Positions 1 through 64,000 of a stretch of DNA of 64,000 nt are shown here, piece by piece (positions within the stretch are counted from its first letter, which is position 1; each line of letters opens with the position of its first letter). Made by a program: the position numbers and the translations under genes. The stretch comes from Actinomycetota bacterium. Lineage in GTDB: Bacteria; Actinomycetota; Actinomycetes; S36-B12; UBA5976. A model generated the notes under the pieces. The model was not told the DNA's origin. It saw nothing but the letters and a program-made list of their open reading frames with translations, and did not search any database. The stretch is from positions 194,657 through 258,656 of the forward strand of contig CANGDR010000001.1 of assembly GCA_947452765.1 (NCBI GenBank). The letters run 5' to 3'.

Positions 1-1215
1 CATTGGATCAGCGCTGGTAATTTCAATCCGGCCGCGAGCGTCCGAATACATTGGCCCGACGTGGACTTGGTAGCCATGACCGTGCTCAATTCCAGTGCCG
101 TCATAGCGAACTGCAATTGGCAAGAAGTGGTACATCAAGTTTGGATATTTAACCTTGTCATTCGAGCAGGCAAACCCACCACCCTCGAAGTGGTTTGTAG
201 CACCTGGCCCCTTGCGAGCAAATAGCCAAGCAGCGCCAATGAAAGGTCGCTTCCACAGCTTTAGATTTGGGTTCATGGTGATTGGAAGTTTGCAGGCGTG
301 CTGAATGTAAACCTCGAGGTGATCCTGCAAGTTCTGACCAACACCAGGTAGATCCTTGATAACTGGAATGCCATGTCGCTTCAATAACTCGGCTGGTCCG
401 ATTCCGGAAAGTTGCAGGACTTGTGGGGTATTAATTGCGCCACCACAAAGTACAACATTCTTCGCGCGATATTCTGTAATCGTTTTTCCGCGTTGGGCGA
501 TCACACCAACTGCTTTGTCGCCTTCAAAAATAACTCGATGCACTTGGTGGCGAGTCTGGATTGTTAAATTCTTGCGGTGCATGACCGGGTGCAAGTATGC
601 ACGTGCGGAAGACCAGCGTCGGCCCTTCTTTACGTTTTTGTCGAATGGCCCAAAACCTTCTTGGCTAAATCCGTTAACGTCATCAGTTCGCTTAAAGCCG
701 GCAGCCACAGCAGCGTCAAAGAATGCCGTGAAAAGCGGATTTTTTGCGGGACCTTTTTCTAAGTAAAGCGGACCACTGTGACCGCGGTAAATATTGTCAT
801 TTGGAACGCCAGTAGCATTTTCCATTTTCTTGAAGTATGGCAAGCAATGTGCAAAGTCCCAATTCTCCATACCTTTGTCAGCAGCCCAGCGTTCGTAGTC
901 CATGGGATTTCCGCGCTGGAAAATCATGCCATTAATAGAACCGGAACCGCCAAGCACTTTGCCGCGACCTTGATACACCTGGCGGCCATTCATGTGTGGC
1001 TCAGGATCGGTCTGATAGATCCAGTCGTAAAACTTATTACCGATTGGGAAAGTTAGGGCAGCTGGCATGTGAATGTAGACATCCCACCAGGAGTCTTTGC
1101 GCCCCGCTTCCAGAACTAATACTTCGTTAGCTGGGTTTTCGGATAGCCGATTACCTAGTACTGATCCGGCCGAGCCACCACCAATGATTAGGTAGTCATA
1201 TTCCTTAACACTCAC
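1..1215 (-). CDS. betA: Choline dehydrogenase / GMC-family oxidoreductase, partial (C-terminus lies beyond the window start)
   Basis: The minus-strand frame is open from GTG at 1215 to the window edge. My translation starts [26 protein letters not shown] (FAD GxGxxG fold), then GGSGSINGM and [18 protein letters not shown], typical of BetA/GMC enzymes. It is absent from the ORF track only because it runs off the edge. The start shares 1 nt with the folD stop. Confidence 0.85.
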
Positions 1216-2063
1216 TAGAGATTTCCTTCAGCTGTGTCGACCACATTAGCTAGCAACATCGCACGAGTCATCGGTCCTGTGCCACCTGGCATCGGTGCAA
1301 TCCAGCCCGCAACTTGCGCACATGATGGATCTATATCACCTAGTAAACCGGCATCGGTCCGTGTTATGCCAACATCAACAAGTGCCGCACCGGCTTTGAT
1401 CATGTCTGGCTTGATGAAATGTGGAACTCCTGCTGCAGCAACAACTATGTCAGCACGTTTTATGTGGGCTGCCATGTCTTTAGTGCCGGTATGACACAAG
1501 GTGACAGTGGCATTTTCAGTACGCCGAGTCAGGAGTAAGCCAAGTGGTCGTCCGACTGTTACGCCACGACCGACTATGCAAACCTCAGCACCATCAAGGG
1601 GTACACCGTAGGCACGAAGAAGTTCAACGATGCCTCGCGGAGTACATGGCAGGGGAGCAGGCTCACCAAGAACTAATCGACCCAAGTTAGTTGGATGCAA
1701 ACCATCCGCATCTTTTCGTGGATCAATTGCTTCCAATGCTGCGTTGGCATCTAGACCCTTTGGCAATGGAAGTTGCACAATGTATCCAGTACAAGCTGGA
1801 TCTGCATTTAATCGAGCGATTGCAGCAAGTACATCCTGCTGACTAGCAGTTGCCGGAAGATCTTCCCGAACGGATGTAATACCGACTTCGTGGCAATCTT
1901 TGTGCTTTCCGCCAACGTAGGAGTGGGATCCTGGATCATCGCCAACCAGAATTGTGCCCAGTCCTGGGTAAATCCCTTTTGCGTTAAGCGCAGTCACGCG
2001 AGTCGCTAAATCACTCTTAACTTTTGCAGCTGTTGCGACTCCATCAAGAATTACGGCAGACAT
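1215..2063 (-). CDS. folD: Bifunctional methylene-THF dehydrogenase / methenyl-THF cyclohydrolase
   Basis: ORF 1215..2072 has FolD-like sequence ([29 protein letters not shown]). I prefer the ATG at 2063 (GGAAGTGGGA lies upstream) over the GTG at 2072. Confidence 0.9.
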
Positions 2064-2086
2064 TATTCCCACTTCCGAGTAAGTAT

Positions 2087-2692
2087 TTACAGGTATTCAA
2101 CAGTTGAATCAGTTAGTACATCCCACAAATGCTGGGCAAACGATGAGCGCACAAAAATCAAGTAGCAATTTTCGCAGCAGTGCCAAAGAATGACTGGTGA
2201 TTTTGCCATCAAGCCTTGAGTGCAAGCGTCGATTGGAAACGTAGAGTCACGTAAATCCTGTTCCCACACATGTCCCAGAATTTCTTTGACTTTTGGTCCA
2301 TAGATTTCTATTTTTGTACGCTGGGCACTTACATCAACTACTGAAATGTGATGCGAATCTTGCACGGGCTTAAGAAGCGATGAAATATCAGCAGTGCCGG
2401 TTAAGAACCACCAATCTGGACCTAAGCAAAGCGCACTAATTCCATTCGCACTTGGCTCTTGGCCTTGACTGACTATGCAATCTGCATCTTTGCGAACAAC
2501 TGAACCAACTTTTGGATTCAAGGTCAACCCAAGTGCCTGGTTTACGGCTGCAAATCCTGGTGAAGCTGGATCTACTCGTAAATCAATTCCAGGAGTAAAT
2601 GGAACTTCGGAAATGTAGATGTTTTTATCTAACCCACCATGAACTGCGCCACCAAGTGGGCTAGTTGCTATGGCGCTATTTACCTTAACCAT
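2087..2692 (-). CDS. soxG: Sarcosine oxidase gamma subunit
   Basis: A ~200 aa ORF sits directly after soxA, the usual SoxG position in soxBDAG operons. The start is taken at ATG 2692, which overlaps the soxA stop by 8 nt. The longer ORF-track start at 2719 lies inside soxA. Confidence 0.75.
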
Positions 2693-5354
2693 CGCGACGC
2701 ACGTTCTCCTTATCAACAAATATTGGTTCAGTTATTACTGCAGTCTCAGTTCCAATTGCAACTCGCTCACCAATTCGAGCCCGGCCATTGTGAACAAGCG
2801 CCATTGCAAATGAGCGATTAAGTTCCCCAGAGAAATATGAACTAGTTACATATCCAATGTGAGGAATCGGTGGTTTGGCGCCCTTGTGCTGCTCCTCCGA
2901 AAAGTAAGCACCTTCTGGAATCACGTACTCGGATGTATCTGGCAACAAGCCAACTAATTGGTGGCGATCTGGGCGACTGGTATCAGAACGACTAAATGAT
3001 CGCTTTCCGATAAAGTCCTTCTTTTTCGAGACAATCCAATCCATACCCAAGTCATCTGGAGTTTGGGTGCCATCGGTTTCCTGGCCAACGATTACGAAAC
3101 CTTTCTCGGCACGAAGTACGTGTAGAGATTCCGTTCCGTAAGGTGTGACATCCAGCGGAGCACCTAATTCCATAACCTTGTTCCATAGCTCCAGGCCATA
3201 CCAAGCTGAAACATTTATTTCGTAGGCAAGTTCGCCGGAGAAGGAAATTCGAGCAATGCGAGCTGGAATTCCAGCAACATCCGCGTATTTGTTTTCCATG
3301 AAGGCGAAACCTTCTTTAGAAACATCCAGGCCAGGGGATAGCATCGCCAACAAATCACGACTCTTGGGTCCAACAATTGCAACCGTGGCGATTTGTTCCG
3401 TCACTGATGTGCAAAATACTTCCAAGTGTGGCCATTCAGTTTGTAGCCATTCTTCGAGCCAGTCCATAACTTTGGCAGCGCCACCAGTGGTGGTAGTCAT
3501 TAACCAGTGATTTTCACCGAGCCTTGTCGTCACGCCATCGTCAAAGACCATGCCATCGACACCACACATTAGGCCGTACCTGCTCATGCCGACTTTAAGA
3601 GTCGAGAACATGTTGGTGTAAATCTGATCTAGGAATTCACCCGCATCTTTACCTTGGATGTCGATCTTTCCCAAAGTGCTGGCGTCCATAACTGCTACGC
3701 CATTACGTGCAGCACGGCATTCTCGTAAGACTGCAGCATGCAAATCTTCGCCCGGCTTTGGGAAAAACCAAGGACGCTTCCATTGACCAACATCTTCCAT
3801 CGGGGCACCCGCCGCAACGTGCCATGGATGAATTGAGGTCGTGCGAATTGGCTCAGTGTGTAATCCACGCTCCCGGCCTGCCAACGCTGCAAACGGAACT
3901 GCAATGTAAGGCGGGCGGAACGTCAGTGAGCCAATTTCATCAGGCGCTAAGCCAACTAGATTGCCGATAAGTCCCATAGTTAAAGTTCCGCTAGTTTTAC
4001 CCTGATCATGCGCGGTACCAATTGCGGTGTATCGCTTTACATGCTCAATGCTGACCATGCCAGCACCAACTGCACGGCGTAAATCACGTAAGGTGGCATC
4101 GCGCTGATGATCAACAAAAGCGACTAACGCCTGAGTTTCATCAAGTTCTGGACCAAAGTAGACGGCTGGTTCAAGTCCAACAAAGTCACCTGCCAGCATG
4201 CCGACCGTGCTGATGCTCTTAACTTTTGAACGCACGATAAAGGCTGCTCGCTTATTACTCCAAGTTGGTTTGATGCCGATGTAGGTTGCTAGGTGAACTG
4301 TAGGGGTCCAGCCACCTGAAATTGCAAGCAAGTCAGTGGAAATAGTTTCGTTCAATCCAGACTTTGGATCAGTGACCACGACACTCGAGAGAATTCCTTC
4401 CAAGTTGCCATTGGTGTCAAGGGCAGTCGCGCCCTTGAGGATTCGAATTCCGAGTTTTTCCGCAGGTTTGCGAGCTGATTTACTGCTGGCTTTCGACAAC
4501 TTCTTACGGATGTCAATGATGGCAAGAACTCTAACGCCTGATTTGTGCAACCGAATTGCATCGGTATAGCCCTGGTTATCTACTGTTACAACGACTGCAG
4601 TCTTGAATTTCGATACGCCCCGTTCGACATAAGTCGCGGCAGTATGCGAAAGCATAATTCCGGGACGATCGTTATTTGCAAATACAAGTGGTCGCTGGAA
4701 CGCACCTGTGGCAAGCACAGTGTGTTTAGCGCGAACATGCCAAGTACGAATTCTGGCAACATCAGTTGATACTTTACTGCTGACGTGATCAGTTCTACGC
4801 TCTACCGCTACTGCATATCCTTGGTCATAAGTTCCAATTACCGTGGTGCGCTGTAAGTGGGTGACATTTTCCAGCGCGAGACTAGCAAGCAACTCGGGTG
4901 GTATCACTTCACCACACTGCTTGGCATGTCCACCAACTTCAGGCTGGTCATCCATGATGATTACGGTCTTGCCCTTGTCGGCATACTTTTTAGCTTCAGT
5001 GAGCCCAGCTAGGCCTGCTCCCACAACTAAGACATCCGCATGGCGGTAAGCCCGGTCATATCGGGAAATGTCTCGAGTGTCTGGCAAGTCACCAATGCCG
5101 GCAAGACTGCGAGCAACCAACCCCTCAGTAATTTCAACTGTGGTTGCAGGAACCATAGGTTCGCCGGCGCCTGAGTCAACATTCACTAATGCATTTGGCT
5201 CATCTACCCAAAGGCTCATGATTCCGCGTGGTCGATCTCGGTAAGTGCTATCAGTGAAATGCAAGACGCCATTTCGCAATAGGGCAGTAGCCAATGAATC
5301 ACCGGCCTGGCCGACGTAATCGACACCGTCAAACTTGAAAGTTACATTACTCAT
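2685..5354 (-). CDS. soxA: Sarcosine oxidase alpha subunit (heterotetrameric type, folate-dependent)
   Basis: The 889 aa protein has an N-terminal 2Fe-2S-like/NAD fold (ADVLVVGAGLAGL) and a C-terminal GcvT-like aminomethyltransferase domain. It has an ATGA overlap with soxD. Confidence 0.9.
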   Translation of the reverse strand: MSNVTFKFDGVDYVGQAGDSLATALLRNGVLHFTDSTYRDRPRGIMSLWVDEPNALVNVDSGAGEPMVPATTVEITEGLVARSLAGIGDLPDTRDISRYDRAYRHADVLVVGAGLAGLTEAKKYADKGKTVIIMDDQPEVGGHAKQCGEVIPPELLASLALENVTHLQRTTVIGTYDQGYAVAVERRTDHVSSKVSTDVARIRTWHVRAKHTVLATGAFQRPLVFANNDRPGIMLSHTAATYVERGVSKFKTAVVVTVDNQGYTDAIRLHKSGVRVLAIIDIRKKLSKASSKSARKPAEKLGIRILKGATALDTNGNLEGILSSVVVTDPKSGLNETISTDLLAISGGWTPTVHLATYIGIKPTWSNKRAAFIVRSKVKSISTVGMLAGDFVGLEPAVYFGPELDETQALVAFVDHQRDATLRDLRRAVGAGMVSIEHVKRYTAIGTAHDQGKTSGTLTMGLIGNLVGLAPDEIGSLTFRPPYIAVPFAALAGRERGLHTEPIRTTSIHPWHVAAGAPMEDVGQWKRPWFFPKPGEDLHAAVLRECRAARNGVAVMDASTLGKIDIQGKDAGEFLDQIYTNMFSTLKVGMSRYGLMCGVDGMVFDDGVTTRLGENHWLMTTTTGGAAKVMDWLEEWLQTEWPHLEVFCTSVTEQIATVAIVGPKSRDLLAMLSPGLDVSKEGFAFMENKYADVAGIPARIARISFSGELAYEINVSAWYGLELWNKVMELGAPLDVTPYGTESLHVLRAEKGFVIVGQETDGTQTPDDLGMDWIVSKKKDFIGKRSFSRSDTSRPDRHQLVGLLPDTSEYVIPEGAYFSEEQHKGAKPPIPHIGYVTSSYFSGELNRSFAMALVHNGRARIGERVAIGTETAVITEPIFVDKENVRRDG

Positions 5355-5629
5355 GCTGGTCTCTTTGGTTGATCGGTAAACGGTTTATAAGTTGGGCCAA
5401 ATTCATGGGTTATGGTGTTTCGCCAAACGTTAAACCAGCGCCGACAGCCAGCAGAATGTACCCAACGTTCGGCATGCCAGCCTTTTGGATTTTCTCTAAT
5501 GAAGACAAACTTCGACCATTCTTCATCAGTAGCACTTGCTGGTTCTGGATAAAAGATATTTGCGCCAGCGCCATAGTGAAATTCAGTTTCATCGCGTGGG
5601 CCACAGTAAGGGCATGGAATATTTAGCAT
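5351..5629 (-). CDS. soxD: Sarcosine oxidase delta subunit
   Basis: The 92 aa protein starts MLNIPCPYCGPRDETEF with a later HSAGCRRW (zinc-ribbon SoxD signature). An AGGAG RBS lies upstream. Confidence 0.9.
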   Translation of the reverse strand: MLNIPCPYCGPRDETEFHYGAGANIFYPEPASATDEEWSKFVFIRENPKGWHAERWVHSAGCRRWFNVWRNTITHEFGPTYKPFTDQPKRPA

Positions 5630-5638
5630 CTCAAACTC

Positions 5639-6880
5639 CTAGTGGGCTACGCCGGCTGCGCCGTGCTCGTCGATTAAGTGACCGGTAACAAATCTTTCAA
5701 GGTTGAAGGCAGCGTTCAGTTCATGTGGCTCACCGGTTGCAATGGTGTGTGCCATCGTCCAGCCTGATGCCGGTGTGGCTTTGAAGCCACCCGTTCCCCA
5801 GCCAGTATTGATAAACAAATTATCAACTGGCGTGCGACCAATAATTGGCGAGGCATCTGGGGAAATATCAACAATTCCACCCCAAGTACGCAGCAAGTGG
5901 GCACGCTCAAAAATCGGGAACAGCTCGATTGCCGCAGCTAGTTGGTGTTCAATTACATGGAAGCCACCACGCTGAGCATATGAATTAAAGGCATCTGTAC
6001 CAGCACCCATAACTAATTCACCTTTATGAGCTTGGCTAACGTAAACGTGCACCATGCCACTCATAATTACCGTGTTGTGAACTTGTTCAAGTAGTTCAGA
6101 AACCAGTGCTTGTAGTGGCCGGCTTTGAATCGGAATGTCGAAACCTGCAAGATTTGCTAACACGCTGGAGTGGCCAGCCGCAACCATGCCAACTTTTTGG
6201 GCAGCAATTGGTCCCAGGTTGGTTTTTACGCCGTGTACTTTACCTTCGCGAATATCAAAGCCGGTTACTTCGCACCCCTGAATGATGTCAACGCCCATGT
6301 CAGCAGCAGCCTTGGCATAACCCCAGGCCACCCAGTCATGCTTTGCAATGCCACCACGTGGTTGGTAAGTAGCGCCTAATACCGGGTAACGAACATCTGG
6401 ATTGATGTTCACAATCGGAGCAATTTCTTTTACTTGCTCTGGAGTTAGCCATTCACTATCGATGTCATTGATTTTGTTTGCATGGTAGTTTCGTGACTTG
6501 GCTCGAAGGTCACTTACGCTATGAGCAAGTGACATTACACCGCGCTGGCTAAAGAACATCTCGTAGCCAACTTCTTCTTCGAGATTCTCCCAAAGCTTTA
6601 ACGAGTGTTCATAAATTCCAGCTGATTCATCCCAAAGATAATTGGAGCGGATCACTGTGGTATTTCGTGCCATGTTTCCGCCAGCGAGCCAACCCTTTTC
6701 GAGAACTGCGATGTTGGTGATGCCGTGGTTCTTAGCTAAGTAGTAAGCAGTTGATAGGCCATGACCGCCGCCACCGATGATGATTACGTCATAAACCTTT
6801 TTAGGAGTAACCCGCGCAGTCCACAAAAAATCAGGATGTTCAGGTAATTCGACAGTACGTCGACGGGTCGTGGTAGCCAT
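5639..6880 (-). CDS. soxB: Sarcosine oxidase beta subunit (FAD)
   Basis: The 413 aa protein has the [19 protein letters not shown] dinucleotide fold. It holds the SoxB position at the head of soxBDAG. Confidence 0.92.
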
Positions 6881-6903
6881 GTTCAGAGCCTATCTATTGG
6901 TAA

Positions 6904-9327
6904 TTACGAGCGCAGTCTGGACATTGAGGCATCGAACTGTGGGTCATCGCTGACAACCGCCGAGTACGAGGCGTCAAAGTATTTAACGGAAACTTGAGTA
7001 CCTAATGTGGTGTGTTCAATTGGCAACCAAGCGTAGGCAATTTGCTTTCCAATGGTGTGGCCAAAATACGAGCTAGTCACGTAACCGACTGGGGCACCGT
7101 TTACGAAAACTGGTTCCTTGCCCATAACTACGTGTTCTGGGTTTTCGAAAACTAAGCAAACCAATTTGCGTTTGATCGCAGCCGGATCCAAAGCCTCGAA
7201 CGCCTCTGCTCCGATGTAGCCGCCACCCTTACGAACCGAGAAAGCAAGGCCAGCTTCGTGCGGGTTATGTTCGCTCGTCATGTCAGTTCCATATGAGCGG
7301 TAACCCTTTTCCAGGCGCATGGAATTAAATGCCCCACGACCAGCAGCAATGATTCCGAATTCGTCGCCGGCTTCAAGCAATGTGTCCCAAAGCTTAAGCG
7401 CCATGTCGGCGTCGGTATAAATTTCATAACCCAGTTCGCCGACGTATGACAGGCGCCATAAAGTTGCCGGGACTTGGTCAAGATAAAGTGACTTTGCTTT
7501 GAAGTATCCGAAGGCTTCATTGGATACATCAACTTTGGTAAGTTTCTCAACGACCTTGCGGGCATGAGGTCCAAAAAGTCCCAGCCCGATAGTTCCTGAA
7601 GTTACATCTTTAATGTGAACTGTGTCAGGTGCGGCAGACTTCAACCTAGCAACATCTATTGCACTATTCGCGCCGATCATAAAGTGGTTTTCCGTAAGGC
7701 GAGTGACTGTGACGTCCGAAAGAATTCCGGCATCTTTGGTGAGCATTAAGCAGTACGTGACTGAACCTGGTGCCTTATCCAGTTTTCCAGTGGTCTGTTC
7801 CATAAGGAATTCCAAGGCGCCTTTGCCAGTAACTTCGATTCGCTTAAGTGCAGTGATGTCGAAGAGCCCAACATTTTCGCGAACGTACTGTGCTTCGGCA
7901 CCAATAATTGGTGACCAGTACCGAGCTGACCATTCGTCACGGGCTGGTGTCGGGTACTTAGCGACTAGATCTTTATTTGCTTCGTACCACTGTGGGCGTT
8001 CGTAACCGACTGCTTCCAGGAAGTGAGCGCCAAGTTCTTGTTGGCGGTGGTAGAAGCCAGTCGTACGAAGTGGCCGAGGCTTTTCCATTGGCTGCAATGG
8101 ATGAATGATGTCGTAAACCTCAATGTAGTTTTGGGCACCACGCATTGCGATGTGATTTGGACCAAGTTGGTGTGGTTCAAATCGATTTACATCGCACTCA
8201 TGTACTGCAAGTTTTGGATGTCCATCGATAATCCATTCAGCAGTAGCGCGAGCTACCCCAACGGCCTGCGTAACCCACACAGCTTCGGCAACCCAAAAAC
8301 CCTTAAGTCCATTCCATTCACCCATCAGCGGGAAAGTGTCAACGGTGAATGAGAACATGCCATTCATACCCTCAACGATTTTGGCATCTTTAAGTTCTGG
8401 CATCACCTGTGAAGCAATTCCCATAACTGGTTCCCACTCGGGACCAGTAAATGGCATTTGACTTGGCATAATTTCAGCTTTATCGAATGGCAGAATTTCT
8501 TCAGATTCAACCGGCAATGGTCGGTGTAGGTAAGAACCAATTCCCATTGCGTTAAATCTTTGACGGAAGTAGAGGTCTTCGCCTTGGTGGCGCATGATTG
8601 GGATTGTGATTTCCTCAGTCTGGTCAGCAAGCGAAGGTATGTCGTCAGTCCAAGCGAGTTGATGCGCTAGCGGCTGGAAAGCTTTTGCCATACCAAACAT
8701 GCGACCAACTTTTGGACCCCAGATACCTGCACAAGAAATTACGATTTCAGCTGGGAAGAATCCTTGGTCGGTCATTACGCCAGTGACGCGCCCATCTTCT
8801 TGCTCGATGGAGATTACTTCAGTGCGATCTTTAAAGGTTGCGCCACGTGATTCAGCTAGCCGCTGGAGTGCCTGCACTGAGCGAACTGCCTTTGCGATGC
8901 CGTCGGTAGGGCAGTAGATGGCACCAAGAATCTTGGTTGGATCAAGAACTGGATGTAGTTCGGCAGCGCGCTCCGGAGAAACAACTTCAGCTTCGTAGCC
9001 ATATGAATGTAGCCATGCGGTGCGACGATGCAATTCTTTTAAGCGCTCTGGCGTAGTTGCGATCTCTAGTGATCCAACTTGGTAGAAGCCAGGACCGTCT
9101 TCGTGCTCAACGGTTAAAAGTTTGTTGATAGTTTGGTCGGCCATTGCAGCAAGTGTCTTATTTCCGGTTACTTTTTGCACAAGTCCTGGGGCATGTGATG
9201 TCGAACCACCGGGAGCAGGCATCGGACCTTGTTCAATTACTGTGACGTCATTCCAACCACGTTCGGTCAGTTCATCGGCAAGCGAACTTCCAACTATGCC
9301 GCCACCAATAATCACAATTTTTTTCAC
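6904..9327 (-). CDS. Dimethylglycine oxidase/dehydrogenase (FAD DAO domain fused to GcvT-like folate-binding domain)
   Basis: The protein has the N-terminal VKKIVIIGGGIVGSSLADEL fold and a C-terminal aminomethyltransferase-like domain, the architecture of Arthrobacter-type DMGO. I prefer the GTG at 9327 (GGAAGG 7 nt upstream). The ORF-track ATG at 9372 would add 15 aa with no RBS. Confidence 0.85.
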   Translation of the reverse strand: MKKIVIIGGGIVGSSLADELTERGWNDVTVIEQGPMPAPGGSTSHAPGLVQKVTGNKTLAAMADQTINKLLTVEHEDGPGFYQVGSLEIATTPERLKELHRRTAWLHSYGYEAEVVSPERAAELHPVLDPTKILGAIYCPTDGIAKAVRSVQALQRLAESRGATFKDRTEVISIEQEDGRVTGVMTDQGFFPAEIVISCAGIWGPKVGRMFGMAKAFQPLAHQLAWTDDIPSLADQTEEITIPIMRHQGEDLYFRQRFNAMGIGSYLHRPLPVESEEILPFDKAEIMPSQMPFTGPEWEPVMGIASQVMPELKDAKIVEGMNGMFSFTVDTFPLMGEWNGLKGFWVAEAVWVTQAVGVARATAEWIIDGHPKLAVHECDVNRFEPHQLGPNHIAMRGAQNYIEVYDIIHPLQPMEKPRPLRTTGFYHRQQELGAHFLEAVGYERPQWYEANKDLVAKYPTPARDEWSARYWSPIIGAEAQYVRENVGLFDITALKRIEVTGKGALEFLMEQTTGKLDKAPGSVTYCLMLTKDAGILSDVTVTRLTENHFMIGANSAIDVARLKSAAPDTVHIKDVTSGTIGLGLFGPHARKVVEKLTKVDVSNEAFGYFKAKSLYLDQVPATLWRLSYVGELGYEIYTDADMALKLWDTLLEAGDEFGIIAAGRGAFNSMRLEKGYRSYGTDMTSEHNPHEAGLAFSVRKGGGYIGAEAFEALDPAAIKRKLVCLVFENPEHVVMGKEPVFVNGAPVGYVTSSYFGHTIGKQIAYAWLPIEHTTLGTQVSVKYFDASYSAVVSDDPQFDASMSRLRS

Positions 9328-9477
9328 GAGCGACCTTCCGAGGGGCGAATTCGATAGTTGCGCATAGTGCAACTAAGTGCAAATGACGCAACACTTCAAT
9401 CGTTCCGTTTCTGTGCAAAATCGTCAAGCGATTTAGTCAAATAGTCGGGAACTTGCTCAACTAAAATCCTGCAGTAG

Positions 9478-9514
9478 ACAAAAAGAAACGGCCACCCTCG
9501 CGGGTGACCGTTTC
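9478..9514 (-). terminator. Rho-independent-type terminator after the betaine ABC transporter genes
   Basis: A 13-bp stem GAAACGGCCACCC / GGGTGACCGTTTC (1 mismatch) has a TCGC loop. It is followed by TTTTTGT on the minus strand. Confidence 0.6.
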
Positions 9515-9528
9515 CTATGACGCTGGTG

Positions 9529-10512
9529 TTACTTGGTGCCTTGCAGCCAAGCAGCAACCTTGTCTGGGTTTGCAGCGATCCACTTGTCAGCAGCTGCCTT
9601 TGGATCCATCTTGTTAACTTCGATGTCCTTAGCAACGGCATTCTGATCGTCGTTGGTCCACTTGAAGTTCTTGGCAAGGATCGCAAAGTTTGATCCTGAG
9701 TCCACGAGCTTCTTTGAAGCCACCTTGTTCAGTGGGTACGGTGGGTAATCACAAGCAACCTTGGCTGGATCTGCATCGCAACCATCTGTGTATGCCGGGA
9801 AATTAACCTTAACTAAAGGAACTTCGTTTAGGAACCACTGTGGTTCGTAGAAGTATCCGATAACTGCCTTCTGGTTCGTTTCAGCAGCACGGAATGCTTC
9901 AATTAGCGCTGCCTCAGAACCGAGGAAGCGAACGTTGAAGTTTAGTTTAAGGTTCTTTACGAGAGCCTTTCCGTTAGTGACATAGCTTGGGTCACCTTCG
10001 ATCCAGTCGCCCTTACCTTTTGATTCAGCATTCTTGAAAAGATCTGCGTACTTGTTCAGATTCTTCCAGTCAGTGACATCTGGGTGTGCCTTTGCAAACC
10101 ATGGTGGTACGTAGTATCCAATGATGCCCTGGTTTCCTTGGCTGCCAAGATCAACTGCGACGTTTGCATCCGTGATGTACTTCTTGACTAAATCAGGGTG
10201 TCCCCAGTTTTCAACAACGAGGTCTACTTCGCCGCTCTGGAAGCCCTGCCAGGAAACTTGTTCGTCCAGGTCCTTTTGGTTGATTGTGCAGCCGAGCTTC
10301 TGTCGCGCAACTTCTGCGACAACGCTGGCACTTGCGGTGTAACCAACCCATGGGTTCATGGCAACTGACCATGTGCCACAGTCGGCTAACGCTGCTCCAG
10401 TTGGTGCTGCCGACGTTGCTGCGTTATTAACGCCGCCGCCACATGCACTCAGCATGAGAGCTACAACTGCGGACACGGCTATGCCGAGCCCACGCTTGCT
10501 TACTTTGCTCAT
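9529..10512 (-). CDS. proX: Glycine betaine/proline betaine ABC transporter substrate-binding lipoprotein
   Basis: The OpuAC/ProX-like sequence is rich in the aromatic residues expected of a betaine cage. The start is taken at ATG 10512 with a GGAGGG RBS. The signal peptide carries the lipobox LSAC (MSKVSKRGLGIAVSAVVALMLSACGG). Confidence 0.85.
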   Translation of the reverse strand: MSKVSKRGLGIAVSAVVALMLSACGGGVNNAATSAAPTGAALADCGTWSVAMNPWVGYTASASVVAEVARQKLGCTINQKDLDEQVSWQGFQSGEVDLVVENWGHPDLVKKYITDANVAVDLGSQGNQGIIGYYVPPWFAKAHPDVTDWKNLNKYADLFKNAESKGKGDWIEGDPSYVTNGKALVKNLKLNFNVRFLGSEAALIEAFRAAETNQKAVIGYFYEPQWFLNEVPLVKVNFPAYTDGCDADPAKVACDYPPYPLNKVASKKLVDSGSNFAILAKNFKWTNDDQNAVAKDIEVNKMDPKAAADKWIAANPDKVAAWLQGTK

Positions 10513-10581
10513 CCTTTTTCCCTCCGAGAGAGTGACCATCGACCTGATGATCAATCTGTCTCACTTGCGTGAGGCAGAAAC

Positions 10582-12522
10582 CTAAATGCGATCCGCGGGA
10601 CTTCCACGTTTCGCGCCGAACTGCGAGATTCGATCGAGCCCAATTCCCATGAACACGATCGCGAGCCCAGCAGCTAGACCCTTGCCAACGAGTGACAATT
10701 GCACGAAGCCATTGACCACGTCGTAACCAAGTCCACCACCACCAACTAGGCCACCTACGACGACCATAGCGAGCACATAGATCAATCCTTGATTAATTGC
10801 TAATGCTAGCGACTTACGACTGGCTGGAAGTTGTACTTTCGTGATCATTTGCCATGATGTGGATCCCGAAGCCGTTGCAGATTCGATCATGGTGACCGGA
10901 ACGGTGCGTATTCCCTCAGCGACCAGTTTCACAACAACCGGAAATGCATAGACGACAGCGGCAGCGATAGCGGTAAAACGCGTTGCCCCGAATAGGCCAA
11001 GTAGCGGAACCATGTACACGAATACCGGCAGGGTTTGCCCGGCATCCAGGATCGGGCGCATTATTCGATCAAAAGTTGCATTGCGACCTACCCCAACTCC
11101 CAATGCGATGCCAAGTAACAACGTCAGAACTGTTGCAGCCAGAACTTGAGTTAAAGTCAGCATGCTGTCTTGCCAAAGTCCAATAACTACGATGCCGCCA
11201 AACGACAGAGCTGCAATTAAAGCGGGACGAGATCCGCCGATAAGAAATCCAATTCCAACGATCATGGCGATGGTGAGGAACCACGGAGTTCCCGAAAGGA
11301 TCCACTCGAGTGGGTTAATGAAAGTGACTGTGATGGCATTTTGTAGGCCATCCGTTAAGAAGTAAAGATTTTCTTTCGCCCACTTTAGGGCACTGTTTGT
11401 AAAATTCTCCACATGCGGCCCGATATTTAGACTGCTGGGAAATACTGCCAGGGCCAGGATCGTACGTGACAGGTACATGAAAGTGAAAGCAATCGCCCCT
11501 GCGAGCACCACGCTTAGGCGACGACGCTTGATTTGTGATTCCGTCGGTGGCACGAAGTTGCGTGCGCGTGCGCCAGCGGCGCTAGCTGAACGGTCTAACA
11601 TGATCGCAAGAAATACGATCGCCAATCCGGCAACGAATCCCTTTCCCACATTCAATGTTTGAAGTGCTAGCAGAATTGTCTTCCCAAGTCCTGGTGCGTC
11701 AATTAGGGATGCGATTGTGACCAAAGACAGCGCGGCCATGACGCATTGGTTTACACCAACAATTATGGTTTCGCGTGCAAGTGGCAATTGCACCTTGCTA
11801 AGGATTTGGCGCTTTGTCGAACCCATTGATGTGGCTGACTCAATCACTGTGTGCGGTACGTGACGAATGCCGTGTGCTGTGATGCGAATGACTGGTGGAA
11901 TCGAATAAACCATTGTGGCGATGGTTGCTGATGCCGGGCCGATCAGAAAGATTAACGCTAGCGGCGTTAGGTATACAAACGTCGGCATGATCTGGGCGAA
12001 GTCAAGGATGGGTGTTAGCGCAGCTAGTGCTCGGTTAGAAATGCCGGCCCACACTCCAAGTGGCAATCCGATCGCAACCGACAAAATTACGGCTGCAATT
12101 GTTAAGGCAAGAGTGTCCGCTGTCTGTGTCCAAACACCTAGGAGACCGCAGCCAACTAAAAGCGAGACGCCAAGAATTGTGGTTTTTAGATTTGACGTGG
12201 CGTAGATTGCAAAACCAAAGAGAGCTACGACACCCGACCAGCCCAAGATGGGAATGAGGTTGTGACCTTCGGGCAGACTGATTACATCGCGGATTATCTT
12301 CACAAATGAATCGACAAAAGCGCGTAATGGATTAAAAAAGTACTTGAATAAGAAGCCTGAGTTTCGTTGGGAATCGATCTTTGCGGCCCAGTCGCCGAAC
12401 TTGGATTGGATGGGAGTCAGTGTGGAAGCGTCAAGGGGTTGCGTAGCCTTTCCATGCAAGACCACCCCGAGCACTGCCCAGAGTGCAACTATGATGGCTA
12501 CCTGGATCTTGCGGCTGCGCAT
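10582..12522 (-). CDS. proW: Betaine ABC transporter permease, tandem-fused double ProW-type domain
   Basis: The 646 aa polytopic membrane protein contains two internally similar permease halves, each with a binding-protein-dependent transport motif region. It has a TAATG junction with proV. Confidence 0.85.
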   Translation of the reverse strand: MRSRKIQVAIIVALWAVLGVVLHGKATQPLDASTLTPIQSKFGDWAAKIDSQRNSGFLFKYFFNPLRAFVDSFVKIIRDVISLPEGHNLIPILGWSGVVALFGFAIYATSNLKTTILGVSLLVGCGLLGVWTQTADTLALTIAAVILSVAIGLPLGVWAGISNRALAALTPILDFAQIMPTFVYLTPLALIFLIGPASATIATMVYSIPPVIRITAHGIRHVPHTVIESATSMGSTKRQILSKVQLPLARETIIVGVNQCVMAALSLVTIASLIDAPGLGKTILLALQTLNVGKGFVAGLAIVFLAIMLDRSASAAGARARNFVPPTESQIKRRRLSVVLAGAIAFTFMYLSRTILALAVFPSSLNIGPHVENFTNSALKWAKENLYFLTDGLQNAITVTFINPLEWILSGTPWFLTIAMIVGIGFLIGGSRPALIAALSFGGIVVIGLWQDSMLTLTQVLAATVLTLLLGIALGVGVGRNATFDRIMRPILDAGQTLPVFVYMVPLLGLFGATRFTAIAAAVVYAFPVVVKLVAEGIRTVPVTMIESATASGSTSWQMITKVQLPASRKSLALAINQGLIYVLAMVVVGGLVGGGGLGYDVVNGFVQLSLVGKGLAAGLAIVFMGIGLDRISQFGAKRGSPADRI

Positions 12523-13550
12523 TAGTTAATGCCTCCACCGATCACGCGCAATACATCTTGTGCATTCACAACACCGACTGGATTATTCCCGTCAAGAACT
12601 GTGACCGAACCATCTGCAGCCAAAATGTGCTTTGTTGAGTCGCGGATAACTGTGCTCGAAGGCAAAGTTGTGGTGGATACTTTTTCATCTGCTCTTGCAG
12701 GTCTAGCAATGGTACGCAACGTCAGAACGTGTGACTTTGGCACATCGCGGGTAAATTCAGCCACATAATCGTCGGCAGGATTTGCTATCAAGTCTTCGGC
12801 TGTACCCATTTGAACGACGGCACCATCTCGCATAATTGCAATCCGATCACCCAGTTTTATGGCTTCATCTAAGTCGTGCGTAATAAAAATCATGGTCTTA
12901 CCAAGTTCTTGGTGCAAGCGAATAACCTCAGTTTGCATGTCGCGACGAATCAGGGGATCTAACGCGGAAAATGGTTCGTCTAGAAACATAACTTCTGGAT
13001 CAACTGCGAGGGCACGCGCTAGTCCGACTCGCTGCTGCATGCCGCCAGAAAGTTGTTCCGGAAATGCTTGCTCGAATCCCTCTAGGCCAACTAGTTCTAT
13101 TACTTCACGGGCGCGGGCATGGCGTTTATCTTTGGCAACTCCGTTGACTTCTAATGAGAATGCAATATTGTCGATGACCTTGCGATGCGGTAGTAATCCA
13201 AAATTTTGAAAGACCATTGAGAACTGGGTACGCCGTAATTCGCGCAGGCGTGATTCAGAAGCTTTTAGTACGTCCTCACCGTTCATCACAACGCTGCCAG
13301 CGGTAGGTTCAATCAATCTGGTTAAACAGCGCACCAAAGTTGATTTTCCAGATCCGGAAAGACCCATAACCACAAAAACTTCACCAGGTGCGACGTCGAA
13401 GGAAACTTCCCGAACTGCGGCCGTATTACCCGTCTTCTCCCGCAATTCAGCACGCGGAAGTGCAGCATCAGGGCTGTCGACGATTTTTTCAGGATTCGGT
13501 CCGAAGACTTGCCAGAGGTTACGAACTGAGATTGCGCTGGTGTTAGACAT
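12522..13550 (-). CDS. proV: Betaine ABC transporter ATP-binding protein with C-terminal CBS pair
   Basis: Walker [10 protein letters not shown], signature [14 protein letters not shown] and Walker [12 protein letters not shown] are present, followed by a CBS-like tail. The real start is probably ATG 13550 ([15 protein letters not shown] 8 nt upstream). The ORF-track N-terminus (to 13781) overlaps betB and is rejected. Confidence 0.88.
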
Positions 13551-15048
13551 TTTCATGACCCTCCGTTGCTTTAAACCAATCTGATCTTGCGGGTTTTTGG
13601 TTCTGCCAGATGTGTTTGTGTTCCAGGTATTCTGCAAATCCAGCTTCGCCAAGTTCGCGCCCAATCCCAGATTGCTTAAAACCACCCCATTCTGCTTGTG
13701 CCACGTAGGGGTGGTAGTCGTTAATCCAAATTGTGCCGTGCCGTAATTGTCGCGCAACGCGCTGTGCTTTGTCTGCGTCATTTGTCCATACGGCTCCGGC
13801 TAAGCCAAAAATAGTGTCATTTCCAAGTTTGATGGCTTCTTCTTCGGTGTCGAATACCTCAACTGTCACAACTGGCCCGAAAGATTCGTCCTGAACGCAA
13901 CTCATCTCAGACGTACATTCATCTAACACTGTTGGTCGGTAGAAAAAGCCATTCGCATATTTTTCACCTTCTGGCCGTTTTCCACCGGCCCGCAACACTG
14001 CACCTTCAGAAATTGCATCAGCAACATAGCGCTCAACTTTGTCGCGATGAGCAGCGCTTATTAATGCTCCAGTTTCAGCATCCAGATCATGCGAACCGCC
14101 CAGTCGAATCTGGTCAGCTCGGCGCGCAATTTCAGTTACTACTTGGTTATGAATCTTGCGCTCAACAAGTAAGCGCGCACCAGCTGAGCAAACCTGGCCA
14201 GAATGTAGGAATACTGCAGTTAGCGCATTATCTATGGCTGCATCTAAGTCAGCATCAGCAAAAATAATATTTGGATTCTTACCACCAAGTTCGAGTGCGA
14301 CCCTCTTGATGGTTTCAGCCGCATTAACCATCAATCGTTTTCCAGTTGCCAAACTTCCGGTAAATGAAACCATGTCCACGCCTGGGTGGGTGCTAAGTGG
14401 ACCGCCGGCGACGGCGCCAGAGCCAAGAACCAAGTTTGCAACACCAGCTGGTACGCCTGCTTCGCTCAGTACGTCCATCAACATCGAGGTAGTGGATGGC
14501 GTCAGTTCGCTTGGCTTGATTACAAATGTGCAGCCTGCCGCTAGCGCTGGCGCAATCTTCCAGGAAGCCTGAAGTAGGGGATAGTTCCAAGGCGTGATCA
14601 TTGCTATTACGCCAACTGGTTCGCTAACCATAGTGCTTCGAATATTTTCTCGACCAGTAGTTACTTCGCGCTCATGGGAAAGTGTTGCCCGTGTCGCAAA
14701 ATAGCGGAACACCGAAATAATATCGTCCATGTCGTAGTTAGCTTCAATAATTCTTTTGGCGGTATCGGCAGATTCAGCTTCTGCGAAGCGAGCCTTATCT
14801 CGTTCAAGAATGTCTGCAACTTGCTCCAAGATTTTGCCGCGTTGTTCGCCGGAGAATGATCGCCAATGACCCGAGTCGAATGCCGACCGTGCAGCGTCAA
14901 TTGCAGCGACCGTGTCAGATGCACTACCTTCATGGAAAATTGCAACTAAGTGTCCGTCGGCTGGGTGAAGTACATTTCGGATCTCGCCCGAGGAACTGCC
15001 AACACGTTCGCCGCCAATAAACAGTTCAGTTATCTTTTCGTATGCCAT
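13543..15048 (-). CDS. betB: Betaine-aldehyde dehydrogenase (NAD-dependent aldehyde dehydrogenase family)
   Basis: The 501 aa protein has the ALDH motifs ELGGKNP and catalytic Cys in GQVCSAG. Its context with betA and the betaine transporter supports the BetB call. Confidence 0.85.
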
Positions 15049-15059
15049 GACAGAAAACC

Positions 15060-15839
15060 CTACTCGCGTCCGAAGTCTGGTTTGCCAGAAAGTTTGGTTG
15101 CACTTAGTTTCACAATATGGCCCAATGTCTCAAAATCTGCAGACTTAATTCGACTGGCCGGACCCGAAATGCAGAGCGCGGCGATTACCTCGTCATGTTC
15201 GTCACGAATTGGGGCAGCGATCGCCACAAAGTCATTTTCCATCTCTTCATTAGCAACGGCGTAGCCAAGTTCTCGAACTTTAGCTAACTCTGCCTCGTAT
15301 GCCGAGACCGAAGTAATTGTGTTAGGCGTCAACTTTGCCCAAGTGTGCGGGCGAGCAGCTACGCGGGATTCTGGATCTAACCACGCAGATAAAACTTTTC
15401 CGGTTGCCGTGCAGTGGGGTGGCACGCTCTTTCCCAGCCAACTTCGCATCGTGACCATTGACGGACCAATGACTTGATCTACGTATAGGACTTCATTGCC
15501 TTCTAAGACTGCGATGTTTACGGTTTCGCCAACTTCTTGCGCTAGCGCCCTGGTGACTGTACGGGAACCTGACACCGCAGAATGGGAACTCGTTACCGTT
15601 CCAGCAAGACGCACCAATCCCATTCCAAGTCGATAACGTCCACGATCAGAAAGTTGTTCCACTAAGCCACGTGCTTGCAGTGCTGACATGAGTCGGGAAG
15701 CTGTGGACTTGTGAATTTCTAACTCACTGGCAATTTCGGTAACGCCGTATTCGCCTTGCTCAGCCAGGATCTCGAGGATCCGCAGGGCACGATCAACAGA
15801 TTGAACCGAACTACCTTCGATCAAATGACTGTTGCCCAT
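15060..15839 (-). CDS. IclR-family transcriptional regulator
   Basis: The 259 aa protein has an N-terminal wHTH (SVQSVDRALRILEILAEQGEYGVTEIASELEIHKSTASRLMSAL) and a C-terminal IclR effector domain. Confidence 0.85.
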   Translation of the reverse strand: MGNSHLIEGSSVQSVDRALRILEILAEQGEYGVTEIASELEIHKSTASRLMSALQARGLVEQLSDRGRYRLGMGLVRLAGTVTSSHSAVSGSRTVTRALAQEVGETVNIAVLEGNEVLYVDQVIGPSMVTMRSWLGKSVPPHCTATGKVLSAWLDPESRVAARPHTWAKLTPNTITSVSAYEAELAKVRELGYAVANEEMENDFVAIAAPIRDEHDEVIAALCISGPASRIKSADFETLGHIVKLSATKLSGKPDFGRE

Positions 15840-15868
15840 GACGCAACATTATGCGTCATGGGCAACAG
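15829..15868. promoter_or_regulatory. 17-bp perfect inverted repeat (CTGTTGCCCATGACGCA-N6-TGCGTCATGGGCAACAG) spanning the iclR start codon
   Basis: The arms at 15829-15845 and 15852-15868 were read directly and are exact reverse complements. The iclR ATG (15839-15837) lies inside one arm. On the minus strand the loop reads TAATGT, a TANNNT -10-like hexamer ending 6 nt before the ATG. The repeat lies 25 nt downstream of the fhs stop. Confidence 0.55.
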
Positions 15869-15893
15869 TTTCTAGCCCTTTTTAATTTTTTAT

Positions 15894-17561
15894 TTAAAAG
15901 AGACCTACAACTTCGCCATTTTCCAATTTGATGCTGTTAGCGGCTGGAACCTTAGGCAAGCCAGGCATAGTCATAATGTCACCAGTAACGACCACGATGA
16001 ATTCAGCTCCAGCACTCAGTCGAATTTCCCGAATCGCAACAGTGTGACCGGAAGGTGCACCCTTGGCTGCTGGATCTGTTGAGAACGAGTACTGGGTCTT
16101 TGCGATACAGATTGGGAAGTGACCGTAGCCAGCATCTTCAAATACCTGGAACTGATCTTTGACACTCTTGTCAGCTACAACTTCAGCAGCGTCATAGATT
16201 TCGCTGGTGATGGTCGCGACCTTATCCCAAAGTGACATGGTGTCTGGATAGAGCGGCTTGAATGCAGCGGTGCCACCTTCAACAATTTCAACGACTTTAT
16301 TAGCAAGCTCAATTGTGCCCTTGCTACCTTCAGCCCAGTGCGTGCAGCGAATTGCGGCTACGCCCATCTCGGCACAGAACTTCTGGACTGCAGCAAATTC
16401 CGCATCAGTATCAGTTGTGAAGTTGTTAACGCCAACAACTACTGGAACTCCGAATTTCTGTACATTGCGAATGTGGCGACCAAGGTTGGAAAGGCCTGCT
16501 TCAACAGCAGCCACATTCTCTTTACCTAAATCATCTTTGGCAACGCCACCATGCATTTTTAACGCGCGAACTGTCGCCACAATCACTGCAGCATCAGGTG
16601 CTAACCCAGCTTTGCGGCATTTGATGTCAAAGAATTTCTCGGCACCTAAATCAGCACCAAATCCAGCTTCAGTAACTACGTAGTCACCGAGTCTTAGTGC
16701 CGTGTCAGTTGCAAGCACCGTGTTGCAACCATGTGCAATATTTGCGAACGGTCCACCGTGCACAAATGCAGGGTTATTCTCAAGTGTCTGAACCAAGTTA
16801 GGCATCAAGGCATCTTTTAGAAGTACGGTCATTGCACCGTTGGCATTTAGTTGAGCTGCTGTGATCGGCTTCTTATCGCGGGTGTATCCCACAACAATAT
16901 TTCCAAGGCGACGCTCTAGGTCATCTAGGTCCATGGCCAAACAAAAAATTGCCATAACTTCGCTAGCAACCGTGATATCGAAACCAGCTTCGCGTGGATA
17001 GCCATTACCTGGCCCACCTAACGCAGCTGTGATCTCGCGAAGTGCGCGATCATTCATATCTATTACGCGCTTCCAAGCAATTCGTCGTACGTCAATCTCT
17101 AGTTCGTTACCCCAATAGATGTGGTTATCCAACATTGCGGAAAGCAAGTTATGAGCCGCACCAATTGCATGGAAGTCACCGGTGAAGTGCAGGTTAATGT
17201 CTTCCATCGGAACTACTTGGGCAAAGCCGCCACCAGCAGCGCCACCCTTCATACCAAAGCAAGGTCCAAGTGATGGTTCGCGCAGACAGATGATGGCATT
17301 TTTGCCAATGGCGTTAAGTCCATCGCCAAGTCCAACAGTTGTCGTGGTTTTACCTTCACCAGCGGGAGTCGGAGTCATCGCAGTAACTAGGACTAACTTT
17401 CCGCGTGGCTTATTTTTCAGCGACGAGATGAAGTCCATATTGATTTTGGCTTTGGTCGGACCGTAGTTCAGAACCGCGTCCGCTGGTATACCGATTTTTC
17501 CTGCAACCGAAACGATTGATTCAGTAGTGGCTGCCCGAGCAATATCGATATCTGATTTCAT
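15894..17561 (-). CDS. fhs: Formate--tetrahydrofolate ligase
   Basis: The 555 aa protein has the P-loop [15 protein letters not shown] and is FTHFS-like throughout. It has an ATGA overlap with the upstream methyltransferase gene. Confidence 0.95.
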
Positions 17562-18997
17562 GCCAGTAACTCCTTCTTACGCTTGGCGACCCATTCGTCA
17601 AGCTCTTCCTTAATTGCTGCATCCATTGCAGGAGCTTCGTATTCACCAAGCATTTTATGCGCCATTTCATTGGCGCGAATGTCGGTGGTCTTGGAACCGT
17701 TGCGTGACCAGCGGTCGAAGTTGTCGGCAGATGACAGGAATGGCCGGTAGAAACAATCCCGGAATCGTTCCATAGTGTGCATTGTGCCTAAGAAGTGACC
17801 ACCGTGACCGGCTTCTTCATGCGAACCAAATGCAAGTGAGGCTTCGTCAATTTCGATCGGAGTGAATTCAGCTTGCATCATCTGCAGTAACTCAACATCC
17901 ATAACGAATTTTTCGTAACAGGCAACTAGGCCACCTTCGAGCCAGCCAGCGGTATGCATTACAAAGTTAGTGCCAGCCAGGAAGGTCGCATGCATTGTCA
18001 TCAAGGTTTGGTAACCAGCTTGGGCATCCATAGTTTGCGCTGCATTTAGACCGCCGCCACCACGGAACGGAAGTCCAAAGTGCCGTGCAATTTGTCCAGT
18101 GCAGAGTAGGCCCATTGCGGATTCTGGCGTGCCAAACATTGGCGAGCCAGACTGCATGTCAATGTTTGAAAGGAAGGATCCGAATACAACAGGGCAACCT
18201 GGACGAACTAGCTGAGCTAATGCGATGCCGCTTAATGCTTCCGCAATTTGCTGCACAAGTGATGCTGGAATTGTTACTGGGCTCATTGCGCCCATCAACA
18301 AGAACGGCGTTAGTACGCACGGTTGACCGGCTTCGCTGTATTCAAATAGTGACTCGAGCATGCGATCATCCCAACGCAAAGGGGAGTTGCAGTTAATCAA
18401 GGAAATGATTGCAGGAGTTTTTTCTATGTTTGCGCGGCCGCCGAATACGATCTCGGTCATCTTGATCGTGTCTCGGGCATTTAGTCCTGTAACAACGTTG
18501 CCCATATAGACCTTGTCGCTCAGGGTTTGGCAGGAATAGATCATGTCAATGTGACGGGTATCCAAGTCAGCATCATTTGGTTCTACAACTACCGAGCTTG
18601 CCACATCTAGATCAGTAAACATGTGGGTAAGTTTTGTGAGATTTCTGAAGTCTTCCAAAGTTCCATCGCGACGTACCCCAAGGTCACGAACGAACGGAGG
18701 GCCGTAAACGCCACCGAAAACCATATTGTCGCCACCAATGATGACGTTGTTCTCTGGGTTGCGAGCTTGTAGCGTGAATTCGCTTGGCGCCTGAGCAACT
18801 TGTTCCAAAATCCAGTCTGGATCGAACTTCACGTTGTTGCCTTCAACTTTTTGACCAGCTGCACGGAATAAATCCAGCGCGCGCTCGTGCATGAATTCGA
18901 CTCCCATTTCGGAAACGATGCGGCGCCATCCCTTATCAAGGACTGCCATGGCGTCCTTTGAAAGGATTTCGTACCGCGGGCTCTTGTTCTGGAACAT
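17558..18997 (-). CDS. MttB-superfamily (non-pyrrolysine) quaternary-amine:corrinoid methyltransferase, MtgB-like
   Basis: The 479 aa protein has trimethylamine-methyltransferase-family sequence over its full length ([43 protein letters not shown]). The reading frame is uninterrupted, with no in-frame TAG. Confidence 0.85.
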
Positions 18998-19208
18998 GTC
19001 CGGCTCCTGGCTCGTGGGTCACCTAATTAGGTAACGGCTCTAGTTACTCTGCCAAAGACTTGGGCAAATTAGTTGCCAAATCACTTGACGAATGGCTATG
19101 ACAATACCGTACTATGTGGAACATAGGTTCCAGATTATGAAAAATTATTTGGGGCTTCGAAGGTAAAAGAAAGTGCAGTTATTTCACTGTCTATATAAAG
19201 GAGGCGAG

Positions 19209-19964
19209 ATGGAAGAAAAGCCAGTTACTGGAACCCAATCCATTGATCGCGCCTGCGACCTATTAATTCGCGTTTTAAACAGTGACGATCCCCAGACCTT
19301 GAGCGAACTAGTTTCAGTAACTGGCTTGGCGAAGGGAACTACGGCAAGAATTCTTAGCGCTTTAGAGCGATCTGGCTTATTGGGCCGTAGCCCGATCGGC
19401 GGGTTTGAAGCTGGACCAGTTCTTAATCAGTTCGCAGTTCGAGGTGGCGCTTACACCGCACTAATTGGATCTTTGACTCCAGCTATGGAACGAATTGCCG
19501 ACATTACCCACGAAACAGTGAGTTTGGCGGTAACTGGGCACAACGGCATCGACAACATTGCGCAAGTCGAAGGCTCATATTTATTAGGAAGTCGCAACTG
19601 GGTTGGCGAAAGTGTCCCGGCTCACTGTTCAGCAGCTGGAAAAGTTTTGATTGCATTTGGAGCCGCGTCTGCGCCCGCCACGTTAGTGCCACGCACAGTC
19701 GAGACGATCACAGATTTTGCGGTACTAGATGCCCAGATCCGACGGGCGCACGAAGTTGGATTCGCAGTAATTCGAAATGAACTTGAACAAGGTTTGGTTT
19801 CGATCTCAATTCCAGTATTAGGGGATAATGGGAAAGCGATTGCTGCTTTGTCAGTTAGTGGCCCGGCTGAAAGAATTACCCCTGGCGATGAAATTCACAT
19901 CGCACAATTAATGCGTCGCGAGCTAAGCCAATTTCACGGCACACAACAAGAAGGAGCGGCATGA
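19209..19964 (+). CDS. IclR-family transcriptional regulator (second copy)
   Basis: The protein has wHTH and IclR effector domains. The start is taken at ATG 19209 behind an AGGAGG RBS; the ORF-track start is 19173. Confidence 0.85.
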   Translation: MEEKPVTGTQSIDRACDLLIRVLNSDDPQTLSELVSVTGLAKGTTARILSALERSGLLGRSPIGGFEAGPVLNQFAVRGGAYTALIGSLTPAMERIADITHETVSLAVTGHNGIDNIAQVEGSYLLGSRNWVGESVPAHCSAAGKVLIAFGAASAPATLVPRTVETITDFAVLDAQIRRAHEVGFAVIRNELEQGLVSISIPVLGDNGKAIAALSVSGPAERITPGDEIHIAQLMRRELSQFHGTQQEGAA

Positions 19965-20617
19965 CACCCGACGAAATTCTGACGGAACTGTACGAACGAA
20001 CCATGGAAGGTAATGCTCCTCGGGTACTTGAGCTAACCAAAATGGGACTCGAACTCGACATGACTCCGGATTCGATCTTGTTCGAGGCCCTGATTCCTTC
20101 CTTAGAAGAAGTTGGTGCCCGGTTCGAGCGGGGTGACTACTTCGTTCCTGAAATGCTTATTGCCGGTCGCGCGATGAGTGGCGCATTGGATGTCCTGCGC
20201 CCGCTCCTTGCTGATACTGGCGCCGAAACAGTTGGAACGTTCCTAATGGGAACTGTCAAGGGCGATGTGCATGACATTGGCAAGAACTTGGTGAACATCA
20301 TGCTCGAAGGTGCCGGCTTCCAAGTTATCGACCTTGGCGTACAAACTCCGCCTGAAAAATTCATTGATGCAATTAAGGAACACCAACCAGATGTTGTTGG
20401 TATGTCTGCATTCCTAACTACAACTATGCCGATGTTCAAGGTGAACATTCACGAAATCACCAAGGCTGGTATGCGCGACGACGTAATTATCATGGTCGGC
20501 GGTGCTCCGGTTACCCAGGAATACGCAGACGTAGTTGGCGCAGATGGTTATGCCGCCGATGCCTCCACTGCCGTTCGTAAAGCTAAGGAACTAATCGCAA
20601 TTAAGCGTGCTAAGTAA
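19961..20617 (+). CDS. Cobalamin-binding corrinoid protein (B12-binding_2 cap plus Rossmann B12 domain), MtgC/MtbC-like
   Basis: The 218 aa protein carries the DxHxxG base-off/His-on motif as GDVHDIGKN, followed by MSAFLTTTM and GGAPV. It has an ATGA overlap with iclR. Confidence 0.88.
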   Translation: MTPDEILTELYERTMEGNAPRVLELTKMGLELDMTPDSILFEALIPSLEEVGARFERGDYFVPEMLIAGRAMSGALDVLRPLLADTGAETVGTFLMGTVKGDVHDIGKNLVNIMLEGAGFQVIDLGVQTPPEKFIDAIKEHQPDVVGMSAFLTTTMPMFKVNIHEITKAGMRDDVIIMVGGAPVTQEYADVVGADGYAADASTAVRKAKELIAIKRAK

Positions 20618-20625
20618 CAAACTTC

Positions 20626-21009
20626 ATGACCACTTTCATTGCAACCGTAGAACACTTAGTCAAGGGACCTGTTTGGGGCTGCCAAGACTGTGGGCAATGC
20701 GTACTTCATTCGACCGGGATGACTTGTCCGATGAATTGCCCAAAGACTTTGCGTAATGGTCCTTGTGGCGGCGTGCGTGAAAACGGTAACTGTGAAGTAA
20801 AACCAGAAATGCAATGTGTTTGGTTGAAGGCGTATGACCGTACCGAGAACTGGCCACTGCCCAAGACTTGGAAAGCTGAATACAACCACCTAAGACCACC
20901 GGTTGATAATCGGCTCAAGGGAACTTCATCGTGGAAAAACTTTTTTACAAAGCGGGATCGCTGGACTCCAGCGGGCTGGGCTAAGTCCACCGACGAGGCT
21001 GGGCACTGA
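20626..21009 (+). CDS. Methylene-THF reductase C-terminal-domain protein (MetV-like, Cys-rich)
   Basis: The 127 aa protein has the Cys cluster CQDCGQCVLHSTGMTCPMNCPKTLRNGPCGG, characteristic of the small MetV partner of MetF in acetogens. Confidence 0.75.
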   Translation: MTTFIATVEHLVKGPVWGCQDCGQCVLHSTGMTCPMNCPKTLRNGPCGGVRENGNCEVKPEMQCVWLKAYDRTENWPLPKTWKAEYNHLRPPVDNRLKGTSSWKNFFTKRDRWTPAGWAKSTDEAGH

Positions 21010-21920
21010 TGTCAACGCTGGAACATAAGTTAACCAACACAACTGAAATGGTGTTCACTGCCGAATTTCATTCACTCGATGGAAACGGATTAGAAAAAGC
21101 TAAGAAGTATGCCGATCGCTTCCAAGGTTGGTTTGATGGGGTAAACGCAACCGACAATACGGCCGCACATGCACACGCCTCCAATGTGGCAACTGCAATT
21201 GCGATTAAGCAATTAGGTCTTGAGCCGATTATGCAAATTGTTTGCCGAGATAAAAATCGTTTGGCGCAGCAAGCAGACATCATGGGTGCTTCGATGTTTG
21301 GCGTAGAAAACTTTGTGGCACTTACTGGCGACGATGTAACTGCTGGTGATGAACCAGAAGCTCGTCGGGTATTTGATCTAGATGGCCCACAACTCGTTCG
21401 CCTCATGAGCACGCTCAAGCACGGCGAGTACATGTCGGGTCGAAAGATTGACCCAGCCCCACAGATGTTTATTGGAGCGGTAGAAAACCCAGCAGCGCCG
21501 CCATTTGAATACCGGGTTGAGCGCGTAGCAAAGAAATATGCAGCAGGCGCAAAGTTTCTGCAACTTCAGATTTGCTATCACCAAGACCGATTAGAGAAGT
21601 TTTGTGCTGGTGTAAAAAGCGCTGGATTGGCAGGCAAGATCGCAATCATTCCCACCGTGGTTTTAGTAAAGGGCCCCCGACCATTGCACTTTATGCATAA
21701 TTCGGTGCCAGGTATCGACGTTCCTGAAGATCAAATTGCCCGCGTGGAAAAGGCAGCTGATCCATCCGAGGCTGCCTACCTACAAACCCTCGAATTTGCC
21801 CGACACGCGCTGGACCAGCCAGGCGTGCGAGGATTGCACATAACGGATTTTAGAAATGATGAAACCTTGGAACGTCTCATGTCTGACCTGGGCCGGGTTC
21901 GCCAAGCGGTAACTACCTAA
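21009..21920 (+). CDS. metF: Methylenetetrahydrofolate reductase (MetF-like TIM barrel)
   Basis: The 303 aa MTHFR-family protein has a TGATG junction with the MetV-like gene. Confidence 0.8.
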   Translation: MSTLEHKLTNTTEMVFTAEFHSLDGNGLEKAKKYADRFQGWFDGVNATDNTAAHAHASNVATAIAIKQLGLEPIMQIVCRDKNRLAQQADIMGASMFGVENFVALTGDDVTAGDEPEARRVFDLDGPQLVRLMSTLKHGEYMSGRKIDPAPQMFIGAVENPAAPPFEYRVERVAKKYAAGAKFLQLQICYHQDRLEKFCAGVKSAGLAGKIAIIPTVVLVKGPRPLHFMHNSVPGIDVPEDQIARVEKAADPSEAAYLQTLEFARHALDQPGVRGLHITDFRNDETLERLMSDLGRVRQAVTT

Positions 21921-21950
21921 AAGAAGAAATACCTAATAGAAGGAAGCACG

Positions 21951-22802
21951 ATGCATACAGTAGTAAGTTCTGCCACCAAGACCGTTACGATCGGCCACGA
22001 TCAGCCGTTTGTGATTATTGGCGAGCGCCTTAACCCAACTGGTCGCAAACTCTTCCAAGAAAAGCTTCGGGCAGACGATCTTTCAACCATCGAAAAAGAT
22101 GTAGCAGACCAGGTCGCTGGCGGGTGCGACATGTTGGACGTAAACATGGGCGTGCCATTAACTGATGAACCAGCATTGCTTGCCAAAGCAGTCCAGCTAG
22201 TTCAATCTCTAACTGACTTACCAATCTGTATTGACTCTTCGGTTATCGAAGCCCTTGATGCAGGTCTGGCAGTCTATGAAGGTAAAGCTCTGGTTAACTC
22301 GATGACTGGCGAAGATGAGCGCATGGATTTAATCCTGCCGCTTGTTAAAAAGTACGACGCTGCAATTCTTGCGCTGCCAAATGATGAAATTGAAATTCCA
22401 ATGCTCGCCAAAGATCGAATGGTGATCGTTGAAAAGATTGTGCGTCGCGTTGAAAAAGAAGGCATTCCACTGGAAAACCTTTTAATCGATCCGTTAGCTA
22501 TGCCTGTTGGCGCCGATCCGGAAAACGTCAAGAATACTTTGGAAACTATTTACCAGATCAAAGAGAAGTACGGCTTAAACATGTCGCTGGGTGCTTCGAA
22601 CGTTTCGTTCGGTTTACCTAACCGTCACATCCTTAATGCAGCATTTATGCCGATGGCTATGGCGATGGGACTAACTTCGGCAATCATGGATGGCCGTACC
22701 CCAGAAGTCGTGCAAGCCGTTCGTGCCGCTGATCTCTTGCTTGGCCTAGACCAGTGGGGCGCTAACTGGATTACCCAGTTCCGCGCATCAAAAGAAGCAT
22801 AA
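21951..22802 (+). CDS. Methyltetrahydrofolate:corrinoid methyltransferase (pterin-binding domain, MtgA/AcsE-like)
   Basis: The 283 aa protein has a pterin-binding barrel (IIGERLNPTGRK, MLDVNMG, GASNVSFGLPNR). Confidence 0.8.
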   Translation: MHTVVSSATKTVTIGHDQPFVIIGERLNPTGRKLFQEKLRADDLSTIEKDVADQVAGGCDMLDVNMGVPLTDEPALLAKAVQLVQSLTDLPICIDSSVIEALDAGLAVYEGKALVNSMTGEDERMDLILPLVKKYDAAILALPNDEIEIPMLAKDRMVIVEKIVRRVEKEGIPLENLLIDPLAMPVGADPENVKNTLETIYQIKEKYGLNMSLGASNVSFGLPNRHILNAAFMPMAMAMGLTSAIMDGRTPEVVQAVRAADLLLGLDQWGANWITQFRASKEA

Positions 22803-22833
22803 GTATTCCTAAGGCCTACCGAAAGTTAGCCAA

Positions 22834-24702
22834 GTGTCAAAAGATGTAACCGACTCGACCGAATCCACAGTCAGTGGACTCGGCCGAGTTAATCTGCAAT
22901 TCACGCCTAGTGGAACTGAAGTTCGGGTACCGCCCGGCGTAACAGTTTTTGATGCAGCATCTTGGAATGGTTTAGCGATTGACTCAACTTGCGGTGGCCA
23001 TGGAACTTGTAAGAAGTGCAAGATCCAGGTTGTCGAAGGTGAAGTTCCAGTTTCGCGATTAGACATTCGTGCATTCACACCTGAGCAACTAAAAGATGGC
23101 TGGCGCCTGGCATGTGTGGCTCGGGCAAACGGAAATCTTAAAGTCGATGTCCCACCACTCGCTACTCGGCCAAAAGCTGCAACAGTGGGAGTGGGCCGCC
23201 AAGTTATTCTGCGCCCAGCAGTGCAAAAGCGTTATGTCGAACTTGTAGAACCAACTTTGCATGACCAACGTCCTGATATTGATCGCATCCGCGATGCCAT
23301 GGACGACTTAGAGTTCGAAGCAGACCTATCAGTGCTGAAAACCTTGCCAACTATCATGCGCAAAAGCGATTTCAAGGTAACTGCCGTAGTAGTAAACGAA
23401 GCATTGATTGCAGTTGAGGCAGGGGATACCACTGCTGAAAACTTTGCAATTGCAATCGACCTAGGAACCACAACAGTGGTAGCAACACTGTTGGATCTTG
23501 GCACTGGAACGCCGATGGCTGTTAAGTCAATGCTAAACAAGCAGCAACCATTTGGTGCTGACGTTATCTCGCGGATCTCGGCCACGATGATGGATCCATT
23601 AGCTGCAGGACTAATGCAAACTGCAGGCTTGGCCACCATTAACGAACTAATTGCTGAAGTGTGTACCGAAGCAAAGGTATCGGCTAACCAGGTTTACGAA
23701 ATCGCAATTGCGGGAAATGCCACGATGGTTGAGATCTTGCTTGGCGTTGATCCAGAGCCAGTCGGTGTTGCACCATTTATTACTGCTGCCCAGAAGTGGC
23801 CAACATTTACTGCAGCCGAAGTCGGATTAGAAATGTTGCCGAGTGCTCGCGTCTTCCTATTCCCAGCCTTTGGAGCTTATGTAGGCGGCGACATCGTTGC
23901 AGGTGTGTTGGCAACTGGAATGGATCGCGATAAGCGAGTCCGCCTTCTAATTGACGTCGGTACAAACTGTGAAATTGTTCTTTCTAGTGGTGACACAATT
24001 TTGACGACAGCGGCCCCGGCTGGACCTGCCTTCGAAGCAGCTTCGATTGCCTGCGGAATGCGAGCAGCTGATGGTGCAATTGAAGTTGTCCAAGTTACCG
24101 ATGAAGGAATCAAATTAGGCGTTATCGGCGATGCAGAACCGATTGGAATTTGTGGCTCTGGCTTAGTAGATGCCGTTTACGTATTGCATCAAGCAGGATT
24201 AATTGACGATTCTGGTCGCTTCGCTACCGATGAACAAGCCGCAGTTATCGCACCACATATTTCGGATCGGTTGATTACTCGCGAAGCAGGTGATCGAGCG
24301 TTCGTGTTGTACAGCAAGGATGGCGAAGTAGTTGTCCACTTATCTCAGCGGGATGTGCGGGAACTTCAGTTTGCGAAGGCTTCGATCGCTACTGGGTGGC
24401 GACTACTCCTTGAAGAGCAAGGCTTAACCGATGATGATGTTCAACAAGTTCTGCTTGCCGGGTCCTTTGGTTCCTATTTGTCACCAAAGTCAGCAATTGG
24501 AATTGGCTTAGTGCCAAAGCTTCCGGTTTTGCGAATTGTGAGTGCCGGAAACGTAGCAGGCGAGGGCGCCAAAATGGTCCTGCTCTCCAGCACTGAACGA
24601 AGCGGCGCGACAACTTTGCTTGATGAAGTTGATTACGTAGAACTTTCTGATCGCCCAGACTTTAACGACAAGTTTTTCTTGGAGCTGGCGCTTCCATCAT
24701 GA
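22834..24702 (+). CDS. Corrinoid reductive activase (RamA/RACo-like: N-terminal 2Fe-2S ferredoxin plus ASKHA ATPase domain)
   Basis: The 622 aa protein has a plant-type ferredoxin motif CGGHGTCKKCKI. A DUF4445/ASKHA body follows (AIDLGTTTV, DVGTNCE, GICGSG). The start is GTG. Confidence 0.8.
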   Translation: MSKDVTDSTESTVSGLGRVNLQFTPSGTEVRVPPGVTVFDAASWNGLAIDSTCGGHGTCKKCKIQVVEGEVPVSRLDIRAFTPEQLKDGWRLACVARANGNLKVDVPPLATRPKAATVGVGRQVILRPAVQKRYVELVEPTLHDQRPDIDRIRDAMDDLEFEADLSVLKTLPTIMRKSDFKVTAVVVNEALIAVEAGDTTAENFAIAIDLGTTTVVATLLDLGTGTPMAVKSMLNKQQPFGADVISRISATMMDPLAAGLMQTAGLATINELIAEVCTEAKVSANQVYEIAIAGNATMVEILLGVDPEPVGVAPFITAAQKWPTFTAAEVGLEMLPSARVFLFPAFGAYVGGDIVAGVLATGMDRDKRVRLLIDVGTNCEIVLSSGDTILTTAAPAGPAFEAASIACGMRAADGAIEVVQVTDEGIKLGVIGDAEPIGICGSGLVDAVYVLHQAGLIDDSGRFATDEQAAVIAPHISDRLITREAGDRAFVLYSKDGEVVVHLSQRDVRELQFAKASIATGWRLLLEEQGLTDDDVQQVLLAGSFGSYLSPKSAIGIGLVPKLPVLRIVSAGNVAGEGAKMVLLSSTERSGATTLLDEVDYVELSDRPDFNDKFFLELALPS

Positions 24703-25289
24703 GCCTGGCTGTGATTGCATGTGGCGCGCTTTCGGCCCACGTTCACGAGATTGCGGATCGCAATCATCTGGAGCTACATGTTGAACCAATCAATCCGCTC
24801 TTGCACAATCGTCCCGAAGGAATCGCACCAGCCGTAGAAGAACTAATCCTGGAACTCCAGCCAAATTATGATCACATTGCTATTGCATATGCAGATTGCG
24901 GCACCTACGGGGCACTCGATGTAGTTTGCGAGAAGTATCAAGTTTCCCGACTGGCGGGCGATCATTGCTACGACGTATTTGCAACTGCCGAAAAAATGAA
25001 AGCCGAATTCGAAAAGGTTCCGGGCACCTACGTGCTAACGGATTACTTAGTTAAAAGTTTTCGCCGGAGCGTAATGAACGAAATGGGCCTAGATCGTTAT
25101 CCAGAATTACGCGATGACTATTTCCATGCCTATAAGAGAATTCTCTGGCTAGCCCAGCATCAAACCCCTGAACTTGAGGAAGCGGCCAAGGATGCAGCGT
25201 CCTTAATTGATTTACCGCTAGAAATCATTAATGTGGGAGATAAGCACTTAGAGGAACAGTTAATGGTTTTGATCGGGAGCACGAAATGA
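24699..25289 (+). CDS. DUF1638-domain protein (unknown function, recurrently linked to corrinoid methyltransferase systems)
   Basis: The 196 aa protein is recognised by family recollection of its sequence (IACGALSAHV, YADCGTYGALD). It has ATGA overlaps on both sides, with the activase and with fdsG. Confidence 0.65.
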   Translation: MSLAVIACGALSAHVHEIADRNHLELHVEPINPLLHNRPEGIAPAVEELILELQPNYDHIAIAYADCGTYGALDVVCEKYQVSRLAGDHCYDVFATAEKMKAEFEKVPGTYVLTDYLVKSFRRSVMNEMGLDRYPELRDDYFHAYKRILWLAQHQTPELEEAAKDAASLIDLPLEIINVGDKHLEEQLMVLIGSTK

Positions 25290-25747
25290 GCAATTACTCC
25301 GAAGAATCCATACTTAACTATTTAGGACCTTACAAAGGTGATACCTCAACTATCTTGAGATCGCTGCAATTAATCCAAGAACTATTAGGTTATGTGCCGG
25401 ACAGCGCACTTGATTTAGTTGCCAAAAACAGCGGTGTCTCGCGCGCTGAGGTCTATGGCGTATTTACTTTCTATAGTGATTTTCGCTCGACACCGCCGGC
25501 AAAAGCCGTTGTTAAGGTGTGCGTAGCCGAAGCCTGCCAAGCATCCGGAAATGCCGAATTGATATCGGGTCTCCATGACCACGGGTATGACATCCATAAC
25601 GGCAGTGTTAAAGATGACATTCAAATGGAGCAAACTTTCTGCTTAGGCAACTGCGCCCTAGGACCGTCGGTCATGGTAAATGGGGCTCCAATGGGCCGGG
25701 CAACCTGCGACAAAGTTTTAGCTGCAGCAAAGGCAGCATCGGTATGA
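25286..25747 (+). CDS. fdsG: Formate dehydrogenase gamma subunit (NuoE-like 2Fe-2S)
   Basis: The 153 aa protein has a thioredoxin-like 2Fe-2S fold with C..C....C..C spacing (VCVAEACQ, FCLGNCALGP). Confidence 0.8.
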   Translation: MSNYSEESILNYLGPYKGDTSTILRSLQLIQELLGYVPDSALDLVAKNSGVSRAEVYGVFTFYSDFRSTPPAKAVVKVCVAEACQASGNAELISGLHDHGYDIHNGSVKDDIQMEQTFCLGNCALGPSVMVNGAPMGRATCDKVLAAAKAASV

Positions 25748-27288
25748 CAAAAGTATTCATCCCTCGGGATTCCGCAGCGCTATCTGTCGGAGCCGATGAA
25801 GTTGCTGCGAAAATTATTAAAATCGCAGCCAAGCAAGGGCTAGATGTGACGGTTGTTAGAACTGGCTCGCGCGGCATGTTATTTCTAGAGCCACTTATGG
25901 AGGTTGAAACTGCTGCTGGTCGGATTGGGTACGCGAATGTAACTCCAGAAATGGTCGAAGATCTACTTGCTGCAGGTGCATTAAGTGGCGCATCCCATGC
26001 GTCAACCATCGGCCAAGTTGAAAGTCACGAATACTTCGCCCGCCAAAACCGAATCACTTTCGCCCGGGTTGGAATCATAGATCCAATTTCGATAACTGAT
26101 TATGAAGCACATGGCGGGTTAGCTGGCTTAAGAAATGCTCTTGCGAAAACACCGGAATCTATTGTCGAAGAAGTTACCGAATCTGGACTTCGCGGTCGCG
26201 GCGGAGCAGGTTTTCCAGCTGGAATAAAATGGAAGACCGTTTTACTGGCAACCTCAGATCAAAAATACATTTGCTGCAATGCGGATGAAGGCGACAGCGG
26301 AACATTTGCAGATCGCATGCTGATGGAGGGTGATCCATTCACCTTGATAGAAGGCATGATTATTGCTGGCATAGCCGTTGGTGCGACAAAAGGTTTGATT
26401 TATGTCCGATCCGAATACCCACATGCGATTTCAATTTTTAACGAAGCAATTGCGGTTGCTAATTCTTCTGGATTATTAGGTTCATCTGTCCTTGGTTCGG
26501 CTCATGAATTCAATCTAGAAGTTCGAGTTGGCGCCGGATCATATGTTTGTGGCGAAGAAACTGCGATGTTGGAAAGTTTGGAAGGTAAGCGTGGCATGGT
26601 TCGCGCCAAGCCACCGATTCCTGCGTTAGTTGGCTTGTTCGGTAAGCCAACTGTCATTAACAATGTGATGACGCTGGCTGCTGTGCCAATGATTTTGGCG
26701 CAAGGGGCTGCTGCCTATCAATCGCTAGGGCATGAGCGATCGCGAGGAACTCAAGTTTTCCAACTTGCCGGCAACATAAAGCAAGGCGGAATTGTGGAGC
26801 TTGCATTCGGAACCACGCTCGGCGAACTAGTTGATGGCTTTGGCGGCGGCACATTGTCCGGCCGCCCAGTAAAGACAGTTCAAATCGGCGGCCCGCTTGG
26901 GGCATACCTAGGTAAGTCAGACTGGAATGTCCCAATGGCTTATGAGTCCTTGGCTGAGGTCGGTGGCATGCTTGGTCACGGCGGCATTGTGGTCTTTGAT
27001 GACACAGTAAATATGGCCAAACAAGCCCGTTTTGCTATGGAATTCTGTGCCGAGGAATCCTGCGGCAAGTGCACGCCATGTCGAATTGGATCAACTCGCG
27101 GGGTCGAAGTCATTGACCGAATCGTTGCCGGCGAGGAACAATCAAAGAACCTAGAACTGCTTTCAGATCTTTGCGATGTGATGGCTGATGGTTCGCTGTG
27201 TGCCATGGGTGGATTAACTCCACTACCAGTACGAAGCGCCTTGAAGCTGTTTCCTGCAGACTTCGGAATCTCGGTAGGAGTTAAGTAA
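25744..27288 (+). CDS. fdsB: Formate dehydrogenase beta subunit (NuoF-like NAD/FMN/4Fe-4S)
   Basis: The 514 aa protein has GLRGRGGAGFPAG (FMN site), CNADEGDSGTF and ESCGKCTPCR (4Fe-4S). Confidence 0.88.
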   Translation: MTKVFIPRDSAALSVGADEVAAKIIKIAAKQGLDVTVVRTGSRGMLFLEPLMEVETAAGRIGYANVTPEMVEDLLAAGALSGASHASTIGQVESHEYFARQNRITFARVGIIDPISITDYEAHGGLAGLRNALAKTPESIVEEVTESGLRGRGGAGFPAGIKWKTVLLATSDQKYICCNADEGDSGTFADRMLMEGDPFTLIEGMIIAGIAVGATKGLIYVRSEYPHAISIFNEAIAVANSSGLLGSSVLGSAHEFNLEVRVGAGSYVCGEETAMLESLEGKRGMVRAKPPIPALVGLFGKPTVINNVMTLAAVPMILAQGAAAYQSLGHERSRGTQVFQLAGNIKQGGIVELAFGTTLGELVDGFGGGTLSGRPVKTVQIGGPLGAYLGKSDWNVPMAYESLAEVGGMLGHGGIVVFDDTVNMAKQARFAMEFCAEESCGKCTPCRIGSTRGVEVIDRIVAGEEQSKNLELLSDLCDVMADGSLCAMGGLTPLPVRSALKLFPADFGISVGVK

Positions 27289-30137
27289 TGACATTGCTTG
27301 CAGATCCACGCGGCACGATGCCGATTCGTTCCGGCATTGGCGAACCTGATTATGGAACTCCTAAGTCCAGCTCCCAAGTAATGGTTACGGTCACCATCGA
27401 CGGTGAGGCACATGTAGTCCCTGAAGGTACTTCAGTAATGCGAGCCGCTGGCGAAGCAGGCTGTTCAATACCAAAACTTTGTGCGACCGATTCGCTCCAG
27501 CCATTTGGCTCATGTCGCATGTGCATCGTCGAAATCGATGGACGAAAGGGAACTCCAGCTTCTTGCACAACTCCGGTGGAGGAGGGAATGGTAGTTCGCA
27601 CCCAGACCGAGAAAGTTGCCAAACTTCGCAAAGGTGTGATGGAACTTTATATTTCCGACCATCCATTGGACTGCTTAACGTGTTCAGCTAATGGCGATTG
27701 CGAACTGCAAGACATGGCGGGTGTGGCTGGGCTGCGTGAGGTCCGTTATGGCATGGACGGCAAGAATCACCTCGATGCACCGACCGATTCATCTAATCCA
27801 TATTTTTCATTCGATGAGAGCAAATGCATTGTCTGTAATCGCTGCGTTCGCGCGTGTGATGAAGTACAAGGAACTCTCGCGCTAACCATTGAAGGCCGTG
27901 GCTTTAATTCGAAAGTAAGTCCAGGTGGGTTGAATTTCCTTTCAAGTGAATGTGTTTCGTGTGGCGCCTGTGTTCAGGCTTGTCCGACCGCAACTTTGCA
28001 AGAAAAGAGTGTCATTGATTTAGGTATGCCAACTCGCACCGTGCAAACCACTTGTGCATATTGCGGTGTTGGTTGCTCATTTAATGCCGAACTTCGTGGC
28101 GATGAACTTGTCCGTATGGTGCCTGCTAAAACTGGTGGCGCCAACGAAGGTCATAGTTGTGTGAAAGGCCGCTTTGCTTGGGGTTATGCCTCGCACTCAG
28201 AACGAATCACCAAGCCAATGATGCGCGAAAAAATTACTGATGAATGGCGTGAAGTTTCGTGGGATGAAGCAATTGAGTTTACTGCTTCCAAGCTAAAGGA
28301 AATCCAACTGCAATACGGTGACAACAGCATTGGTGGAATTTCGTCATCAAGATGCACCAATGAGGAAATCTTTGTTGTCCAAAAAATGGTTAGAGCCGCC
28401 TTTGGAAATAACAATATTGATACGTGTGCTCGCGTTTGCCACTCGCCAACTGGATATGGTTTGAGCACTACATACGGCACTTCGGCTGGCACGCAAGATT
28501 TTAAGTCGGTGGCAAAGTCAGATGTGATAGTTGTGATTGGCGCAAATCCAACAGATGCCCACCCAGTGTTTGCTTCTCGCATGAAGCGCCGGATTCGTGA
28601 AGGCGCACAACTGATCATTATTGATCCGCGCAAGATTGATCTGGTGGAATCCGCACACATTAAGGCTGACTACCACCTGCAATTGCAGCCAGGCACAAAT
28701 GTTGCTGTGATAAACGCAATCGCACATGTAATTGCAACCGAGGGTTTGATTGACGAAGTGTTCGTTTCAGAGCGCTGCGATCCAGGGCCATTTAATCGCT
28801 GGCGAAAATTTATCGAACTTCCAGAAAACAGCCCAGAAGTTGTTGAGTCCCAGTCTGGCGTTCCAGCCGAAACTATTCGCCAGGCAGCTCGGCTGTATGC
28901 AGCTGGAAATAACGCTGCTATCTACTACGGCCTTGGTGTAACTGAGCACTCGCAAGGTTCAACCATGGTTATGGGTATGGCAAACCTTGCAATGGCTACT
29001 GGAAATATCGGCCGCGAAGGTGTGGGTATCAACCCATTGCGTGGCCAAAATAATGTGCAGGGTGCCTGTGACATGGGATCGTTCCCGCATGAACTTTCTG
29101 GTTACCGACATGTTTCTGATAACGCCGTGCGTGAGCAATTTGAAGCGCTTTGGGATGTAAAGCTGCTACCGGATCCTGGCATGAGAATTCCAAATATGTT
29201 CGACAATGCGATCTCCGGAGAATTCCGTGGATTGTTTGTGCATGGCGAAGACATCGCGCAATCCGATCCAAACACCAAGCACGTTGAAAAGTCCCTTAAG
29301 TCGATGGACTTAGTTGTCGTACAGGACCTATTCCTAAACGAAACCTCTAAGTTTGCACACGTATTCCTGCCTGGCACTTCCTTCCTGGAAAAGGATGGAA
29401 CGTTCACCAATGCGGAACGTCGTATCAATCGCGTGCGACCAGTTATGGCGGCTAAGAACGGCAAGCAAGAGTGGCAAATCATCTGTGAAATTGCACAAGC
29501 AATGGGTTATGACATGCATTACGAAAATTCTGCTCAAATCATGGATGAGATTGCGCAAATTACACCGACATTCAAAGGTATTAGTTTTGCAATGCTCGAT
29601 GAAGTTGGCAGCGTGCAGTGGCCATGTAATGACGCCGCTCCTGACGGTACGCCAATCATGCACGTAGATGGTTTTGTTCGGGGACAAGGACAGTTCATGG
29701 AGACACCGTTTGTCCCAACCGAAGAACGGTCAAATCGTAAGTTCCCGCTATTGCTGACAACTGGACGTATCTTGACTCAATACAACGTTGGCGCCCAGAC
29801 TCGCAGAACAGCAAATGTAACCTGGCATCCCGAAGATGTTTTGGAGATTCACGAGTCAGATGCAGCGTTACGTGGCATTTCAGATGGTCAGAAGATCGCG
29901 GTATCAAGTCGAATTGGCGAAACAATTTTAACTGCAGAAGTAAGTGATCGAGTGCCTGCTGGAGTGGTCCACACCACGTTCCACCATCCAACTAGTGGTG
30001 CAAATGTAATCACGACGGAGTTTTCAGACTGGGCAACTAACTGTCCGGAATTCAAAGTGACTGCAGTGGAAATCCGCCCAGCTGACTCGAGCGCAGCGCC
30101 AACAAATACCCTCGAATCAGTATTGACCAAGGCTTAA
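27288..30137 (+). CDS. fdsA: Formate dehydrogenase alpha subunit (molybdopterin, Cys active site)
   Basis: The 949 aa protein has N-terminal 2Fe-2S/4Fe-4S motifs (CRMCIVE, CIVCNRCVRAC, CVSCGACVQACP, CAYCGVGC). The Mo-bisPGD domain has TCARVCHSPTG where Sec enzymes carry U, so this is a Cys-type enzyme. Confidence 0.92.
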   Translation: MTLLADPRGTMPIRSGIGEPDYGTPKSSSQVMVTVTIDGEAHVVPEGTSVMRAAGEAGCSIPKLCATDSLQPFGSCRMCIVEIDGRKGTPASCTTPVEEGMVVRTQTEKVAKLRKGVMELYISDHPLDCLTCSANGDCELQDMAGVAGLREVRYGMDGKNHLDAPTDSSNPYFSFDESKCIVCNRCVRACDEVQGTLALTIEGRGFNSKVSPGGLNFLSSECVSCGACVQACPTATLQEKSVIDLGMPTRTVQTTCAYCGVGCSFNAELRGDELVRMVPAKTGGANEGHSCVKGRFAWGYASHSERITKPMMREKITDEWREVSWDEAIEFTASKLKEIQLQYGDNSIGGISSSRCTNEEIFVVQKMVRAAFGNNNIDTCARVCHSPTGYGLSTTYGTSAGTQDFKSVAKSDVIVVIGANPTDAHPVFASRMKRRIREGAQLIIIDPRKIDLVESAHIKADYHLQLQPGTNVAVINAIAHVIATEGLIDEVFVSERCDPGPFNRWRKFIELPENSPEVVESQSGVPAETIRQAARLYAAGNNAAIYYGLGVTEHSQGSTMVMGMANLAMATGNIGREGVGINPLRGQNNVQGACDMGSFPHELSGYRHVSDNAVREQFEALWDVKLLPDPGMRIPNMFDNAISGEFRGLFVHGEDIAQSDPNTKHVEKSLKSMDLVVVQDLFLNETSKFAHVFLPGTSFLEKDGTFTNAERRINRVRPVMAAKNGKQEWQIICEIAQAMGYDMHYENSAQIMDEIAQITPTFKGISFAMLDEVGSVQWPCNDAAPDGTPIMHVDGFVRGQGQFMETPFVPTEERSNRKFPLLLTTGRILTQYNVGAQTRRTANVTWHPEDVLEIHESDAALRGISDGQKIAVSSRIGETILTAEVSDRVPAGVVHTTFHHPTSGANVITTEFSDWATNCPEFKVTAVEIRPADSSAAPTNTLESVLTKA

Positions 30138-30139
30138 CT

Positions 30140-30355
30140 GTGGATATTAAGATTCTCACTCACATGGTTGAACAAATTGAAAAGAATATCCCAGCTCACG
30201 AAGAGCAGTACTTGCGAATCTCTGAGCATTTAATTAAGTTTTGGACGCCACAAATGCGTACTGACTTATTTCAGGAAGTAAAAGAAAATCGACAGAACTA
30301 CAGCGAAGTTGTAGGACAAGTTGTCGACGATATGCGAGCAAAAGCTAAGGCTTAG
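30140..30355 (+). CDS. fdsD: Formate dehydrogenase delta subunit
   Basis: The 71 aa protein has a GTG start 2 nt after the fdsA stop and an FdsD-like HLIKFWTPQMR motif. Confidence 0.7.
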   Translation: MDIKILTHMVEQIEKNIPAHEEQYLRISEHLIKFWTPQMRTDLFQEVKENRQNYSEVVGQVVDDMRAKAKA

Positions 30356-31539
30356 TTAACTCGCCAAGGTAGCGGCAGGATTCGCACCTTTGTTCCTGCG
30401 GGATTTTCACCTTCGCTTATTACCGCAAGTGCTTTTGCATTTGCCAGCCCGCGCAACATAGCCGAGCCTCGATATTCCGTTGGCACCGCAACCCCACCTT
30501 GGAATGCAATTGGGATAACTCGGGTTCGGTCGGCTGGAAAAGACTTTTCAAGTCCTACGGAAACAAGTTCAGGTAGCTCTTCATTCAATAGCCCGCGGAT
30601 AACTGGTGCAACCACCGTAAGGAAACTAACTAGGGCAGCAAGTGGATTACCAGGTAACCCTGCAACAAATTGCCCGGAAGGAAGTTTTGCCAAAATTGTC
30701 GGATGGCCTGGGCGCATGCGAATTTCATCAACAATATAGGTTGCACGCAAATTTACAAGCGCACTACGAAGATAGTCGTTGTCACCATGTGCGGTGCCAC
30801 CTGTTGTGATAATAATTTGGGATTGCGAATTCCTAATCGAGGACGTTAACTCAGACTCACTGTCCTTGCAGTTAATCGACGATGCAATTTCCGCCCCAAG
30901 ATATTGGGCCCAGGTACCAACTTGAATTGTTAGCGAGTCTCGAATTTTTCCTGGTCCAATTTCGCCAGAGGAAACTAGTTCATCACCGGTCACGATAACT
31001 GAAACGCTTGGCCGAATCTGAACCGAGACTTGATCAAATCCAGAACTTGCAGCTAAGCCGGCTGCAGCAGGGGTAACTAAGTTGCCCGCGGCGGCGATGA
31101 TTTCACCAGGCTCGGCCTCATCACCAGGTGGGCGAATGTGTTGGCCAGGGGTGAAGGAATTCTTACTTGCCACATCGCCTTCAAATAACGTTGCCATTTC
31201 TTGTGGAATTACAAAGGAGCAGTGTGGAGGTAGGTGAGCGCCAGTGCTGACTTTCAGGGCGCAACCTGCATCAAGGTAAGGCAAATAACTGCCAGCATGA
31301 AGTTCGCCAACGATCTTCCAGGGACCTGGACCGTAGACCGCGTAACCATCCATCATGGCGGTGTGTGCCGGAGGTAACGCAAGTTCGGCTATTAGATCTT
31401 GGCTGAGCACTCGGTTAATTGCTTCTGATAGTGGCAAAGTTTCAGACCCAACGCAGGCTGCGGCTTGGAAGCTCAATGAAACTGCTTCATCCCATTCCAC
31501 ATTATGGTGGTCCAGGCTGTGGTTTTCCCCTGCCGACAT
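30352..31539 (-). CDS. moeA: Molybdopterin molybdotransferase
   Basis: The 395 aa protein is MoeA-like (MDGYAV, TTGGTAHGDNDY). It converges on fdsD with a 4-nt overlap. Confidence 0.85.
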   Translation of the reverse strand: MSAGENHSLDHHNVEWDEAVSLSFQAAACVGSETLPLSEAINRVLSQDLIAELALPPAHTAMMDGYAVYGPGPWKIVGELHAGSYLPYLDAGCALKVSTGAHLPPHCSFVIPQEMATLFEGDVASKNSFTPGQHIRPPGDEAEPGEIIAAAGNLVTPAAAGLAASSGFDQVSVQIRPSVSVIVTGDELVSSGEIGPGKIRDSLTIQVGTWAQYLGAEIASSINCKDSESELTSSIRNSQSQIIITTGGTAHGDNDYLRSALVNLRATYIVDEIRMRPGHPTILAKLPSGQFVAGLPGNPLAALVSFLTVVAPVIRGLLNEELPELVSVGLEKSFPADRTRVIPIAFQGGVAVPTEYRGSAMLRGLANAKALAVISEGENPAGTKVRILPLPWRVN

Positions 31540-31578
31540 AGGAACAATCTATCGTTCACATGTCATGCTTATTACCTG

Positions 31579-32388
31579 ATGAATGCACCGGACTCGATAA
31601 TTGTTGCTGGCGGTAGTGCCAAGCGCCTTGGTGGTATTGATAAGCCAATGTTGCCATTAAGTGAGGCTGGCGAACCTCTGCTCGTTGGCGTAATTGATGC
31701 TTGCCCGGCACAAGTGATTGTTGTCGGTCCGAAGCGGAATATCCAAAGGAAAGTTACTTGGGTCGCGGATGAATCCGAAGCGGGTGGGCCAGCTGCTGGA
31801 ATTTGGTCGGGTTTGGCTCAAGTAAAAACTGAGTATGTTTTCATTTCGGCAGCGGACCAGAACTTGAATTCGGAGACTGTTACCCGGATCTGTGAAGCAG
31901 CAGTTGGTAACGATGGGGCATGGGCAATAAGGTCCGACGGAACTGGCCAGCCCTTATGCGCGTGTGTTAATACCGACTTACTTCGAAAATTATTGGCGCG
32001 GACGCAGGGAATAAATGATTCGCCGATTCGACTGTTATCGACACTGAACCTGGTCGGGGTTAGTGTGAATCCAGGGCAAGTAACTGATTTTGATACTTGG
32101 ACTGACATTGTCAAATTTGTTAAGGGGACAAATCATATGGATCAAGTAACACAGATGTGGCTAACTAGAGTTGGCGATCTATTAAATGTTGATCACAATG
32201 AAGTCCCAGTCGAGGCGCTACTGGATTTAACGCGAGATGTGGCGCACGGAGTAGAGCGTAAGTCTGCGCCACTCACAACTTTCCTACTTGGCTATGCTGC
32301 CGGCAAGAGTTCGCTAACTGAAACTGAATTAAAGTCTTTGATCCAACATGTTTCCAATGCCGTAGTGGAATGGGAAGCAGTTGAGTAA
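31579..32388 (+). CDS. mobA: Molybdenum cofactor guanylyltransferase fused to a DUF6457-like C-terminal domain
   Basis: The start is taken at ATG 31579 (MNAPDSIIVAGGSAKRLGGIDKP, the MobA NTP-transferase signature). The C-terminal ~90 aa is a separate small domain. Confidence 0.75.
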   Translation: MNAPDSIIVAGGSAKRLGGIDKPMLPLSEAGEPLLVGVIDACPAQVIVVGPKRNIQRKVTWVADESEAGGPAAGIWSGLAQVKTEYVFISAADQNLNSETVTRICEAAVGNDGAWAIRSDGTGQPLCACVNTDLLRKLLARTQGINDSPIRLLSTLNLVGVSVNPGQVTDFDTWTDIVKFVKGTNHMDQVTQMWLTRVGDLLNVDHNEVPVEALLDLTRDVAHGVERKSAPLTTFLLGYAAGKSSLTETELKSLIQHVSNAVVEWEAVE

Positions 32389-33211
32389 TCAAGAACCCGT
32401 TTCCGCAACAAAGCGGCTGAAGGTTTTCAAGACTGGTCCAGGTGTGATTAAGGATGACCAGGTCGTTGGCGAAGAGCCACTCGAAATCCGGGTTGATGGA
32501 GGCAACGGTTTGCAACAACTTGCAATAACCATGAGAACTCCTGGCGCCGATATCGAGCTCGGTGCGGGTTTTCTTTGGACTGAAGGTTTACTTCGAACCC
32601 GCGAGGATTTAATCGGTATTACGACTTGTAAAGATAAAGAGTTATCTCCGCGCGAACAAGAGAACGTAATTGTTGCCCGAGTAGTTCCAGATGCTCCAGC
32701 AATCACGCGCACGATGGAACGTAGGTTTACCATCTCGAGTGCATGCGGCATTTGCGGCTCAACTCAGATTGACGACTTGCGCCACCGTGGTTGCACCAAT
32801 GTCTCAGCGCCTGGCATAAGCGATGAGCAACTTGTTAATTTGCCCGACATCATGCGCGATAAACAAAAGATTTTTGATCGTACGGGTGGATTACATGCAG
32901 CAGGTTTATTCGACCGTGATGGGAAGTTAGTCGTAGTTCGCGAGGATGTGGGTCGCCACAATGCAGTCGACAAAGTAATTGGCTGGGCCTTGATGAATGA
33001 TCTGCTACCACTTGATGGTTATTCACTGGCGATTTCGGGTCGCGGTGGATTTGAAATTATCCAGAAAGCAGTAGCGGCCAGAATTTCAGCAGTTGTGGCT
33101 GTTTCCGCTCCAACTTCGCTAGCAGTTGAGACGGCGCGCGAATTCGGGCTGACGCTATTTGGTTTTGCCCGCAATGGCGAGGCTACTAAGTATTCACCGG
33201 AACCAAGCTGA
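32381..33211 (+). CDS. fdhD: Formate dehydrogenase accessory sulfurtransferase
   Basis: The 276 aa protein has the conserved SSACGICGS cysteine motif and GGLHAAG. It starts at TTG and overlaps mobA by 8 nt. Confidence 0.88.
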   Translation: MSNQEPVSATKRLKVFKTGPGVIKDDQVVGEEPLEIRVDGGNGLQQLAITMRTPGADIELGAGFLWTEGLLRTREDLIGITTCKDKELSPREQENVIVARVVPDAPAITRTMERRFTISSACGICGSTQIDDLRHRGCTNVSAPGISDEQLVNLPDIMRDKQKIFDRTGGLHAAGLFDRDGKLVVVREDVGRHNAVDKVIGWALMNDLLPLDGYSLAISGRGGFEIIQKAVAARISAVVAVSAPTSLAVETAREFGLTLFGFARNGEATKYSPEPS

Positions 33212-33235
33212 GCCTGTCAATAAAACTGTGCTTAT

Positions 33236-33270
33236 TAAAAAAGTCCAACCGTTTGGTTGGACTTTTTATT
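33236..33270. terminator. Bidirectional intrinsic terminator between fdhD and the tRNA-His locus
   Basis: The stem AAGTCCAACC / GGTTGGACTT has a GTTT loop. It is flanked by an A-run on the 5-prime side and a T-run on the 3-prime side. Confidence 0.65.
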
Positions 33271-33306
33271 GGGGTGAGTGACGGGACTTGAACCCGCGGC
33301 GTCCTG
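33268..33306 (-). repeat. 39-bp exact copy of the 3-prime half of tRNA-His (att-like direct repeat)
   Basis: ATTGGGGTGAGTGACGGGACTTGAACCCGCGGCGTCCTG at 33268-33306 is identical to 33342-33380. It covers part of the anticodon stem, the variable loop, the T arm, the acceptor 3-prime strand, CCA and 2 nt beyond. Confidence 0.85.
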
Positions 33307-33343
33307 CCACTTTCCGCTCGCAGGACGCGCGTGTTGTTCAAAT

Positions 33344-33420
33344 TGGGGTGAGTGACGGGACTTGAACCCGCGGCGTCCTGGACCACAACCAGGTGCTCTA
33401 CCAGCTGAGCTACACCCACC
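33344..33420 (-). tRNA. tRNA-His (anticodon GTG)
   Basis: Hand-folded cloverleaf: G-1 plus acceptor GTGGGTG/CACTCAC, D arm GCTC/GAGC and anticodon stem CCTGG/CCAGG with loop TTGTGGT. The T arm is GCGGG-TTCAAGT-CCCGT and CCA is encoded. Confidence 0.92.
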
Positions 33421-33483
33421 ATGTTTACTTGAAATTTCTTGCAAGTGAACGAATCCCATTCTATGGTTGGGAACGCTGATGGG

Positions 33484-34095
33484 CTAATTCGACTTATGGC
33501 GGGCTGCGATTTCCTTAGCCTGTTTTGACTCTGGTCCTGGCAAATCGACAAAGACTGCTTCTCGGTAGTACTTAAGTTCATTTATTGAATCCAAGATGTC
33601 ACCAAGTGCGCGGTGATTGCCAGTCTTAACTGGACTTGCAAAATAAACCTTCGGGTACCAACGGCGAACAATTTCTTTAATACTTGAGACATCAATGATT
33701 CGGTAATGAAGATAGGAATCAATGCGGGGCATATCTCGACTTAAGAAAATTCGGTCCACATGCACACTAGATCCCGCTAGGGGAGCCTTATTTGCTTCTT
33801 TTACGTGAGCAGAGATGTAATCGAAGAGTTGTTCTTCGGCAGCTTCGAGGGATAAGCCATTAGGAATTTCTGGAAGCAGTCCAGATTCGGTATGCATGTT
33901 TACTACGAATGGATCCATTTGTTCCAGACGGTCGGCTGGGGCAGTGATGACGATGTTCAGTCCTTCAGCAACTTCATTGAGCTCAGCATCAGTTATCACG
34001 CACGCGACTTCAACTAAAAGATCATTCTTGAAATCCAGACCCGTCATCTCGCAGTCGATCCATACGATTCGGTCTTGCCCGTTCGTTTCATCCAC
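33484..34095 (-). CDS. orn: Oligoribonuclease (DEDDh exonuclease)
   Basis: The 203 aa protein has WIDCEMTGL and HRALGDI motifs. Confidence 0.9.
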   Translation of the reverse strand: MDETNGQDRIVWIDCEMTGLDFKNDLLVEVACVITDAELNEVAEGLNIVITAPADRLEQMDPFVVNMHTESGLLPEIPNGLSLEAAEEQLFDYISAHVKEANKAPLAGSSVHVDRIFLSRDMPRIDSYLHYRIIDVSSIKEIVRRWYPKVYFASPVKTGNHRALGDILDSINELKYYREAVFVDLPGPESKQAKEIAARHKSN

Positions 34096-34359
34096 TAGAT
34101 AAGGCTAATCGTGAGCCTGCGATGGTCTACCCATGGGTACTTAGTGGAAGCTAGGGCAGCCACCGGAATCAAATTCCTAATTGACTAGCCCGTGCGTGTC
34201 GGTACAAATTATTTCTGGATTTTTGCCACGGATAAAGGCACTTTTTGAATTCGAAAAATTTGTTGTTAATTGCGTCCAAATGTTCTTGATGTACCCGCAA
34301 CAACGGAGTTTACTGACCACAAGGTCGTCGCGAGGCGACTTCATCTGGAGGAGCATTTT

Positions 34360-35745
34360 ATGTCCGAACAAAAAACCACTTATTCCCAAGATCTAGATCG
34401 AGCACTTTCGCTGCGCGAGAACATTTTGATCACGCTTTCGTCGGTCACGCCGGCATCAAGTTTGTTCATAATCGTTCCAGCACTAATTGCTGGTCTTGCG
34501 GGTGGCAGCGTATTAGCAATGGCGCTTGCAGGCTTGATCGGCATATTCGTTGGCCTTTGTTATGCCGAGCTTTCCTCTGCGTATCCAATCACTGGTGGCG
34601 AATACACCTGGGCGGCTCGATTGCTAGGCAAGACCACTGGCTTTGCAGTATTCATGTTGACCTTGGTTAGCGGTATTTTGATTATCGGTGTAATTGGTAG
34701 TGGTGTGGCCCCGTACCTCAGTGCGGTTTGGTCAGGCGCAGATTCCAAGTACACGATTCTGGTAGTAATTCTCATCACGACAGTTATCTCAGCACTTACG
34801 ATCACCACGAACGCTTGGGTAACCGGTGTTTGTTTAGCACTTGAAGTTTTGGCAGCAGCTGTTGTTGCTGTGTTGGGCTTCACACATATCGAGCGAGGTC
34901 CTGCAGTATTTGTGCAACCACAAGCGCTTGATGCCAATGGTGCACTGACTTCGGTTTCCTTGGCACTAGTTGTCAGCCAACTCGCACTGGCGCTGTTCGC
35001 TTACAACGGCTACGGCACTGCGGTCTACTACTCAGAAGAAACAAAGGGCGCTACCCGAAACATCGGCCGAGCAATCATGATCTCGCTAGGTGTGACAGTT
35101 GCCGTTGAACTGATTCCATTGATGGGTGTAATTCTTGGTACCAAGTCCCTAGAAGGACTAGTGGGTTCTGATGCACCACTCAATATGTTCCTGGTTGAAC
35201 GCGGTGGCGACACAGTTAACAAATTAGTCAGCCTTGGCGTTGCGATCGCAATCTTTAATGCGGTAATTGCGATTCAAATTCAAAATGCTCGACTGATCTA
35301 TAGCTCGGCGCGTGATAAGTCATGGCCCGATGCCATGGACAATGCCCTTGGAAGCATCAATGCCAAGACTAAGACACCGGTAATTGCAACTGTCGTCGTT
35401 GGTGTTCTAAGCGCACTTACGGCATTCTATGTTCCGTTCAATTGGCTACTAATTGCAACCGGTGCTGGTGTGGTATTCATCTATGCGGCGGTTGCTGTCG
35501 CAGCATTGTGCGTTCGTTCGCACGGACCTTCGCGTGATGGAATTTATCGGATGCCGCTGTTCCCAATCCCTCCTATTTTGGTACTCGGGTTTATGGCATA
35601 TGTGTTGTACCAAAACGTCACAACGGACGCCAAGCCAGTACTCGTTTCGGTTGTCACGATGGCGATTGGCGCGTTGTGGTACGCAGGGTTTATTCGTCCA
35701 TCGCGAGGCGCCCGGTGGACTTTGCCTGACCCGCATACTGATTAA
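34360..35745 (+). CDS. APC-superfamily amino acid/amine permease
   Basis: The protein is a ~12-TM hydrophobic permease. The start is taken at ATG 34360 behind a GGAGGA RBS; the ORF-track start is 34270. Confidence 0.85.
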   Translation: MSEQKTTYSQDLDRALSLRENILITLSSVTPASSLFIIVPALIAGLAGGSVLAMALAGLIGIFVGLCYAELSSAYPITGGEYTWAARLLGKTTGFAVFMLTLVSGILIIGVIGSGVAPYLSAVWSGADSKYTILVVILITTVISALTITTNAWVTGVCLALEVLAAAVVAVLGFTHIERGPAVFVQPQALDANGALTSVSLALVVSQLALALFAYNGYGTAVYYSEETKGATRNIGRAIMISLGVTVAVELIPLMGVILGTKSLEGLVGSDAPLNMFLVERGGDTVNKLVSLGVAIAIFNAVIAIQIQNARLIYSSARDKSWPDAMDNALGSINAKTKTPVIATVVVGVLSALTAFYVPFNWLLIATGAGVVFIYAAVAVAALCVRSHGPSRDGIYRMPLFPIPPILVLGFMAYVLYQNVTTDAKPVLVSVVTMAIGALWYAGFIRPSRGARWTLPDPHTD

Positions 35746-35756
35746 TCATCTATAAG

Positions 35757-35790
35757 AAACCCCCAGCTCCTGAGCTGGGGGTTTCTTATG
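35757..35790 (+). terminator. Intrinsic terminator after the permease gene
   Basis: The stem AAACCCCCAGCTC / GAGCTGGGGGTTT is followed by a T-rich tail. Confidence 0.7.
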
Positions 35791-35862
35791 TTCATTTGCA
35801 TTTATTCGGTACAAGTAGACTGATTTCAATCACTTCAGCAAGCAAGGATCGAAGGTGCAGCA

Positions 35863-37290
35863 ATGAATCCAGAAGAGTTTCGGGCGGCTGCGCATGAACT
35901 CGTGGACTGGATTGCCGATTACCGCCTTCGGGTAGACGACCTGCCGGTTAGGTCCCAAGTTAAGCCAGGCGAAGTACATTCGCAATTACAAACGCCACCA
36001 CCTGAAACACCACAAAGCTTTTCGGATTTGATGTCAGATTTAGAAAATGTGATCGTGCCGGGTCTGACCCATGTCCAAAGTGCAAATAACTTTGCTTGGT
36101 TCCCTGCCAATTCCTCACTTTCGTCGGTACTGGGAGATTTTGCATCCACCGGACTTGGCGCATTAGGTATTACTTGGCAGTCTGCTCCTGCTTTAACTGA
36201 AGTAGAGGAATTAGTAACCGAGTGGTTGCGCGAATTAACTGGATTAACACCAGAGTGGAAAGGTGCAATCCACGATGGCGCCTCAACCGCTGCATTAGTT
36301 GCATTGCTCATTGCTCGGGAAAAGGCAAGCAATTTGAGTTTGGCTGGAGCTGGCCTGCAAGGTGAGTCAGCCCCACTAATTGTTTATTCGTCGCCGCAAG
36401 CACACTCATCGGTAGCCAAGGCAACTTTACTTGCAGGTTTTGGTCAGTCGAATCTTCGAATGGTCGAAGTGGATGAAACCAATTTCAGCATGAAGCCTGC
36501 GGCGCTACGTGCTGAAATCGAAAAAGACATCGCGCTCGGTAATAAACCAGCTGCGATCGTCGTCGCCATTGGTACAACCGGAACTACTGCAATTGATCCG
36601 ATTAAGGAATCAGTTGCCCTTGGTAAGGAATTTGGCATTTGGGTTCACGTCGATGCAGCCATGGCTGGTTCGGCAATGCTGTTGCCAGAATGTGCGCCAA
36701 TGTTCGATGGCATCAATGAGGCAGATTCAATTAGCTGGAACCCGCACAAATGGCTTGGCACCTCGCTTGACTGCGCATTACTTTATGTTCGCGACACCGA
36801 ATTGATGATTCGGGTTTTATCGACGAATCCTTCCTACTTAAAGTCAGGCGTTGACGGTGAAGTTACGCAACTTAAGGATTGGGGACTTCCGCTTGGTCGA
36901 CGTTTTCGTGCTTTGAAACTTTGGTTCCACTTGCGGCTGGATGGAGCCGAAGCGATTCGTGGTCGCCTTCGCCGCGACTTGGCAAATGCGCAGTGGCTTG
37001 GCAAGCAAGTAACGGCTAGTGAAGATTGGGAATTAGTTGCTCCGGTCTCCCTACAAACGGTTTGCGTACGTCATGTGCCAAAGGCAATTGCAGGGGACTG
37101 GCAGGCAATTGACTTACACACTCAAAAATGGGCAGAAGCAGTAAATGCAACTGGCAAGGCTTTCATTACACCTTCGCTACTGCAAGGTCATTGGATGGTT
37201 CGAGTTTCCATCGGGGTACTAGGAACTGAACGCGAGCATGTTGCTAATGTCTGGAACTTAATGCAAGAAGCAGCGCAAATTTCGGATTGA
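35863..37290 (+). CDS. PLP-dependent group II (aromatic-L-amino-acid type) decarboxylase
   Basis: The 475 aa protein has the PLP-lysine motif SWNPHKWLG and family-typical N-terminal MNPEEFRAAAHELVDWIADY. Confidence 0.88.
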   Translation: MNPEEFRAAAHELVDWIADYRLRVDDLPVRSQVKPGEVHSQLQTPPPETPQSFSDLMSDLENVIVPGLTHVQSANNFAWFPANSSLSSVLGDFASTGLGALGITWQSAPALTEVEELVTEWLRELTGLTPEWKGAIHDGASTAALVALLIAREKASNLSLAGAGLQGESAPLIVYSSPQAHSSVAKATLLAGFGQSNLRMVEVDETNFSMKPAALRAEIEKDIALGNKPAAIVVAIGTTGTTAIDPIKESVALGKEFGIWVHVDAAMAGSAMLLPECAPMFDGINEADSISWNPHKWLGTSLDCALLYVRDTELMIRVLSTNPSYLKSGVDGEVTQLKDWGLPLGRRFRALKLWFHLRLDGAEAIRGRLRRDLANAQWLGKQVTASEDWELVAPVSLQTVCVRHVPKAIAGDWQAIDLHTQKWAEAVNATGKAFITPSLLQGHWMVRVSIGVLGTEREHVANVWNLMQEAAQISD

Positions 37291-37316
37291 CAGATGCGAG
37301 CATCTGGCTATGCACG

Positions 37317-37389
37317 TACGCCCGAGAGGACTCGAACCTCCAACCGACAGGGTAGAAACCTGGTGCTCTATCCATTGAGCTACGGGCGC
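37317..37389 (-). tRNA. tRNA-Arg (anticodon TCT)
   Basis: Hand-folded cloverleaf: acceptor GCGCCCG/CGGGCGT (terminal G-U pair), D arm GCTC/GAGC and anticodon loop TTTCTAC. The T arm is GGAGG-TTCGAGT-CCTCT and no CCA is encoded. Confidence 0.88.
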
Positions 37390-37483
37390 ATAATCCATTC
37401 AGGCTGGTGGGCCCAAACAGATCGTCTTGGTAATTCTATCTGTGGGAATTACGCCTGGTTTTGCTCACGTTAGACTCATCCAC

Positions 37484-39181
37484 ATGGCTGAATTCATTTA
37501 CACCCTTTCCAAAGCACGTAAGGCCCATGGCGACAAGGTCATCCTTGATGACGTAACCCTGTCTTTCTTGCCAGGCGCCAAGATCGGTGTGGTTGGCCCA
37601 AACGGTGCCGGTAAGTCCACGCTGCTCAAGATCATGTCGGGTGCAGAGAAAGTCTCAAATGGCGATGCCATGCTGTCGGCTGGTTACACCGTAGGAATGT
37701 TGGCCCAAGAGCCAGAGCTGGATGATTCCAAGACGGTACTTGAGAATGTGCAAGAAGGTGTCGCTGAAACTATGGCGATGCTGGCCCGCTTCAATGAAGT
37801 GTCGGCTCAAATGGCAGACCCAGATGCTGACTTCGATTCGTTAATGGCTGAAATGGGAACTCTGCAAGAAGCCATCGATCATAAGAATGCTTGGGATCTT
37901 GATAACCAACTTGAGCAAGCCATGGACGCACTTCGTTGTCCACCAAGTGATGCCGATGTCAGCGTGCTTTCCGGTGGTGAGCGTCGACGCGTTGCGCTTT
38001 GCAAACTTTTGTTACAACAGCCAGACCTACTACTTCTTGACGAACCAACTAACCACCTTGATGCCGAAAGTGTTAACTGGTTAGAACAGCACTTGGAAAA
38101 ATACCCCGGCACGGTTATTGCAATTACGCACGATAGGTATTTCCTGGACAATGTTGCTGAATGGATTTTGGAACTCGACCGCGGTCGCGCATATCCATAT
38201 GAAGGCAACTACTCGACTTACTTGGAAAAGAAGCAGGCTCGGCTAAAGGTTGAAGGCGCCAAAGATGCGAAGTTATCTCGCAGGCTGCAAGAAGAACTCG
38301 AATGGGTCCGTTCCAATGCCAAGGCACGCCAGACCAAGAGTCGCGCTCGTCTAGATCGTTACGAAGAAATGGCGATCGAAGCCGAGAAGACTCGCAAGAT
38401 GGACTTTGAAGAAATTCAAATTCCACCAGGTCCACGTCTAGGTAATGTCGTTATTGAAGCCGATCACCTTTCCAAAGGTTTCGGCGATCGGATTTTGATG
38501 GATGACCTGTCATTCACATTGCCTCGTAACGGAATCATCGGTGTTATCGGACCTAACGGCGTTGGTAAGACCACGCTGTTTCGTATGATCGTTGCCTCCG
38601 CGACCGGAGACACAACGGATGATTCAACTAAGCCAGATTCCGGAAACCTGCGTGTTGGCGAAACTGTAAAACTTTCCTACGTTGACCAGAGTCGCTCTGG
38701 CTTGGATCCAGCGAAAAATGTTTGGGAAGTCGTATCCGATGGCCTGGACTGGATCAAAGTTGGTTCAGTAGAAATGCCATCGCGCGCTTACATTGGTGCA
38801 TTTGGATTCAAGGGACCAGATCAACAAAAACCATCGGGCGTGCTATCTGGTGGTGAGCGGAACCGGTTGAACTTGGCACTTACCTTGAAGCAGGGCGGAA
38901 ACGTATTGCTTCTTGACGAACCAACTAACGACCTTGATGTGGAAACTTTGGGATCCCTAGAAAATGCACTGCTGGAATTCCCAGGTTGCGCTGTGATCAC
39001 ATCCCACGATCGCTGGTTCCTGGACCGGATTGCAACGCACATTTTGGCTTACGAAGGTGACTCACAGTGGTTCTGGTTCGAAGGTAACTTCGAGTCTTAC
39101 GAAAAGAACAAAATCGATCGCCTGGGCGCGGATGCAGCTCGGCCACATCGCGCCACTTACCGTAAGTTGACTCGCGGTTAA
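37484..39181 (+). CDS. ettA: Energy-dependent translational throttle ABC-F protein
   Basis: The start is taken at MAEFIYTLSKARKAHGDK (ATG 37484). Two ABC cassettes are present (GPNGAGKST/LSGGERRRV and GPNGVGKTT/LSGGERNRL). Confidence 0.92.
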   Translation: MAEFIYTLSKARKAHGDKVILDDVTLSFLPGAKIGVVGPNGAGKSTLLKIMSGAEKVSNGDAMLSAGYTVGMLAQEPELDDSKTVLENVQEGVAETMAMLARFNEVSAQMADPDADFDSLMAEMGTLQEAIDHKNAWDLDNQLEQAMDALRCPPSDADVSVLSGGERRRVALCKLLLQQPDLLLLDEPTNHLDAESVNWLEQHLEKYPGTVIAITHDRYFLDNVAEWILELDRGRAYPYEGNYSTYLEKKQARLKVEGAKDAKLSRRLQEELEWVRSNAKARQTKSRARLDRYEEMAIEAEKTRKMDFEEIQIPPGPRLGNVVIEADHLSKGFGDRILMDDLSFTLPRNGIIGVIGPNGVGKTTLFRMIVASATGDTTDDSTKPDSGNLRVGETVKLSYVDQSRSGLDPAKNVWEVVSDGLDWIKVGSVEMPSRAYIGAFGFKGPDQQKPSGVLSGGERNRLNLALTLKQGGNVLLLDEPTNDLDVETLGSLENALLEFPGCAVITSHDRWFLDRIATHILAYEGDSQWFWFEGNFESYEKNKIDRLGADAARPHRATYRKLTRG

Positions 39182-39184
39182 TTC

Positions 39185-39586
39185 ATGGGTGTCCTGACCG
39201 TTCCAATTCACCTGCGGTGGCGGGATATGGATAGTTTTGGCCACATCAACAACGTTGCCTACCTGGGTTATCTCGAAGACGCACGCATTGCCCTACTCGC
39301 TGATGGTGGTTATTCGCCAGACTTTGCAGGCATGGCTCACATGGTTGTGCGCCATGAAATCGATTACTTACACCAACTTGCATTTCGCCCTGCACCAGTC
39401 GAAGCCGATATCTGGATTGAAAAGTTGGGACAGTCAACTTATGAAATCGGATATCTGATTCGTGATGGCGACATCAAAATTCTGCGTGGAAAAACGGTAA
39501 TGGTCTGCATGAACATGGAATCCAATTTACCGGGTCGCATCCCAGCCGAACTTCGCGCTAAATTCGAAGACTTAATGAACGCTTAG
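39185..39586 (+). CDS. Hotdog-fold acyl-CoA thioesterase (4HBT/YbgC-like)
   Basis: The 133 aa protein has the RWRDMDSFGHINNVAYLGYLEDAR signature. Confidence 0.8.
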   Translation: MGVLTVPIHLRWRDMDSFGHINNVAYLGYLEDARIALLADGGYSPDFAGMAHMVVRHEIDYLHQLAFRPAPVEADIWIEKLGQSTYEIGYLIRDGDIKILRGKTVMVCMNMESNLPGRIPAELRAKFEDLMNA

Positions 39587-40849
39587 TTCTTCGCGTTGCT
39601 TAAGCGTTGGAATCTTCTTTAGCAAGAACAACGAACCTGCAGCCACTAAACATAAGGTGGCAGCGGTATACCAAGCTATTGAATAGTCACCTTTAGACTC
39701 ACGAATCCAGCCCGCAAATGAAGCCGCAATTGCGGCGCCAATCATATGAGCCGCAAAAACCCAACCATAGACCACTCCTGATCTAGCCAGCCCAAAGTAT
39801 TCGCGGCAAAGTTGCACGGTAGGCGGAACTGTTGCGATCCAATCCAGCCCATAAAAAATAATAAAGAAAAGTAGTGGTGGCTTTACGTGTGGACCAAGAA
39901 CTGCGGGAATGGTAAGCAGTGCGAGCCCGCGCATTCCATAAAAGAAAACCAGTAACCACATTGAACTGACTTTGTCGGTCAGCCAACCTGAACCGATCGT
40001 CCCGATTAAATCAAAGATGCCAACGACTGCAAGCAAGGAAGCTGCAGTGGTAGCAGGCATGCCGTGATCATGTGCTGCAGGAATAAAGTGCGTTCCAATT
40101 AAGCCATTGGTAGACCAGCCACACACAAAGAACGTGAATGCGAGAACCCAAAATGCCGGGTGCTTCATCGAGGTAACCAGTACTTCGATTGCACCACGTG
40201 CAGTCGCAGGTGCGGCAGGACCCAATTCCGGTGCCTCAGTTGCGCCATATGGCAATAGGCCAAGGTCTGAAGGGCGATCGCGTAAAAACAAGAAGACAAG
40301 GGGAGACATAACTGCGGCGAAAAGTGCAACCGTAATTGAGGCACTTCGCCAACCATGATTTGTGATCATGAAGGTTAATAGCGGCAGAAAGATCATGGAG
40401 CCAGTTGCATACCCAGCTGAGAAAATTCCAGTAATTAAACCACGTCGTTCCACAAACCACCGGTTTGCAACGGCTGCGCCAAAAACCAGTGCCAAACAAC
40501 CGGTACCAAATCCAACAAATAAACCCCAAAGGACGATTAACTGCCAGCTGGCCGTCATTACGGTTGTTAGTAACAATCCGGATGAGACCAAAAGTAGTGC
40601 CAGCGAAACCACGCGCCGCATGGAAAACCGTTCAATTAAAGTTGCCGCAAATGGTGCAGTTAGTCCGTATATCAAAAGGTTCAACGCAACCGCACTCGAC
40701 GTCAGACTGCGCGACCAACCGAATTCAGTTTCGAGCGGAACCAACATTACGCCAGTAGTTGAGCGGAAAGCGGCGGCCGAAATCAAAGTAAGAAATGTAA
40801 TTAGAACTATCCACCAAGCGCGATGAATGGAGGTTAACCGATTTGGCAT
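39572..40849 (-). CDS. MFS transporter
   Basis: The 425 aa protein has 12 predicted hydrophobic spans. It overlaps the thioesterase gene convergently by 15 nt. Confidence 0.8.
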   Translation of the reverse strand: MPNRLTSIHRAWWIVLITFLTLISAAAFRSTTGVMLVPLETEFGWSRSLTSSAVALNLLIYGLTAPFAATLIERFSMRRVVSLALLLVSSGLLLTTVMTASWQLIVLWGLFVGFGTGCLALVFGAAVANRWFVERRGLITGIFSAGYATGSMIFLPLLTFMITNHGWRSASITVALFAAVMSPLVFLFLRDRPSDLGLLPYGATEAPELGPAAPATARGAIEVLVTSMKHPAFWVLAFTFFVCGWSTNGLIGTHFIPAAHDHGMPATTAASLLAVVGIFDLIGTIGSGWLTDKVSSMWLLVFFYGMRGLALLTIPAVLGPHVKPPLLFFIIFYGLDWIATVPPTVQLCREYFGLARSGVVYGWVFAAHMIGAAIAASFAGWIRESKGDYSIAWYTAATLCLVAAGSLFLLKKIPTLKQREELSVH

Positions 40850-40850
40850 T

Positions 40851-41225
40851 TCAGTCCGTATTTATCAGGCTGTGGGCGGCGGATACAAGGTAAGTCCAAA
40901 GCTGATCCTTGAGATGAGAATCGATTTCAATTTTATCGAGTGAAGCCTTCATGTGCTTAAGCCAACGGTCACGCGCATCTGCATCTACTGCGAACGGGAA
41001 GTGACGCATTCGCAACCGTGGATGACCACGCTCTTTTTGGTAAGTATTCGGTCCGCCCCAGTACTGCTGCAGAAATAAATTCAAGTGGCGCTTGGCATCT
41101 GATAAATCTTCGCCAACATACATCGGCCGAATTACTTCATCAGTTTCGATGCCTTCATAGAATCCATCCACGAGTTTGGTGAAAAACTCTTCGCCACCGA
41201 CGGCATCATAAAAAGTTTGTTCCAC
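40851..41225 (-). CDS. glbO: Group II truncated hemoglobin
   Basis: The 124 aa protein starts FYDAVGGEEFF, with later YWGGPNTY and HPRLRMRHFPF, typical of GlbO. Confidence 0.88.
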   Translation of the reverse strand: MEQTFYDAVGGEEFFTKLVDGFYEGIETDEVIRPMYVGEDLSDAKRHLNLFLQQYWGGPNTYQKERGHPRLRMRHFPFAVDADARDRWLKHMKASLDKIEIDSHLKDQLWTYLVSAAHSLINTD

Positions 41226-41251
41226 TCGCTAATTCTGCCTTATGTTGACAA

Positions 41252-41461
41252 CTATTTAATGGTTTCGAGCCTTTCAGCTGCCGAAACTATGTTTCGAGTC
41301 ATTGACCCAAAGACAAAACCATGGAATGGCCAAACTGACCACCAATACGCATGTCCCGCCAAACCCTTTGGGTGGTAGATCGCCTGCTGGTGATAGACAG
41401 TTTCCCCAGCTTCGTTTTTATCAACGCGAAGTTCCAGCCAGGCTAATCCCGGCATGTGCAT
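41252..41461 (-). pseudogene. Stand-alone C-terminal fragment of a DUF2867-family protein (probable gene remnant)
   Basis: The 69 aa ORF (PGLAWLELRV...YWWSVWPFHGFVFGSMTRNI) matches only the last part of DUF2867 domains as I recall them. It starts 10 nt after the stop of a short mscS-like ORF. Confidence 0.45.
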
Positions 41462-41471
41462 TTCCGGGTAA

Positions 41472-41999
41472 CTATTTTGTCCAATTTGAATTCTGAGTGT
41501 GGTTGGCTACTGTCAAAATTTCGCCATTTCGGATGTACCAAAGCACACCTTCGTTATCTCGAATCCTGGTCGTACGTAAAGCTACTTCGTCGATCACGCC
41601 ATGGGTACTTCCAATGGTTACTAGATCCCCGACTCCATATTGATCTTCAAGAATTAGAAAAATTCCAGAGATGAAATCTTTGACAAGAGTCTGAGCACCA
41701 AAGCCAAGTGCTACACCCACTATGCCGGCTGAGGCCAAAATCGGCCCGACATCGATTCCTACTACGGCCAAAATTGTAATGAGAGCAAGAGTCCAAACGG
41801 TGCCGGTGATTATCGATTTAAGCAGCCTGGTTACGGTCGTGGCTCGAGTGTCACCACGTTCCGCAGAACCTAACGCATGCCTAGTTACGCGCTCGACTGC
41901 GCGGATTAGTACGGCCCGTGAGACTACGGCCACCAGAAGTACGATCAGGATCTCTAGCGGATCGCCGAGAAACCATTGCCACTTATCCGAACTACTCAT
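41472..41999 (-). CDS. MscS-family mechanosensitive channel, short form (C-terminal cytoplasmic domain apparently missing)
   Basis: The 175 aa protein has an MscS pore/beta-domain signature (GFGAQTLVKDFISGIFLILEDQYGVGD, IRNGEILTVAN). It then ends abruptly. Confidence 0.65.
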   Translation of the reverse strand: MSSSDKWQWFLGDPLEILIVLLVAVVSRAVLIRAVERVTRHALGSAERGDTRATTVTRLLKSIITGTVWTLALITILAVVGIDVGPILASAGIVGVALGFGAQTLVKDFISGIFLILEDQYGVGDLVTIGSTHGVIDEVALRTTRIRDNEGVLWYIRNGEILTVANHTQNSNWTK

Positions 42000-42067
42000 A
42001 GTTCTATTGTGGCGTATTCCACTGCGGGGGGAGTGGCAAGCTGAACGGGCTGTCGTAAACTAATGCT

Positions 42068-42388
42068 GTGAATAAGAACTTACGTCGCGTCTGGGCAGCC
42101 ACCGCATCAACCGCTGTTATCTCCGCATTGGCCATCGTTCCTGCCATCGCAACTGGTGGCAAATATGACGATGGGCAGGAAGCTGGCGCCCCATTAGGCA
42201 TGCTAAATGTGATTTTGCTATTTGTAATTTTGCCGCTTGGGGTTGCGTCTATCGTTGCATTACTTACTTTGGCTCCCGGCTGGACAAGTGCAGCTCGCAA
42301 GTCAACGCAAGGTGGGTTTCTAGACGATCCAACTTTAAGCGATCGCCAGATTGAAGCAAAAGTTTCACAACGCGAGATTAGTTACTAA
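42068..42388 (+). CDS. Hypothetical secreted/membrane protein
   Basis: The 106 aa protein has a GTG start, an N-terminal signal-like segment and one central TM helix. I recognise no family. Confidence 0.45.
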   Translation: MNKNLRRVWAATASTAVISALAIVPAIATGGKYDDGQEAGAPLGMLNVILLFVILPLGVASIVALLTLAPGWTSAARKSTQGGFLDDPTLSDRQIEAKVSQREISY

Positions 42389-42397
42389 AACTTAAAT

Positions 42398-42436
42398 TAA
42401 AAGAGGCGAACCGTAACTGGTTCGCCTCTTTTAATT
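42398..42436. terminator. Bidirectional intrinsic terminator (hypothetical gene / pepN)
   Basis: The stem AAGAGGCGAACC / GGTTCGCCTCTT is flanked by A-rich sequence on the 5-prime side and T-rich sequence on the 3-prime side. Confidence 0.65.
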
Positions 42437-42442
42437 TGTTGC

Positions 42443-44983
42443 CTATAGGTCCCTAGCTTGGCAGCGAAGTGAACGTGCCACGTTGTCGCGCAATTCACGA
42501 ATTAGGCGAATTGCCCCAACATCGTGACTGCTGGCAATAAATGCATCAGCCTTAGCAAGAATCTCTGGTGAGCCAAGCAAAGTTGGGAACAGACCCATGG
42601 TTATGGTTTGGGCTGTTTCGTTTGTGCGGGTTTCCCAGATACTTTCCAGAACAGCGAAGTATTTATCAACAAATGGAGTTAGTAATTCACGTTGATCAGG
42701 TTGAGCAAAGCCACCAACAGTTGAATTTAGTAACGCATTGGCAAGTTCATCGTTTTCAACCGCCGCACTCCAAGCCGCTGCCTTTGCTTCTGCAGTTGGA
42801 ATGCCTGATCGAGCAGATGTGGCCTGGCGTTGCCCTCCCGCAGTATTGTCGCGAGCGAGTTCTTCCTCAATTGCAGTTGCTGGAAGTGCTCCAAGTGCAA
42901 CAAGTCGGGCAACAAACGACCAACGCAGATCGGTATCAACAGCAACTCCAGGCGGTGTTCCGGTGCCATCAAGCCAACTCTTCACCAATGAAATGTGCTC
43001 ATCGGTACGCGCTAATGCGGAAATGTTACGCACGAATGCTAATTGGTGATCGCTACCAGGTTCAGTAGTAGATAAGGCTGAGCTAAGAGTCGCAATAAGC
43101 TCATCGCGATTCGCAGCACGCTTAGTTGGATTACCGAACTGTTCGATTGCAGAACGAGCCTGTAACAAAATTTGCTGAACGACACCAATTTCCATCGCGA
43201 GCAAATCAGTTTTGTTAACCATCGAAAGGTAATCACTGGTTGGCATTTCACCATCGCGAGTCATGTCCCAAGCTGCACCCCAAATTAAGGCGCGAGAAAC
43301 ACTATCGGGAATATCCCAAAGGCCCTCAGCCGCAGTTTTCGCTGAATGCTCATCCAACCTAATCTTTGCGAATGTGTAGTCACCATCGTTGAGCAGTAGC
43401 AAATCTGCAACTGGCTTTCCAACAAGTTGCGGAACATCAGTACGGGGACCATCGATATCGATTTCAATTCGTTCGATCCGGTTTATGTACTTACCTTGCC
43501 GCGCGTAGAAGCCGATCCCAATGTGGTGCGGGCGAAGAGTTTGGTCAACACCTTCTGGCGCAACCGGCGGTTCTTGAATTACGGCAACCGACTTGTACAT
43601 TCCATTTTCTACAACTATTTCCGGACGCAAGGTGTTCACGCCTGCGGTCTGAAGCCAGCGCTGTGTCCAATCTTTAAGGTTTCGGCCACTCGCAGTTTCA
43701 AGCTCAACTAGTAGATCCTTTAATTCGGTATTTCCCCAAGCATGCTTCTTGAAATACTCACGAATACCGGCAAAGAAAGCATCCTCGCCGACCCAGGCAA
43801 CTAATTGGCGAAGCGCAGAGGCACCTTTGGCATAAGTAATGCCATCGAAGTTAACTTCAACTGCATCTAAATCGACCATGTCCGCAAAGATTGGGTGAGT
43901 GGTTGGAAGTTGATCTTGACGATAACCCCAAGCTTTCCGCTGGTTTACAAAGTTAGTCCAAGCTTCGGTGTATTGCGTTGCGGATGATGAGGCTTGATGC
44001 GCAGCCCATTCTGCAAAACTTTCGTTCAGCCAAAGGTCATCCCACCAGTTCATCGTCACTAAGTCGCCAAACCACATGTGGGCCATTTCGTGCAGCACAG
44101 TATTTGCGCGCTGTTCGTAGGCTGCGCGCGTTACCTTGGAACGGAATACGTAATCTTCGTGATGCGTTACGCAGCCAGCATTTTCCATAGCACCAGCGTT
44201 GAATTCTGGAACAAATAGTTGATCGTATTTACCAAACGGGTAGCCGTAGTCGAAAGCGTTTTCGAAGTATTCAAAACCTTGCTTGGTAACCGTAAACAAG
44301 TCTTCGGGATCAAGGTACTCAGCAAGGGATTTACGGCAAAACAGACCCATCGGGTAACTTCCGAATTTGCCCGAGTAAACATCGCGCACTTCGTAGTACG
44401 GCCCCGCGATGATTGCAGTGATATAGGGCGACATCACATGTGTTACGCCGAACTCCCAAGTTGCAACACCAGTGGATTTTGGTTTCGGAGTTGGTGTGGC
44501 TGAGTTACTCGTCACGGTCCAGTGATCCGGTGCGTGAACTGTGAATTGGTAAGTGGCCTTCAAATTTGGTTGATCAAAGCAAGCAAATACCCGACGGGCA
44601 TCGGCAATTTCGAACTGCGAGTAGAGGTAGACCTCGTCATCAACTGGGTCAATGAAGCGGTGCAGGCCCTCGCCAGTGTTCATGTACGCGGCATCAGCTA
44701 CGACCGTTAAAACGTTGGTTGACTTGAGATTGTGTAGGGGAATCCGGAATCCGTCGTGTTCGGTTGGAGAGATTGCCTCACCGTTCAATTCGATGGAATG
44801 AACTACTGGCGCGATGAAGTCAATCCAAGTGGAATTGCCCTCGCGCGCGGCAAAATGAACCGTCGTTTTGCTGGCAAACGTAGCCTCTCTGGTACTTAAA
44901 TCCAATTCAATTTCGTAGGATTTTGCAGTGACAACGGCTGAACGTTCGTAGGCTTCTTGGCGCGTGATGTTAGTGCCGGACAC
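42443..44983 (-). CDS. pepN: Aminopeptidase N (M1 family)
   Basis: The 846 aa protein has GAMEN and HEMAHMWFG-x18-E zinc motifs. It starts at GTG behind a GAGGAG RBS. Confidence 0.93.
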   Translation of the reverse strand: MSGTNITRQEAYERSAVVTAKSYEIELDLSTREATFASKTTVHFAAREGNSTWIDFIAPVVHSIELNGEAISPTEHDGFRIPLHNLKSTNVLTVVADAAYMNTGEGLHRFIDPVDDEVYLYSQFEIADARRVFACFDQPNLKATYQFTVHAPDHWTVTSNSATPTPKPKSTGVATWEFGVTHVMSPYITAIIAGPYYEVRDVYSGKFGSYPMGLFCRKSLAEYLDPEDLFTVTKQGFEYFENAFDYGYPFGKYDQLFVPEFNAGAMENAGCVTHHEDYVFRSKVTRAAYEQRANTVLHEMAHMWFGDLVTMNWWDDLWLNESFAEWAAHQASSSATQYTEAWTNFVNQRKAWGYRQDQLPTTHPIFADMVDLDAVEVNFDGITYAKGASALRQLVAWVGEDAFFAGIREYFKKHAWGNTELKDLLVELETASGRNLKDWTQRWLQTAGVNTLRPEIVVENGMYKSVAVIQEPPVAPEGVDQTLRPHHIGIGFYARQGKYINRIERIEIDIDGPRTDVPQLVGKPVADLLLLNDGDYTFAKIRLDEHSAKTAAEGLWDIPDSVSRALIWGAAWDMTRDGEMPTSDYLSMVNKTDLLAMEIGVVQQILLQARSAIEQFGNPTKRAANRDELIATLSSALSTTEPGSDHQLAFVRNISALARTDEHISLVKSWLDGTGTPPGVAVDTDLRWSFVARLVALGALPATAIEEELARDNTAGGQRQATSARSGIPTAEAKAAAWSAAVENDELANALLNSTVGGFAQPDQRELLTPFVDKYFAVLESIWETRTNETAQTITMGLFPTLLGSPEILAKADAFIASSHDVGAIRLIRELRDNVARSLRCQARDL

Positions 44984-45041
44984 GTAAAACTCCTCTAAAT
45001 AATTCCTTTGATGTCTCTATCCTGACACCACTTCTAGGAAA

Positions 45042-45683
45042 GTGCAGAACTGGGTCTACGCTGAATACATGAGCGATGACATTGCAACTGCTGATTTTTG
45101 GTTCGATCCAATTTGCCCGTGGGCTTGGATCGCCTCCCGCTGGATGCTTGAAGTTGAGCAAGTCCGCCCAGTTAAAACCAATTGGCACGTGATGTCGCTT
45201 GCAGTACTAAACGAGGGCCGCGAGATGCCTGATAAATATGTGGACTTGATGAAGCGAGCTTGGGGACCGGTTCGCGTTGTTATTGCGGCTGAACAAAAGC
45301 ATGGTGCCAAAGTTCTTGGACCGCTGTACACAGCGCTAGGCACTCGAATCCATGATCAAGGTCGCGGCGATGATTACTTGCTAGTGATTGCCGAAGCACT
45401 AGCCGAGTGTGGCTTGGAAGCAAACTTGATCGAAGCTGCGTCAATTACTGACCATGATGAGGCTTTGAAGAAGAGCCATCATGAAGGTATGGATCCAGTT
45501 GGGATGGATGTTGGCACACCAGTCATTCATGTTGGCAAGACTGCATTCTTTGGCCCTGTCGTTTCACCAATCCCACGTGGCGAAGCCGCGGGCAAACTCT
45601 GGGATGGCGTTGTTCTAGTTGCTGGCACCGAAGGATTCTTCGAATTGAAGCGAACTCGCACCAGTGACCCAATTTTCGATTAA
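45042..45683 (+). CDS. DsbA-fold thiol oxidoreductase (Rv2466c-like), active site CPWA
   Basis: The protein has a DsbA-like fold with [11 protein letters not shown]. It sits between pepN and rpiB as in mycobacteria. The start is ambiguous (GTG 45042 or ATG 45069). Confidence 0.75.
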
Positions 45684-45715
45684 ATTCCTAGTAACCAATT
45701 TCAAGGGGGATCTAT

Positions 45716-46162
45716 ATGCGCGTGCACTTAGCAACAGATCATGCTGGTTTGGAATTTAAAGATGAACTAACCACGCATCTGAAATCCAAGGGATACGAAG
45801 TTGTCGACCATGGGGCATATGAATATGACGCCGAGGATGACTACCCAGCTTTTTGTATTGCGGCAGCCGAAGCAGTTGCAGCTGAACCAGGATCACTTGG
45901 TGTGGTTTTTGGTGGCTCTGGAAATGGCGAGCAAATTGCCGCAAACAAAGTTAACGGGATTCGCGCTGCACTTGCTTGGAGTATTGCAACGGCGCAACTT
46001 GCCAAAGAGCACAACAATGCAAATGTAGTTGGCATCGGGGCTCGGCAGCACACGCAGGCTGAAGCATTCGAAATTATTGATGCCTTTTTAGAAACTCCAT
46101 TCAGCGATGCAGCACGTCACATTCGTCGAATCGGTCAGATTGCAGAATATGAAAACCGCTAA
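45716..46162 (+). CDS. rpiB: Ribose-5-phosphate isomerase B
   Basis: The 148 aa protein has RpiB/LacAB family sequence (GSGNGEQIAANK, HNNANVVGIGAR). Confidence 0.9.
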   Translation: MRVHLATDHAGLEFKDELTTHLKSKGYEVVDHGAYEYDAEDDYPAFCIAAAEAVAAEPGSLGVVFGGSGNGEQIAANKVNGIRAALAWSIATAQLAKEHNNANVVGIGARQHTQAEAFEIIDAFLETPFSDAARHIRRIGQIAEYENR

Positions 46163-48106
46163 CTAATGATTGCAGGTGCAAGGTTGGCTTTGGTCGCCGT
46201 TGCATCGCAAACAAGTTGGCCTTGAAGGTGCCACATCCATTGCGGGACTTCGCTTAAAGAATCCAACTGGCTTCAGAATGAATCCCAAGCGCTCAACTGG
46301 CATAACTGGCCAGTCTTCAATTCTTGGAATGTGATTCAGACCAAATACATACCACATCACTACATCTTCATTTTCAAGCGAACGATCAGCTTTGGACCAA
46401 CGCGGCAAGCCGTCGCCACCTTCATGCTGGAATGGGTAATCGCCAGCTGGGTAACGTTCGGCTTCACTATTTTTCGTAACCCAAAGGTGCTTGTACATAA
46501 AGCCAGCACGCTTACCGATAACTGAATTCGGATCCGCAAGCGGCAAACAATTTACGTTTCCTAGAATTTTGAATCCAACTGGTTGACCAACATGATTCTT
46601 CTTGTTGGGATTTACGATCTTCCAGTAACGCGACTTGCCAAGATCAAGTAGGCGAGCGGCCGCGGATTCAGACTTAATTACATCCTGCGTAGTTATGTAA
46701 GCACCGCCGTGCGGATTGTCTGGACCCATAGGAGTGGCGACTGAATCAACTTCGATAACTGTGTTGGTGCCGCCGTCAATATCAAGATCAAGCCGCGCGC
46801 AGAATGTGTGTTGGTGATAAGGCGCCCACAGACCTTCTTCCAATTGAGTAGCGGAAGGATGTGGAACGCCAGGAGCATCCGAAAGCGTTAGCAAGATGCC
46901 AGTTAATTTAGCCTCAAACTCAACGCTGCCGTCTTGGTAGAAGTACCAGTAGTAGCCATATTCGTAATTATTGATCGTGACGATGGAAGAAACCACGAAG
47001 CGACGACCGCGGCGAACTTCCACGTGCCCATCAATATCTACGTGCTTCCAAAGAATTCCGAAATCTTCTTCGTGCATACAAATTGCATTTTTAATTTTGC
47101 GGACATTTCCTTCGGGTGTAACGAGGGCTACGTCGAGGTAAATAATTTCACCAAGACAATCGCAACCAAGCGTTAGCGAGTTGGTGTAATTACCTAAACC
47201 GTATTCACCGGTATCGAATGCATTCTTACGATACGTACCTTGGCTCGGATCACCATAAGGAATAACTAATTCTGCGATAGAAAGCCGATACCCGATTCGA
47301 CGCTCAACTCCGTTGTCATCAAAGCGCACATCATGAATTACTAAACCTTCGCGCTGATCCCAGCCCACTCGGAAATTCCAGCGCTCCCAGTTAACTTTCC
47401 AGCCTTCGACGGAGCAAGACACCCCATCCTTTTGAATGATCTGAAGATCTTTAAGTTCGACCTGACCACCGGTTTGGGAGAGGCGGTAATCACCGGGCGT
47501 CATTGGGATAGGTGTTACTTCACCATCTTCCACACCAACAACTTCACTCGTTTGTAAATCGACAATCGCATAGAGACCATTTATTGGATGGGCATACATG
47601 TTTGATTCCGGAGTTGGCTTAAACCACATCGGCGTCCAAACTAAGCGCCTGCCGTCATTTAAATATTCTGGGATCTGGGCACCGATCGGCCAGGTTTCTA
47701 AATGCACTTGGGTATCTGGATCTGATACACCGCGACGAACTAATGCTTCGCGAATTCTTGGATCAGCTTTCGTGGCTGCCATCGCCGCTTCAGATTCAGT
47801 ACTTAGCACGGGGGACTTAGCACCCTCGATCAAATTCCAGCTGCGCACTTTTCCAGTTGTCGTTATTACACCTTCATAAACTTCTGCAGTCGCTCGATCC
47901 AGAATTGTGATCCGAGCTGCTCGTTCAATTGCGTCTCCGGCCTTCCAGGCAAGCACTTCGGATTTCGGTGGTTCTTGCAGCTGACACATCGCAACTAGGT
48001 GCCGATCGGTTAAATTCCAGGCAGGACGGGCGTGCTCGATTACCAGTGCGAGTTCGGCTGCAGATAACGGGTCAAGGGGATGCTGGAGAGATTTTGAGGC
48101 TGGCAT
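46163..48106 (-). CDS. Copper-containing primary-amine oxidase (topaquinone enzyme)
   Basis: The 647 aa protein has the TPQ precursor consensus TINNYEYG, a copper-ligand HQH in YHQHTF, and a later H in FGLNHIPR. Confidence 0.9.
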   Translation of the reverse strand: MPASKSLQHPLDPLSAAELALVIEHARPAWNLTDRHLVAMCQLQEPPKSEVLAWKAGDAIERAARITILDRATAEVYEGVITTTGKVRSWNLIEGAKSPVLSTESEAAMAATKADPRIREALVRRGVSDPDTQVHLETWPIGAQIPEYLNDGRRLVWTPMWFKPTPESNMYAHPINGLYAIVDLQTSEVVGVEDGEVTPIPMTPGDYRLSQTGGQVELKDLQIIQKDGVSCSVEGWKVNWERWNFRVGWDQREGLVIHDVRFDDNGVERRIGYRLSIAELVIPYGDPSQGTYRKNAFDTGEYGLGNYTNSLTLGCDCLGEIIYLDVALVTPEGNVRKIKNAICMHEEDFGILWKHVDIDGHVEVRRGRRFVVSSIVTINNYEYGYYWYFYQDGSVEFEAKLTGILLTLSDAPGVPHPSATQLEEGLWAPYHQHTFCARLDLDIDGGTNTVIEVDSVATPMGPDNPHGGAYITTQDVIKSESAAARLLDLGKSRYWKIVNPNKKNHVGQPVGFKILGNVNCLPLADPNSVIGKRAGFMYKHLWVTKNSEAERYPAGDYPFQHEGGDGLPRWSKADRSLENEDVVMWYVFGLNHIPRIEDWPVMPVERLGFILKPVGFFKRSPAMDVAPSRPTCLRCNGDQSQPCTCNH

Positions 48107-48234
48107 GCTGAAAGCCTATTAAATTACCCTTTTAATTAAGGCACTTTAGGTAACAATGATCCCAATTTACGTGTATTTGAGGTCGCTAGTCACTAATCTG
48201 ACTTCAAACAGCAAGCAAACTTTCGGGAGCGTAT

Positions 48235-49743
48235 ATGTCCGTTCAAGGTATTGATGTCGTCGATTTAACTACTGCCGCAGCGCTGGAAGAAAAGAAAAAA
48301 CTTCGCAAGCACTTCGGCCGTTTTGATATCTTCTTCTTTCTTATTTGCACAATTGTTGGTGTAGACACAATCGGCCAAATGGCATCTAACGGAGCCCAAG
48401 GATTCTTGTGGCTTATTTTTATGTGTGTATTCTTCTTCATCCCTTATGGTCTGTTTACCGCGGAACTCGGTTCAACCTTTGCTGAAGAAGGTGGGCCATA
48501 TGTATGGACCCGCATGGCATTCGGCCGCAAAGTAGCTGGCTTAAACTCAATTTTTTATTGGTTCTCTAATCCAGTCTGGATTGGCGCAACCCTTGCACTG
48601 CTAGCGATTCAAACTGTTTCGGATTACTTCTTTAACATTCCTGCCGGAAGTTTCTGGTCGTATGGCGTGGGCATGATTTATATCTGGTTTTCCGTATTCT
48701 CGGCAGTGCTTTCATTTGGCGTTGGAAAGTGGATCCCGACCATCGGTGCGTTTAGTCGAATCGTCATGATCGGTTTATTCGCAATCACTACTGTGATCTA
48801 TGGAATTAAGAATGGTCTTCATTTTCCATCAGCTGGAGACTGGAATCCGACTTGGCCAGCATTTATCGCGCTAGTGCCACTCGTCTTCTATAACTTGGTT
48901 GGATTCGAGATGCCAAGCTCGGCAGGCGACGAAATGAAGAACCCTCAGCGCGACGTGCCATTCACAATCATGCGGGCAATGATCACTTCTATTTTGCTTT
49001 ATGGTTTGCCGGTACTAGCCATTGTGATGGTAATTCCAGCAGATGAAATTTCTGGCGTATCGGGTTTCCTTGATGCAATCGCTAAGGTGTTCACTGTTTA
49101 CGGCTCTGCCGCAGACGTGATGCTTAAGGTAATGGCATTTACATTCATCATGGCACTGGTATCTAGTGCAAGTGCCTGGTTAATGGGAGCGGACCGAACT
49201 GAAGCAATTGCTTCAATCGATGGTACTGGGCCACCGTGGCTGGGTAAATTCTCATCTCGCTTTGGAACTCCAGTGAATGTGAATATGGCTTCAGGAATTA
49301 TTTCAACCCTGGTGTTCCTAGTTGCTCAGAAACTCGGCGACGGAAATGCATCAGTTTCGTTTGGAATCATGATCGGCATTGTCTTGCTGTTTACGAACTT
49401 GAGTTACTTGGTAATTTTCCCAACCGTAATCAAGTTACGTAAGTCTCATGGACATGCGAATCGCCCTTACCGAATTCCTGGTGGTATGGCTGGTGTATGG
49501 GCAGTTGGAATCATCACAACTTTCTGGTCTGCTTTCGCATCGCTAACTGGAATTTTCCCGGGCTTACTATCCAATGGAATGCTGCTGGATGACTCTGCAT
49601 TGCCTGACGGCGTGACTCGTGTCCAGTACACGACTTACGTATTCACTGCCATTGCCATAACGCTCGTGGTGGGAGTGATCTTCTACATCCTTGGCGGTGC
49701 AACTCGTAAGGAACTTGTTAAGGATCCAGAAGTATCTGCTTAA
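48235..49743 (+). CDS. APC-superfamily amino acid/amine permease
   Basis: The 502 aa polytopic protein is transcribed divergently from the amine oxidase gene. Confidence 0.85.
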   Translation: MSVQGIDVVDLTTAAALEEKKKLRKHFGRFDIFFFLICTIVGVDTIGQMASNGAQGFLWLIFMCVFFFIPYGLFTAELGSTFAEEGGPYVWTRMAFGRKVAGLNSIFYWFSNPVWIGATLALLAIQTVSDYFFNIPAGSFWSYGVGMIYIWFSVFSAVLSFGVGKWIPTIGAFSRIVMIGLFAITTVIYGIKNGLHFPSAGDWNPTWPAFIALVPLVFYNLVGFEMPSSAGDEMKNPQRDVPFTIMRAMITSILLYGLPVLAIVMVIPADEISGVSGFLDAIAKVFTVYGSAADVMLKVMAFTFIMALVSSASAWLMGADRTEAIASIDGTGPPWLGKFSSRFGTPVNVNMASGIISTLVFLVAQKLGDGNASVSFGIMIGIVLLFTNLSYLVIFPTVIKLRKSHGHANRPYRIPGGMAGVWAVGIITTFWSAFASLTGIFPGLLSNGMLLDDSALPDGVTRVQYTTYVFTAIAITLVVGVIFYILGGATRKELVKDPEVSA

Positions 49744-49759
49744 TAACCAATTAATAAAC

Positions 49760-49801
49760 ATAACCCCAGCGGCCATACGGCAGCTGGGGTTATGTTTTTT
49801 G
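49760..49801 (+). terminator. Intrinsic terminator after the permease gene
   Basis: The stem ATAACCCCAGC / GCTGGGGTTAT is followed by GTTTTTTG. Confidence 0.7.
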
Positions 49802-49813
49802 ATTTGAATTAAA

Positions 49814-49845
49814 TAAATACTGGCGAACCTTCGGTTCGATCCCGG
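49814..49845 (+). repeat. 32-bp direct repeat, copy 1 (TAAATACTGGCGAACCTTCGGTTCGATCCCGG), tRNA T-arm-like
   Basis: This copy matches 49922-49953 exactly. It contains the canonical T-arm string GGTTCGATCCCGG and an alternative hairpin CGAACC-TTC-GGTTCG. Confidence 0.8.
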
Positions 49846-49921
49846 GCAGTTCTGAATTGTGTGGTCGATGCAAGCGCTGGTGCGGGCGGGTGACCTTGTC
49901 AATCGATTTTCGATTGACAAG

Positions 49922-49953
49922 TAAATACTGGCGAACCTTCGGTTCGATCCCGG
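49922..49953 (+). repeat. 32-bp direct repeat, copy 2
   Basis: This copy is identical to 49814-49845, 108 bp downstream. The copies are separated by a 12-bp perfect hairpin (CTTGTCAATCGA-TTT-TCGATTGACAAG, 49895-49921). Confidence 0.8.
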
Positions 49954-49998
49954 TCGCACGCGAGTCGAATGTTTGTGCGTAGCACAAACCGATATACG

Positions 49999-50069
49999 AG
50001 CGGGTGACCGGGATCGAACCGGCATGGCCAGCTTGGAAGGCTGGGGCTCTACCATTGAGCTACACCCGC
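49999..50069 (-). tRNA. tRNA-Gly (anticodon TCC)
   Basis: Hand-folded cloverleaf: acceptor GCGGGTG/CACCCGC, D arm GCTC/GAGC and anticodon stem CCAGC/GCTGG with loop CTTCCAA. The T arm is GCCGG-TTCGATC-CCGGT with discriminator U. Confidence 0.9.
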
Positions 50070-50138
50070 GAGCCAGTTCTATCGAACAGGCAGGATTTAG
50101 ACTATCGCATCTTTTCTAATAGAATCGAACCGCAAGAT

Positions 50139-50211
50139 CGGGGCGTAGCGTAGTGGCTAGCGCGCCTGCTTTGGGAGCAGGAGACCGAGAGTTCGAGTCT
50201 CTCCGCCCCGA
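50139..50211 (+). tRNA. tRNA-Pro (anticodon TGG)
   Basis: Hand-folded cloverleaf: acceptor CGGGGCG/CGCCCCG and anticodon stem CCTGC/GCAGG with loop TTTGGGA. The T arm is GAGAG-TTCGAGT-CTCTC with discriminator A. Confidence 0.9.
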
Positions 50212-50283
50212 CTCGTAGTTGTGGAGTCCGCCTTATTTTTGAGGCGGGCTCTACACATCTAACGCCTAATAAATAGGAGAGCC

Positions 50284-51618
50284 GTGAAAAGCGCCGTTGA
50301 AACACTTTCCCCAACTCGCGTGAAGGTCACTGTTGATCTTCCATTTGCAGAATTGCAACCAAGTTTGGATGCTGCCTACAAGCGCATTGCATCCCAGGTA
50401 AATATTCCCGGCTTCCGTAAGGGCAAGATTCCTAATCGAGTAATCGACCAGCGATTTGGTCGTGCCATGGTGCTGGAAGAAGCTGTTAATGATGCGATTC
50501 CGTCCGGACTTGCTAAAGCACTTGTTGAAAACGAAATTGTGCAATTGAGTCGCCCAGACGTTGACGTCACTTCATTAGATGAAGAAACCGGTTTAGTGTT
50601 CACTGCTGAATTCGACATCCGCCCAGAATTCGATCTTCCTAAGTACAGCGACCTGAAGGTTGTTGTAGACAATGCTGAAGTAACTGCTGATCAGGTAGAA
50701 GAACAGCTAACTGGTTTACGTGGCCGCTTCGGATCATTGAAAGATGTTGACCGCGCAGCCAAGGATGGTGACCTACTCTTAGTTGATCTTCGTGGCGATC
50801 ACAACGGACAAGAAGTTGAAGAAGTTGCAGCCAACGCGTTCAGTTACGAACTTGGTAGCGACGACATGGTTCCAGGTTTTGATAACGCAGTGCGTGGCGC
50901 CAAGAAGGACGAGTCTCGCACCTTCGTCTTCACTCCAACTGCAGGTCAGTGGCTAGATAAAGCGATTTCGGTTGAAGTTACGGTTCGCCAAGTTCGGGAA
51001 CGCGAACTTCCAACTGCAGATGACGAGTTTGCTCAACTTGCTAGTGAATTCGACACAATTGGCGAACTGCGCGAAGACATCCGCACCCGCCTAGGCCGAG
51101 TTCGTTTAATCGAGCAGGCTTACCAAGCTCGCGACTTAACACACGATGCATTGATGGAAGCAATCAAGGTTGAAGTTCCTGAAGGTGCAATCAAAGATGA
51201 TATTGACGAGCACTTCTCGGACAATCATGGTGACGAAGCGCATCGCACAGACTACGAATCCAAGGTTCGCTCTGGCATAAAGAGCCGCATGATCATGGAC
51301 AAAATTGGCGAAGTCGAAGACCTTCAGGTTAACGATGCCGAATTATCCCAATGGTTAATGCAGGAAGCTCAGCGTTACAACATGGCACCAGATCAGTTCG
51401 CCGACCAGTTGGTACAAGCTGGCCAGGTACAAGGCGCTATCGCGGAAGTTCGTCGGGCCAAGGCACTTGCTCACGTACTTGAAAGAGTCCAGGTCGTTGA
51501 CAAGTCCGGCAACAAGATCGATTTGGAATCAGTCCTTCGCGGCGAAGAGTCGGATCAAGAGTTTGATGACGAATTCGATGCCAGCTCAGATACTGAAAAC
51601 TTCGAAGCAGACGAATAG
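50284..51618 (+). CDS. tig: Trigger factor
   Basis: The 444 aa protein has the ribosome-binding signature GFRKGKIP and an acidic C-terminal tail. It starts at GTG behind an AGGAGAG RBS. Confidence 0.93.
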   Translation: MKSAVETLSPTRVKVTVDLPFAELQPSLDAAYKRIASQVNIPGFRKGKIPNRVIDQRFGRAMVLEEAVNDAIPSGLAKALVENEIVQLSRPDVDVTSLDEETGLVFTAEFDIRPEFDLPKYSDLKVVVDNAEVTADQVEEQLTGLRGRFGSLKDVDRAAKDGDLLLVDLRGDHNGQEVEEVAANAFSYELGSDDMVPGFDNAVRGAKKDESRTFVFTPTAGQWLDKAISVEVTVRQVRERELPTADDEFAQLASEFDTIGELREDIRTRLGRVRLIEQAYQARDLTHDALMEAIKVEVPEGAIKDDIDEHFSDNHGDEAHRTDYESKVRSGIKSRMIMDKIGEVEDLQVNDAELSQWLMQEAQRYNMAPDQFADQLVQAGQVQGAIAEVRRAKALAHVLERVQVVDKSGNKIDLESVLRGEESDQEFDDEFDASSDTENFEADE

Positions 51619-51700
51619 TCTGCATCGAAGCGAGTAAATACCGAGAGGCAGACGAATAGTCTGCATCGAAGCGAGTAAATACCGAGAGGCAGACGAATAG
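51607..51700 (+). repeat. 41-bp tandem repeat, 2 full copies plus a 12-bp third start, beginning inside the last codons of tig
   Basis: The unit is GCAGACGAATAGTCTGCATCGAAGCGAGTAAATACCGAGAG, at 51607-51647 and 51648-51688 (identical). A third GCAGACGAATAG occupies 51689-51700. Each full unit contains the hairpin GCAGAC-GAATA-GTCTGC. Confidence 0.9.
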
Positions 51701-51715
51701 ACATTTTGCACAAGT

Positions 51716-51749
51716 GCACAAAGCCCCACCATCTGGTGGGGCTTTGTGC
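51716..51749 (+). terminator. Strong hairpin downstream of tig (terminator-like, no U tract)
   Basis: The 15-bp stem GCACAAAGCCCCACC / GGTGGGGCTTTGTGC has an ATCT loop. Confidence 0.5.
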
Positions 51750-51871
51750 TGTGCATGGTGCTTTGCATTGTGATTTGCCACGCTCCTAGCGAACATTGCG
51801 GTGTCGCCCGTGCCAATGTCAGTAGAACCGTTTAGGGTTTAGTTGTTACTAGCAGTATTTGAGGAGTTTTC

Positions 51872-52507
51872 GTGAGTGGTATCGAGGTCCCGGGGTTAAG
51901 CCTTCCGGAAGCACGAACCCCATCCCCAATGGGTCAGCCATTTGGAGATTCGGTTTACCAACGCTTGTTGCAGGATCGCATTATTTTCATGGGCACCCAG
52001 GTCGCTGATGAAATGGCAAATGCCATCTGCGCCCAGATCCTTTTACTCGCTGCTGACGATCCTGAAAAAGATATTTTCCTCTACATCAATTCACCTGGTG
52101 GATCGATCAGTGCAGGTATGGCAATTTACGACACTATGCAGTTCGTCAAAAATGACGTAGCCACTGTTGCCATGGGACTTGCTGCTTCGATGGGCCAGTT
52201 CCTGTTGTGTGCAGGCGCACCTGGCAAGCGTTACTCGTTGCCACATGCTCGCATCATGATGCACCAACCTTCGGGTGGCATCGGTGGAACTGCTGCTGAC
52301 ATCAAAATTCAAGCTGAACAGATGAAGTTCACCAAAGCCAAGATGGCTGAATTAATTGCTGAACACACTGGACAGACCATTGATACTGTCACCGAAGATT
52401 CTGATCGTGACCGCTGGTTCACCGCAGAAGAAGCAAAAGAATATGGTTTCGTCGATCACGTTGTGCGCAGTGCGCGCGATGTTGCCGGCGAAGGCGGAAC
52501 GGCATAA
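51872..52507 (+). CDS. clpP1: ATP-dependent Clp protease proteolytic subunit 1
   Basis: The 211 aa protein has YINSPGGS, catalytic Ser in GLAASMG and MMHQPSGG. It starts at GTG behind a GAGGAG RBS. Confidence 0.92.
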
Positions 52508-52518
52508 GGAGAAAACTC

Positions 52519-53136
52519 ATGGATTACTCACCGCAATCTCGTTACATTCTCCCGAGCTACATTGAGCGCACACCTCAAGGTGTTCGTGAATATAACCCGT
52601 ACGCAAAACTTTTCGAAGAGCGCATCATTTTCTTAGGCGTCCAGATCGACGATGCTTCGGCTGACGATGTTATGGCTCAACTTCTCGTGCTTGAATCTTT
52701 AGATCCAGAACGCGACATCCAGATGTACATCAATTCACCTGGTGGCTCGTACACAGCAATGACTGCGATCTACGACACCATGCAGTTTGTTAAGTGCAAC
52801 GTACAAACGGTCTGCCTAGGTCAAGCCGCTTCTGCTGCTTCAGTAATTCTTGCTGCTGGAACTCCAGGTAAGCGTTTTGCGTTACCTCATGCACGAGTTT
52901 TGATTCACCAGCCATACACCGAGGGTGGCGGCCAGGGATCTGATATCGAAATTCAGGCAAATGAAATCTTGCGGATGCGCGATGAGATGGAAGGTATCTT
53001 CTCAAAGCACACTGGCCGTGGAGTTGAGGAAATTCGCCGCGACATGGACCGTGACAAGATCCTGACAGCCCCAGAAGCCAAGGAATACGGCATCATCGAC
53101 CAGGTATTAACAACCCGCGTTCCACTGAACAAGTAG
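52519..53136 (+). CDS. clpP2: ATP-dependent Clp protease proteolytic subunit 2
   Basis: The 205 aa protein has [16 protein letters not shown] and LIHQP. Confidence 0.92.
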
Positions 53137-53239
53137 GCCTTCTCTGGCGTGTACGCCGCGAGAAATCTGTTATTTCAAGGTACTTTGGTTAGACGCTCGA
53201 AGTATCTGTCCACACTTATTCCCCCGGGAGGTGCACGCC

Positions 53240-54517
53240 ATGGCTCGTTTAGAAGGCGGCGACCTGTTGAAGTGTTCGTTCTGTGGCAAAAGCCAGAAGC
53301 AGGTCAAGAAATTGATTGCTGGCCCAGCCGTATACATTTGCGACGAATGCATTGACTTATGCAATGAAATCATCGAAGAAGAGCTTGGCGAATCAGTCAA
53401 CCTGGGCTGGGATGAACTTCCAAAGCCACGTGAAATTTTCGCATTCCTTGACCAGTATGTAATCGGTCAAGAAGTAGCAAAGAAGTCACTTTCGGTAGCG
53501 GTCTACAACCACTACAAGCGAGTACAAGCCGGTGCGAACTCAACTTCGCGTGAAGAAGGCGTTGAATTAGCAAAGTCAAACATCTTGCTCTTAGGTCCAA
53601 CTGGATCGGGTAAGACCTTGTTAGCTCAAACTCTGGCTCGCATGCTCAACGTGCCATTCGCAATCGCTGATGCAACTGCACTGACAGAAGCAGGTTATGT
53701 CGGCGAAGATGTTGAAAATATTCTTCTAAAACTTATTCAGGCTGCTGACTACGATGTCAAAAAGGCTGAGACCGGAATCATCTACATCGACGAAATCGAC
53801 AAGGTTGCTCGTAAGAGTGAAAACCCATCGATCACTCGCGATGTCTCCGGTGAAGGTGTACAGCAAGCACTGCTAAAAATTCTTGAAGGCACAACCGCTT
53901 CCGTTCCACCACAAGGTGGCCGTAAGCACCCGCATCAAGAATTCATTCAGATTGATACCAGCAATGTTTTGTTCATCGTAGGTGGCGCATTTGCCGGCCT
54001 CGATCAAATCATTCGCCAACGTATCGGCAAGAAGGCACTAGGTTTCACAGCGACAATCGATGAAGAAGAAGTCAACGAACAAGATATCTTCTCGCATGTT
54101 ATGCCAGAAGATATGTTGAAATTCGGAATGATTCCTGAATTCATTGGTCGCTTGCCAGTTTTCACATCTGTTGCACAACTTGATCGCGAAGCATTGGTTG
54201 CAGTACTAACCGAACCTAAGAACGCATTAGTTCGCCAGTACCAAAAACTCTTTGATCTAGATGGCGTTGAACTTGAGTTCACCCAAGACGCATTGGAGGC
54301 CGTTGCAGAACAAGCAGTTCTACGTGGCACCGGTGCTCGTGGGTTGCGCGCAATCATGGAAGAAGTTTTGCTTTCGGTTATGTATGACATTCCGAGCCGC
54401 GAAGATGTTGCCCGCGTAGTTATTAACAAAGAAGTTGTTGGCAAGCACGTTGCCCCAACTTTGGTACCGCGCGATGCACCATCAGTTAAGCGAATCCCGA
54501 AGGAAAAAACTGCTTAA
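53240..54517 (+). CDS. clpX: ATP-dependent Clp protease ATP-binding subunit ClpX
   Basis: The protein has a zinc finger CSFCGK...CDECIDLC, Walker A GPTGSGKT and IYIDEIDK. The start is taken at ATG 53240 (GGGAGG 8 nt upstream). Confidence 0.95.
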
Positions 54518-54520
54518 GTT

Positions 54521-57073
54521 CTAACTTTCGCTAGTTGGCGCGAGTTCGATCTCTAACGAGATTGGGCTCGCGCTTTCTGCATATGTAAAGTCAGACTGAA
54601 CTCGACCTGCCGCCATTAGGTCACTCGCCACTAGTTTAGCTTTCACCACCACATCTGCTGGTGCACTGATTTTGGCAGTTGCAATGTCGGCCTTCATGGA
54701 AACTTTTGCTTCACTCTTGACTTTGCGAAGTTGGGACAGGATCTCAGCCGACACAGCCAGTAGGGAAGCGTCACCCTTGTAGGCGCGCAGGGATTCCGAT
54801 TTTGGCCAAGCTGACTTATGTATCGAATCATCATGTGTCCAAGACCAAACTTCTTCAGTCACGAATGGCAAGAACGGTGCGAATAACTTAAGCAAAGTAT
54901 CAAGGGTGATGGTCAGCGCGGCGCGAGCTGAGGCAGCACCTTGGTCGCCCGCAAGTCCGTAAGCGCGATCTTTAACAAGTTCTAGGTGGTCATCACAGAA
55001 CGCCCAGAAGAAAACTTCCGCAGCTTCCATAGCCTTGGTGTAGTTAAAGGCTTCGAATGCTTTCGTTGCTTCGTCCACCACATCTGCCAGTGCGGCTAGC
55101 AACGCCTTGTCGATTGGCTCGGTGACTGACTCTGGGTCAGCGCTACCTTGCAGAAGTACAAACTTGCTGGCATTGAGAATCTTGGTGGCTAACCGGCGAC
55201 CGATCTTCATTTGGCCAACATCGAATGCGGTATCGGTACCTGGGCGACCGCTTGCTGCCCAGTAGCGAACGCCATCACTGCCGTGTTCATCCAATAGGTC
55301 AAGCGGTGTAACAACATTGCCCTTGGACTTAGACATCTTTTTGCGATCCGGATCCAGAATCCAGCCCGAAATTAGGGCGTGCTTCCAAGGCAAAACTTTT
55401 TCTTCTAAGTGAGCGCGAACAACAGTGCTGAAAAGCCAAGTTCTAATAATTTCGTGCGCTTGTGGGCGGACATCAAATGGCCAAACTCGACTCCACAAGT
55501 CATCATCAAAGCCCCAACCGCCAGCGATCTGGGGAGTTAGCGAAGAGGTGGCCCAAGTGTCCATGACATCCGGATCTCCCATAAAGCCGCCAGCAACTCC
55601 GCGCTGTGATTCGGTATATCCCGCTGGCACATCTGTTGATGGATCGATTGGCAAGGACGCAACGTCGGGAACCAAAATCTTGTCCCATTCTGGATTTCCA
55701 TCAGCATCAAGGCCGTACCAAACTGGAACTGGCACACCAAAGAAACGTTGGCGCGAAATTAACCAGTCACCGTTTAAGCCTTCAACCCAATTTTCGTAAC
55801 GTACCTTCATGTGATCTGGGTGCCAGTTCATGTTGCGACCACGTTCTACTAATTCAGCACGCAAATCGGTATCTCGTCCACCATTTCGGATATACCACTG
55901 GCGGGTGGTCACAATCTCAAGTGGCTTATCGCCCTTTTCAAAAAACTTAACTTGATGAACAATCGGACGAACTTCACCATGTAAGTCGCCGGACTCTTTA
56001 AGCAGTTCGGCAATCTTTTCTTTTGCCGAGTGTGCAGTTAATCCAGCTAACGCGGCATACGCATGTTGTCCTAGCTCGGAAGCAATCCAATCTGGAACTT
56101 CAGTAATGATCCGGCCATCCCAACCAATGATTGGGCGAGTAGGTAATTGCAATTCGCGCCACCAAGTTACGTCAGTGGTATCACCGAAGGTACAGATCAT
56201 GGCAATGCCAGAACCCTTTTCTGGATCGGCAAGGGTGTGCGCGACAACTGGAACTTCAACTCCGAAAATCGGTGAGGTAACGGTAGTACCAAAAAGTGGC
56301 TTGTAGCGTTCATCATCAGGATGAGCAACCAGTGCAACACAGGCTGGTAATAATTCTGGGCGCGTGGTTTCAATAAAAAGTGGCGAGCCATCAGGCTTAT
56401 GGAACGAAATTCGATGATATGACCCCGGGCGTTCGCGATCTTCAAGTTCAGCTTGTGCTACTGCAGTGCGGAATGTGACATCCCAAAGCGTGGGCGCCTC
56501 GCTTTGGTAGGCCTCGCCACGCGACAGGTTATTTAAAAACATCCGCTGGGATACAGAACGAGCTCGTGAGTCAATCGTTTGGTAAGTAAGTTTCCAGTCA
56601 ACGCTGGTTCCAAGGCGTCGCCAAAGTTCTTCGAAAACTTTTTCATCTTCGATCGTTAGTTGTTCACAGAGTTCAACGAAATTTCGTCGTGAAATTGGCA
56701 GCTGATCTTTGCCTGGTTCAGCAGGTGGTGCAAAGTTTGGGTCATACGGCAATGACGGATCACAACGCACACCAAAGTAATTCTGGACGCGTCGTTCAGT
56801 TGGCAGCCCATTGTCATCCCAGCCCATTGGATAGAAAACAGATTTCCCATTCATGCGCTGGTAGCGGGCTACGCAGTCGATATGCGTATAAGAAAATACG
56901 TGACCGACGTGCAGGGAGCCGCTAACGGTTGGGGGAGGCGTATCGATACTAAAAACATTTTCCCGAGTTGCGGTGCGGTCAAATGAATAGGTGCCTGATT
57001 CTTCCCAGGTTTGCGCCCACTTGGACTCCAGTCCATCAAGGGTCGGCTTTTCCGGCATTCGTTGCGCGCTCAT
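54521..57073 (-). CDS. valS: Valine--tRNA ligase
   Basis: The protein has a HIGH-type motif (SLHVGHV) and a KMSKS motif. The start is taken at ATG 57073 (MSAQRMPEKPTLDG). The ORF-track extension to 57217 overlaps folC and is rejected. Confidence 0.93.
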   Translation of the reverse strand: MSAQRMPEKPTLDGLESKWAQTWEESGTYSFDRTATRENVFSIDTPPPTVSGSLHVGHVFSYTHIDCVARYQRMNGKSVFYPMGWDDNGLPTERRVQNYFGVRCDPSLPYDPNFAPPAEPGKDQLPISRRNFVELCEQLTIEDEKVFEELWRRLGTSVDWKLTYQTIDSRARSVSQRMFLNNLSRGEAYQSEAPTLWDVTFRTAVAQAELEDRERPGSYHRISFHKPDGSPLFIETTRPELLPACVALVAHPDDERYKPLFGTTVTSPIFGVEVPVVAHTLADPEKGSGIAMICTFGDTTDVTWWRELQLPTRPIIGWDGRIITEVPDWIASELGQHAYAALAGLTAHSAKEKIAELLKESGDLHGEVRPIVHQVKFFEKGDKPLEIVTTRQWYIRNGGRDTDLRAELVERGRNMNWHPDHMKVRYENWVEGLNGDWLISRQRFFGVPVPVWYGLDADGNPEWDKILVPDVASLPIDPSTDVPAGYTESQRGVAGGFMGDPDVMDTWATSSLTPQIAGGWGFDDDLWSRVWPFDVRPQAHEIIRTWLFSTVVRAHLEEKVLPWKHALISGWILDPDRKKMSKSKGNVVTPLDLLDEHGSDGVRYWAASGRPGTDTAFDVGQMKIGRRLATKILNASKFVLLQGSADPESVTEPIDKALLAALADVVDEATKAFEAFNYTKAMEAAEVFFWAFCDDHLELVKDRAYGLAGDQGAASARAALTITLDTLLKLFAPFLPFVTEEVWSWTHDDSIHKSAWPKSESLRAYKGDASLLAVSAEILSQLRKVKSEAKVSMKADIATAKISAPADVVVKAKLVASDLMAAGRVQSDFTYAESASPISLEIELAPTSES

Positions 57074-57115
57074 GATGACTAATCCTAGACAATGTAAGAC
57101 ACCTACAATGAATGC

Positions 57116-58468
57116 ATGACTTCGCCAGACCTCCAAGAACTTGCCCGCGTAGAAGAGGTTTTGGAAACCCGTTGGCCGGAAACCAAGATTGAGCCAAGTC
57201 TGGACCGAATTAGCCATTTAATGACCCTGTTAGGCGATCCTCAGTTCGCTTACCCAGTCATTCACATAACTGGCACAAACGGTAAAACTTCCACTGCCCG
57301 CATGATCGAATCCTTGCTGCGTGAGCTTGGTTTGCGCACTGGCTTAGTTACCAGCCCACACCTGCACCACGTTATCGAGCGAATTCGAATCGGCGGGGAG
57401 TCGATTTCGGCACAGCGCTTCGTTGAAACGTATGACGAGATAGAACCGTACATCGCGATAGTCGACGCGGAGAGTATGGCCAATGGCGGACCTGCCATGT
57501 CTTACTTTGAAGTTCTAACTGGAATGGCATTTGCTGCGTTCGCGGATGCTCCAGTCGATGTTGCAGTGATAGAAGTTGGTATGGGCGGCGCCTGGGATGC
57601 CACAAATGTAGTTTCGCCAGTTGTTAGCGTCGTCACCCCAATCGGCTTGGATCACTCCGAATATCTAGGTGACACGATTGAAGAAATTGCCACGGAGAAA
57701 TCTGGAATCATAAAACACGAAGGTGTGGCAGTGCTCGCATTTCAATCACCGGTAGCTGCAGAAATTTTGCTACAGCGTTGCGTTGAAGTTGATGCGTCAG
57801 TTGCTCGTCAAGGCGTTGAGTTTTCCGTTCGCGATCGCGCATTAGCGATTGGTGGTCAGGTATTGACACTGGATGGCTTAAACGGAACTTACGAAGAAGT
57901 GCTATTGCCCTTGTTTGGTGAGCACCAAGCAGCCAATGCGTCAGTCGCGCTCGCCGCAGTTGAAGCATTCTTCGGGGGCACACTTGCCCTCGATAGCGAA
58001 CTTGTGCGAAGTGGCTTTGCCCAAGTGACTTCACCCGGTCGCCTTGAAGTTGTCCGCCGCAGTCCAACAGTCATTGTTGATGCTGCGCACAACCCACACG
58101 GTGCTGTAGTACTCGCATCAGCACTCGAGGAATCATTTACATTCGATCAAATCATTGGCGTTATTTCTGTCATGGGAGACAAAGATGTAATTGGAGTTTT
58201 ACAAGCACTTGAACCTGTGATGAATGAAGTAGTAGTTACCTGGAACGGCGCAGCGCGTGCGATGAGTGTTGAAAAGATTTCGGAACTCGCCCAGCAAGTT
58301 TTTGGTGAAGATCGCGTGACTATGGCTGCAGACTTACCAACTGCAATCGATAACGCAATTGCACTTGCTGACGAAGCCGGGATAACTGGAGTTGGTGTCG
58401 TTGTAACTGGTTCGGTTGTAACCGCTGCTGTCGGAAGAGCAATCATGGGACGGGCAAACGCAAAATGA
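57116..58468 (+). CDS. folC: Bifunctional folylpolyglutamate synthase / dihydrofolate synthase
   Basis: The 450 aa protein has the Mur-ligase P-loop HITGTNGKTS. Confidence 0.9.
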   Translation: MTSPDLQELARVEEVLETRWPETKIEPSLDRISHLMTLLGDPQFAYPVIHITGTNGKTSTARMIESLLRELGLRTGLVTSPHLHHVIERIRIGGESISAQRFVETYDEIEPYIAIVDAESMANGGPAMSYFEVLTGMAFAAFADAPVDVAVIEVGMGGAWDATNVVSPVVSVVTPIGLDHSEYLGDTIEEIATEKSGIIKHEGVAVLAFQSPVAAEILLQRCVEVDASVARQGVEFSVRDRALAIGGQVLTLDGLNGTYEEVLLPLFGEHQAANASVALAAVEAFFGGTLALDSELVRSGFAQVTSPGRLEVVRRSPTVIVDAAHNPHGAVVLASALEESFTFDQIIGVISVMGDKDVIGVLQALEPVMNEVVVTWNGAARAMSVEKISELAQQVFGEDRVTMAADLPTAIDNAIALADEAGITGVGVVVTGSVVTAAVGRAIMGRANAK

Positions 58469-58800
58469 AAGTAATGGGTAGTGCAATTCTGGTTTTCGAG
58501 GCAATCGTGCTGGGACTATCAATGCCGATTTCTATCGTGATTTATGGCGTTCCAAAAAGCCAGACGTTGCTGGTTACGTTCGGGCTAATGCTGCTTTGCA
58601 TTTTGGCCGTTGGCGGGGTTCGCCGTGATCGCCGTACTGCCATAAGCGTCGGCTTCTTAGTCCAGGCAATAATCATCATCGCTGGCCTAGCCATAGTGCC
58701 ATTGCTGTTCCCAGGCATTTTGTTCGCATTGATTTGGGCATTAGCTATTGTGCTGAGCAAGAAAGTCGACGAGGCAAAGGCAGCCCGCGAAACCCTTTAA
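58465..58800 (+). CDS. DUF4233-family small membrane protein
   Basis: The 111 aa protein has 3-4 hydrophobic helices. It has an ATGA overlap with folC and holds the conserved folC-ndk position seen in actinobacteria. Confidence 0.65.
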
Positions 58801-58810
58801 GATTAAGAGC

Positions 58811-59218
58811 ATGTCTGAACGTACCCTTGTACTTGTAAAGCCAGATGGCGTCGAGCGTGGCCTGATTGGTGAAGTTATTTCGCGCATTGAACGAAAAGGC
58901 TTCAAAATCATCGCGCTAGAAATGCGCACTCTGGATCGATCCATTGCTGAAACGCACTACGGCGAGCACTCTGATAAGCCGTTCTTCAAGGATCTAGTTG
59001 ACTTCATTTCAGGTGGCCCACTTGTGGCTGCGGTAATCGAAGGCAATGAAGCAATTGCTGCCTGGCGCACCATGATGGGCGCGACTAACCCAGCGAACGC
59101 TGCAATGGGCACAATCCGTGGTGACCTAGCCACGGAAACGCAATTAAATGTTTCACACGGTTCGGATTCACTTGAATCAGCTGCGCGCGAGATCGCGTTG
59201 TTCTTTCCAAATCTGTAA
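58811..59218 (+). CDS. ndk: Nucleoside-diphosphate kinase
   Basis: The 135 aa protein starts [11 protein letters not shown] and has the active-site NVSHGSDS. Confidence 0.95.
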
Positions 59219-59227
59219 AGGTTAACT

Positions 59228-61180
59228 ATGACCGTCCAGTCTGTATTTCCGGCACTGGAACAGTTATTGCCTCGGGTGCAAAAACCTGTTCAATACGTTG
59301 GTGGCGAACTTAACGCCGTCATTAAGCAATGGGATGACACTGTTGTCCGCTGGTGCTTGATGTACCCCGATGCCTATGAAGTTGGCATTCCGAATCAAGG
59401 TGTCCAAATTCTTTATGAAGTGCTAAATGAGCGCGCCGACACATTGTGTGAACGTACCTATGCAGTTTGGCCAGATTTAGAAAAATTGATGCGCGAAAAT
59501 GGCGTACCCCAGTTCACAGTTGACGCACACCGACCAGTTGGTGCCTTTGACGCTCTTGGAGTTTCATTTTCAACTGAACTTGGCTACACAAATATGCTTA
59601 CTGCAATTGATCTAGCTGGAGTGCCATTGCACGCAGTAGACCGGGACGAAACTCATCCACTTGTGATTGCCGGTGGTCATGCTGCATTTAATCCAGAAGC
59701 AATTGCAACGTTTATCGACGGTGCAGTTCTTGGCGACGGTGAACAAGCCGTTCTTGCGATCACTGACATCATCGCCGCCTTTAAGAGTGAAGGTAGCCCT
59801 GGTGGCCGCGAAGAATTATTACTTCGGCTTTCAAAGTCAGGCGTACTTTATGTACCAGCTTTCTATGACGTCGAGTACTTGGAAGATGGTCGCATCCGCC
59901 GAGTAGCGCCAAATCGCCCAGGTGTGCCATGGCGCGTTGCAAAGCACACGGTCATGGATCTTGACGAATGGCCATATCCAAAAGCACCACTCGTTCCGAT
60001 CGCCGAAAGTGTTCACGAGCGGATGAGCGTTGAAATCTTCCGCGGCTGCACCCGCGGTTGTCGGTTCTGCCAAGCTGGCATGATTACCCGGCCGGTGCGC
60101 GAACGTTCAATGACGACCATTGCAGCCATGGTTGCAAACGGCTTGGAAAAGACGGGCTATGAGGAAATCGGCCTACTGTCACTATCAAGTGCGGATCACA
60201 GTGAAATAGCTGAGATTGCCAAGGGATTAGCGGATCGTTACGAAAACACACAGACTTCACTTTCACTCCCAAGCACTCGCGTCGATGCATTCAACATCGA
60301 CCTGGCAAATGAACTTTCCCGTAATGGCCGCCGTAGCGGTCTTACATTCGCACCTGAAGGTGGCAGCGAACGGATCCGACGCGTAATTAACAAAATGGTT
60401 TCTGAAGAAGATCTAATTCGCACCGTAACAGCTGCTTACGCATCCGGTTGGCGCCAAGTGAAGTTGTACTTCATGTGTGGCCTACCAACTGAAACTGATG
60501 AAGATGTACTTCAAATCGCTCGGTTAGCCCACGAAGTCATCAAGGCTGGCCGCGAAGCTTCGGGTCGAAACGACATTCGTTGCACGGTTTCAATCGGTGG
60601 CTTCGTGCCTAAGCCACACACCCCATTCCAATGGGCAGCGCAATTGGATCACGAGACTACGGATTCTCGACTTTACAAACTTCGTGATGCAATTCGCCAA
60701 GACAAAGCATTCGGAAAGTCAATCGGCGTTCGTTACCACGACGGTAAGCCAGGTGTAGTTGAAGGTTTGTTATCGCGTGGCGATCGCCGAGTTGGAAAAG
60801 TAATTGAACAGGTTTGGCGTGATGGTCAGCGTTTCGATGGCTGGAGCGAACATTTTTCATATGACCGATGGATGGCTGCTGCAGAAACGGCTTTTGCCGA
60901 CGAAATAGTTGACGTCAATTGGTACACCATTCGCGAGCGCGAACTCTCCGAAGTCTTACCTTGGGATCATTTAGATTCCGGACTGGACAAAGAGTGGCTT
61001 TGGGATGACTGGCAAGATTCACTTTCGGAAGTTGAAGTTGATGACTGCCGATGGACACCTTGCTTTGATTGTGGCGTATGTGACCACATGGGAACTGAAA
61101 TTCAAGTTGGTCCAACAAATGCCGTGATGTTGCCGATGCCTGCCATCCCATCGCGAGTCGTGGTTAACAGTGGCGCGTGA
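59228..61180 (+). CDS. Radical SAM protein, B12-binding-domain class (TIGR03960-like), function unknown
   Basis: The 650 aa protein has the CxxxCxxC cluster CTRGCRFCQAG and a C-terminal CRWTPCFDCGVC. Confidence 0.85.
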   Translation: MTVQSVFPALEQLLPRVQKPVQYVGGELNAVIKQWDDTVVRWCLMYPDAYEVGIPNQGVQILYEVLNERADTLCERTYAVWPDLEKLMRENGVPQFTVDAHRPVGAFDALGVSFSTELGYTNMLTAIDLAGVPLHAVDRDETHPLVIAGGHAAFNPEAIATFIDGAVLGDGEQAVLAITDIIAAFKSEGSPGGREELLLRLSKSGVLYVPAFYDVEYLEDGRIRRVAPNRPGVPWRVAKHTVMDLDEWPYPKAPLVPIAESVHERMSVEIFRGCTRGCRFCQAGMITRPVRERSMTTIAAMVANGLEKTGYEEIGLLSLSSADHSEIAEIAKGLADRYENTQTSLSLPSTRVDAFNIDLANELSRNGRRSGLTFAPEGGSERIRRVINKMVSEEDLIRTVTAAYASGWRQVKLYFMCGLPTETDEDVLQIARLAHEVIKAGREASGRNDIRCTVSIGGFVPKPHTPFQWAAQLDHETTDSRLYKLRDAIRQDKAFGKSIGVRYHDGKPGVVEGLLSRGDRRVGKVIEQVWRDGQRFDGWSEHFSYDRWMAAAETAFADEIVDVNWYTIRERELSEVLPWDHLDSGLDKEWLWDDWQDSLSEVEVDDCRWTPCFDCGVCDHMGTEIQVGPTNAVMLPMPAIPSRVVVNSGA

Positions 61181-61913
61181 TCGTGATCCTGGTCGCGAGA
61201 TAATTCCTGCGGTTCAGAAATTACGAATTCAACATGCTAAGCGCGATCGTCTGCGATTTACTTCGCACCGTGACTTTCAACGAGCATTTGAGCGAGCCCT
61301 AAAGCGCGCAAATGTGCCCATGGCATACAGCGCTGGATTTTCGCCGCATCCAAAGATTTCCTACGCCAACGCAGCGCCAACTGGTGTCGCAAGTGAAGCT
61401 GAGTACGTGGAAATCGGTGTCGTCCAACAAGTAGATCCGGACAAACTGTGCGAAGTTTTGAATGAAGTCTTGCCACCGGGACTAGACATCATTTGTGTCG
61501 TGGAAGCTCGCACGCCGGATTTCGTGGCTCGGTTAGAAGCCAGTCATTGGAAAATTGAGTTGCCAGGAGTTTCGCTAGAAACCCTAAATTCTGCAGTTTC
61601 TGGGTTCTTGGCACTGCCCGAAGTCCTAGTTGAGCGCATGACCAAATCCGGAAATCGGGTATTTGACGCTAGAACCGCGGTAATTCGCGCTGAAGTGGAG
61701 CAGGGCTCAGACTGTGCCATACTTCAAGTAGTCGTTCAGCATGGCGTGCCAACTGTTCGACCAGACGATGTTTTGGCAGCTCTACAAAAAGTTGCAGACT
61801 TCGCGATTGAGATCCCACCTCGGGTTACTCGACTGTCGCAGGGTCCGTTGCTTGCAGATGGCTGGTCCGTAGGTGATCCTTTCACCTTGGATCGCGAAGC
61901 CACACAAGCTTGA
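61170..61913 (+). CDS. Radical-SAM-associated protein (TIGR03936/DUF2344-like)
   Basis: The 247 aa protein overlaps the radical SAM gene by 11 nt. It has an RLRFTSHRDFQRAFERALKRA signature. Confidence 0.7.
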   Translation: MARDRDPGREIIPAVQKLRIQHAKRDRLRFTSHRDFQRAFERALKRANVPMAYSAGFSPHPKISYANAAPTGVASEAEYVEIGVVQQVDPDKLCEVLNEVLPPGLDIICVVEARTPDFVARLEASHWKIELPGVSLETLNSAVSGFLALPEVLVERMTKSGNRVFDARTAVIRAEVEQGSDCAILQVVVQHGVPTVRPDDVLAALQKVADFAIEIPPRVTRLSQGPLLADGWSVGDPFTLDREATQA

Positions 61914-62010
61914 GCCCGACATCGTCACTACATAGGCTTATGCGCCCTAGGGCGTGAGTGAACGCAAGACCAATGCTGCGGCATTGCTTGCGCGATAGGA
62001 GACGACTTTC

Positions 62011-64000
62011 ATGTCGGAGAACGATGTAACACCAGAATCGAAACCACGCCGTCGTGCTGCAGGTCGTCCTGCTGGCCCGCCAGTGGATGCCCCAACAGAA
62101 AAAGCTGACAAGGCAGAGAAGCCCGCAGCCAAAAAAACCACGGCTAAGAAGGCACCGGTAGCGGTACCGGTATTCCAGGCTGCACCACTGGAATCAATGC
62201 CTAACAAGAAAAAGCCAGCCGCTAAGAAATCAGCAGCAAGCGACAAGCCAGCCGCCAAGAAAGCAGCTGCAAAGAAGTCAGCTGCCGCAGAGGAAGCCAC
62301 AACTTCAGATTCAGATTCAGTTGAATCCGGCGAAGAGCGCACTGGCGGTAATAACCGAAACCGTAACCGAAATCGTCGCGGTGGCAAGAATAAGAATCGG
62401 GCAAAGAATTCAGAAACCGGCGAAGCTACCGAATCTGATGACACTTCAACTGAGGATTCAGACGACGAGTCCACAGAAAGTGCTGAAGCAAGTGCCGCTC
62501 GCAAACGTAGTCGCAAGCGCAACCGCGATACCGCTGACGGTGAATCAGGTTCAACGCGCCTAGACGCCAAACGAAACCGTCGCCGTGATGGCCGGGATGC
62601 TGGGCGTCGCCGCACCCCAATTTTGTCCGAGTCGGAATTTCTAGCACGCCGCGAAAACGTTGAACGCGTGATGGTGGTTCGACAGCAAGGTATTCGAACC
62701 CAGATTGCAGTTCTTGAAGATGGCGTAGTTGTTGAGCATTACATCAACCAGTCAAGTAGTGGTTCGTTAGTTGGCAACGTTTACTTAGGTCGAGTCCAGA
62801 ACGTACTTCCAGGTATGGAAGCTGCCTTCGTTGACATCGGTAAGGGTCGCAATGCTGTTCTGTACGCAGGTGAAGTTAATTGGGATGCTGCTGGCCTAGA
62901 TGGCCAACCAAAGAAAATTGAAACCGCACTTAAATCAGGTGACCCTATTTTGGTTCAGGTAACTAAAGATCCAGTAGGACAAAAGGGTGCCCGACTAACG
63001 AGCCAAATCTCGTTACCAGGTCGCTTCTTGGTTTATGTTCCAAATAATCCAATGACTGGCATTTCACGCAAACTTCCAGATCGGGAACGTTCCCGCCTCA
63101 AGACAATTTTGAAGGCGGTAGTTCCAGAAGACGGTGGCGTAATTGTTCGCACCGCTGCTGAAGGGGCTAGTGAAGAAGAGTTAGGCCGCGACGTAGCCCG
63201 ATTGGCAGCTCAGTGGACTGACATCGAAGCCAAGTCAAAGACAGCTTCACCGCCAACCATGCTTTACGGCGAACCAGATATTTCCATCAAGGTAGTTCGT
63301 GACATCTTCAACGAGGATGTAAAGAAGCTTGTGGTCTCTGGTGCTGAGGCTTGGGAAACAGTTGAACAATATGTTTCTTACGTTGCTCCTGATTTAGCAG
63401 ATCGCTTAGAGAAGTATGTTGGCACTGGTGATGTATTTACTGAGTACCGCGTGGATGAACAAATTGCTAAGGCACTTGATCGCAAGGTTTACTTGCCATC
63501 CGGTGGCTCACTAGTAATCGACCGCACCGAAGCTATGACAGTTGTGGACGTTAACACTGGAAAGTTCATCGGCCAGGGCGGCAACTTGGAACAGACGGTT
63601 ACCAAGAACAACTTGGAAGCGGCTGAAGAAATCGTTCGCCAGCTCCGTCTTCGTGACATCGGTGGAATTATCGTTATCGACTTCATCGACATGGTGCTGG
63701 AAAGCAACCGCGACCAGGTTATTCGCCGCTTAATTGAATGCCTGGGTCGGGATCGAACCAAGCATCAAGTCGCTGAAGTGACCTCACTTGGACTCGTCCA
63801 AATGACCCGAAAGCGCATTGGCGCTGGACTTTTGGAAGTATTTAGCGATAGCTGTGACCACTGCCAAGGCCGTGGCGCAGTTATCAACATGGATGGCCAT
63901 GACGCCCCAAAACCGCCTAAAAATAAGGGCAAAAAGGGAAATCATGACCACTCAAGCGATGAATCAACAGATTCTGAGCCAGAATCCGCCGACTCGGTTT
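62011..64000 (+). CDS. rne: Ribonuclease E/G, partial (continues past the window end)
   Basis: The frame is open from ATG 62011 (AGGAG upstream) to the window edge. The ~200 aa low-complexity Lys/Arg/Ala/Asn-rich N-terminus includes NNRNRNRNRRGGKNKNR. An S1 domain follows (GNVYLGRVQNVLPGMEAAFVDIGKGRNAVLY), then the catalytic core (VIDRTEAMTVVDVNTGKF, IGGIIVIDFIDM). It is missing from the ORF track because it runs off the edge. Confidence 0.9.
   Translation, partial: MSENDVTPESKPRRRAAGRPAGPPVDAPTEKADKAEKPAAKKTTAKKAPVAVPVFQAAPLESMPNKKKPAAKKSAASDKPAAKKAAAKKSAAAEEATTSDSDSVESGEERTGGNNRNRNRNRRGGKNKNRAKNSETGEATESDDTSTEDSDDESTESAEASAARKRSRKRNRDTADGESGSTRLDAKRNRRRDGRDAGRRRTPILSESEFLARRENVERVMVVRQQGIRTQIAVLEDGVVVEHYINQSSSGSLVGNVYLGRVQNVLPGMEAAFVDIGKGRNAVLYAGEVNWDAAGLDGQPKKIETALKSGDPILVQVTKDPVGQKGARLTSQISLPGRFLVYVPNNPMTGISRKLPDRERSRLKTILKAVVPEDGGVIVRTAAEGASEEELGRDVARLAAQWTDIEAKSKTASPPTMLYGEPDISIKVVRDIFNEDVKKLVVSGAEAWETVEQYVSYVAPDLADRLEKYVGTGDVFTEYRVDEQIAKALDRKVYLPSGGSLVIDRTEAMTVVDVNTGKFIGQGGNLEQTVTKNNLEAAEEIVRQLRLRDIGGIIVIDFIDMVLESNRDQVIRRLIECLGRDRTKHQVAEVTSLGLVQMTRKRIGAGLLEVFSDSCDHCQGRGAVINMDGHDAPKPPKNKGKKGNHDHSSDESTDSEPESADSV

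Follow-up and report, generated by a model that had tools for sequence, protein, structure and literature searches.

A choline and glycine betaine catabolic gene supercluster with a putative B12-dependent first demethylation in a freshwater actinomycete

The window analysed here is a 64-kb stretch of DNA (64,000 nucleotides) from the MAG of an uncultured freshwater member of the Actinomycetes that carries a Nanopelagicales-like label, and its positions 1-33211 hold 28 consecutive genes. Their families, called with NCBIfam and Pfam profiles with cut-offs and with PDB sequence matches, are all compatible with choline/glycine-betaine catabolism, in agreement with the claim of an earlier note on this DNA that every gene fits one pathway. 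The same search of the ORFs located each gene named in that note, within the coordinates it gives; its list had omitted one member, the DUF1638 gene (24699..25289). Several subunits score under NCBIfam equivalog cut-offs (MtgC, betB, soxA, soxG and fdsG). The genes are laid out as two divergent, tightly packed strings of 14 and 11 same-strand genes with intergenic gaps of -36 to 54 bp (the DUF1638 gene and fdsG overlap by 4 bp). Two spacings are wider: dmgo and proX are 156 bp apart, and the divergent promoter region measures 175 bp. At the right end lie moeA (-), mobA (+) and fdhD (+, 32381-33211). The left end is found ~440 bp beyond the window edge, with betA being the true left boundary in relatives, a correction to the extent given in the earlier note. 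Directly outside both ends there are unrelated genes.

The genes for choline oxidation and uptake are the following:

1..1215, minus strand: betA, choline dehydrogenase (GMC oxidoreductase); NF002550, 643 bits (cut-off 605)
9529..10554, minus strand: proX/opuAC-type substrate-binding lipoprotein of a betaine/choline ABC transporter; PF04069, 124 bits
10582..12522, minus strand: proW-type permease, 646 aa; TIGR03416, 368 bits in two stretches; BPD_transp_1 twice
12522..13550, minus strand: proV, ABC ATPase of the betaine/proline/choline family, 342 aa as called; TIGR01186, 359 bits (cut-off 327)
13543..15048, minus strand: betB, betaine-aldehyde dehydrogenase; TIGR01804, 584 bits (best family, under the cut-off of 669)

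The betA gene is partial, with its C-terminal ~145 aa removed by the left edge of the window, and a 95%-identical full-length relative (L087:14140-15792) scores 830 bits with TIGR01810 (cut-off 732). In many relatives betB adjoins betA. The proW product is a fusion of two permease domains, and the ChoX/ProX profile matches of proX are weak.

Later demethylations and C1 oxidation are represented by:

1215..2072, minus strand: folD, methylene-THF dehydrogenase/methenyl-THF cyclohydrolase; NF010789, 471 bits (cut-off 401)
2087..2719, minus strand: soxG, sarcosine oxidase gamma; TIGR01375, 96 bits (under cut-off)
2685..5354, minus strand: soxA, sarcosine oxidase alpha with a THF-binding GcvT-like C-terminus; TIGR01372, 1014 bits (cut-off 1164)
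5351..5629, minus strand: soxD, sarcosine oxidase delta; PF04267, 116 bits
5639..6880, minus strand: soxB, sarcosine oxidase beta; TIGR01373, 604 bits (cut-off 529)
6904..9372, minus strand: dmgo, dimethylglycine oxidase (DMGO; FAD and THF-binding GcvT domains); 835 bits to Arthrobacter globiformis DMGO 1pj5, full length
15894..17561, minus strand: fhs, formate-THF ligase; NF010030, 909 bits (cut-off 652)
25286..25747, plus strand: fdsG, NAD-dependent formate dehydrogenase gamma; NF004638, 129 bits (under the cut-off of 198)
25744..27288, plus strand: fdsB, NAD/FMN-binding beta subunit (NuoF-like); TIGR01959, 441 bits
27288..30137, plus strand: fdsA, Mo-bisPGD catalytic subunit; TIGR01591, 906 bits (cut-off 666)
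30140..30355, plus strand: fdsD, delta subunit; PF11390, 38 bits
30352..31539, minus strand: moeA, molybdopterin molybdotransferase; profile matches
31504..32388, plus strand: mobA, Moco guanylyltransferase fused to a C-terminal DUF6457 domain; profile matches
32381..33211, plus strand: fdhD, formate dehydrogenase sulfurtransferase/chaperone; NF001943, 270.5 bits (cut-off 269)

DMGO carries the Pfam domains DAO, FAO_M, GCV_T and GCV_T_C and, from the gene-caller start, is 807 aa long. The identities of soxG and fdsG are supported by their places within soxBDAG and fdsGBAD, respectively, and FdsA is of the Cys type (RVCHSPTG at 382). Two further genes of the same window, one for a Cu amine oxidase and one for a truncated globin, fit an aerobic host together with the O2-dependent DMGO and SoxBDAG. 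The window encodes no glycine-consuming enzyme. Correspondingly, the earlier claim of a route from choline/betaine to CO2 holds for the three methyl groups, whereas glycine remains.

The corrinoid system consists of:

17558..18997, minus strand: MtgB-like non-pyrrolysine MttB-superfamily methyltransferase, proposed glycine betaine:corrinoid methyltransferase; PF06253, 626 bits
19961..20617, plus strand: MtgC-like corrinoid (B12-binding) protein; NF047996 MtgC_2, 206 bits (cut-off 370); MtbC, 192 bits
20626..21009, plus strand: metV, Cys-rich small subunit of a MetVF-type methylene-THF reductase; PF12225, 88.5 bits; 8 Cys
21009..21920, plus strand: metF, methylene-THF reductase; PF02219, 90.6 bits
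21951..22802, plus strand: MtgD-like methylcorrinoid:THF methyltransferase (pterin-binding, MeTr/MetH type); NF005719, 306 bits (cut-off 259); 2yci, 157 bits
22834..24702, plus strand: RACo-type ATP-dependent reductive activase; 3zyy, 331 bits, full length
24699..25289, plus strand: DUF1638 protein; PF07796, 89 bits

The MtgB-like protein, encoded by an uninterrupted ORF and therefore free of a UAG codon, is the single MttB homologue in the cluster. It is much closer to known or putative betaine enzymes than to the true trimethylamine enzyme: Desulfitobacterium hafniense MtgB, to which it is 41% identical over its full length, is matched with 405 (2qne) and 403 bits (9yce), and 4yyc, annotated as a putative trimethylamine methyltransferase, with 440 bits, against 134 bits for MttB (7xcl). 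It does not match any NCBIfam MtgB-specific model. Betaine binding needs Y98, R312 and H348 according to mutagenesis and a betaine-bound structure (PMC13080624), and three of the four residues of the betaine-binding tetrad of D. hafniense MtgB are kept (Y97/Y98, R312 and H348). The fourth, F356, is a Gly (G356) here; an invariant Trp, W352, lies four residues upstream of this position and may stand in for it. The AlphaFold model of the protein is too low in confidence for use (pLDDT 40). Its putative corrinoid partner carries a DVHDIG motif at 102-107, matches 1y80 (185 bits) and MttC (144 bits), and has methanogen/anaerobe-type MtgC and MtbC, not MetH, as its best models. The activase comprises an N-terminal [2Fe-2S] Fer2 domain, a RACo linker, and middle and C-terminal domains, and DUF1638 has been linked to corrinoid reactivation in split MetH/MtgBCD systems (PMC12478193).

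Candidate regulatory elements are:

15060..15839, minus strand: IclR-family regulator; HTH_IclR, IclR_C
19117..19132, no strand: perfect palindrome TGGAACATAGGTTCCA, candidate IclR operator in the divergent promoter region
19173..19964, plus strand: second IclR-family regulator, 251 aa as called; profile match and gene call

The palindrome lies within a stretch that hardly varies among six relatives and has no other exact match in the window; the two IclR regulators probably use it to control both gene strings.

Both halves of the locus are conserved in lake relatives: related lake MAGs show synteny over the half centred on mtgB, and ~30 contigs from lake metagenomes over the betB-to-betA half, with SoxA identity as low as 61%. 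Because of this synteny, the grouping of the genes is not by chance. A neighbourhood comparison of the MttB homologue across Actinomycetota, suggested by the earlier note, was carried out on 50 full-length actinobacterial species loci, counting genes at most 10 kb from the MtgB homologue. MtgC was found in 50/50, MtgD in 49/50, RACo in 47/50 and DUF1638 in 45/50 of them, and the core corrinoid module recurs beside betA/betB/proVWX in dozens of species (betB in 38, proV in 36 and betA in 31 of the 50 loci). The full supercluster is conserved in this lake lineage only; in the loci outside it, sox, dmgo, fds and fhs are usually not beside the MtgB module. Additionally, a single module on plasmid IV of Paracoccus aminovorans encodes orthologues of each of the seven core proteins, with identities of 33-56%.

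Taken with the gene context, these data make it probable that the locus is a self-contained ~33.7 kb choline/betaine catabolic supercluster of an aerobic freshwater actinomycete with a B12-dependent first demethylation, as the earlier note had proposed; its interpretation is supported by sequence and context. A ProVWX-type ABC transporter would import choline and/or glycine betaine, and BetA and BetB would convert choline to glycine betaine. The MtgB-like TIM-barrel methyltransferase would then pass one betaine methyl group to the Co(I) of the MtgC-like protein, from which the MtgD-like pterin-binding methyltransferase would move it to THF, while Co(II) corrinoid would be rescued by the RACo-type activase with DUF1638, using ATP and an electron. 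MetVF would run oxidatively, from CH3-THF to CH2-THF, a direction that requires an electron acceptor, which counts against the reading. The second methyl group would be removed by DMGO and the third by the heterotetrameric sarcosine oxidase, both using O2 and loading the carbon on THF as CH2-THF, with glycine left. FolD would convert CH2-THF to 10-formyl-THF, Fhs in reverse would release formate with a gain of ATP, and FdsGBAD, with its Mo cofactor matured by MoeA, MobA and FdhD, would oxidize formate to CO2 with formation of NADH. The two operon-like strings diverge from the shared 175-bp control region, and each would be co-transcribed. The sequence data establish which genes are present, their order, their tight packing and their conservation; the substrate specificity of the MtgB-like protein, the direction of MetVF and Fhs, co-transcription and regulation are inferred.

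The sole candidate in the cluster for the step from betaine to dimethylglycine is the MttB-family methyltransferase with its corrinoid machinery: this is the one step left without an assigned enzyme, and the corrinoid system is the one set of enzymes left without an assigned substrate. This pathway logic, the MtgB-like scores and the three tetrad residues argue for a corrinoid-dependent first step alongside O2-dependent oxidases. It is unlikely that the MttB homologue instead acts on another methylated amine (proline betaine, carnitine, gamma-butyrobetaine, choline or trimethylamine) while GbcAB or BHMT encoded elsewhere demethylates betaine. MttB-superfamily paralogues do take other quaternary amines, with up to seven per genome (PMC12478193; PMC13080624), and the loss of F356 and the missing match to the MtgB-specific model would suit such a substrate; however, the protein is the sole MttB homologue among enzymes that produce betaine and consume dimethylglycine, retains Y98, R312 and H348, and is linked to betA/betB in 31-38 of 50 species loci, and the cluster encodes nothing that would process what any of these other substrates yields. 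In line with the earlier note, no BHMT or GbcAB homologue occurs among the ORFs of at least 120 aa in the rest of the window.

Somewhat less improbable, and compatible with betaine demethylation, is that the corrinoid protein and the pterin methyltransferase also or mainly serve as a split methionine synthase, passing methyl-THF to methionine through an MtgE module elsewhere. In Ruegeria pomeroyi, MtgC and MtgD each serve two functions (PMC12478193), and the same set of components, including RACo/RamA and DUF1638, is present here, but the 64-kb window contains no homocysteine-binding (MtgE/S-methyltransferase) gene, the genes lie among the purely catabolic fds, fhs and sox and seem to be co-transcribed with them, and the corrinoid protein scores best to MtgC/MtbC models rather than MetH. 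That the genes are mere neighbours and form no co-regulated functional unit is highly improbable. Scans for promoters and terminators did not lend support at the level of operons, and the separation of sox, dmgo, fds and fhs from the MtgB module outside the lineage would also fit this view; nevertheless, the two strings are packed with gaps of at most 54 bp or overlaps, many related lake genomes and contigs have the genes in the same order although their proteins are down to 60-75% identical, and unrelated genes begin directly beyond both ends.

The principle of the proposed supercluster is already known (PMC12478193; bioRxiv 10.64898/2025.12.19.695462), and what is found here is an actinobacterial, freshwater and unusually complete version; we found no description of the actinobacterial supercluster in the literature. 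For marine Proteobacteria, Mausz et al. (2025, PMC12478193) described aerobes that demethylate betaine with B12 and have the downstream genes close by. In Ruegeria, mtgC and mtgD knockouts no longer grow on betaine, and induction was seen for MtgB, RamA, DUF1638 and MetF2 (PMC12478193); a Phaeobacter mtgB1 gbcAB double mutant does not grow on betaine (bioRxiv 10.64898/2025.12.19.695462). The locus shares with the MtgBCD systems of R. pomeroyi and Phaeobacter inhibens a PF06253 methyltransferase, a small B12-binding protein, a pterin-binding methyltransferase, an ASKHA/RACo-type activase (RamA), DUF1638, a dedicated MetF (MetF2) and an aerobic host, as well as co-located genes for later demethylation and THF-linked C1 oxidation, as in several marine Alpha-, Gamma- and Deltaproteobacteria. 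It differs in its host, an actinomycetote from fresh water, in having no MtgE in the neighbourhood, in its IclR-type regulators, and in uniting the whole gene set, choline oxidation through formate dehydrogenase and Moco maturation, in one two-operon block. Its proteins are also only 33-56% identical to those of the proteobacterial module compared, that of Paracoccus.

With the anaerobic glycine betaine:THF methyl transfer system MtgABC of D. hafniense the locus shares an activase of the RACo/RamA type and a dedicated corrinoid partner protein bearing DxHxxG, whereas the local motif HTAGILQYFM of D. hafniense MtgB differs here, the THF methyltransferase belongs to the pterin-binding MeTr/MetH enzymes (among the 17 PDB matches of the MtgD-like protein at E<=1e-5, no chain is labelled MtgA), and the pathway would continue, in an aerobic host, with O2-dependent oxidases. 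Similar to Arthrobacter globiformis DMGO (1pj5) and Corynebacterium/Stenotrophomonas SoxABGD (2gag, 1x31), both oxidase types have THF-binding GcvT-type domains, and the genes of the four Sox subunits sit side by side as soxBDAG; in contrast, SoxA is shorter here (889 aa, under the TIGR01372 cut-off), and both enzymes would act downstream of a corrinoid first step. Finally, the NAD+-dependent, O2-tolerant Mo-formate dehydrogenase FdsGBAD of the Cupriavidus necator/Rhodobacter capsulatus type is matched in all four subunits, including FdsD, in the Cys-His active site and in the adjacent fdhD and Moco genes, but fds is here apparently co-transcribed with corrinoid activation genes, and mobA carries the DUF6457 fusion.

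The gene list proposed in the earlier note was borne out almost exactly by ORF listing and family searches, which added one member unnamed there, the DUF1638 gene on the plus strand. The genes form two divergent strings. The minus strand, read from 18997 towards the left end of the window, encodes the MttB homologue, fhs, a first IclR regulator, betB, proV, proW, proX, dmgo, soxB, soxD, soxA, soxG, folD and betA, the last of which crosses the left window edge with 405 of its ~550 residues inside. From 19173, the plus strand encodes a second IclR regulator, the corrinoid protein, metV, metF, the pterin-binding methyltransferase, the RACo-type activase, DUF1638, fdsG, fdsB, fdsA and fdsD; moeA (minus), mobA (plus) and fdhD (plus) follow, the last ending at 33211. 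Features referred to by position are the following.

10582-12522, minus strand: ABC permease, 646 aa, with two BPD_transp_1 domains (a fused permease dimer)
17558-18997, minus strand: MttB homologue, 479 aa, matching PF06253 over its full length (626 bits, residues 3-477)
31504-32388, plus strand: mobA, a MobA-like nucleotidyltransferase domain fused to a C-terminal DUF6457
33347-33419, minus strand: tRNA gene
37317-37389, minus strand: tRNA gene
40851-41225, minus strand: truncated (bacterial-like) globin
49999-50069, minus strand: tRNA gene
50139-50211, plus strand: tRNA gene

The genes are tightly packed: neighbors overlap or lie no more than 54 bp apart, except that dmgo is 156 bp from proX and the divergent region spans 175 bp. 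The 5' end of mobA shares 36 bp with moeA, which runs in the opposite direction. To the right of 33211 lie a tRNA gene, the oligoribonuclease gene and housekeeping genes with no relation to the pathway, among them tig, clpP1P2, clpX, valS, folC and ndk, and past betA in a 94-95% identical relative lie genes for an EamA transporter, a transketolase/E1-like protein, an MFS transporter, an acyl-CoA dehydrogenase and an isochorismatase, all unrelated. Since unrelated genes flank both ends, the cluster is sharply bounded at ~33.7 kb. Despite the tRNA gene located directly at the right boundary (33347-33419, minus strand), recent horizontal transfer is unsupported: GC content is ~49% and flat at 0.47-0.52 along the window, so base composition gives no hint of an island acquired recently. 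A promoter and terminator scan of 15-34.5 kb returned fewer sites than shuffled sequence and is therefore uninformative on operon structure, and an Rfam scan of the whole window found the four tRNAs only, with no cobalamin, THF or glycine riboswitch.

The divergent region between mtgB and the second iclR gene contains a perfect 16-bp palindrome, TGGAACATAGGTTCCA, at 19117-19132, a site of the form TGGAAC-N4-GTTCCA. This is the sole exact copy in the window, and a search elsewhere in the cluster returned only mismatched matches inside coding sequence. The surrounding block of ~38 nt (19105-19142) hardly varies among six related genomes. The palindrome is a likely candidate operator of one or both IclR regulators.

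The central enzyme of the proposed pathway is the MttB homologue. Its 479-aa ORF is unbroken, has no in-frame UAG and aligns without a gap at the pyrrolysine position; in the absence of an in-frame stop, it is an MttB homologue without pyrrolysine. Among proteins of known structure, it scores 440 bits to a putative trimethylamine methyltransferase (4yyc), 405 bits to Desulfitobacterium hafniense MtgB (2qne), with which it shares 41% overall identity, 403 bits to a 'glycine betaine methyltransferase' (9yce) and 134 bits to a true trimethylamine MttB (7xcl). In D. hafniense MtgB, mutagenesis and a betaine-bound structure assigned cation-pi contacts with the quaternary amine to Y97 and F356, and carboxylate binding to R312 and H348 (Picking et al. 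2026, PMC13080624). HMMER alignment mapping of these residues onto the MttB homologue shows that R312 and H348 are kept and that the Y97 equivalent, Y98, is invariant in the alignments, but that the second aromatic is absent, its position being occupied by Gly356. The local motif, HTAGILQYFM in D. hafniense, differs here and includes WLEGG; its W352 does not vary within the actinobacterial clade and is also found in 4yyc and a Paracoccus homologue. It is plausible that a swap of I352W/F356G keeps one aromatic in the loop, with W352 as a possible substitute for F356. An AlphaFold2 model built from an 11-sequence alignment (mean pLDDT 40) was too poor to orient W352 relative to the pocket.

The partner proteins of a corrinoid system are all encoded on the plus strand. 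The corrinoid protein combines PF02607 and PF02310 and carries the DxHxxG motif as DVHDIG at residues 102-107; its best models are MtgC and MtbC, both below cut-off. The methyl-THF methyltransferase is of the MeTr/AcsE/MetH pterin-binding type (157 bits to 2yci; 306 bits to PF00809/NF005719), and its gene lies directly downstream of metV and metF; none of its 17 PDB matches (E<=1e-5) is labeled MtgA. The reactivation pair is complete, consisting of a full-length RamA/RACo-type activase with an N-terminal [2Fe-2S] domain (331 bits to 3zyy) and DUF1638, a family that in Rhodobacterales is linked to the reactivation of cobalamin in split methionine synthase/MtgBCD systems (PMC12478193). A gene for an MtgE-like protein was not found in the 64-kb window. 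In agreement with the earlier note, which reported no BHMT or GbcAB in the window, nothing resembling either is encoded beyond 33211 among the ORFs of at least 120 aa. The one GbcB-like match (42 bits against a cut-off of 500) corresponds to the [2Fe-2S] ferredoxin domain of the activase and not to GbcB.

Two other roles for this system have to be weighed against betaine demethylation. The MtgB-like enzyme might act on a substrate other than glycine betaine, given that one of the two aromatic contacts is replaced by glycine; Y98 and both carboxylate ligands, by contrast, are kept. We regard another substrate as very unlikely. The system could also have an additional role in methionine synthesis, which would be compatible with betaine demethylation. 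The gene for the pterin-binding methyltransferase stands among catabolic genes such as fds, fhs and sox. Such an added role appears unlikely, if less so than a different substrate. Glycine betaine demethylation remains our preferred reading, and the earlier note's interpretation is supported by gene context and residue evidence.

The remaining enzymes fit the later steps of this route. The predicted dimethylglycine oxidase (DMGO), an FAD oxidase with a THF-binding GcvT domain, scores 835 bits to Arthrobacter (A.) globiformis DMGO (1pj5) but only 356 bits to mammalian DMGDH, a difference in sequence that does not by itself prove oxidase over dehydrogenase chemistry. The genes for the beta, delta, alpha and gamma subunits of a heterotetrameric sarcosine oxidase adjoin one another, and the gamma, beta, alpha and delta subunits of formate dehydrogenase FdsGBAD are all present; fdsA encodes Cys rather than Sec as Mo ligand (RVCHSPTG motif, no in-frame TGA). 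The substrate-binding protein and permease of the transporter (9529-12522) fall into two strongly diverged alleles in this lineage: identity is ~95/91% in one relative and only ~50/55% in others (L085 compared with L005, L006, L011 and L087). On either side, betB and dmgo remain 82-94% identical. This pattern suggests replacement of the transporter cassette, possibly with a changed substrate preference.

In the proposed pathway, choline and/or betaine would be imported, with BetA and BetB then making betaine. MtgB would methylate Co(I)-MtgC, after which MtgD would methylate THF, and MetVF would convert CH3-THF to CH2-THF. The two remaining methyl groups would be removed by DMGO and SoxBDAG with O2, loading CH2-THF via their GcvT-type domains. 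FolD and then Fhs would yield formate and ATP, and FdsGBAD, a Cys-type enzyme whose cofactor would be matured by MoeA, MobA-DUF6457 and FdhD, would oxidize formate to CO2 and NADH. Oxidized corrinoid would be repaired by RACo and DUF1638 at ATP cost. We consider this model as a whole quite probable. The route to CO2 claimed in the earlier note holds for the methyl carbons alone, since glycine is the end product that the cluster encodes.

Regarding the host, a Rv2466c-like mycothiol-dependent nitroreductase encoded in the window supports its assignment to Actinomycetota, and DMGO, Sox, a copper amine oxidase and the truncated globin point to an aerobic lifestyle. The copper amine oxidase is paired with an APC-family permease (46163-49743) and a second APC-family permease is paired with a PLP-dependent decarboxylase (34270-37290), both of these amine-related pairs lying outside the cluster. 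A group III truncated hemoglobin gene, ctb, is included in figures of betaine-related expression in a Phaeobacter preprint (bioRxiv 10.64898/2025.12.19.695462); as the globin gene of the window is not adjacent to the cluster, its link to the betaine pathway is speculative. The exact MttB-homologue protein is also present in ENA and NCBI metagenome assemblies, including GCA_947450265.1. The nearest species-representative genomes are MAGs from Lac Pavin, Lake Mendota and other lakes that carry the label Candidatus Nanopelagicales or Actinomycetota.

A scan with the MttB homologue confirmed at least 586 matches among species-representative genomes. Eighty loci centered on the homologue, which are the best matches to the query and not a random sample, were compared by tblastn with all window proteins; every one with an informative taxon label is actinobacterial. 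In this comparison across Actinomycetota the core module recurs, often with betB, betA and proV, and the grouping is more than chance. The divergent core (MttB homologue, IclR, corrinoid protein, pterin methyltransferase, RACo and DUF1638) is nearly universal. Among the 50 loci with full flanks, the corrinoid protein is found in 50, the pterin methyltransferase in 49, RACo in 47 and DUF1638 in 45; betB (38), betA (31) and proV (36) usually lie less than 10 kb from the MttB homologue. Adjacent metVF (7-8), fhs (9), dmgo (5), sox (2) and fds (4-5) are mostly restricted to the Nanopelagicales-like lineage, where four loci (L005, L010, L011 and L015) share the gene order of the window. The loci include those of cultured Nocardioides species and Asanoa ishikariensis, and Nostocoides jenkinsii has the core only. 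Cultured carriers are Nocardioides aquiterrae JCM 11813, N. panacisoli JCM 16953, N. islandensis KCTC 19275, Nostocoides jenkinsii Ben 74 and Asanoa ishikariensis DSM 44718. A separate scan with SoxA recovered the order betB-proVWX-dmgo-soxBDAG-folD-betA on ~30 lake-metagenome contigs, at SoxA identities down to 61%.

Choline and glycine betaine are major osmolytes that also serve as nutrients rich in nitrogen and carbon. To our knowledge, removal of the first methyl group in aerobes without GbcAB was solved only in 2025, and for marine Proteobacteria alone. The locus would carry B12-dependent demethylation beyond that phylum, with cultured Nocardioides, Nostocoides and Asanoa among the carriers, and points to a need for B12 and cobalt in choline and betaine catabolism by widespread lake bacterioplankton. 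If this is true and the hosts are unable to synthesize cobalamin, the turnover of osmolytes and C1 units in lakes by dominant bacterioplankton would hinge on external B12 and cobalt; likewise, the module in the three cultured genera would fill the betaine-to-dimethylglycine step of aerobic Actinomycetota, of which no account was found in the literature searched. The parts list is unusually complete: besides transport and regulators, it covers all three demethylations, corrinoid repair, Moco maturation and an oxidation of THF-linked C1 units that would yield ATP and NADH. The cluster aids annotation, as its genes are now labeled 'trimethylamine methyltransferase', and is also useful for pathway reconstruction and freshwater B12 ecology. 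The broader proposal, that abundant uncultured freshwater Actinomycetes possess a complete single-locus B12-dependent module converting choline/betaine to glycine and three CO2, with an MtgB clade whose re-wired aromatic pair W352/G356 replaces I352/F356, is possible but doubtful.

Corrinoid betaine demethylation in aerobic marine Proteobacteria was established in 2025 (Mausz et al. 2025, PMC12478193). With this precedent, the co-occurrence of a corrinoid demethylase with O2-dependent oxidases, highlighted in the earlier note, is conceptually no longer surprising; what is distinctive here is the phylum, the habitat, the lack of a nearby MtgE, the proposed IclR control and consolidation. In Ruegeria, MtgB, RamA, DUF1638 and MetF2 are induced. 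Genes for reactivation, C1 oxidation and the later demethylations often lie together, even in operons, in other marine Alpha-, Gamma- and Deltaproteobacteria (PMC12478193). Genetics of mtgB1 and control by cobalt were contributed by work on Phaeobacter (bioRxiv 10.64898/2025.12.19.695462). The 2025 work mentions Actinomycetota solely as the source of 5% of the mtgC reads from the ocean (PMC12478193), and full-text literature searches found no account of an actinobacterial or freshwater form. Similar to the aerobic MtgBCD system, the window encodes separate MtgC and MtgD, a dedicated MetF and the RACo/DUF1638 pair. Unlike the marine systems, the cluster is actinobacterial and freshwater, has no MtgE nearby, is under proposed IclR control and consolidates the route, including an NAD-formate dehydrogenase and Moco maturation, in one block of two putative operons.

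A proteobacterial counterpart module is located on plasmid IV of Paracoccus aminovorans (locus L152, NZ_LN832562.1, 272506-297936), where orthologues of all seven core proteins are encoded together at 33-56% identity. The module comprises an MttB family gene and, in this order, genes for a B12-binding protein, DUF1638, MetV, MetF, a methyl-THF:cobalamin methyltransferase and an ASKHA/RACo protein. UbiD/UbiX and U32 peptidase genes, of the O2-independent ubiquinone biosynthesis type, are also near the module. A few genes away lie carnitine 3-dehydrogenase and 3-keto-5-aminohexanoate cleavage-like genes, which hints at a carnitine-to-betaine feed in this species.

Follow-up and report, generated by a model that had tools for sequence, protein, structure and literature searches.

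The 479-aa open reading frame (ORF) on the minus strand of the window, the 64-kb stretch of DNA analysed here from a freshwater-type actinobacterium, probably encodes the MtgB-type substrate subunit of a cobalamin-dependent glycine betaine (GB):tetrahydrofolate (THF) methyltransferase system of the aerobic MtgBCD kind. We place the probability of this reading at about 75%. Glycine betaine is the best call for the substrate; we infer it mainly from the gene context, which argues well for it, and in part from the protein sequence.

The ORF runs from an ATG to a TGA without any internal stop codon, so there is no in-frame TAG. The protein matches the Pfam MTTB profile (PF06253) with 626.3 bits (cut-off 25), and its residues 3–477 cover profile positions 25–499 of 500. 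The original prediction of a 479-residue MttB-family methyltransferase that does not carry pyrrolysine (Pyl) is thus confirmed. The ORF is not a chance reading frame, because 7999 of the 8000 candidates scored in a homologue search match it at E ≤ 0.001, with 71–95% identity among the matches listed. It is 41.1% identical to MtgB of D. hafniense (PDB ID: 9yce) in a near-gapless full-length alignment (BLASTP E = 1e-137; phmmer 405 bits) and 44.7% identical to PDB 4yyc. From its full-length identity of 41–45% to three solved structures, the protein is predicted to fold like 2QNE and 7XCL, as a TIM barrel that is extended at the C-terminus. No second MttB paralogue was found in the 64-kb window. 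Membership of the MttB family alone does not reveal the substrate. MtcB and MtyB are 53% identical, yet they have different substrates; therefore similarity alone proves no substrate.

The mttB gene heads a leftward array of 14 genes, mttB-fhs-iclR-betB-proVWX-DMGDH-soxBDAG-folD-betA (Table 1). Opposite to it is a rightward operon of 10 genes, iclR-mtgC-metVF-mtgA-activase-DUF1638-fdsGBA. The genes moeA, mobA, and fdhD are located downstream of fdsGBA at 30352–33211. The full set of aerobic MtgBCD partners is co-located at 19961–25289 and adjoins the 479-aa ORF. The RACo/RamA-type activase and DUF1638 classes have both been named as B12-reactivation proteins (PMC12478193). The best NCBIfam match of the corrinoid protein is corrin_MtgC_2, with 205.8 bits, which is under the cut-off of 370. 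No PF02574-type gene (mtgE, the homocysteine module) was present among the window ORFs scanned. An Rfam scan gave no cobalamin riboswitch; four tRNAs were the sole matches.

Table 1. Features of the mtgB-like gene and its neighbours in the window (strand given as + or -; a point marks features without a strand).
Feature	Position	Strand	Evidence
betA fragment, off left window edge	1-1212	-	reading frame; 65% identity to GMC ORF of locus L029
folD	1215-2072	-	Pfam domains
soxB, soxD, soxA, soxG	2087-6880	-	Pfam domains; soxD from reading frame
DMG dehydrogenase-like gene	6904-9372	-	Pfam domains
proV, proW, proX, betaine/choline ABC importer	within 9529..15048 (block with betB)	-	TIGR01186 proV 359 (cut-off 327); OpuAC, BPD_transp_1 domains
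betB-like aldehyde dehydrogenase	13543-15048	-	best match TIGR01804 BADH 584 bits, under cut-off 669
iclR1, second IclR-family regulator, between fhs and betB	15060..15839	-	PF01614 + PF09339
fhs, formate-tetrahydrofolate ligase	15894..17561	-	NF010030 908.9 bits (cut-off 652); PF01268 880 bits
mtgB-like gene, non-Pyl MttB-superfamily quaternary-amine:corrinoid methyltransferase	17558..18997	-	PF06253, 479 aa
divergent control region between mtgB and iclR2, 211 bp	18998..19208	.	conserved core in alignment with loci L001-L004
perfect palindrome TGGAAC-ATAG-GTTCCA, candidate IclR-type operator	19117..19132	.	sole exact copy in 64-kb window
iclR2, IclR-family regulator, first rightward-operon gene	19209..19964	+	PF09339 + PF01614
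mtgC-like corrinoid (B12-binding) protein	19961..20617	+	PF02310 + PF02607
metV	20626-21009	+	PF12225 / PF02219 (metVF pair)
metF, methylene-THF reductase	21009-21920	+	PF12225 / PF02219 (metVF pair)
mtgA/mtgD-like pterin-binding methylcorrinoid:THF methyltransferase	21951..22802	+	PF00809; NF005719 306 bits (cut-off 259)
RACo/RamA-type reductive activase with 2Fe-2S domain	22834-24702	+	activase + DUF1638 pair: PF14574, PF17651, PF17650, PF00111, PF07796
DUF1638 protein	24699-25289	+	activase + DUF1638 pair: PF14574, PF17651, PF17650, PF00111, PF07796
fdsG, fdsB, fdsA, NAD-linked molybdenum formate dehydrogenase	25286..30137	+	PF01257; PF01512 + PF10589; PF00384 + PF01568 + PF04879

The 479-aa enzyme would supply the conversion of GB to dimethylglycine, otherwise the only pathway step missing from a cluster that contains betA, betB, proVWX, DMGDH, SoxBDAG, MtgC, MtgA, MetVF, FolD, Fhs, and a formate dehydrogenase. 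No other GB demethylase was found in the cluster. The original prediction had drawn on this context to argue for GB. The betB, proVWX, Sox, and dimethylglycine-oxidase-type genes that it cited are indeed present, but betA is a fragment at the window edge.

From the known functions of these families, the following route can be proposed. ProVWX would import betaine or choline, and BetA and BetB would convert choline into GB. MtgB would bind GB and transfer one N-methyl group to the Co(I) of the corrinoid protein MtgC, from which MtgA would pass the methyl group to THF. The activase and the DUF1638 protein would re-reduce oxidised cobalamin. MetVF would oxidise CH3-THF to CH2-THF, which FolD would take to 10-formyl-THF. 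Fhs, working in reverse, would then release formate, ATP, and free THF, and FdsGBA would oxidise the formate to CO2. The DMGDH-like enzyme and SoxBDAG would remove methyl groups from the remaining dimethylglycine. The cluster is transcribed in two divergent halves from the single 211-bp region with its TGGAAC-N4-GTTCCA palindrome.

The gene order is conserved. We compared the 80 closest loci of a genome scan, all from Actinomycetota, of which 53 have full flanks. The divergent mttB/corrinoid layout occurs wherever the flank is present (mtgC in 53/53). The mtgA and RACo genes are likewise found in 53/53 full-flank loci, and iclR is at the same position in 52/53; betB is present in 32/53 and proV in 31/53 (around 60%). 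The later steps of GB catabolism and of THF-linked C1 oxidation (DMGDH, SoxBDAG, FolD, Fhs, and FdsGBA) are part of the mttB divergon in the window, and this linkage recurs in related loci. Cultured relatives among the loci include Nocardioides and Phycicoccus (L008, L016, L031, L034, and L050), among them Nocardioides iriomotensis (L016), N. currus (L031), and Phycicoccus jejuensis (L050). The sequence of 4yyc matches, with 100% identity, the MttB protein from an S. meliloti cluster with a cobalamin-binding protein, DUF1638, metVF, a methyl-THF methyltransferase, and an ASKHA activase; bmt is approximately 6 kb away. This cluster has been described as MtgBCDE (PMC12478193).

The GB contacts of D. 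hafniense MtgB, established by mutagenesis and a crystal structure, are Y97, R312, H348, and F356 (PMC13080624). R312 and H348 are the carboxylate-binding pair, while Y97 and F356 are an aromatic pair that binds the trimethylammonium group through cation–π interactions (PMC13080624). Three of the four contacts are kept in the 479-aa protein: Y98 (equivalent to Y97), R312, and H348. All three are invariant in 119 actinobacterial homologues. The corresponding residues in M. barkeri MttB are T, Y, and Y. In the nearest paralogue clade (55–56% identity), position 98 is Q or S, and neither GB nor corrinoid genes lie nearby. The carboxylate pair is therefore complete in the 479-aa protein, but the aromatic pair is not. 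The fourth contact, F356, is replaced by a glycine that is invariant in the actinobacterial clade, and position 352 is an invariant tryptophan in this clade versus isoleucine in D. hafniense MtgB. The swap between the W352/G356 and I352/F356 types is strict between 119 Actinomycetota and 120 Firmicutes sequences; position 356 is Y, F, or W in 120/120 of the Firmicutes homologues. The mutation F356L in D. hafniense MtgB raises the Km several-hundred-fold (PMC13080624). Because the swap is so strict, W352 may take over the role of F356, a suggestion drawn from aligned sequences rather than from coordinates. The same YRLHW-GG pattern (Y-R-H-W352-G356) is observed in 4yyc.

A neighbour-joining tree of 108 sequences was built on representatives of 50%-identity clusters; it leaves out MtpB, MtcB, MtyB, and MthB of E. 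limosum and the roseobacter MtgB1 sequences. The 479-aa protein groups with the W352/G356 sequences, in a super-group separate from that of D. hafniense MtgB; bootstrap values at the deep nodes are weak (5–62%). This tree stands in for the phylogeny proposed with the original prediction. Among the matches listed, the NCBI name “glycine betaine--corrinoid protein methyltransferase” appears only at an identity of at least about 57% to the D. hafniense enzyme and is used consistently only above approximately 65%; the 479-aa protein is at 41%. The assignment to GB is supported by the cluster and by Y98, R312, and H348, and is weakened by the missing F356 aromatic and by the position outside the D. 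hafniense clade.

ProVWX-type importers also carry proline betaine and choline. The enzyme could demethylate another quaternary amine (proline betaine, choline/phosphocholine, carnitine, or gamma-butyrobetaine), with MtgC, MtgA, and the activase shared and the nearby GB genes forming a separate route. We consider this unlikely, although several observations fit it. The family does not fix the substrate, as MtcB and MtyB illustrate, the GB site lacks the F356 aromatic, the protein lies outside the D. hafniense clade, and the transporter is of a type that is not GB-specific. The carboxylate pair does not discriminate either: R312 is conserved and H348 often conserved in non-GB enzymes, and R312 is present in all of MtpB, MtcB, MtyB, and MthB of E. 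limosum (PMC13080624). However, the cluster holds every later step of GB degradation without an alternative enzyme for GB to dimethylglycine, and the window showed no enzymes that would process what other substrates leave behind (for example N-methylproline or norcarnitine). The linkage to betB and proV is found in around 60% of the related loci, and GB is the substrate assigned to the orthologous S. meliloti cluster. Y98 is also kept, whereas the aromatic pair is reported not to be conserved in MtcB, MtpB, MthB, and MtyB (PMC13080624). Glycine betaine is thus the substrate that we prefer.

The gap between the two transcription units ends at the ATG at 19209, which is preceded by AAAGGAGG. The ORF was said to be transcribed away from the corrinoid operon across a 211-bp shared region. 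This is so, with the correction that an iclR gene comes first across the gap and the corrinoid protein gene second. The motif TGGAAC-N4-GTTCCA, with at most two mismatches, is found upstream of mttB in 50 of 80 regions, and 28 of these copies are exact; the background is 0.025 per 370 bp. The palindrome is probably bound by the adjacent IclR regulator. We found no report in the literature of an IclR regulator of GB catabolism. A scan of 15000–19400 for sigma-70 promoters and terminators gave no excess over shuffled sequence; the consensus used may not suit Actinomycetota.

On the minus strand, the junction of mttB and fhs reads ...CTG GCA TGA AAT..., so that ATGA contains both the stop codon of mttB and the start codon of fhs, as had been noted. 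The overlap is kept in the related loci L001, L002, and L004, while L003 has a TAA stop followed directly by a GTG start. Four-base ATGA overlaps occur at five junctions of the cluster, and one-base overlaps at three more. Since overlaps recur at these other junctions, the one between mttB and fhs reflects the house style of a compact genome, and we rejected it as a special feature.

The gene that follows mttB was scored by targeted tblastn with PurU, Fhs, and BetA. This replaced ORF calling, which is noisy in high-GC loci (spurious long antisense ORFs). In 22/72 loci, a purU or fhs gene lies no more than 150 bp from the 3′ end of mttB, and in 37/72 one lies within 3 kb. In the Actinomycetota loci, the slot directly 3′ of mttB is usually occupied by a gene for cleavage of 10-formyl-THF, mostly purU; an fhs that overlaps mttB is present in this slot only in the closest relatives of the window. 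In 5 of 14 adjacent cases purU is on the opposite strand, fhs is convergent in seven loci, and many related loci have neither gene adjoining mttB. The frequent opposite-strand purU and the convergent fhs exclude translational coupling as a conserved feature. Our reading is that the step that takes up THF at the start of the route is co-expressed with the step that frees it at the end, and that in the lineage of the window an ATP-conserving Fhs has replaced the hydrolytic PurU.

The pairing of mttB with fhs had been regarded as an unusual operon logic. The analysis does not support this, as purU or fhs is common 3′ of mttB, ATGA overlaps are found at five junctions, and the divergent layout is standard. 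A dedicated coupling specific to the pair, which would set a fixed stoichiometry or a folate-channelling complex, seems improbable to us. It would agree with the retention of the overlap or tight junction in four species-level relatives, even at a nucleotide identity of only 74–79% between the window cluster and three of them, and with a formyl-THF-cleaving gene being the commonest 3′ neighbour in the clade. Against it stand the other overlaps in the same cluster, the differently oriented purU and fhs genes of other lineages, and the many loci in which neither gene is adjacent. The fhs and mtgB genes of R. pomeroyi are not linked, yet they are co-induced (PMC12478193).

The homologues carry the source annotation “trimethylamine--corrinoid protein Co-methyltransferase”, and the Pfam family name points the same way, but a true trimethylamine (TMA) methyltransferase with MttB function that works without pyrrolysine is hardly credible, as the protein scores 278.9 bits against the model of the Pyl TMA enzyme (TIGR02369, cut-off 525) and only 134 bits against M. 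barkeri MttB (405–440 bits against the non-Pyl structures), has a leucine (L317) where M. barkeri MttB carries Pyl, and is encoded in a window without TMA-related genes, and D. hafniense MtgB does not use TMA.

If the assignment to GB holds, cobalamin-dependent aerobic GB demethylation, which was established in marine Proteobacteria only in 2025, extends beyond them as a broad and conserved system of soil and freshwater Actinomycetota, and raises the vitamin B12 demand already known for these habitats. More tentatively, and with somewhat less than even odds, the GB methyltransferases of the Actinomycetota clade may constitute an oxygen-tolerant branch of their own that combines W352 in place of the F356 aromatic, an IclR regulator on a phylum-wide TGGAAC-N4-GTTCCA operator, and a swap of Fhs for PurU. 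This placement of the aromatic residue is shared by S. meliloti 4yyc and many other W352/G356 members of the family. The Fhs-for-PurU swap may belong to a freshwater Nanopelagicales-like lineage, in a slot translationally coupled to mttB. If true, it would yield substrate-level ATP in addition to NADH per betaine methyl group, a small and tidy case in which a compact genome carries an energy-conserving variant. For annotation, the Y98-R312-H348-W352-G356 pattern, the divergent iclR-mtgC operon, and the palindromic candidate operator can serve as markers of the clade. The published four-residue GB motif of the D. hafniense enzyme is not transferable unchanged to this clade or to 4yyc. None of these findings overturns current understanding, and the gene layout is normal for the aerobic MtgBCD kind, which is already known.

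Among known systems, M. barkeri MttB (PDB ID: 7XCL), the Pyl TMA methyltransferase, shares the TIM-barrel superfamily fold and aligns over residues 13–474, but has Pyl in place of L317. The E. limosum enzymes MtpB, MtcB, MtyB, and MthB, which act on proline betaine, carnitine, gamma-butyrobetaine, and phosphocholine/choline, respectively, belong to the same superfamily and share the three-component logic and R312. The window enzyme differs from them in Y98 and in its GB-catabolism context. D. hafniense MtgB (DSY3156; PDB IDs: 2QNE and 9YCE), a GB:corrinoid methyltransferase, is the only MtgB proven biochemically; it is also without pyrrolysine and shares the Y97, R312, and H348 contacts. Its partners, a small corrinoid protein, a THF methyltransferase, and an ATP-dependent activase, correspond to those in the window. 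It differs in having F356/I352 where the window protein has G356/W352, and it lies in a separate super-group of the tree. In D. hafniense the methyl group feeds anaerobic metabolism, whereas the window host is aerobic and the methyl group would be oxidised.

The S. meliloti and Paracoccus clusters have the same divergent layout of mttB and corrinoid operon and the same metVF pair as the window. Their proteins are 31–56% identical to those of the window, with MtgB only around 45% identical to the alphaproteobacterial one. The iclR gene and the conserved palindrome between mttB and mtgC are features of the window and not of these loci. A preprint on choline in Paracoccus does not mention MttB proteins.

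The closest match in parts list is the aerobic MtgBCD(E) GB demethylase/split methionine synthase of Ruegeria pomeroyi, Phaeobacter inhibens, and the S. meliloti cluster (Mausz et al. 2025, PMC12478193; bioRxiv 10.64898/2025.12.19.695462). There, MtgC and MtgD also serve in methionine synthesis, together with the homocysteine-binding MtgE. The mtgC and mtgD mutants of R. pomeroyi are unable to use GB (PMC12478193), and the mtgB1 gbcAB double mutant of P. inhibens does not grow on GB. On GB, R. pomeroyi induces Fhs, MtgB1, MtgB2, and DUF1638 together (PMC12478193). The genome table of that study (Dataset S2) has no “Actino” entries, and 5% of the marine mtgC reads are from Actinomycetota (PMC12478193). 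The window matches this system in the PF06253 protein, the B12-binding MtgC, the pterin-binding MtgD, a MetF paralogue with MetV, the RamA/ASKHA activase, and DUF1638, and both are linked to THF-dependent C1 oxidation that includes Fhs. In contrast to it, the window host is an actinobacterium without mtgE among the scanned ORFs, and its divergon also takes in Fhs and the formate dehydrogenase.

The MttB-family reading frame (mttB) matches the Pfam MTTB model across its entire length (626 bits). It had been described as lacking an in-frame TAG, and this is the case because the frame contains no internal stop. The next gene downstream, fhs, encodes a formate-tetrahydrofolate ligase (908.9 bits against an NCBIfam equivalog cut-off of 652). 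At the junction the minus strand reads CTG GCA TGA AAT, and the expected ATGA is common to both genes. The 211-bp gap upstream of mttB and the divergent transcription across it were also confirmed. One correction concerns the far side, originally described as the corrinoid operon. The first gene there encodes an IclR regulator, whose ATG is preceded by the ribosome-binding site AAAGGAGG, and the corrinoid protein comes second. There is no second MttB paralogue in the 64-kb window.

Positions of the features discussed (window coordinates unless another locus is named)
Feature	Position	Strand	Remarks
betA-like GMC oxidoreductase	1-1212	minus	last gene of leftward array, after folD; cut by left window edge
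second iclR	15060-15839	minus	leftward array, between fhs and betB
fhs	15894-17561	minus	
mttB	17558-18997	minus	479 codons; start ATG, stop TGA
GTTCCA/TGGAAC half-site	18990-18995		at mttB start codon
mttB/iclR gap	18998-19208		
palindrome TGGAAC-ATAG-GTTCCA	19117-19132		within gap; perfect
iclR	19209-19964	plus	heads rightward operon
GTTCCA/TGGAAC half-site	19229-19234		5' end of iclR
metV-metF	20626-21920	plus	
tRNA gene (RF00005)	33347-33419		
amino-acid permease + PLP-dependent decarboxylase	34270-37290		
tRNA gene (RF00005)	37317-37389		
copper amine oxidase + amino-acid permease	46163-49743		
tRNA gene (RF00005)	49999-50069		
tRNA gene (RF00005)	50139-50211		
purU, locus L006	6721-7599		TIGR00655, 347 bits vs cut-off 286
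outside relative, L081	1820-3265		
outside relative, L083	8001-9467		
S. meliloti gene, L084 (CP090106.1)	11875-13449		

A leftward array of at least 14 co-directional minus-strand genes, with gaps of no more than 156 bp, is headed by mttB. It continues with fhs, the second iclR, a betB-like aldehyde dehydrogenase gene, proV, proW, proX, a dimethylglycine (DMG)-dehydrogenase-like gene, soxB, soxD, soxA, soxG, folD, and the betA-like gene. The rightward operon on the plus strand comprises iclR, mtgC (B12-binding), metV, metF, genes for a pterin-binding methyltransferase (NF005719, 306 vs 259 bits) and an activase of the RACo/RamA type that carries a 2Fe-2S domain, a DUF1638 gene, and fdsG, fdsB, and fdsA, whose products form an NAD-linked molybdenum formate dehydrogenase; it is closely followed by moeA, mobA, and fdhD. 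Together, the two arrays cover every reaction needed to turn choline or betaine into glycine and CO2, save the conversion of glycine betaine (GB) to DMG. For this step, the MttB-family protein is the sole candidate in the two arrays.

The catabolic island thus holds two IclR-family paralogues. The metV-metF pair lies within the corrinoid operon here, in S. meliloti, and in Paracoccus. The same is seen in 11/80 actinobacterial loci, and the pair is absent from this place in most Nocardioides-type loci. In other loci betA is found between betB and proV, or directly 3' of mttB (L029, L059). Two gene pairs farther right, each with an amino-acid permease, may add to the region's emphasis on amine catabolism. 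An Rfam scan of the window found four tRNA genes and neither a cobalamin riboswitch nor any other Rfam family.

MtgB of D. hafniense, an anaerobic enzyme, is the biochemically proven GB:corrinoid methyltransferase. Mutagenesis together with a ligand-bound structure mapped its GB site in 2026: the quaternary nitrogen is held through cation-pi contacts with Y97 and F356, and the carboxylate by R312 and H348 (PMC13080624). The query is 41.1% identical to this enzyme and 44.7% identical to the S. meliloti protein in PDB entry 4yyc, but percent identity cannot assign the substrate, since MtcB and MtyB share 53% identity and act on different substrates. The pyrrolysine enzyme of M. barkeri scores only 134 bits, and its Pyl residue aligns with Leu317 of the query. 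We aligned 119 actinobacterial homologues (among the matches listed) with 120 listed Firmicutes homologues of D. hafniense MtgB. Positions 98 (Y97 in D. hafniense), 312, and 348 are invariantly Y, R, and H in Actinomycetota, 4yyc, and Firmicutes. The query clade therefore retains three GB contacts out of four, and a strict swap affects the remaining one. Position 352 is invariantly Trp in Actinomycetota and 4yyc and Ile in all Firmicutes; position 356 is invariantly Gly in the former and Y, F, or W in 120/120 of the latter. The strictness of the swap suggests, at the level of the alignment, that the second aromatic residue of the GB site has shifted by four positions in the chain.

The sampled MttB-family sequences fall into two groups, one with I352 and an aromatic residue 356 (including D. 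hafniense MtgB) and one with W352 and G356, to which the query, 4yyc, and numerous clades with a variable residue 98 belong. Only the first group, therefore, is covered by the four-residue GB motif in the literature. A neighbor-joining tree of 108 sequences (50%-identity cluster representatives and reference proteins, 100 bootstraps) has two super-groups that match the swap. Bootstrap support for the query clade is high (94-100%); the clade belongs to the W352/G356 super-group and is separate from D. hafniense MtgB, with weak deep nodes (5-62%). The nearest outside representatives, P0241 and P0242 (55-56% identity), carry Q or S at position 98. No corrinoid operon stands beside the relatives at this identity (L081, L083); their neighbors are unrelated, namely an MFS transporter, hydrolases, or alcohol dehydrogenases. 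These are probably paralogues for another substrate. Y98 is kept in P0245 and P0246 (49-50% identity), which are followed by an aldehyde dehydrogenase and MetV, respectively.

A locus scan with one genome per species listed the closest 80 loci, all from Actinomycetota, with proteins 69-92% identical. Among loci whose 10-kb flanks are complete, mtgC, mtgA, and the activase gene are divergent beside mttB in 53/53, the IclR gene in 52/53, and DUF1638 in 50/53. S. meliloti and Paracoccus aminovorans are annotated with the same divergent layout, minus the IclR gene. In two phyla, then, mttB is ordinarily transcribed away from its corrinoid partners.

The gene directly 3' of mttB on the same strand is fhs only in the four closest loci, with a GCATGA overlap in three and TAA followed directly by GTG in one. 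In many other loci, including those of soil Actinomycetota, it is purU (formyl-THF deformylase). This gene lies within 150 bp of mttB in L006 and 13 others (nine same-strand, five convergent), and a convergent purU-fhs pair occurs in seven Nocardioides-type loci. Either gene is found within 150 bp in 22/72 loci and within 3 kb in 37/72. The slot thus typically holds a gene whose enzyme turns 10-formyl-THF into formate and free THF. The 64-kb window has no purU, and its lineage carries the ATP-conserving Fhs in the slot. The ATGA overlap is no special feature, as the same cluster has five ATGA junctions and three one-base overlaps. With divergence and a formyl-THF-cleaving neighbor both common, the "unusual operon logic" originally proposed does not hold.

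The palindrome in the shared gap is the sole exact copy in the window and sits in the best-conserved block of the gap alignment with the four closest loci. TGGAAC-N4-GTTCCA with at most two mismatches occurs in 50/80 mttB upstream regions across Actinomycetota (exact in 28), against a background rate of 0.025 per 370 bp. Because an IclR gene adjoins, it is likely an IclR operator, a candidate for both divergent operons. Extra half-sites lie at the two gene starts.

In the proposed pathway, GB would be imported or made from choline. MtgB would hand a single methyl to Co(I)-MtgC, from which MtgA would transfer it to THF. MetVF, FolD, and Fhs would oxidize it to formate with a gain of one ATP, and FdsGBA would convert formate to CO2 and NADH. 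The two remaining methyl groups would be taken off by DMG dehydrogenase and Sox, again with THF as the acceptor. Methyl transfer uses free THF, which only PurU/Fhs returns; co-expression of entry and exit would therefore plausibly explain why the linkage recurs. We infer this rationale, the Fhs direction, and the substrate, and put the probability that the latter is GB at roughly 75-80%.

GB demethylation via MtgB, MtgC, and MtgD was described in the aerobe R. pomeroyi by Mausz et al. in 2025, with concurrent induction of MetF2, RamA, DUF1638, and THF-linked C1 oxidation; such genes are clustered in many taxa, including S. meliloti (PMC12478193). In R. pomeroyi, Fhs is co-induced with MtgB1, MtgB2, and DUF1638. 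A P. inhibens mtgB1 gbcAB double mutant does not grow on GB. The product of the S. meliloti gene is 100% identical to 4yyc, and bmt lies about 6 kb away. This gene encodes the MttB protein of the cluster described by Mausz et al. (PMC12478193), so a candidate MtgB of the aerobic type already has a solved structure. The PDB title is "putative trimethylamine methyltransferase", and the CP090106.1 record is labelled pSymB, yet is 3.7 Mb long. The cluster also encodes a cobalamin-binding protein, DUF1638, MetVF, a methyl-THF methyltransferase, and an ASKHA activase. The observation holds and is coherent, and the system is one of a kind described before. What is new is an actinobacterial clade not characterized before, whose predicted GB site does not fully match the published motif of four residues, and the conserved candidate IclR-type operator and PurU/Fhs slot that accompany the actinobacterial system.

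What the first reader, a model, noticed from the sequence alone, without database searches (positions are those of the whole stretch)
19209..30355. Eleven-gene, stop/start-overlapped operon welding a corrinoid methyl-transfer module to an NAD-type Mo formate dehydrogenase
Seen in sequence: eleven genes lie on one strand, in this order:
- iclR;
- corrinoid protein;
- metV-like;
- metF-like;
- methyl-THF:corrinoid methyltransferase;
- RamA/RACo-like activase;
- DUF1638;
- fdsG, fdsB, fdsA and fdsD.

The junctions are ATGA at 19961, 24699, 25286 and 25744, TGATG at 21007 and TAATG at 27286. The remaining gaps are 2-31 nt and I see no terminator. This implies co-transcription and translational coupling.

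Established knowledge: these parts are normally discussed separately. One is the acetogen/methanogen methyltransferase system; the other is the FdsGBACD-type FDH of aerobic proteobacteria.

Inference: the operon encodes a reverse methyl-branch oxidation line (CH3-corrinoid to CH3-THF to CH2-THF, then formate to CO2) as one regulated unit. The NuoE/NuoF-like FdsGB diaphorase may also supply electrons to the 2Fe-2S domain of the activase.
Basis: partly seen in the sequence, partly recalled or inferred. Interest (0 to 1): 0.8.

Follow-up and report, generated by a model that had tools for sequence, protein, structure and literature searches.

The report
Glycine-betaine methyl oxidation operon with formate dehydrogenase
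The eleven genes form a real, tightly packed operon in a freshwater actinobacterium: one arm of a 33-kb choline/glycine-betaine breakdown island that strips a methyl group with vitamin B12 and burns it to CO2, a pathway already described in marine bacteria and here arranged with the final enzyme, formate dehydrogenase, in the same operon.

Summary

**What it is.** The operon is the + arm of a ~33-kb choline/glycine-betaine (GB) catabolic island in a Nanopelagicales-related freshwater actinobacterial MAG.
- Its core is IclR, MtgC-like corrinoid protein, MetV, MetF, methyl-THF:corrinoid methyltransferase, RACo-type activase and DUF1638.
- This is the cobalamin-dependent GB demethylation module described for aerobic marine Proteobacteria in 2025.
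- The same core, including MetVF, occurs in Paracoccus and Sinorhizobium replicons without fds.

**Missing steps lie outside the operon.**
- The MtgB-like methyltransferase and formate-THF ligase are on the divergent arm.
- FolD, DMG dehydrogenase, sarcosine oxidase, BetA, BADH and a betaine ABC transporter lie further left.
- MoeA, MobA and FdhD lie to the right.

**The fds fusion is specific to one clade.**
- Fused with conserved overlaps: 13 of 13 informative species-level genomes with DUF1638 identity of at least 65%.
- Convergent, in a separate Fhs-fdsGBA operon: 11 sister genomes.
- Absent within the 2-10 kb available downstream: 47 other Actinomycetota.

**Regulation.** One conserved IclR-type palindrome (19117-19132) sits behind one promoter-like site.

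**Interpretation: partly supported.** The reverse methyl-branch reading holds. The proposed FdsGB-to-activase electron supply has no support.

**Verdict.** A new member of a known kind, of moderate interest.

The parts
1..1227 (-). Choline dehydrogenase (BetA-like GMC oxidoreductase). The ORF runs off the left end of the window.
   Evidence: an open frame of 409 aa beginning ...[20 protein letters not shown]. Relatives carry GMC_oxred genes in the same islands. Assigned by motif and context; not scanned against Pfam here.
1215..2072 (-). FolD, methylene-THF dehydrogenase/cyclohydrolase (CH2-THF to 10-formyl-THF).
   Evidence: THF_DHG_CYH_C at 3.7e-58 and THF_DHG_CYH at 1.3e-36.
2087..6880 (-). 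Heterotetrameric sarcosine oxidase: soxB 5639-6880, soxD 5351-5629, soxA 2685-5354, soxG 2087-2719.
   Evidence: DAO; GCV_T + SO_alpha_A3 + Fer2_4; SoxG; a 92-aa CPYCG... ORF in the soxD position. The soxD ORF itself was not scanned against Pfam.
6904..9372 (-). Dimethylglycine dehydrogenase/oxidase (DAO-FAO_M-GCV_T).
9529..13781 (-). Betaine/choline ABC transporter: OpuAC binding protein 9529-10554, fused double ProW permease 10582-12522, ProV ATPase 12522-13781. The true ProV start is probably internal.
   Evidence: OpuAC at 8.4e-36; TIGR03416 at 367.9 bits against a cutoff of 363; TIGR01186 at 358.7 bits against a cutoff of 326.6.
13543..15048 (-). Betaine-aldehyde dehydrogenase-like aldehyde dehydrogenase.
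   Evidence: Aldedh at 3.9e-161. The best NCBIfam match is TIGR01804 BADH at 584 bits, below its cutoff of 669.
15060..15839 (-). Second IclR-family regulator.
15894..17561 (-). Formate-tetrahydrofolate ligase (Fhs). Its start overlaps the end of the MttB-family gene by 4 nt.
   Evidence: FTHFS at 4.4e-265; NF010030 at 909 bits against a cutoff of 652.
17558..18997 (-). Non-pyrrolysine MttB-superfamily methyltransferase. It is the MtgB-like glycine betaine:corrinoid methyltransferase and is divergent from the operon.
   Evidence: MTTB at 3.1e-188, full length, with no internal stop; 4YYC, 2QNE and 9YCE ('glycine betaine methyltransferase') at 1e-131 to 1e-119, against 1e-38 for true TMA MttB.
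19085..19132 (+). Promoter-like TTGACG (19085-19090) - 19 nt - TACTAT (19110-19115), followed by the perfect palindrome TGGAACATAGGTTCCA (19117-19132). This is the putative IclR operator.
   Evidence: The palindrome TGGAAC-N4-GTTCCA occurs once in the window without mismatch. It occurs exactly once in each of 48 related loci; in the 12 loci read it lies in the mttB/iclR intergenic region, and its positions in the rest match that spot.
19209..19964 (+). IclR-family regulator, the first gene of the operon.
   Evidence: Shine-Dalgarno site AAGGAGG upstream.
19961..20617 (+). Corrinoid (cobalamin-binding) protein, MtgC-like.
   Evidence: the best NCBIfam match is NF047996 MtgC at 206 bits, below its cutoff of 370. 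DxHxxG motif GDVHDIG.
20626..21009 (+). MetV, the Cys-rich small subunit of the MetVF-type methylene-THF reductase.
   Evidence: PF12225 at 2.4e-25; eight Cys, including CxxCxxC.
21009..21920 (+). MetF, methylene-THF reductase. It is inferred to run in the oxidative direction.
   Evidence: PF02219 at 1.4e-25.
21951..22802 (+). Methyl-corrinoid:THF methyltransferase (MtgA/MtgD-like, Pterin_bind).
   Evidence: NF005719 at 306 bits against a cutoff of 259.
22834..24702 (+). RACo/RamA-type ATP-dependent reductive activase with an N-terminal 2Fe-2S ferredoxin domain.
   Evidence: 3ZYY (RACo) at 1e-97 over residues 21-616.
24699..25289 (+). DUF1638 protein, a genetically linked partner of RamA-like activases. 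Its biochemical role is unknown.
   Evidence: invariant C8, H36, C67, H89 and C90. AlphaFold2 pLDDT 94; no solved relative by sequence or fold. Literature: PMC5764234.
25286..25747 (+). FdsG, the NuoE-like 2Fe-2S subunit.
25744..27288 (+). FdsB, the NuoF-like FMN/NAD subunit.
   Evidence: 6VW7_B at 3e-218 and 6TG9_B at 8e-192.
27288..30137 (+). FdsA, the Mo-bisPGD catalytic subunit, with Cys (not Sec) in the active-site stretch CARVCHSPTGYG.
   Evidence: TIGR01591 at 906 bits; 9WXB_B at 1420 bits and 6TG9_A at 1398 bits.
30140..30355 (+). FdsD, with an alternative start at ATG 30164. Its 3' end overlaps the convergent moeA by 4 nt.
   Evidence: PF11390 at 38.1 bits against a cutoff of 27..
30352..33211 (.). 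Molybdenum-cofactor and FDH maturation genes: moeA 30352-31539 (-), mobA-DUF6457 31504-32388 (+), fdhD (equivalent to fdsC) 32381-33211 (+).
   Evidence: NF001943 FdhD at 270.5 bits against a cutoff of 269. These genes are conserved next to fdsD in the fused clade.

Best explanation
**What it is.** The eleven genes are one IclR-controlled operon. It forms the + arm of a ~33-kb choline/glycine-betaine catabolic island in a freshwater Nanopelagicales-related actinobacterium.

**Inferred pathway, from family assignments and context**
1. Choline is taken up or oxidised to glycine betaine (BetA, BADH, OpuAC-ProWV).
2. The divergently encoded MtgB-like MttB-family enzyme moves one methyl from glycine betaine to Co(I) on the corrinoid protein.
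3. The Pterin_bind methyltransferase passes the methyl to THF.
4. MetVF oxidises CH3-THF to CH2-THF.
5. FolD (1215-2072) makes 10-formyl-THF.
6. Fhs, on the divergent arm, releases formate and makes ATP.
7. FdsGBAD oxidises formate to CO2 and makes NADH.

DMG dehydrogenase and sarcosine oxidase feed the other two methyl groups into the same THF pool, so FDH is the common exit.

RACo (ATP-dependent, 2Fe-2S) and DUF1638 return accidentally oxidised Co(II) to Co(I).

**Regulation (inferred).** One promoter-like site with an IclR-type palindrome immediately behind it lies in the mttB/iclR intergenic region and probably controls the + arm.

**Origin of the fusion (inferred).** The fds genes reached the end of the corrinoid operon by a local rearrangement within one clade. 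A sister clade keeps them in a separate convergent Fhs-fdsGBA operon.

**Shown here:** gene identities, junctions, conservation, operator conservation.

**Inferred:** substrate, direction of flux, co-transcription, repressor action.
For: **Identities**
- Family scans.
- Solved relatives:
  - MtgB-like against 2QNE, 9YCE and 4YYC.
  - FdsA and FdsB against 6TG9, 6VW7 and 9WXB.
  - FdsG.
  - RACo against 3ZYY.
- B12 motif DxHxxG in the corrinoid protein.
- Cys-rich MetV.

**Glycine-betaine context**
- BetA, BADH, OpuAC-ProWV, DMGDH and SoxBDAG lie in the window.
- The same genes recur in relatives.

**Operon**
- Exact overlaps are present in the window and conserved in 13 genomes.
- There is no excess of promoter-like or terminator-like sites.
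- There is no structure at the DUF1638/fdsG junction.

**Regulation**
- The palindrome TGGAAC-N4-GTTCCA occurs once per locus in 48 loci. In the 12 loci read it lies in the mttB/iclR spacer, and its positions in the other loci match that spot.
- That includes loci titled Actinophytocola.

**Conservation**
- Fused arrangement: 13 of 13 informative species-level genomes with DUF1638 identity of at least 65%.
- Convergent fds: 11 genomes.
- No fds within the available downstream sequence: 47 genomes.

**Literature**
- PMC12478193: aerobic MtgBCD with RamA, DUF1638 and MetF2, with C1-oxidation genes co-located.
Against: - There are no expression data, so co-transcription through 25286 is inferred from geometry only.
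- The promoter scan uses an E. coli-type consensus and is weak evidence for Actinobacteria.
- Glycine betaine as the substrate is inferred from context and from similarity to solved MtgB-type proteins, not from an assay. MttB-family members use several different quaternary amines.
- The electron acceptor of MetVF in the oxidative direction is unknown. Oxidation of CH3-THF with NAD+ is thermodynamically unfavourable (established knowledge).
- MtgC, BADH, FdsG and FdsB score below their NCBIfam equivalog cutoffs.
Confidence: 0.78

Rival explanations
1. The fusion exists because the FdsGB diaphorase, or FDH as a whole, physically delivers electrons from formate or NADH to the 2Fe-2S domain of the RACo activase, perhaps through DUF1638. 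Corrinoid reactivation would then be powered by the pathway's own end product.
For: - DUF1638 and fdsG overlap by 4-8 nt in all 13 fused genomes.
- RACo keeps an N-terminal 2Fe-2S domain whose physiological donor is unknown.
- DUF1638 has invariant Cys and His residues that could bind a metal.
- Formate is a low-potential donor (established knowledge).
Against: - RACo + DUF1638 with the same architecture occur without fds within the 2-10 kb available downstream in 47 of 71 informative loci. In 11 more, fds is a separate convergent operon.
- The same module in Paracoccus and Sinorhizobium has no fds nearby.
- In Phaeobacter and Ruegeria, the RamA-like protein and DUF1638 act at unlinked loci (PMC5764234, PMC12478193).
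- In another Nanopelagicaceae lineage, fdsGBA sits with FolD, PurU, BetA and FdhD and no corrinoid genes.
Confidence: 0.08
2. There are two transcription units. The corrinoid genes (19209-25289) and fdsGBAD (25286-30355) are adjacent but driven separately, from an internal promoter inside DUF1638 or RACo, so the 'one regulated unit' claim fails.
For: - In the sister clade, fds belongs to a different operon with Fhs, so it can be expressed independently.
- Actinobacterial promoters are poorly captured by the consensus scan used.
Against: - A 4-8 nt start/stop overlap at the junction is conserved in 13 genomes.
- There is no intergenic space, no terminator-like hairpin above chance, and no special structure.
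- There is only one operator-like palindrome per locus.
Confidence: 0.15
3. The corrinoid module is mainly a split methionine synthase, as in Phaeobacter and Ruegeria (MtgC + MtgD + a homocysteine-binding MtgE). On this reading its position next to C1-oxidation genes reflects methyl-THF supply, not glycine-betaine catabolism.
For: PMC12478193 and PMC5764234 show that the homologous MtgC/MtgD, RamA-like and DUF1638 proteins are required for methionine synthesis in Roseobacters.
Against: - No homocysteine S-methyltransferase domain protein was found among the window ORFs scanned.
- The module is divergently paired with an MtgB-like gene and embedded among BetA, BADH, ProVWX, DMGDH and Sox genes.
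- A dual role is not excluded, because the rest of the genome is not available.
Confidence: 0.07
4. The MttB-family enzyme uses a different methylated amine, such as proline betaine, carnitine, gamma-butyrobetaine or trimethylamine. On this reading the island is not specific for glycine betaine.
For: - MttB-superfamily members have diverse substrates (PMC12478193 discussion; PMC8604678, listed).
- No equivalog model was passed.
Against: - The best solved relatives are the glycine-betaine enzymes 2QNE and 9YCE, at 1e-120 against 1e-38 for TMA MttB.
- There is no pyrrolysine codon.
- Genes for making glycine betaine from choline and for degrading DMG and sarcosine flank it.
Confidence: 0.1

Closest known systems
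MtgBCD cobalamin-dependent glycine betaine demethylation system of aerobic bacteria (Ruegeria pomeroyi DSS-3, Phaeobacter inhibens, Sinorhizobium meliloti; Mausz et al. 2025, PMC12478193; Price et al. 2018, PMC5764234)
   Same: - The parts match: MttB-family MtgB, B12-binding MtgC, Pterin_bind methyl-THF methyltransferase, RamA/RACo-like activase, DUF1638, and a dedicated MetF paralogue for methyl-THF oxidation.
- That paper reports C1-oxidation and downstream demethylation genes as often co-located.
- Paracoccus and Sinorhizobium loci seen here have mttB <> B12-binding - DUF1638 - MetV - MetF - methyltransferase - ASKHA.
   Different: - The host is a freshwater actinobacterium. The paper covers Alpha-, Gamma- and Deltaproteobacteria and has no occurrence of 'actinobacter', 'freshwater' or 'formate'.
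- Gene order differs: DUF1638 is last, after RACo.
- An IclR gene heads the operon.
- fdsGBAD is fused to the end.
- No MtgE-like gene was found in the window.
MtgB/MtgC/MtgA of Desulfitobacterium hafniense (anaerobic glycine betaine:THF methyl transfer; structure 2QNE)
   Same: - The MttB-family protein aligns full length with 2QNE at 3e-120.
- It is the same three-component methyl transfer through a corrinoid protein with a RamA-type activase.
   Different: - Here the methyl group is inferred to be fully oxidised through FolD, Fhs and an NAD-linked FDH in an aerobe.
- It is not used in anaerobic respiration or acetogenesis.
FdsGBACD NAD+-dependent molybdenum formate dehydrogenase (Rhodobacter capsulatus 6TG9/6TGA; Cupriavidus necator FdsBG 6VW7)
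   Same: - FdsA scores 1398 bits to 6TG9_A, with the Cys-His active-site stretch conserved.
- FdsB scores 729 bits to 6VW7_B.
- FdsG matches FDH gamma subunits.
- FdsD passes the PF11390 threshold.
   Different: - The FdsC equivalent (FdhD) is not between fdsA and fdsD. It sits 2 kb downstream, after a convergent moeA and mobA.
- The operon has no promoter region of its own and continues from DUF1638.
MetVF-type methylene-THF reductase of acetogens (for example Acetobacterium woodii MetF-MetV-RnfC2; from my own knowledge, plus PMC10472528 listed)
   Same: A MetF (PF02219) is translationally coupled to a small Cys-rich MetV (PF12225).
   Different: - No RnfC2-like or Hdr-like partner is adjacent.
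- The host is presumably aerobic.
- The reaction is inferred to run oxidatively.
- MetV is short, at 127 aa.
THF-linked C1 oxidation of osmolyte methyl groups in SAR11 and Roseobacters (PMC3160333 and PMC4744692, listed; their content is from my own knowledge)
   Same: The logic is the same: methyl groups from glycine betaine, DMG and sarcosine enter the THF pool and leave through FolD, Fhs or PurU and FDH as CO2.
   Different: - Those organisms use BHMT or other first steps.
- Their genes are dispersed, not collected into a single operon with FDH.

Membership tests
MtgBCD-type cobalamin-dependent glycine betaine methyltransferase system | Non-pyrrolysine MttB-superfamily substrate:corrinoid methyltransferase | tested here: met
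   - PF06253 at 3.1e-188, full length, with an uninterrupted ORF.
- Closest solved proteins are 4YYC, 2QNE and 9YCE.
MtgBCD-type cobalamin-dependent glycine betaine methyltransferase system | Separate corrinoid protein with a B12-binding cap, a Rossmann domain and the DxHxxG motif | tested here: met
   - PF02607 + PF02310.
- GDVHDIG motif.
- NCBIfam MtgC models are the top hits but score below their cutoffs: 206 against 370.
MtgBCD-type cobalamin-dependent glycine betaine methyltransferase system | Methyl-corrinoid:THF methyltransferase (Pterin_bind) | tested here: met
   NF005719 at 306 bits against a cutoff of 259.
MtgBCD-type cobalamin-dependent glycine betaine methyltransferase system | RamA/RACo-type reductive activase plus a DUF1638 partner | tested here: met
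   - RACo domains, and 3ZYY at 1e-97.
- PF07796.
MtgBCD-type cobalamin-dependent glycine betaine methyltransferase system | Glycine betaine is the methyl donor (biochemical specificity) | not testable with these tools
   The only support is context (BetA, BADH, ProVWX, DMGDH, Sox) and similarity to solved glycine-betaine enzymes.
FdsGBACD NAD-dependent Mo formate dehydrogenase | FdsA with NuoG-like Fe-S domains, a Mo-bisPGD domain and a Cys ligand | tested here: met
   - TIGR01591 at 906 bits against a cutoff of 666.
- The alignment to 9WXB_B covers residues 21-937 and conserves CARVCHSPTGYG.
- 6TG9_A scores 1398 bits over residues 20-933.
FdsGBACD NAD-dependent Mo formate dehydrogenase | NuoF-like FdsB and NuoE-like FdsG diaphorase subunits | tested here: met
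   - 6VW7_B at 3e-218.
- FDH gamma chains are the top hits for FdsG.
- The NCBIfam FdsG equivalog cutoff is not reached: 129 against 198.
FdsGBACD NAD-dependent Mo formate dehydrogenase | Small FdsD subunit | tested here: met
   - PF11390 at 38.1 bits against a cutoff of 27.
- No PDB sequence match.
FdsGBACD NAD-dependent Mo formate dehydrogenase | FdsC/FdhD sulfurtransferase chaperone encoded within the operon | tested here: not met
   FdhD is present (NF001943 at 270.5 bits against a cutoff of 269) at 32381-33211. It lies in a separate mobA-fdhD unit beyond the convergent moeA. The function is available but the operon position differs.
MetVF-type methylene-THF reductase | MetF plus a Cys-rich MetV encoded together | tested here: met
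   - PF02219 and PF12225.
- TGATG overlap at the junction.
- Eight Cys in MetV.
MetVF-type methylene-THF reductase | A dedicated electron-transfer partner (RnfC2-like or HdrABC-MvhD-like) encoded adjacently | tested here: not met
   None was found among the ORFs scanned in the window. The only NuoF-like protein nearby is FdsB.
IclR-family regulated catabolic operon | An IclR regulator with HTH_IclR + IclR_C domains and a palindromic operator at the promoter | tested here: inconclusive
   - The domains are present.
- A conserved perfect palindrome lies next to a promoter-like site in 48 loci.
- Binding was not tested.

The most novel reading that the evidence does not exclude
In this actinobacterial clade the fusion would be functional, not just regulatory. 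The FdsGB iron-sulfur/flavin module, translationally coupled to DUF1638 and RACo, would act as a shared low-potential electron hub. It would use formate-derived electrons to re-reduce Co(II)-corrinoid through RACo and DUF1638. It might also accept electrons from MetVF, in the way RnfC2 serves MetVF in Acetobacterium. That would give DUF1638 its first biochemical role and identify the missing redox partners of aerobic corrinoid methyltransferase systems.
Probability: 0.08. Interest if true: 0.7.

Novelty: new member of a known kind. Interest (0 to 1): 0.35.

Why it matters
- **Ecology.** Nanopelagicales-type Actinobacteria are among the most abundant freshwater bacteria.
- **Gap in the literature.**
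  - A recent survey of the order noted FDH, Moco, FolD and Fhs genes in Planktophila. It linked them to generic C1 capacity or oxygen limitation.
  - It contains no mention of betaine or corrinoid proteins (PMC12817590).
- **What this locus suggests.**
  - FDH here looks like the exit of a B12-dependent choline/glycine-betaine demethylation pathway.
  - That pathway was described only in 2025, and only for marine Proteobacteria.
- **What follows.**
  - The pathway's range would extend to freshwater Actinomycetota.
  - These genome-streamlined cells would have a further cobalamin requirement.
  - The compact, single-locus, single-operator layout is convenient for heterologous reconstitution and for assigning a function to DUF1638.
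- **Limit.** It is not a new kind of system.

Tried and rejected
- **Promoter and terminator scan of 18500-33500.** Fewer sites than in shuffles, so it gives no support for internal signals. The E. coli-type consensus makes this weak evidence either way.
- **RNA folding across the DUF1638/fdsG junction.** z = +0.70, no attenuator.
- **Rfam scan of the whole window.** Only four tRNAs were found and no cobalamin riboswitch.
- **DUF1638 function.**
  - No PDB sequence hit.
  - The AlphaFold2 model is confident, at pLDDT 94.
  - Foldseek against PDB gave nothing below E 1e-3 or above TM 0.45.
  - No functional assignment was reached.
- **Second copy of the operator before fdsG or elsewhere in the island.** None was found with 0-1 mismatch in the island. 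The only 1-mismatch site, at 36914, is outside it.
- **Operator upstream of the sister clade's Fhs-fds operon.** That operon continues upstream into an ETF-alpha-like gene, and no convincing site was found.
- **Plasmid collection search.** It returned only alphaproteobacterial and Azoarcus modules without fds.
- **Considered and rejected.**
  - An acetogen-like Wood-Ljungdahl remnant. No CODH/ACS genes are present, and the context is aerobic catabolism.
  - A true TMA methyltransferase. There is no Pyl codon, and similarity to solved MttB is poor.

Full report
**1. Observation**

The window carries eleven consecutive + strand ORFs between 19209 and 30355.
- IclR.
- A B12-binding corrinoid protein.
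- MetV (PF12225).
- MetF (PF02219).
- A Pterin_bind methyl-THF:corrinoid methyltransferase (NF005719, above its cutoff).
- A RACo-type activase with an N-terminal 2Fe-2S domain.
- DUF1638.
- FdsG, FdsB, FdsA (TIGR01591, 906 bits) and FdsD (PF11390, above its cutoff).

Reading the junctions directly confirmed every claim:
- ATGA at 19961, 24699, 25286 and 25744.
- TGATG at 21007 and TAATG at 27286.
- Gaps of 8, 30, 31 and 2 nt elsewhere.

Two start-codon notes apply. FdsD may start at ATG 30164 instead, which would make that gap 26 nt. The IclR start at 19209 has a good Shine-Dalgarno site.

**2. Surroundings**

The operon is one arm of a much larger unit.

Divergent from it, on the - strand:
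- A non-pyrrolysine MttB-family methyltransferase (17558-18997).
- Formate-THF ligase (15894-17561), overlapping the MttB-family gene by 4 nt.
- A second IclR.
- A betaine-aldehyde dehydrogenase-like enzyme.
- A ProV / fused ProW / OpuAC betaine-choline ABC transporter.

Further left:
- DMG dehydrogenase (6904-9372).
- Sarcosine oxidase soxBDAG (2087-6880).
- FolD (1215-2072).
- A GMC choline dehydrogenase that runs off the window's left end.

To the right of fdsD:
- A convergent moeA that overlaps fdsD by 4 nt.
- mobA-DUF6457 and fdhD.

Bases 1-33211 therefore encode a complete route from choline to glycine plus three C1 units, and from C1-THF to CO2. The rest of the window holds tRNAs, amino-acid permeases, Clp and trigger factor, ValS and other unrelated genes.

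**3. Identity of the key proteins**

- **MttB-family protein.** It aligns full length with solved glycine-betaine-type members (4YYC, 2QNE, 9YCE 'glycine betaine methyltransferase') at 1e-131 to 1e-119. True trimethylamine MttB scores only 1e-38.
- **Corrinoid protein.** It has the DxHxxG motif.
- **RACo.** It matches Carboxydothermus RACo (3ZYY) over its full length at 1e-97.
- **FDH subunits.**
  - FdsA scores about 1400 bits to 9WXB_B and to 6TG9_A. The printed 9WXB_B alignment conserves a Cys-containing active-site stretch.
  - FdsB scores 729 bits to the 6VW7_B FdsB chain.
  - FdsG's top hits are FDH gamma chains.
- **MetV.** It is a 127-aa protein with eight cysteines.
- **DUF1638.**
  - It has invariant Cys and His residues across 17 homologues.
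  - Its AlphaFold2 model is confident, at pLDDT 94.
  - It has no solved relative by sequence or fold.

**4. Source organism**

- Identical or near-identical contigs come from freshwater metagenomes and from the MAG GCA_947450265.1.
- Close homologues are titled Candidatus Nanopelagicales, Actinomycetes or Actinomycetota MAGs.

**5. Conservation**

A scan of one genome per species with a DUF1638 profile returned 80 loci, all Actinomycetota. I scored them by tblastn with all 21 island proteins. Nine loci were truncated, leaving 71 informative.

| Arrangement | Loci | DUF1638 identity to the window |
|---|---|---|
| fdsG directly after DUF1638, same strand | 13 (all informative loci at this identity) | at least 65% |
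| Same corrinoid operon ends at DUF1638; fds convergent | 11 | 52-56% |
| No fds within the 2-10 kb available downstream | 47 | 52-59% |

Details by group:
- **Fused clade.**
  - The 4- or 8-nt overlap at the junction is kept, as are the other tight junctions.
  - In the loci long enough to show both flanks, the mttB-fhs-iclR2 arm and the moeA/mobA/fdhD tail are also kept.
- **Sister clade.**
  - Several of these MAGs are titled Ca. Planktophila.
  - About 200 nt after DUF1638 comes a convergent operon reading ...Fhs-FdsG-FdsB-FdsA. An ETF-alpha-like gene lies upstream of it.
- **No-fds group.**
  - This includes Pseudonocardia, Actinophytocola and soil MAGs.
  - They carry variable accessories such as PurU, FolD, BetA, ProVWX, DMGDH and Sox.

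Approaching from the FdsG side gave a consistent picture. A further Nanopelagicaceae lineage has fdhD-rpiB-fdsG-fdsB-fdsA(D-fused), with FolD, BetA and PurU nearby and no corrinoid genes within 10 kb.

Outside Actinobacteria, the Paracoccus methylovorus plasmid p1 and a Sinorhizobium meliloti replicon carry the gene order below. Neither has fds nearby.
- mttB <> B12-binding - DUF1638 - MetV - MetF - methyltransferase - ASKHA

Two conclusions follow:
- The conserved core is the corrinoid/MetVF/activase/DUF1638 module.
- The fds fusion is a real, inherited arrangement, but it is specific to one clade. An inversion of the fdsGBA block relative to the sister-clade layout would explain it (inference).

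**6. Regulation**

The 211-nt mttB/iclR spacer contains three elements in order:
- TTGACG (19085-19090).
- After 19 nt, TACTAT (19110-19115).
- Immediately after that, the perfect palindrome TGGAACATAGGTTCCA (19117-19132).

The consensus TGGAAC-N4-GTTCCA behaves as follows:
- It occurs once in the window without mismatch.
- It occurs exactly once in each of 48 related loci. In the 12 loci whose spacer I read it lies there, and its positions in the others match that spot. The 48 include the sister clade and loci titled Actinophytocola.
- No second copy precedes fdsG.

I read this as an IclR operator overlapping the start of the + operon (inference). There is no excess of promoter-like or terminator-like sites, no fold at the junction and no riboswitch.

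**7. Mechanism (inferred)**

1. MtgB-like enzyme: glycine betaine methyl to Co(I)-corrinoid protein.
2. Pterin_bind methyltransferase: methyl to THF, giving CH3-THF.
3. MetVF: CH3-THF to CH2-THF.
4. FolD: CH2-THF to 10-formyl-THF.
5. Fhs: formate plus ATP.
6. FdsGBAD: CO2 plus NADH.

DMGDH and Sox add the other two methyl groups at the CH2-THF level. RACo (ATP-driven) and DUF1638 repair Co(II). The weakest link is the unknown electron acceptor of MetVF in the oxidative direction.

**8. Comparison with what is known**

- **Mausz et al. 2025** (PMC12478193).
  - They showed genetically and by proteomics that aerobic Ruegeria uses MtgB/MtgC/MtgD, with RamA, DUF1638 and MetF2 induced, for glycine-betaine demethylation.
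  - They state that genes for cobalamin reactivation, C1 oxidation and later demethylations are often co-located, even in operons.
  - Their survey covers marine Proteobacteria. The text has no occurrence of 'formate', 'freshwater' or 'actinobacter'.
- **Price et al. 2018** (PMC5764234). [quoted passage not shown]
- **A 2025 Nanopelagicales paper** (PMC12817590).
  - It lists FDH, Moco, FolD and Fhs in abundant Planktophila.
  - It contains no mention of betaine or corrinoid proteins.

The locus is therefore a new member of a known system in an ecologically important phylum, with a distinctive operon layout.

**9. The FdsGB-to-activase idea**

- Nothing beyond adjacency supports it.
- The activase/DUF1638 pair keeps the same architecture whether fds is fused, convergent or absent.
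- It is not excluded. I give it about 8%.

**10. Verdict**

- Observation: confirmed.
- Interpretation: partly supported.
- Novelty: new member of a known kind.
- Interest: 0.35.

Noticed in passing
window 24699-25289, alignment A1: DUF1638 has invariant C8, H36, D66-C67-G68 and H89-C90-Y91-D92 across 17 homologues. Its AlphaFold2 model is confident (pLDDT 94) and has two alpha/beta subdomains, but no solved structural relative. This could be a metal or cofactor site in a protein whose role in B12 reactivation is still unknown.
   Followed up: partly
window 30352-30355: fdsD (+) and moeA (-) converge and overlap by 4 nt, leaving no room for a terminator. Read-through from the fds operon would be antisense to moeA.
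   Followed up: no
L090, L078, L046 and L094, about 10800-17500: In the sister (Planktophila-titled) clade, Fhs-FdsG-FdsB-FdsA form a convergent operon. It continues upstream into an ETF-alpha-like gene. ETF is the usual acceptor of DMG and sarcosine dehydrogenases.
   Followed up: partly
L099 and L100, 8657-15013: Another Nanopelagicaceae lineage has fdhD-rpiB-fdsG-fdsB and an FdsA with FdsD fused to its C-terminus (994 aa). A 2-oxoacid:ferredoxin oxidoreductase, BetA-like GMC oxidoreductase, FolD and PurU lie next to it.
   Followed up: no
window 20626-21009; L001, L009, L011: The MetV ORF was left uncalled by the gene callers on several otherwise identical or related contigs, although it hits PF12225 at 2.4e-25. 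Annotation-based surveys would therefore undercount MetV.
   Followed up: partly
window 12522-13781 and 13543-15048: The longest ProV ORF overlaps the BADH gene by 239 nt, so the true ProV start is probably internal. ProW (646 aa) is a fused double permease.
   Followed up: no
window 33347-33419 (-): A tRNA gene lies directly after fdhD at the right edge of the island. In relatives the genes beyond fdhD differ: RNase T here, and a trehalose-phosphate synthase in L008/L009. The edge of the island is therefore a synteny break.
   Followed up: no
window 31504-32388: MobA-like guanylyltransferase is fused to DUF6457. This fusion is conserved next to fdhD in all fused-clade loci.
   Followed up: no
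window 34270-49743: A loose cluster of amine-related genes: two amino-acid permeases, a PLP-dependent decarboxylase, a copper amine oxidase and a mycothiol-dependent Rv2466c-like reductase. The last is consistent with an actinobacterial host.
   Followed up: no
L098 (Sinorhizobium meliloti record CP090106.1): This record is labelled as plasmid pSymB but is 3.7 Mb long, so it looks like a chromosome-sized replicon that may be mislabelled in the collection.
   Followed up: no
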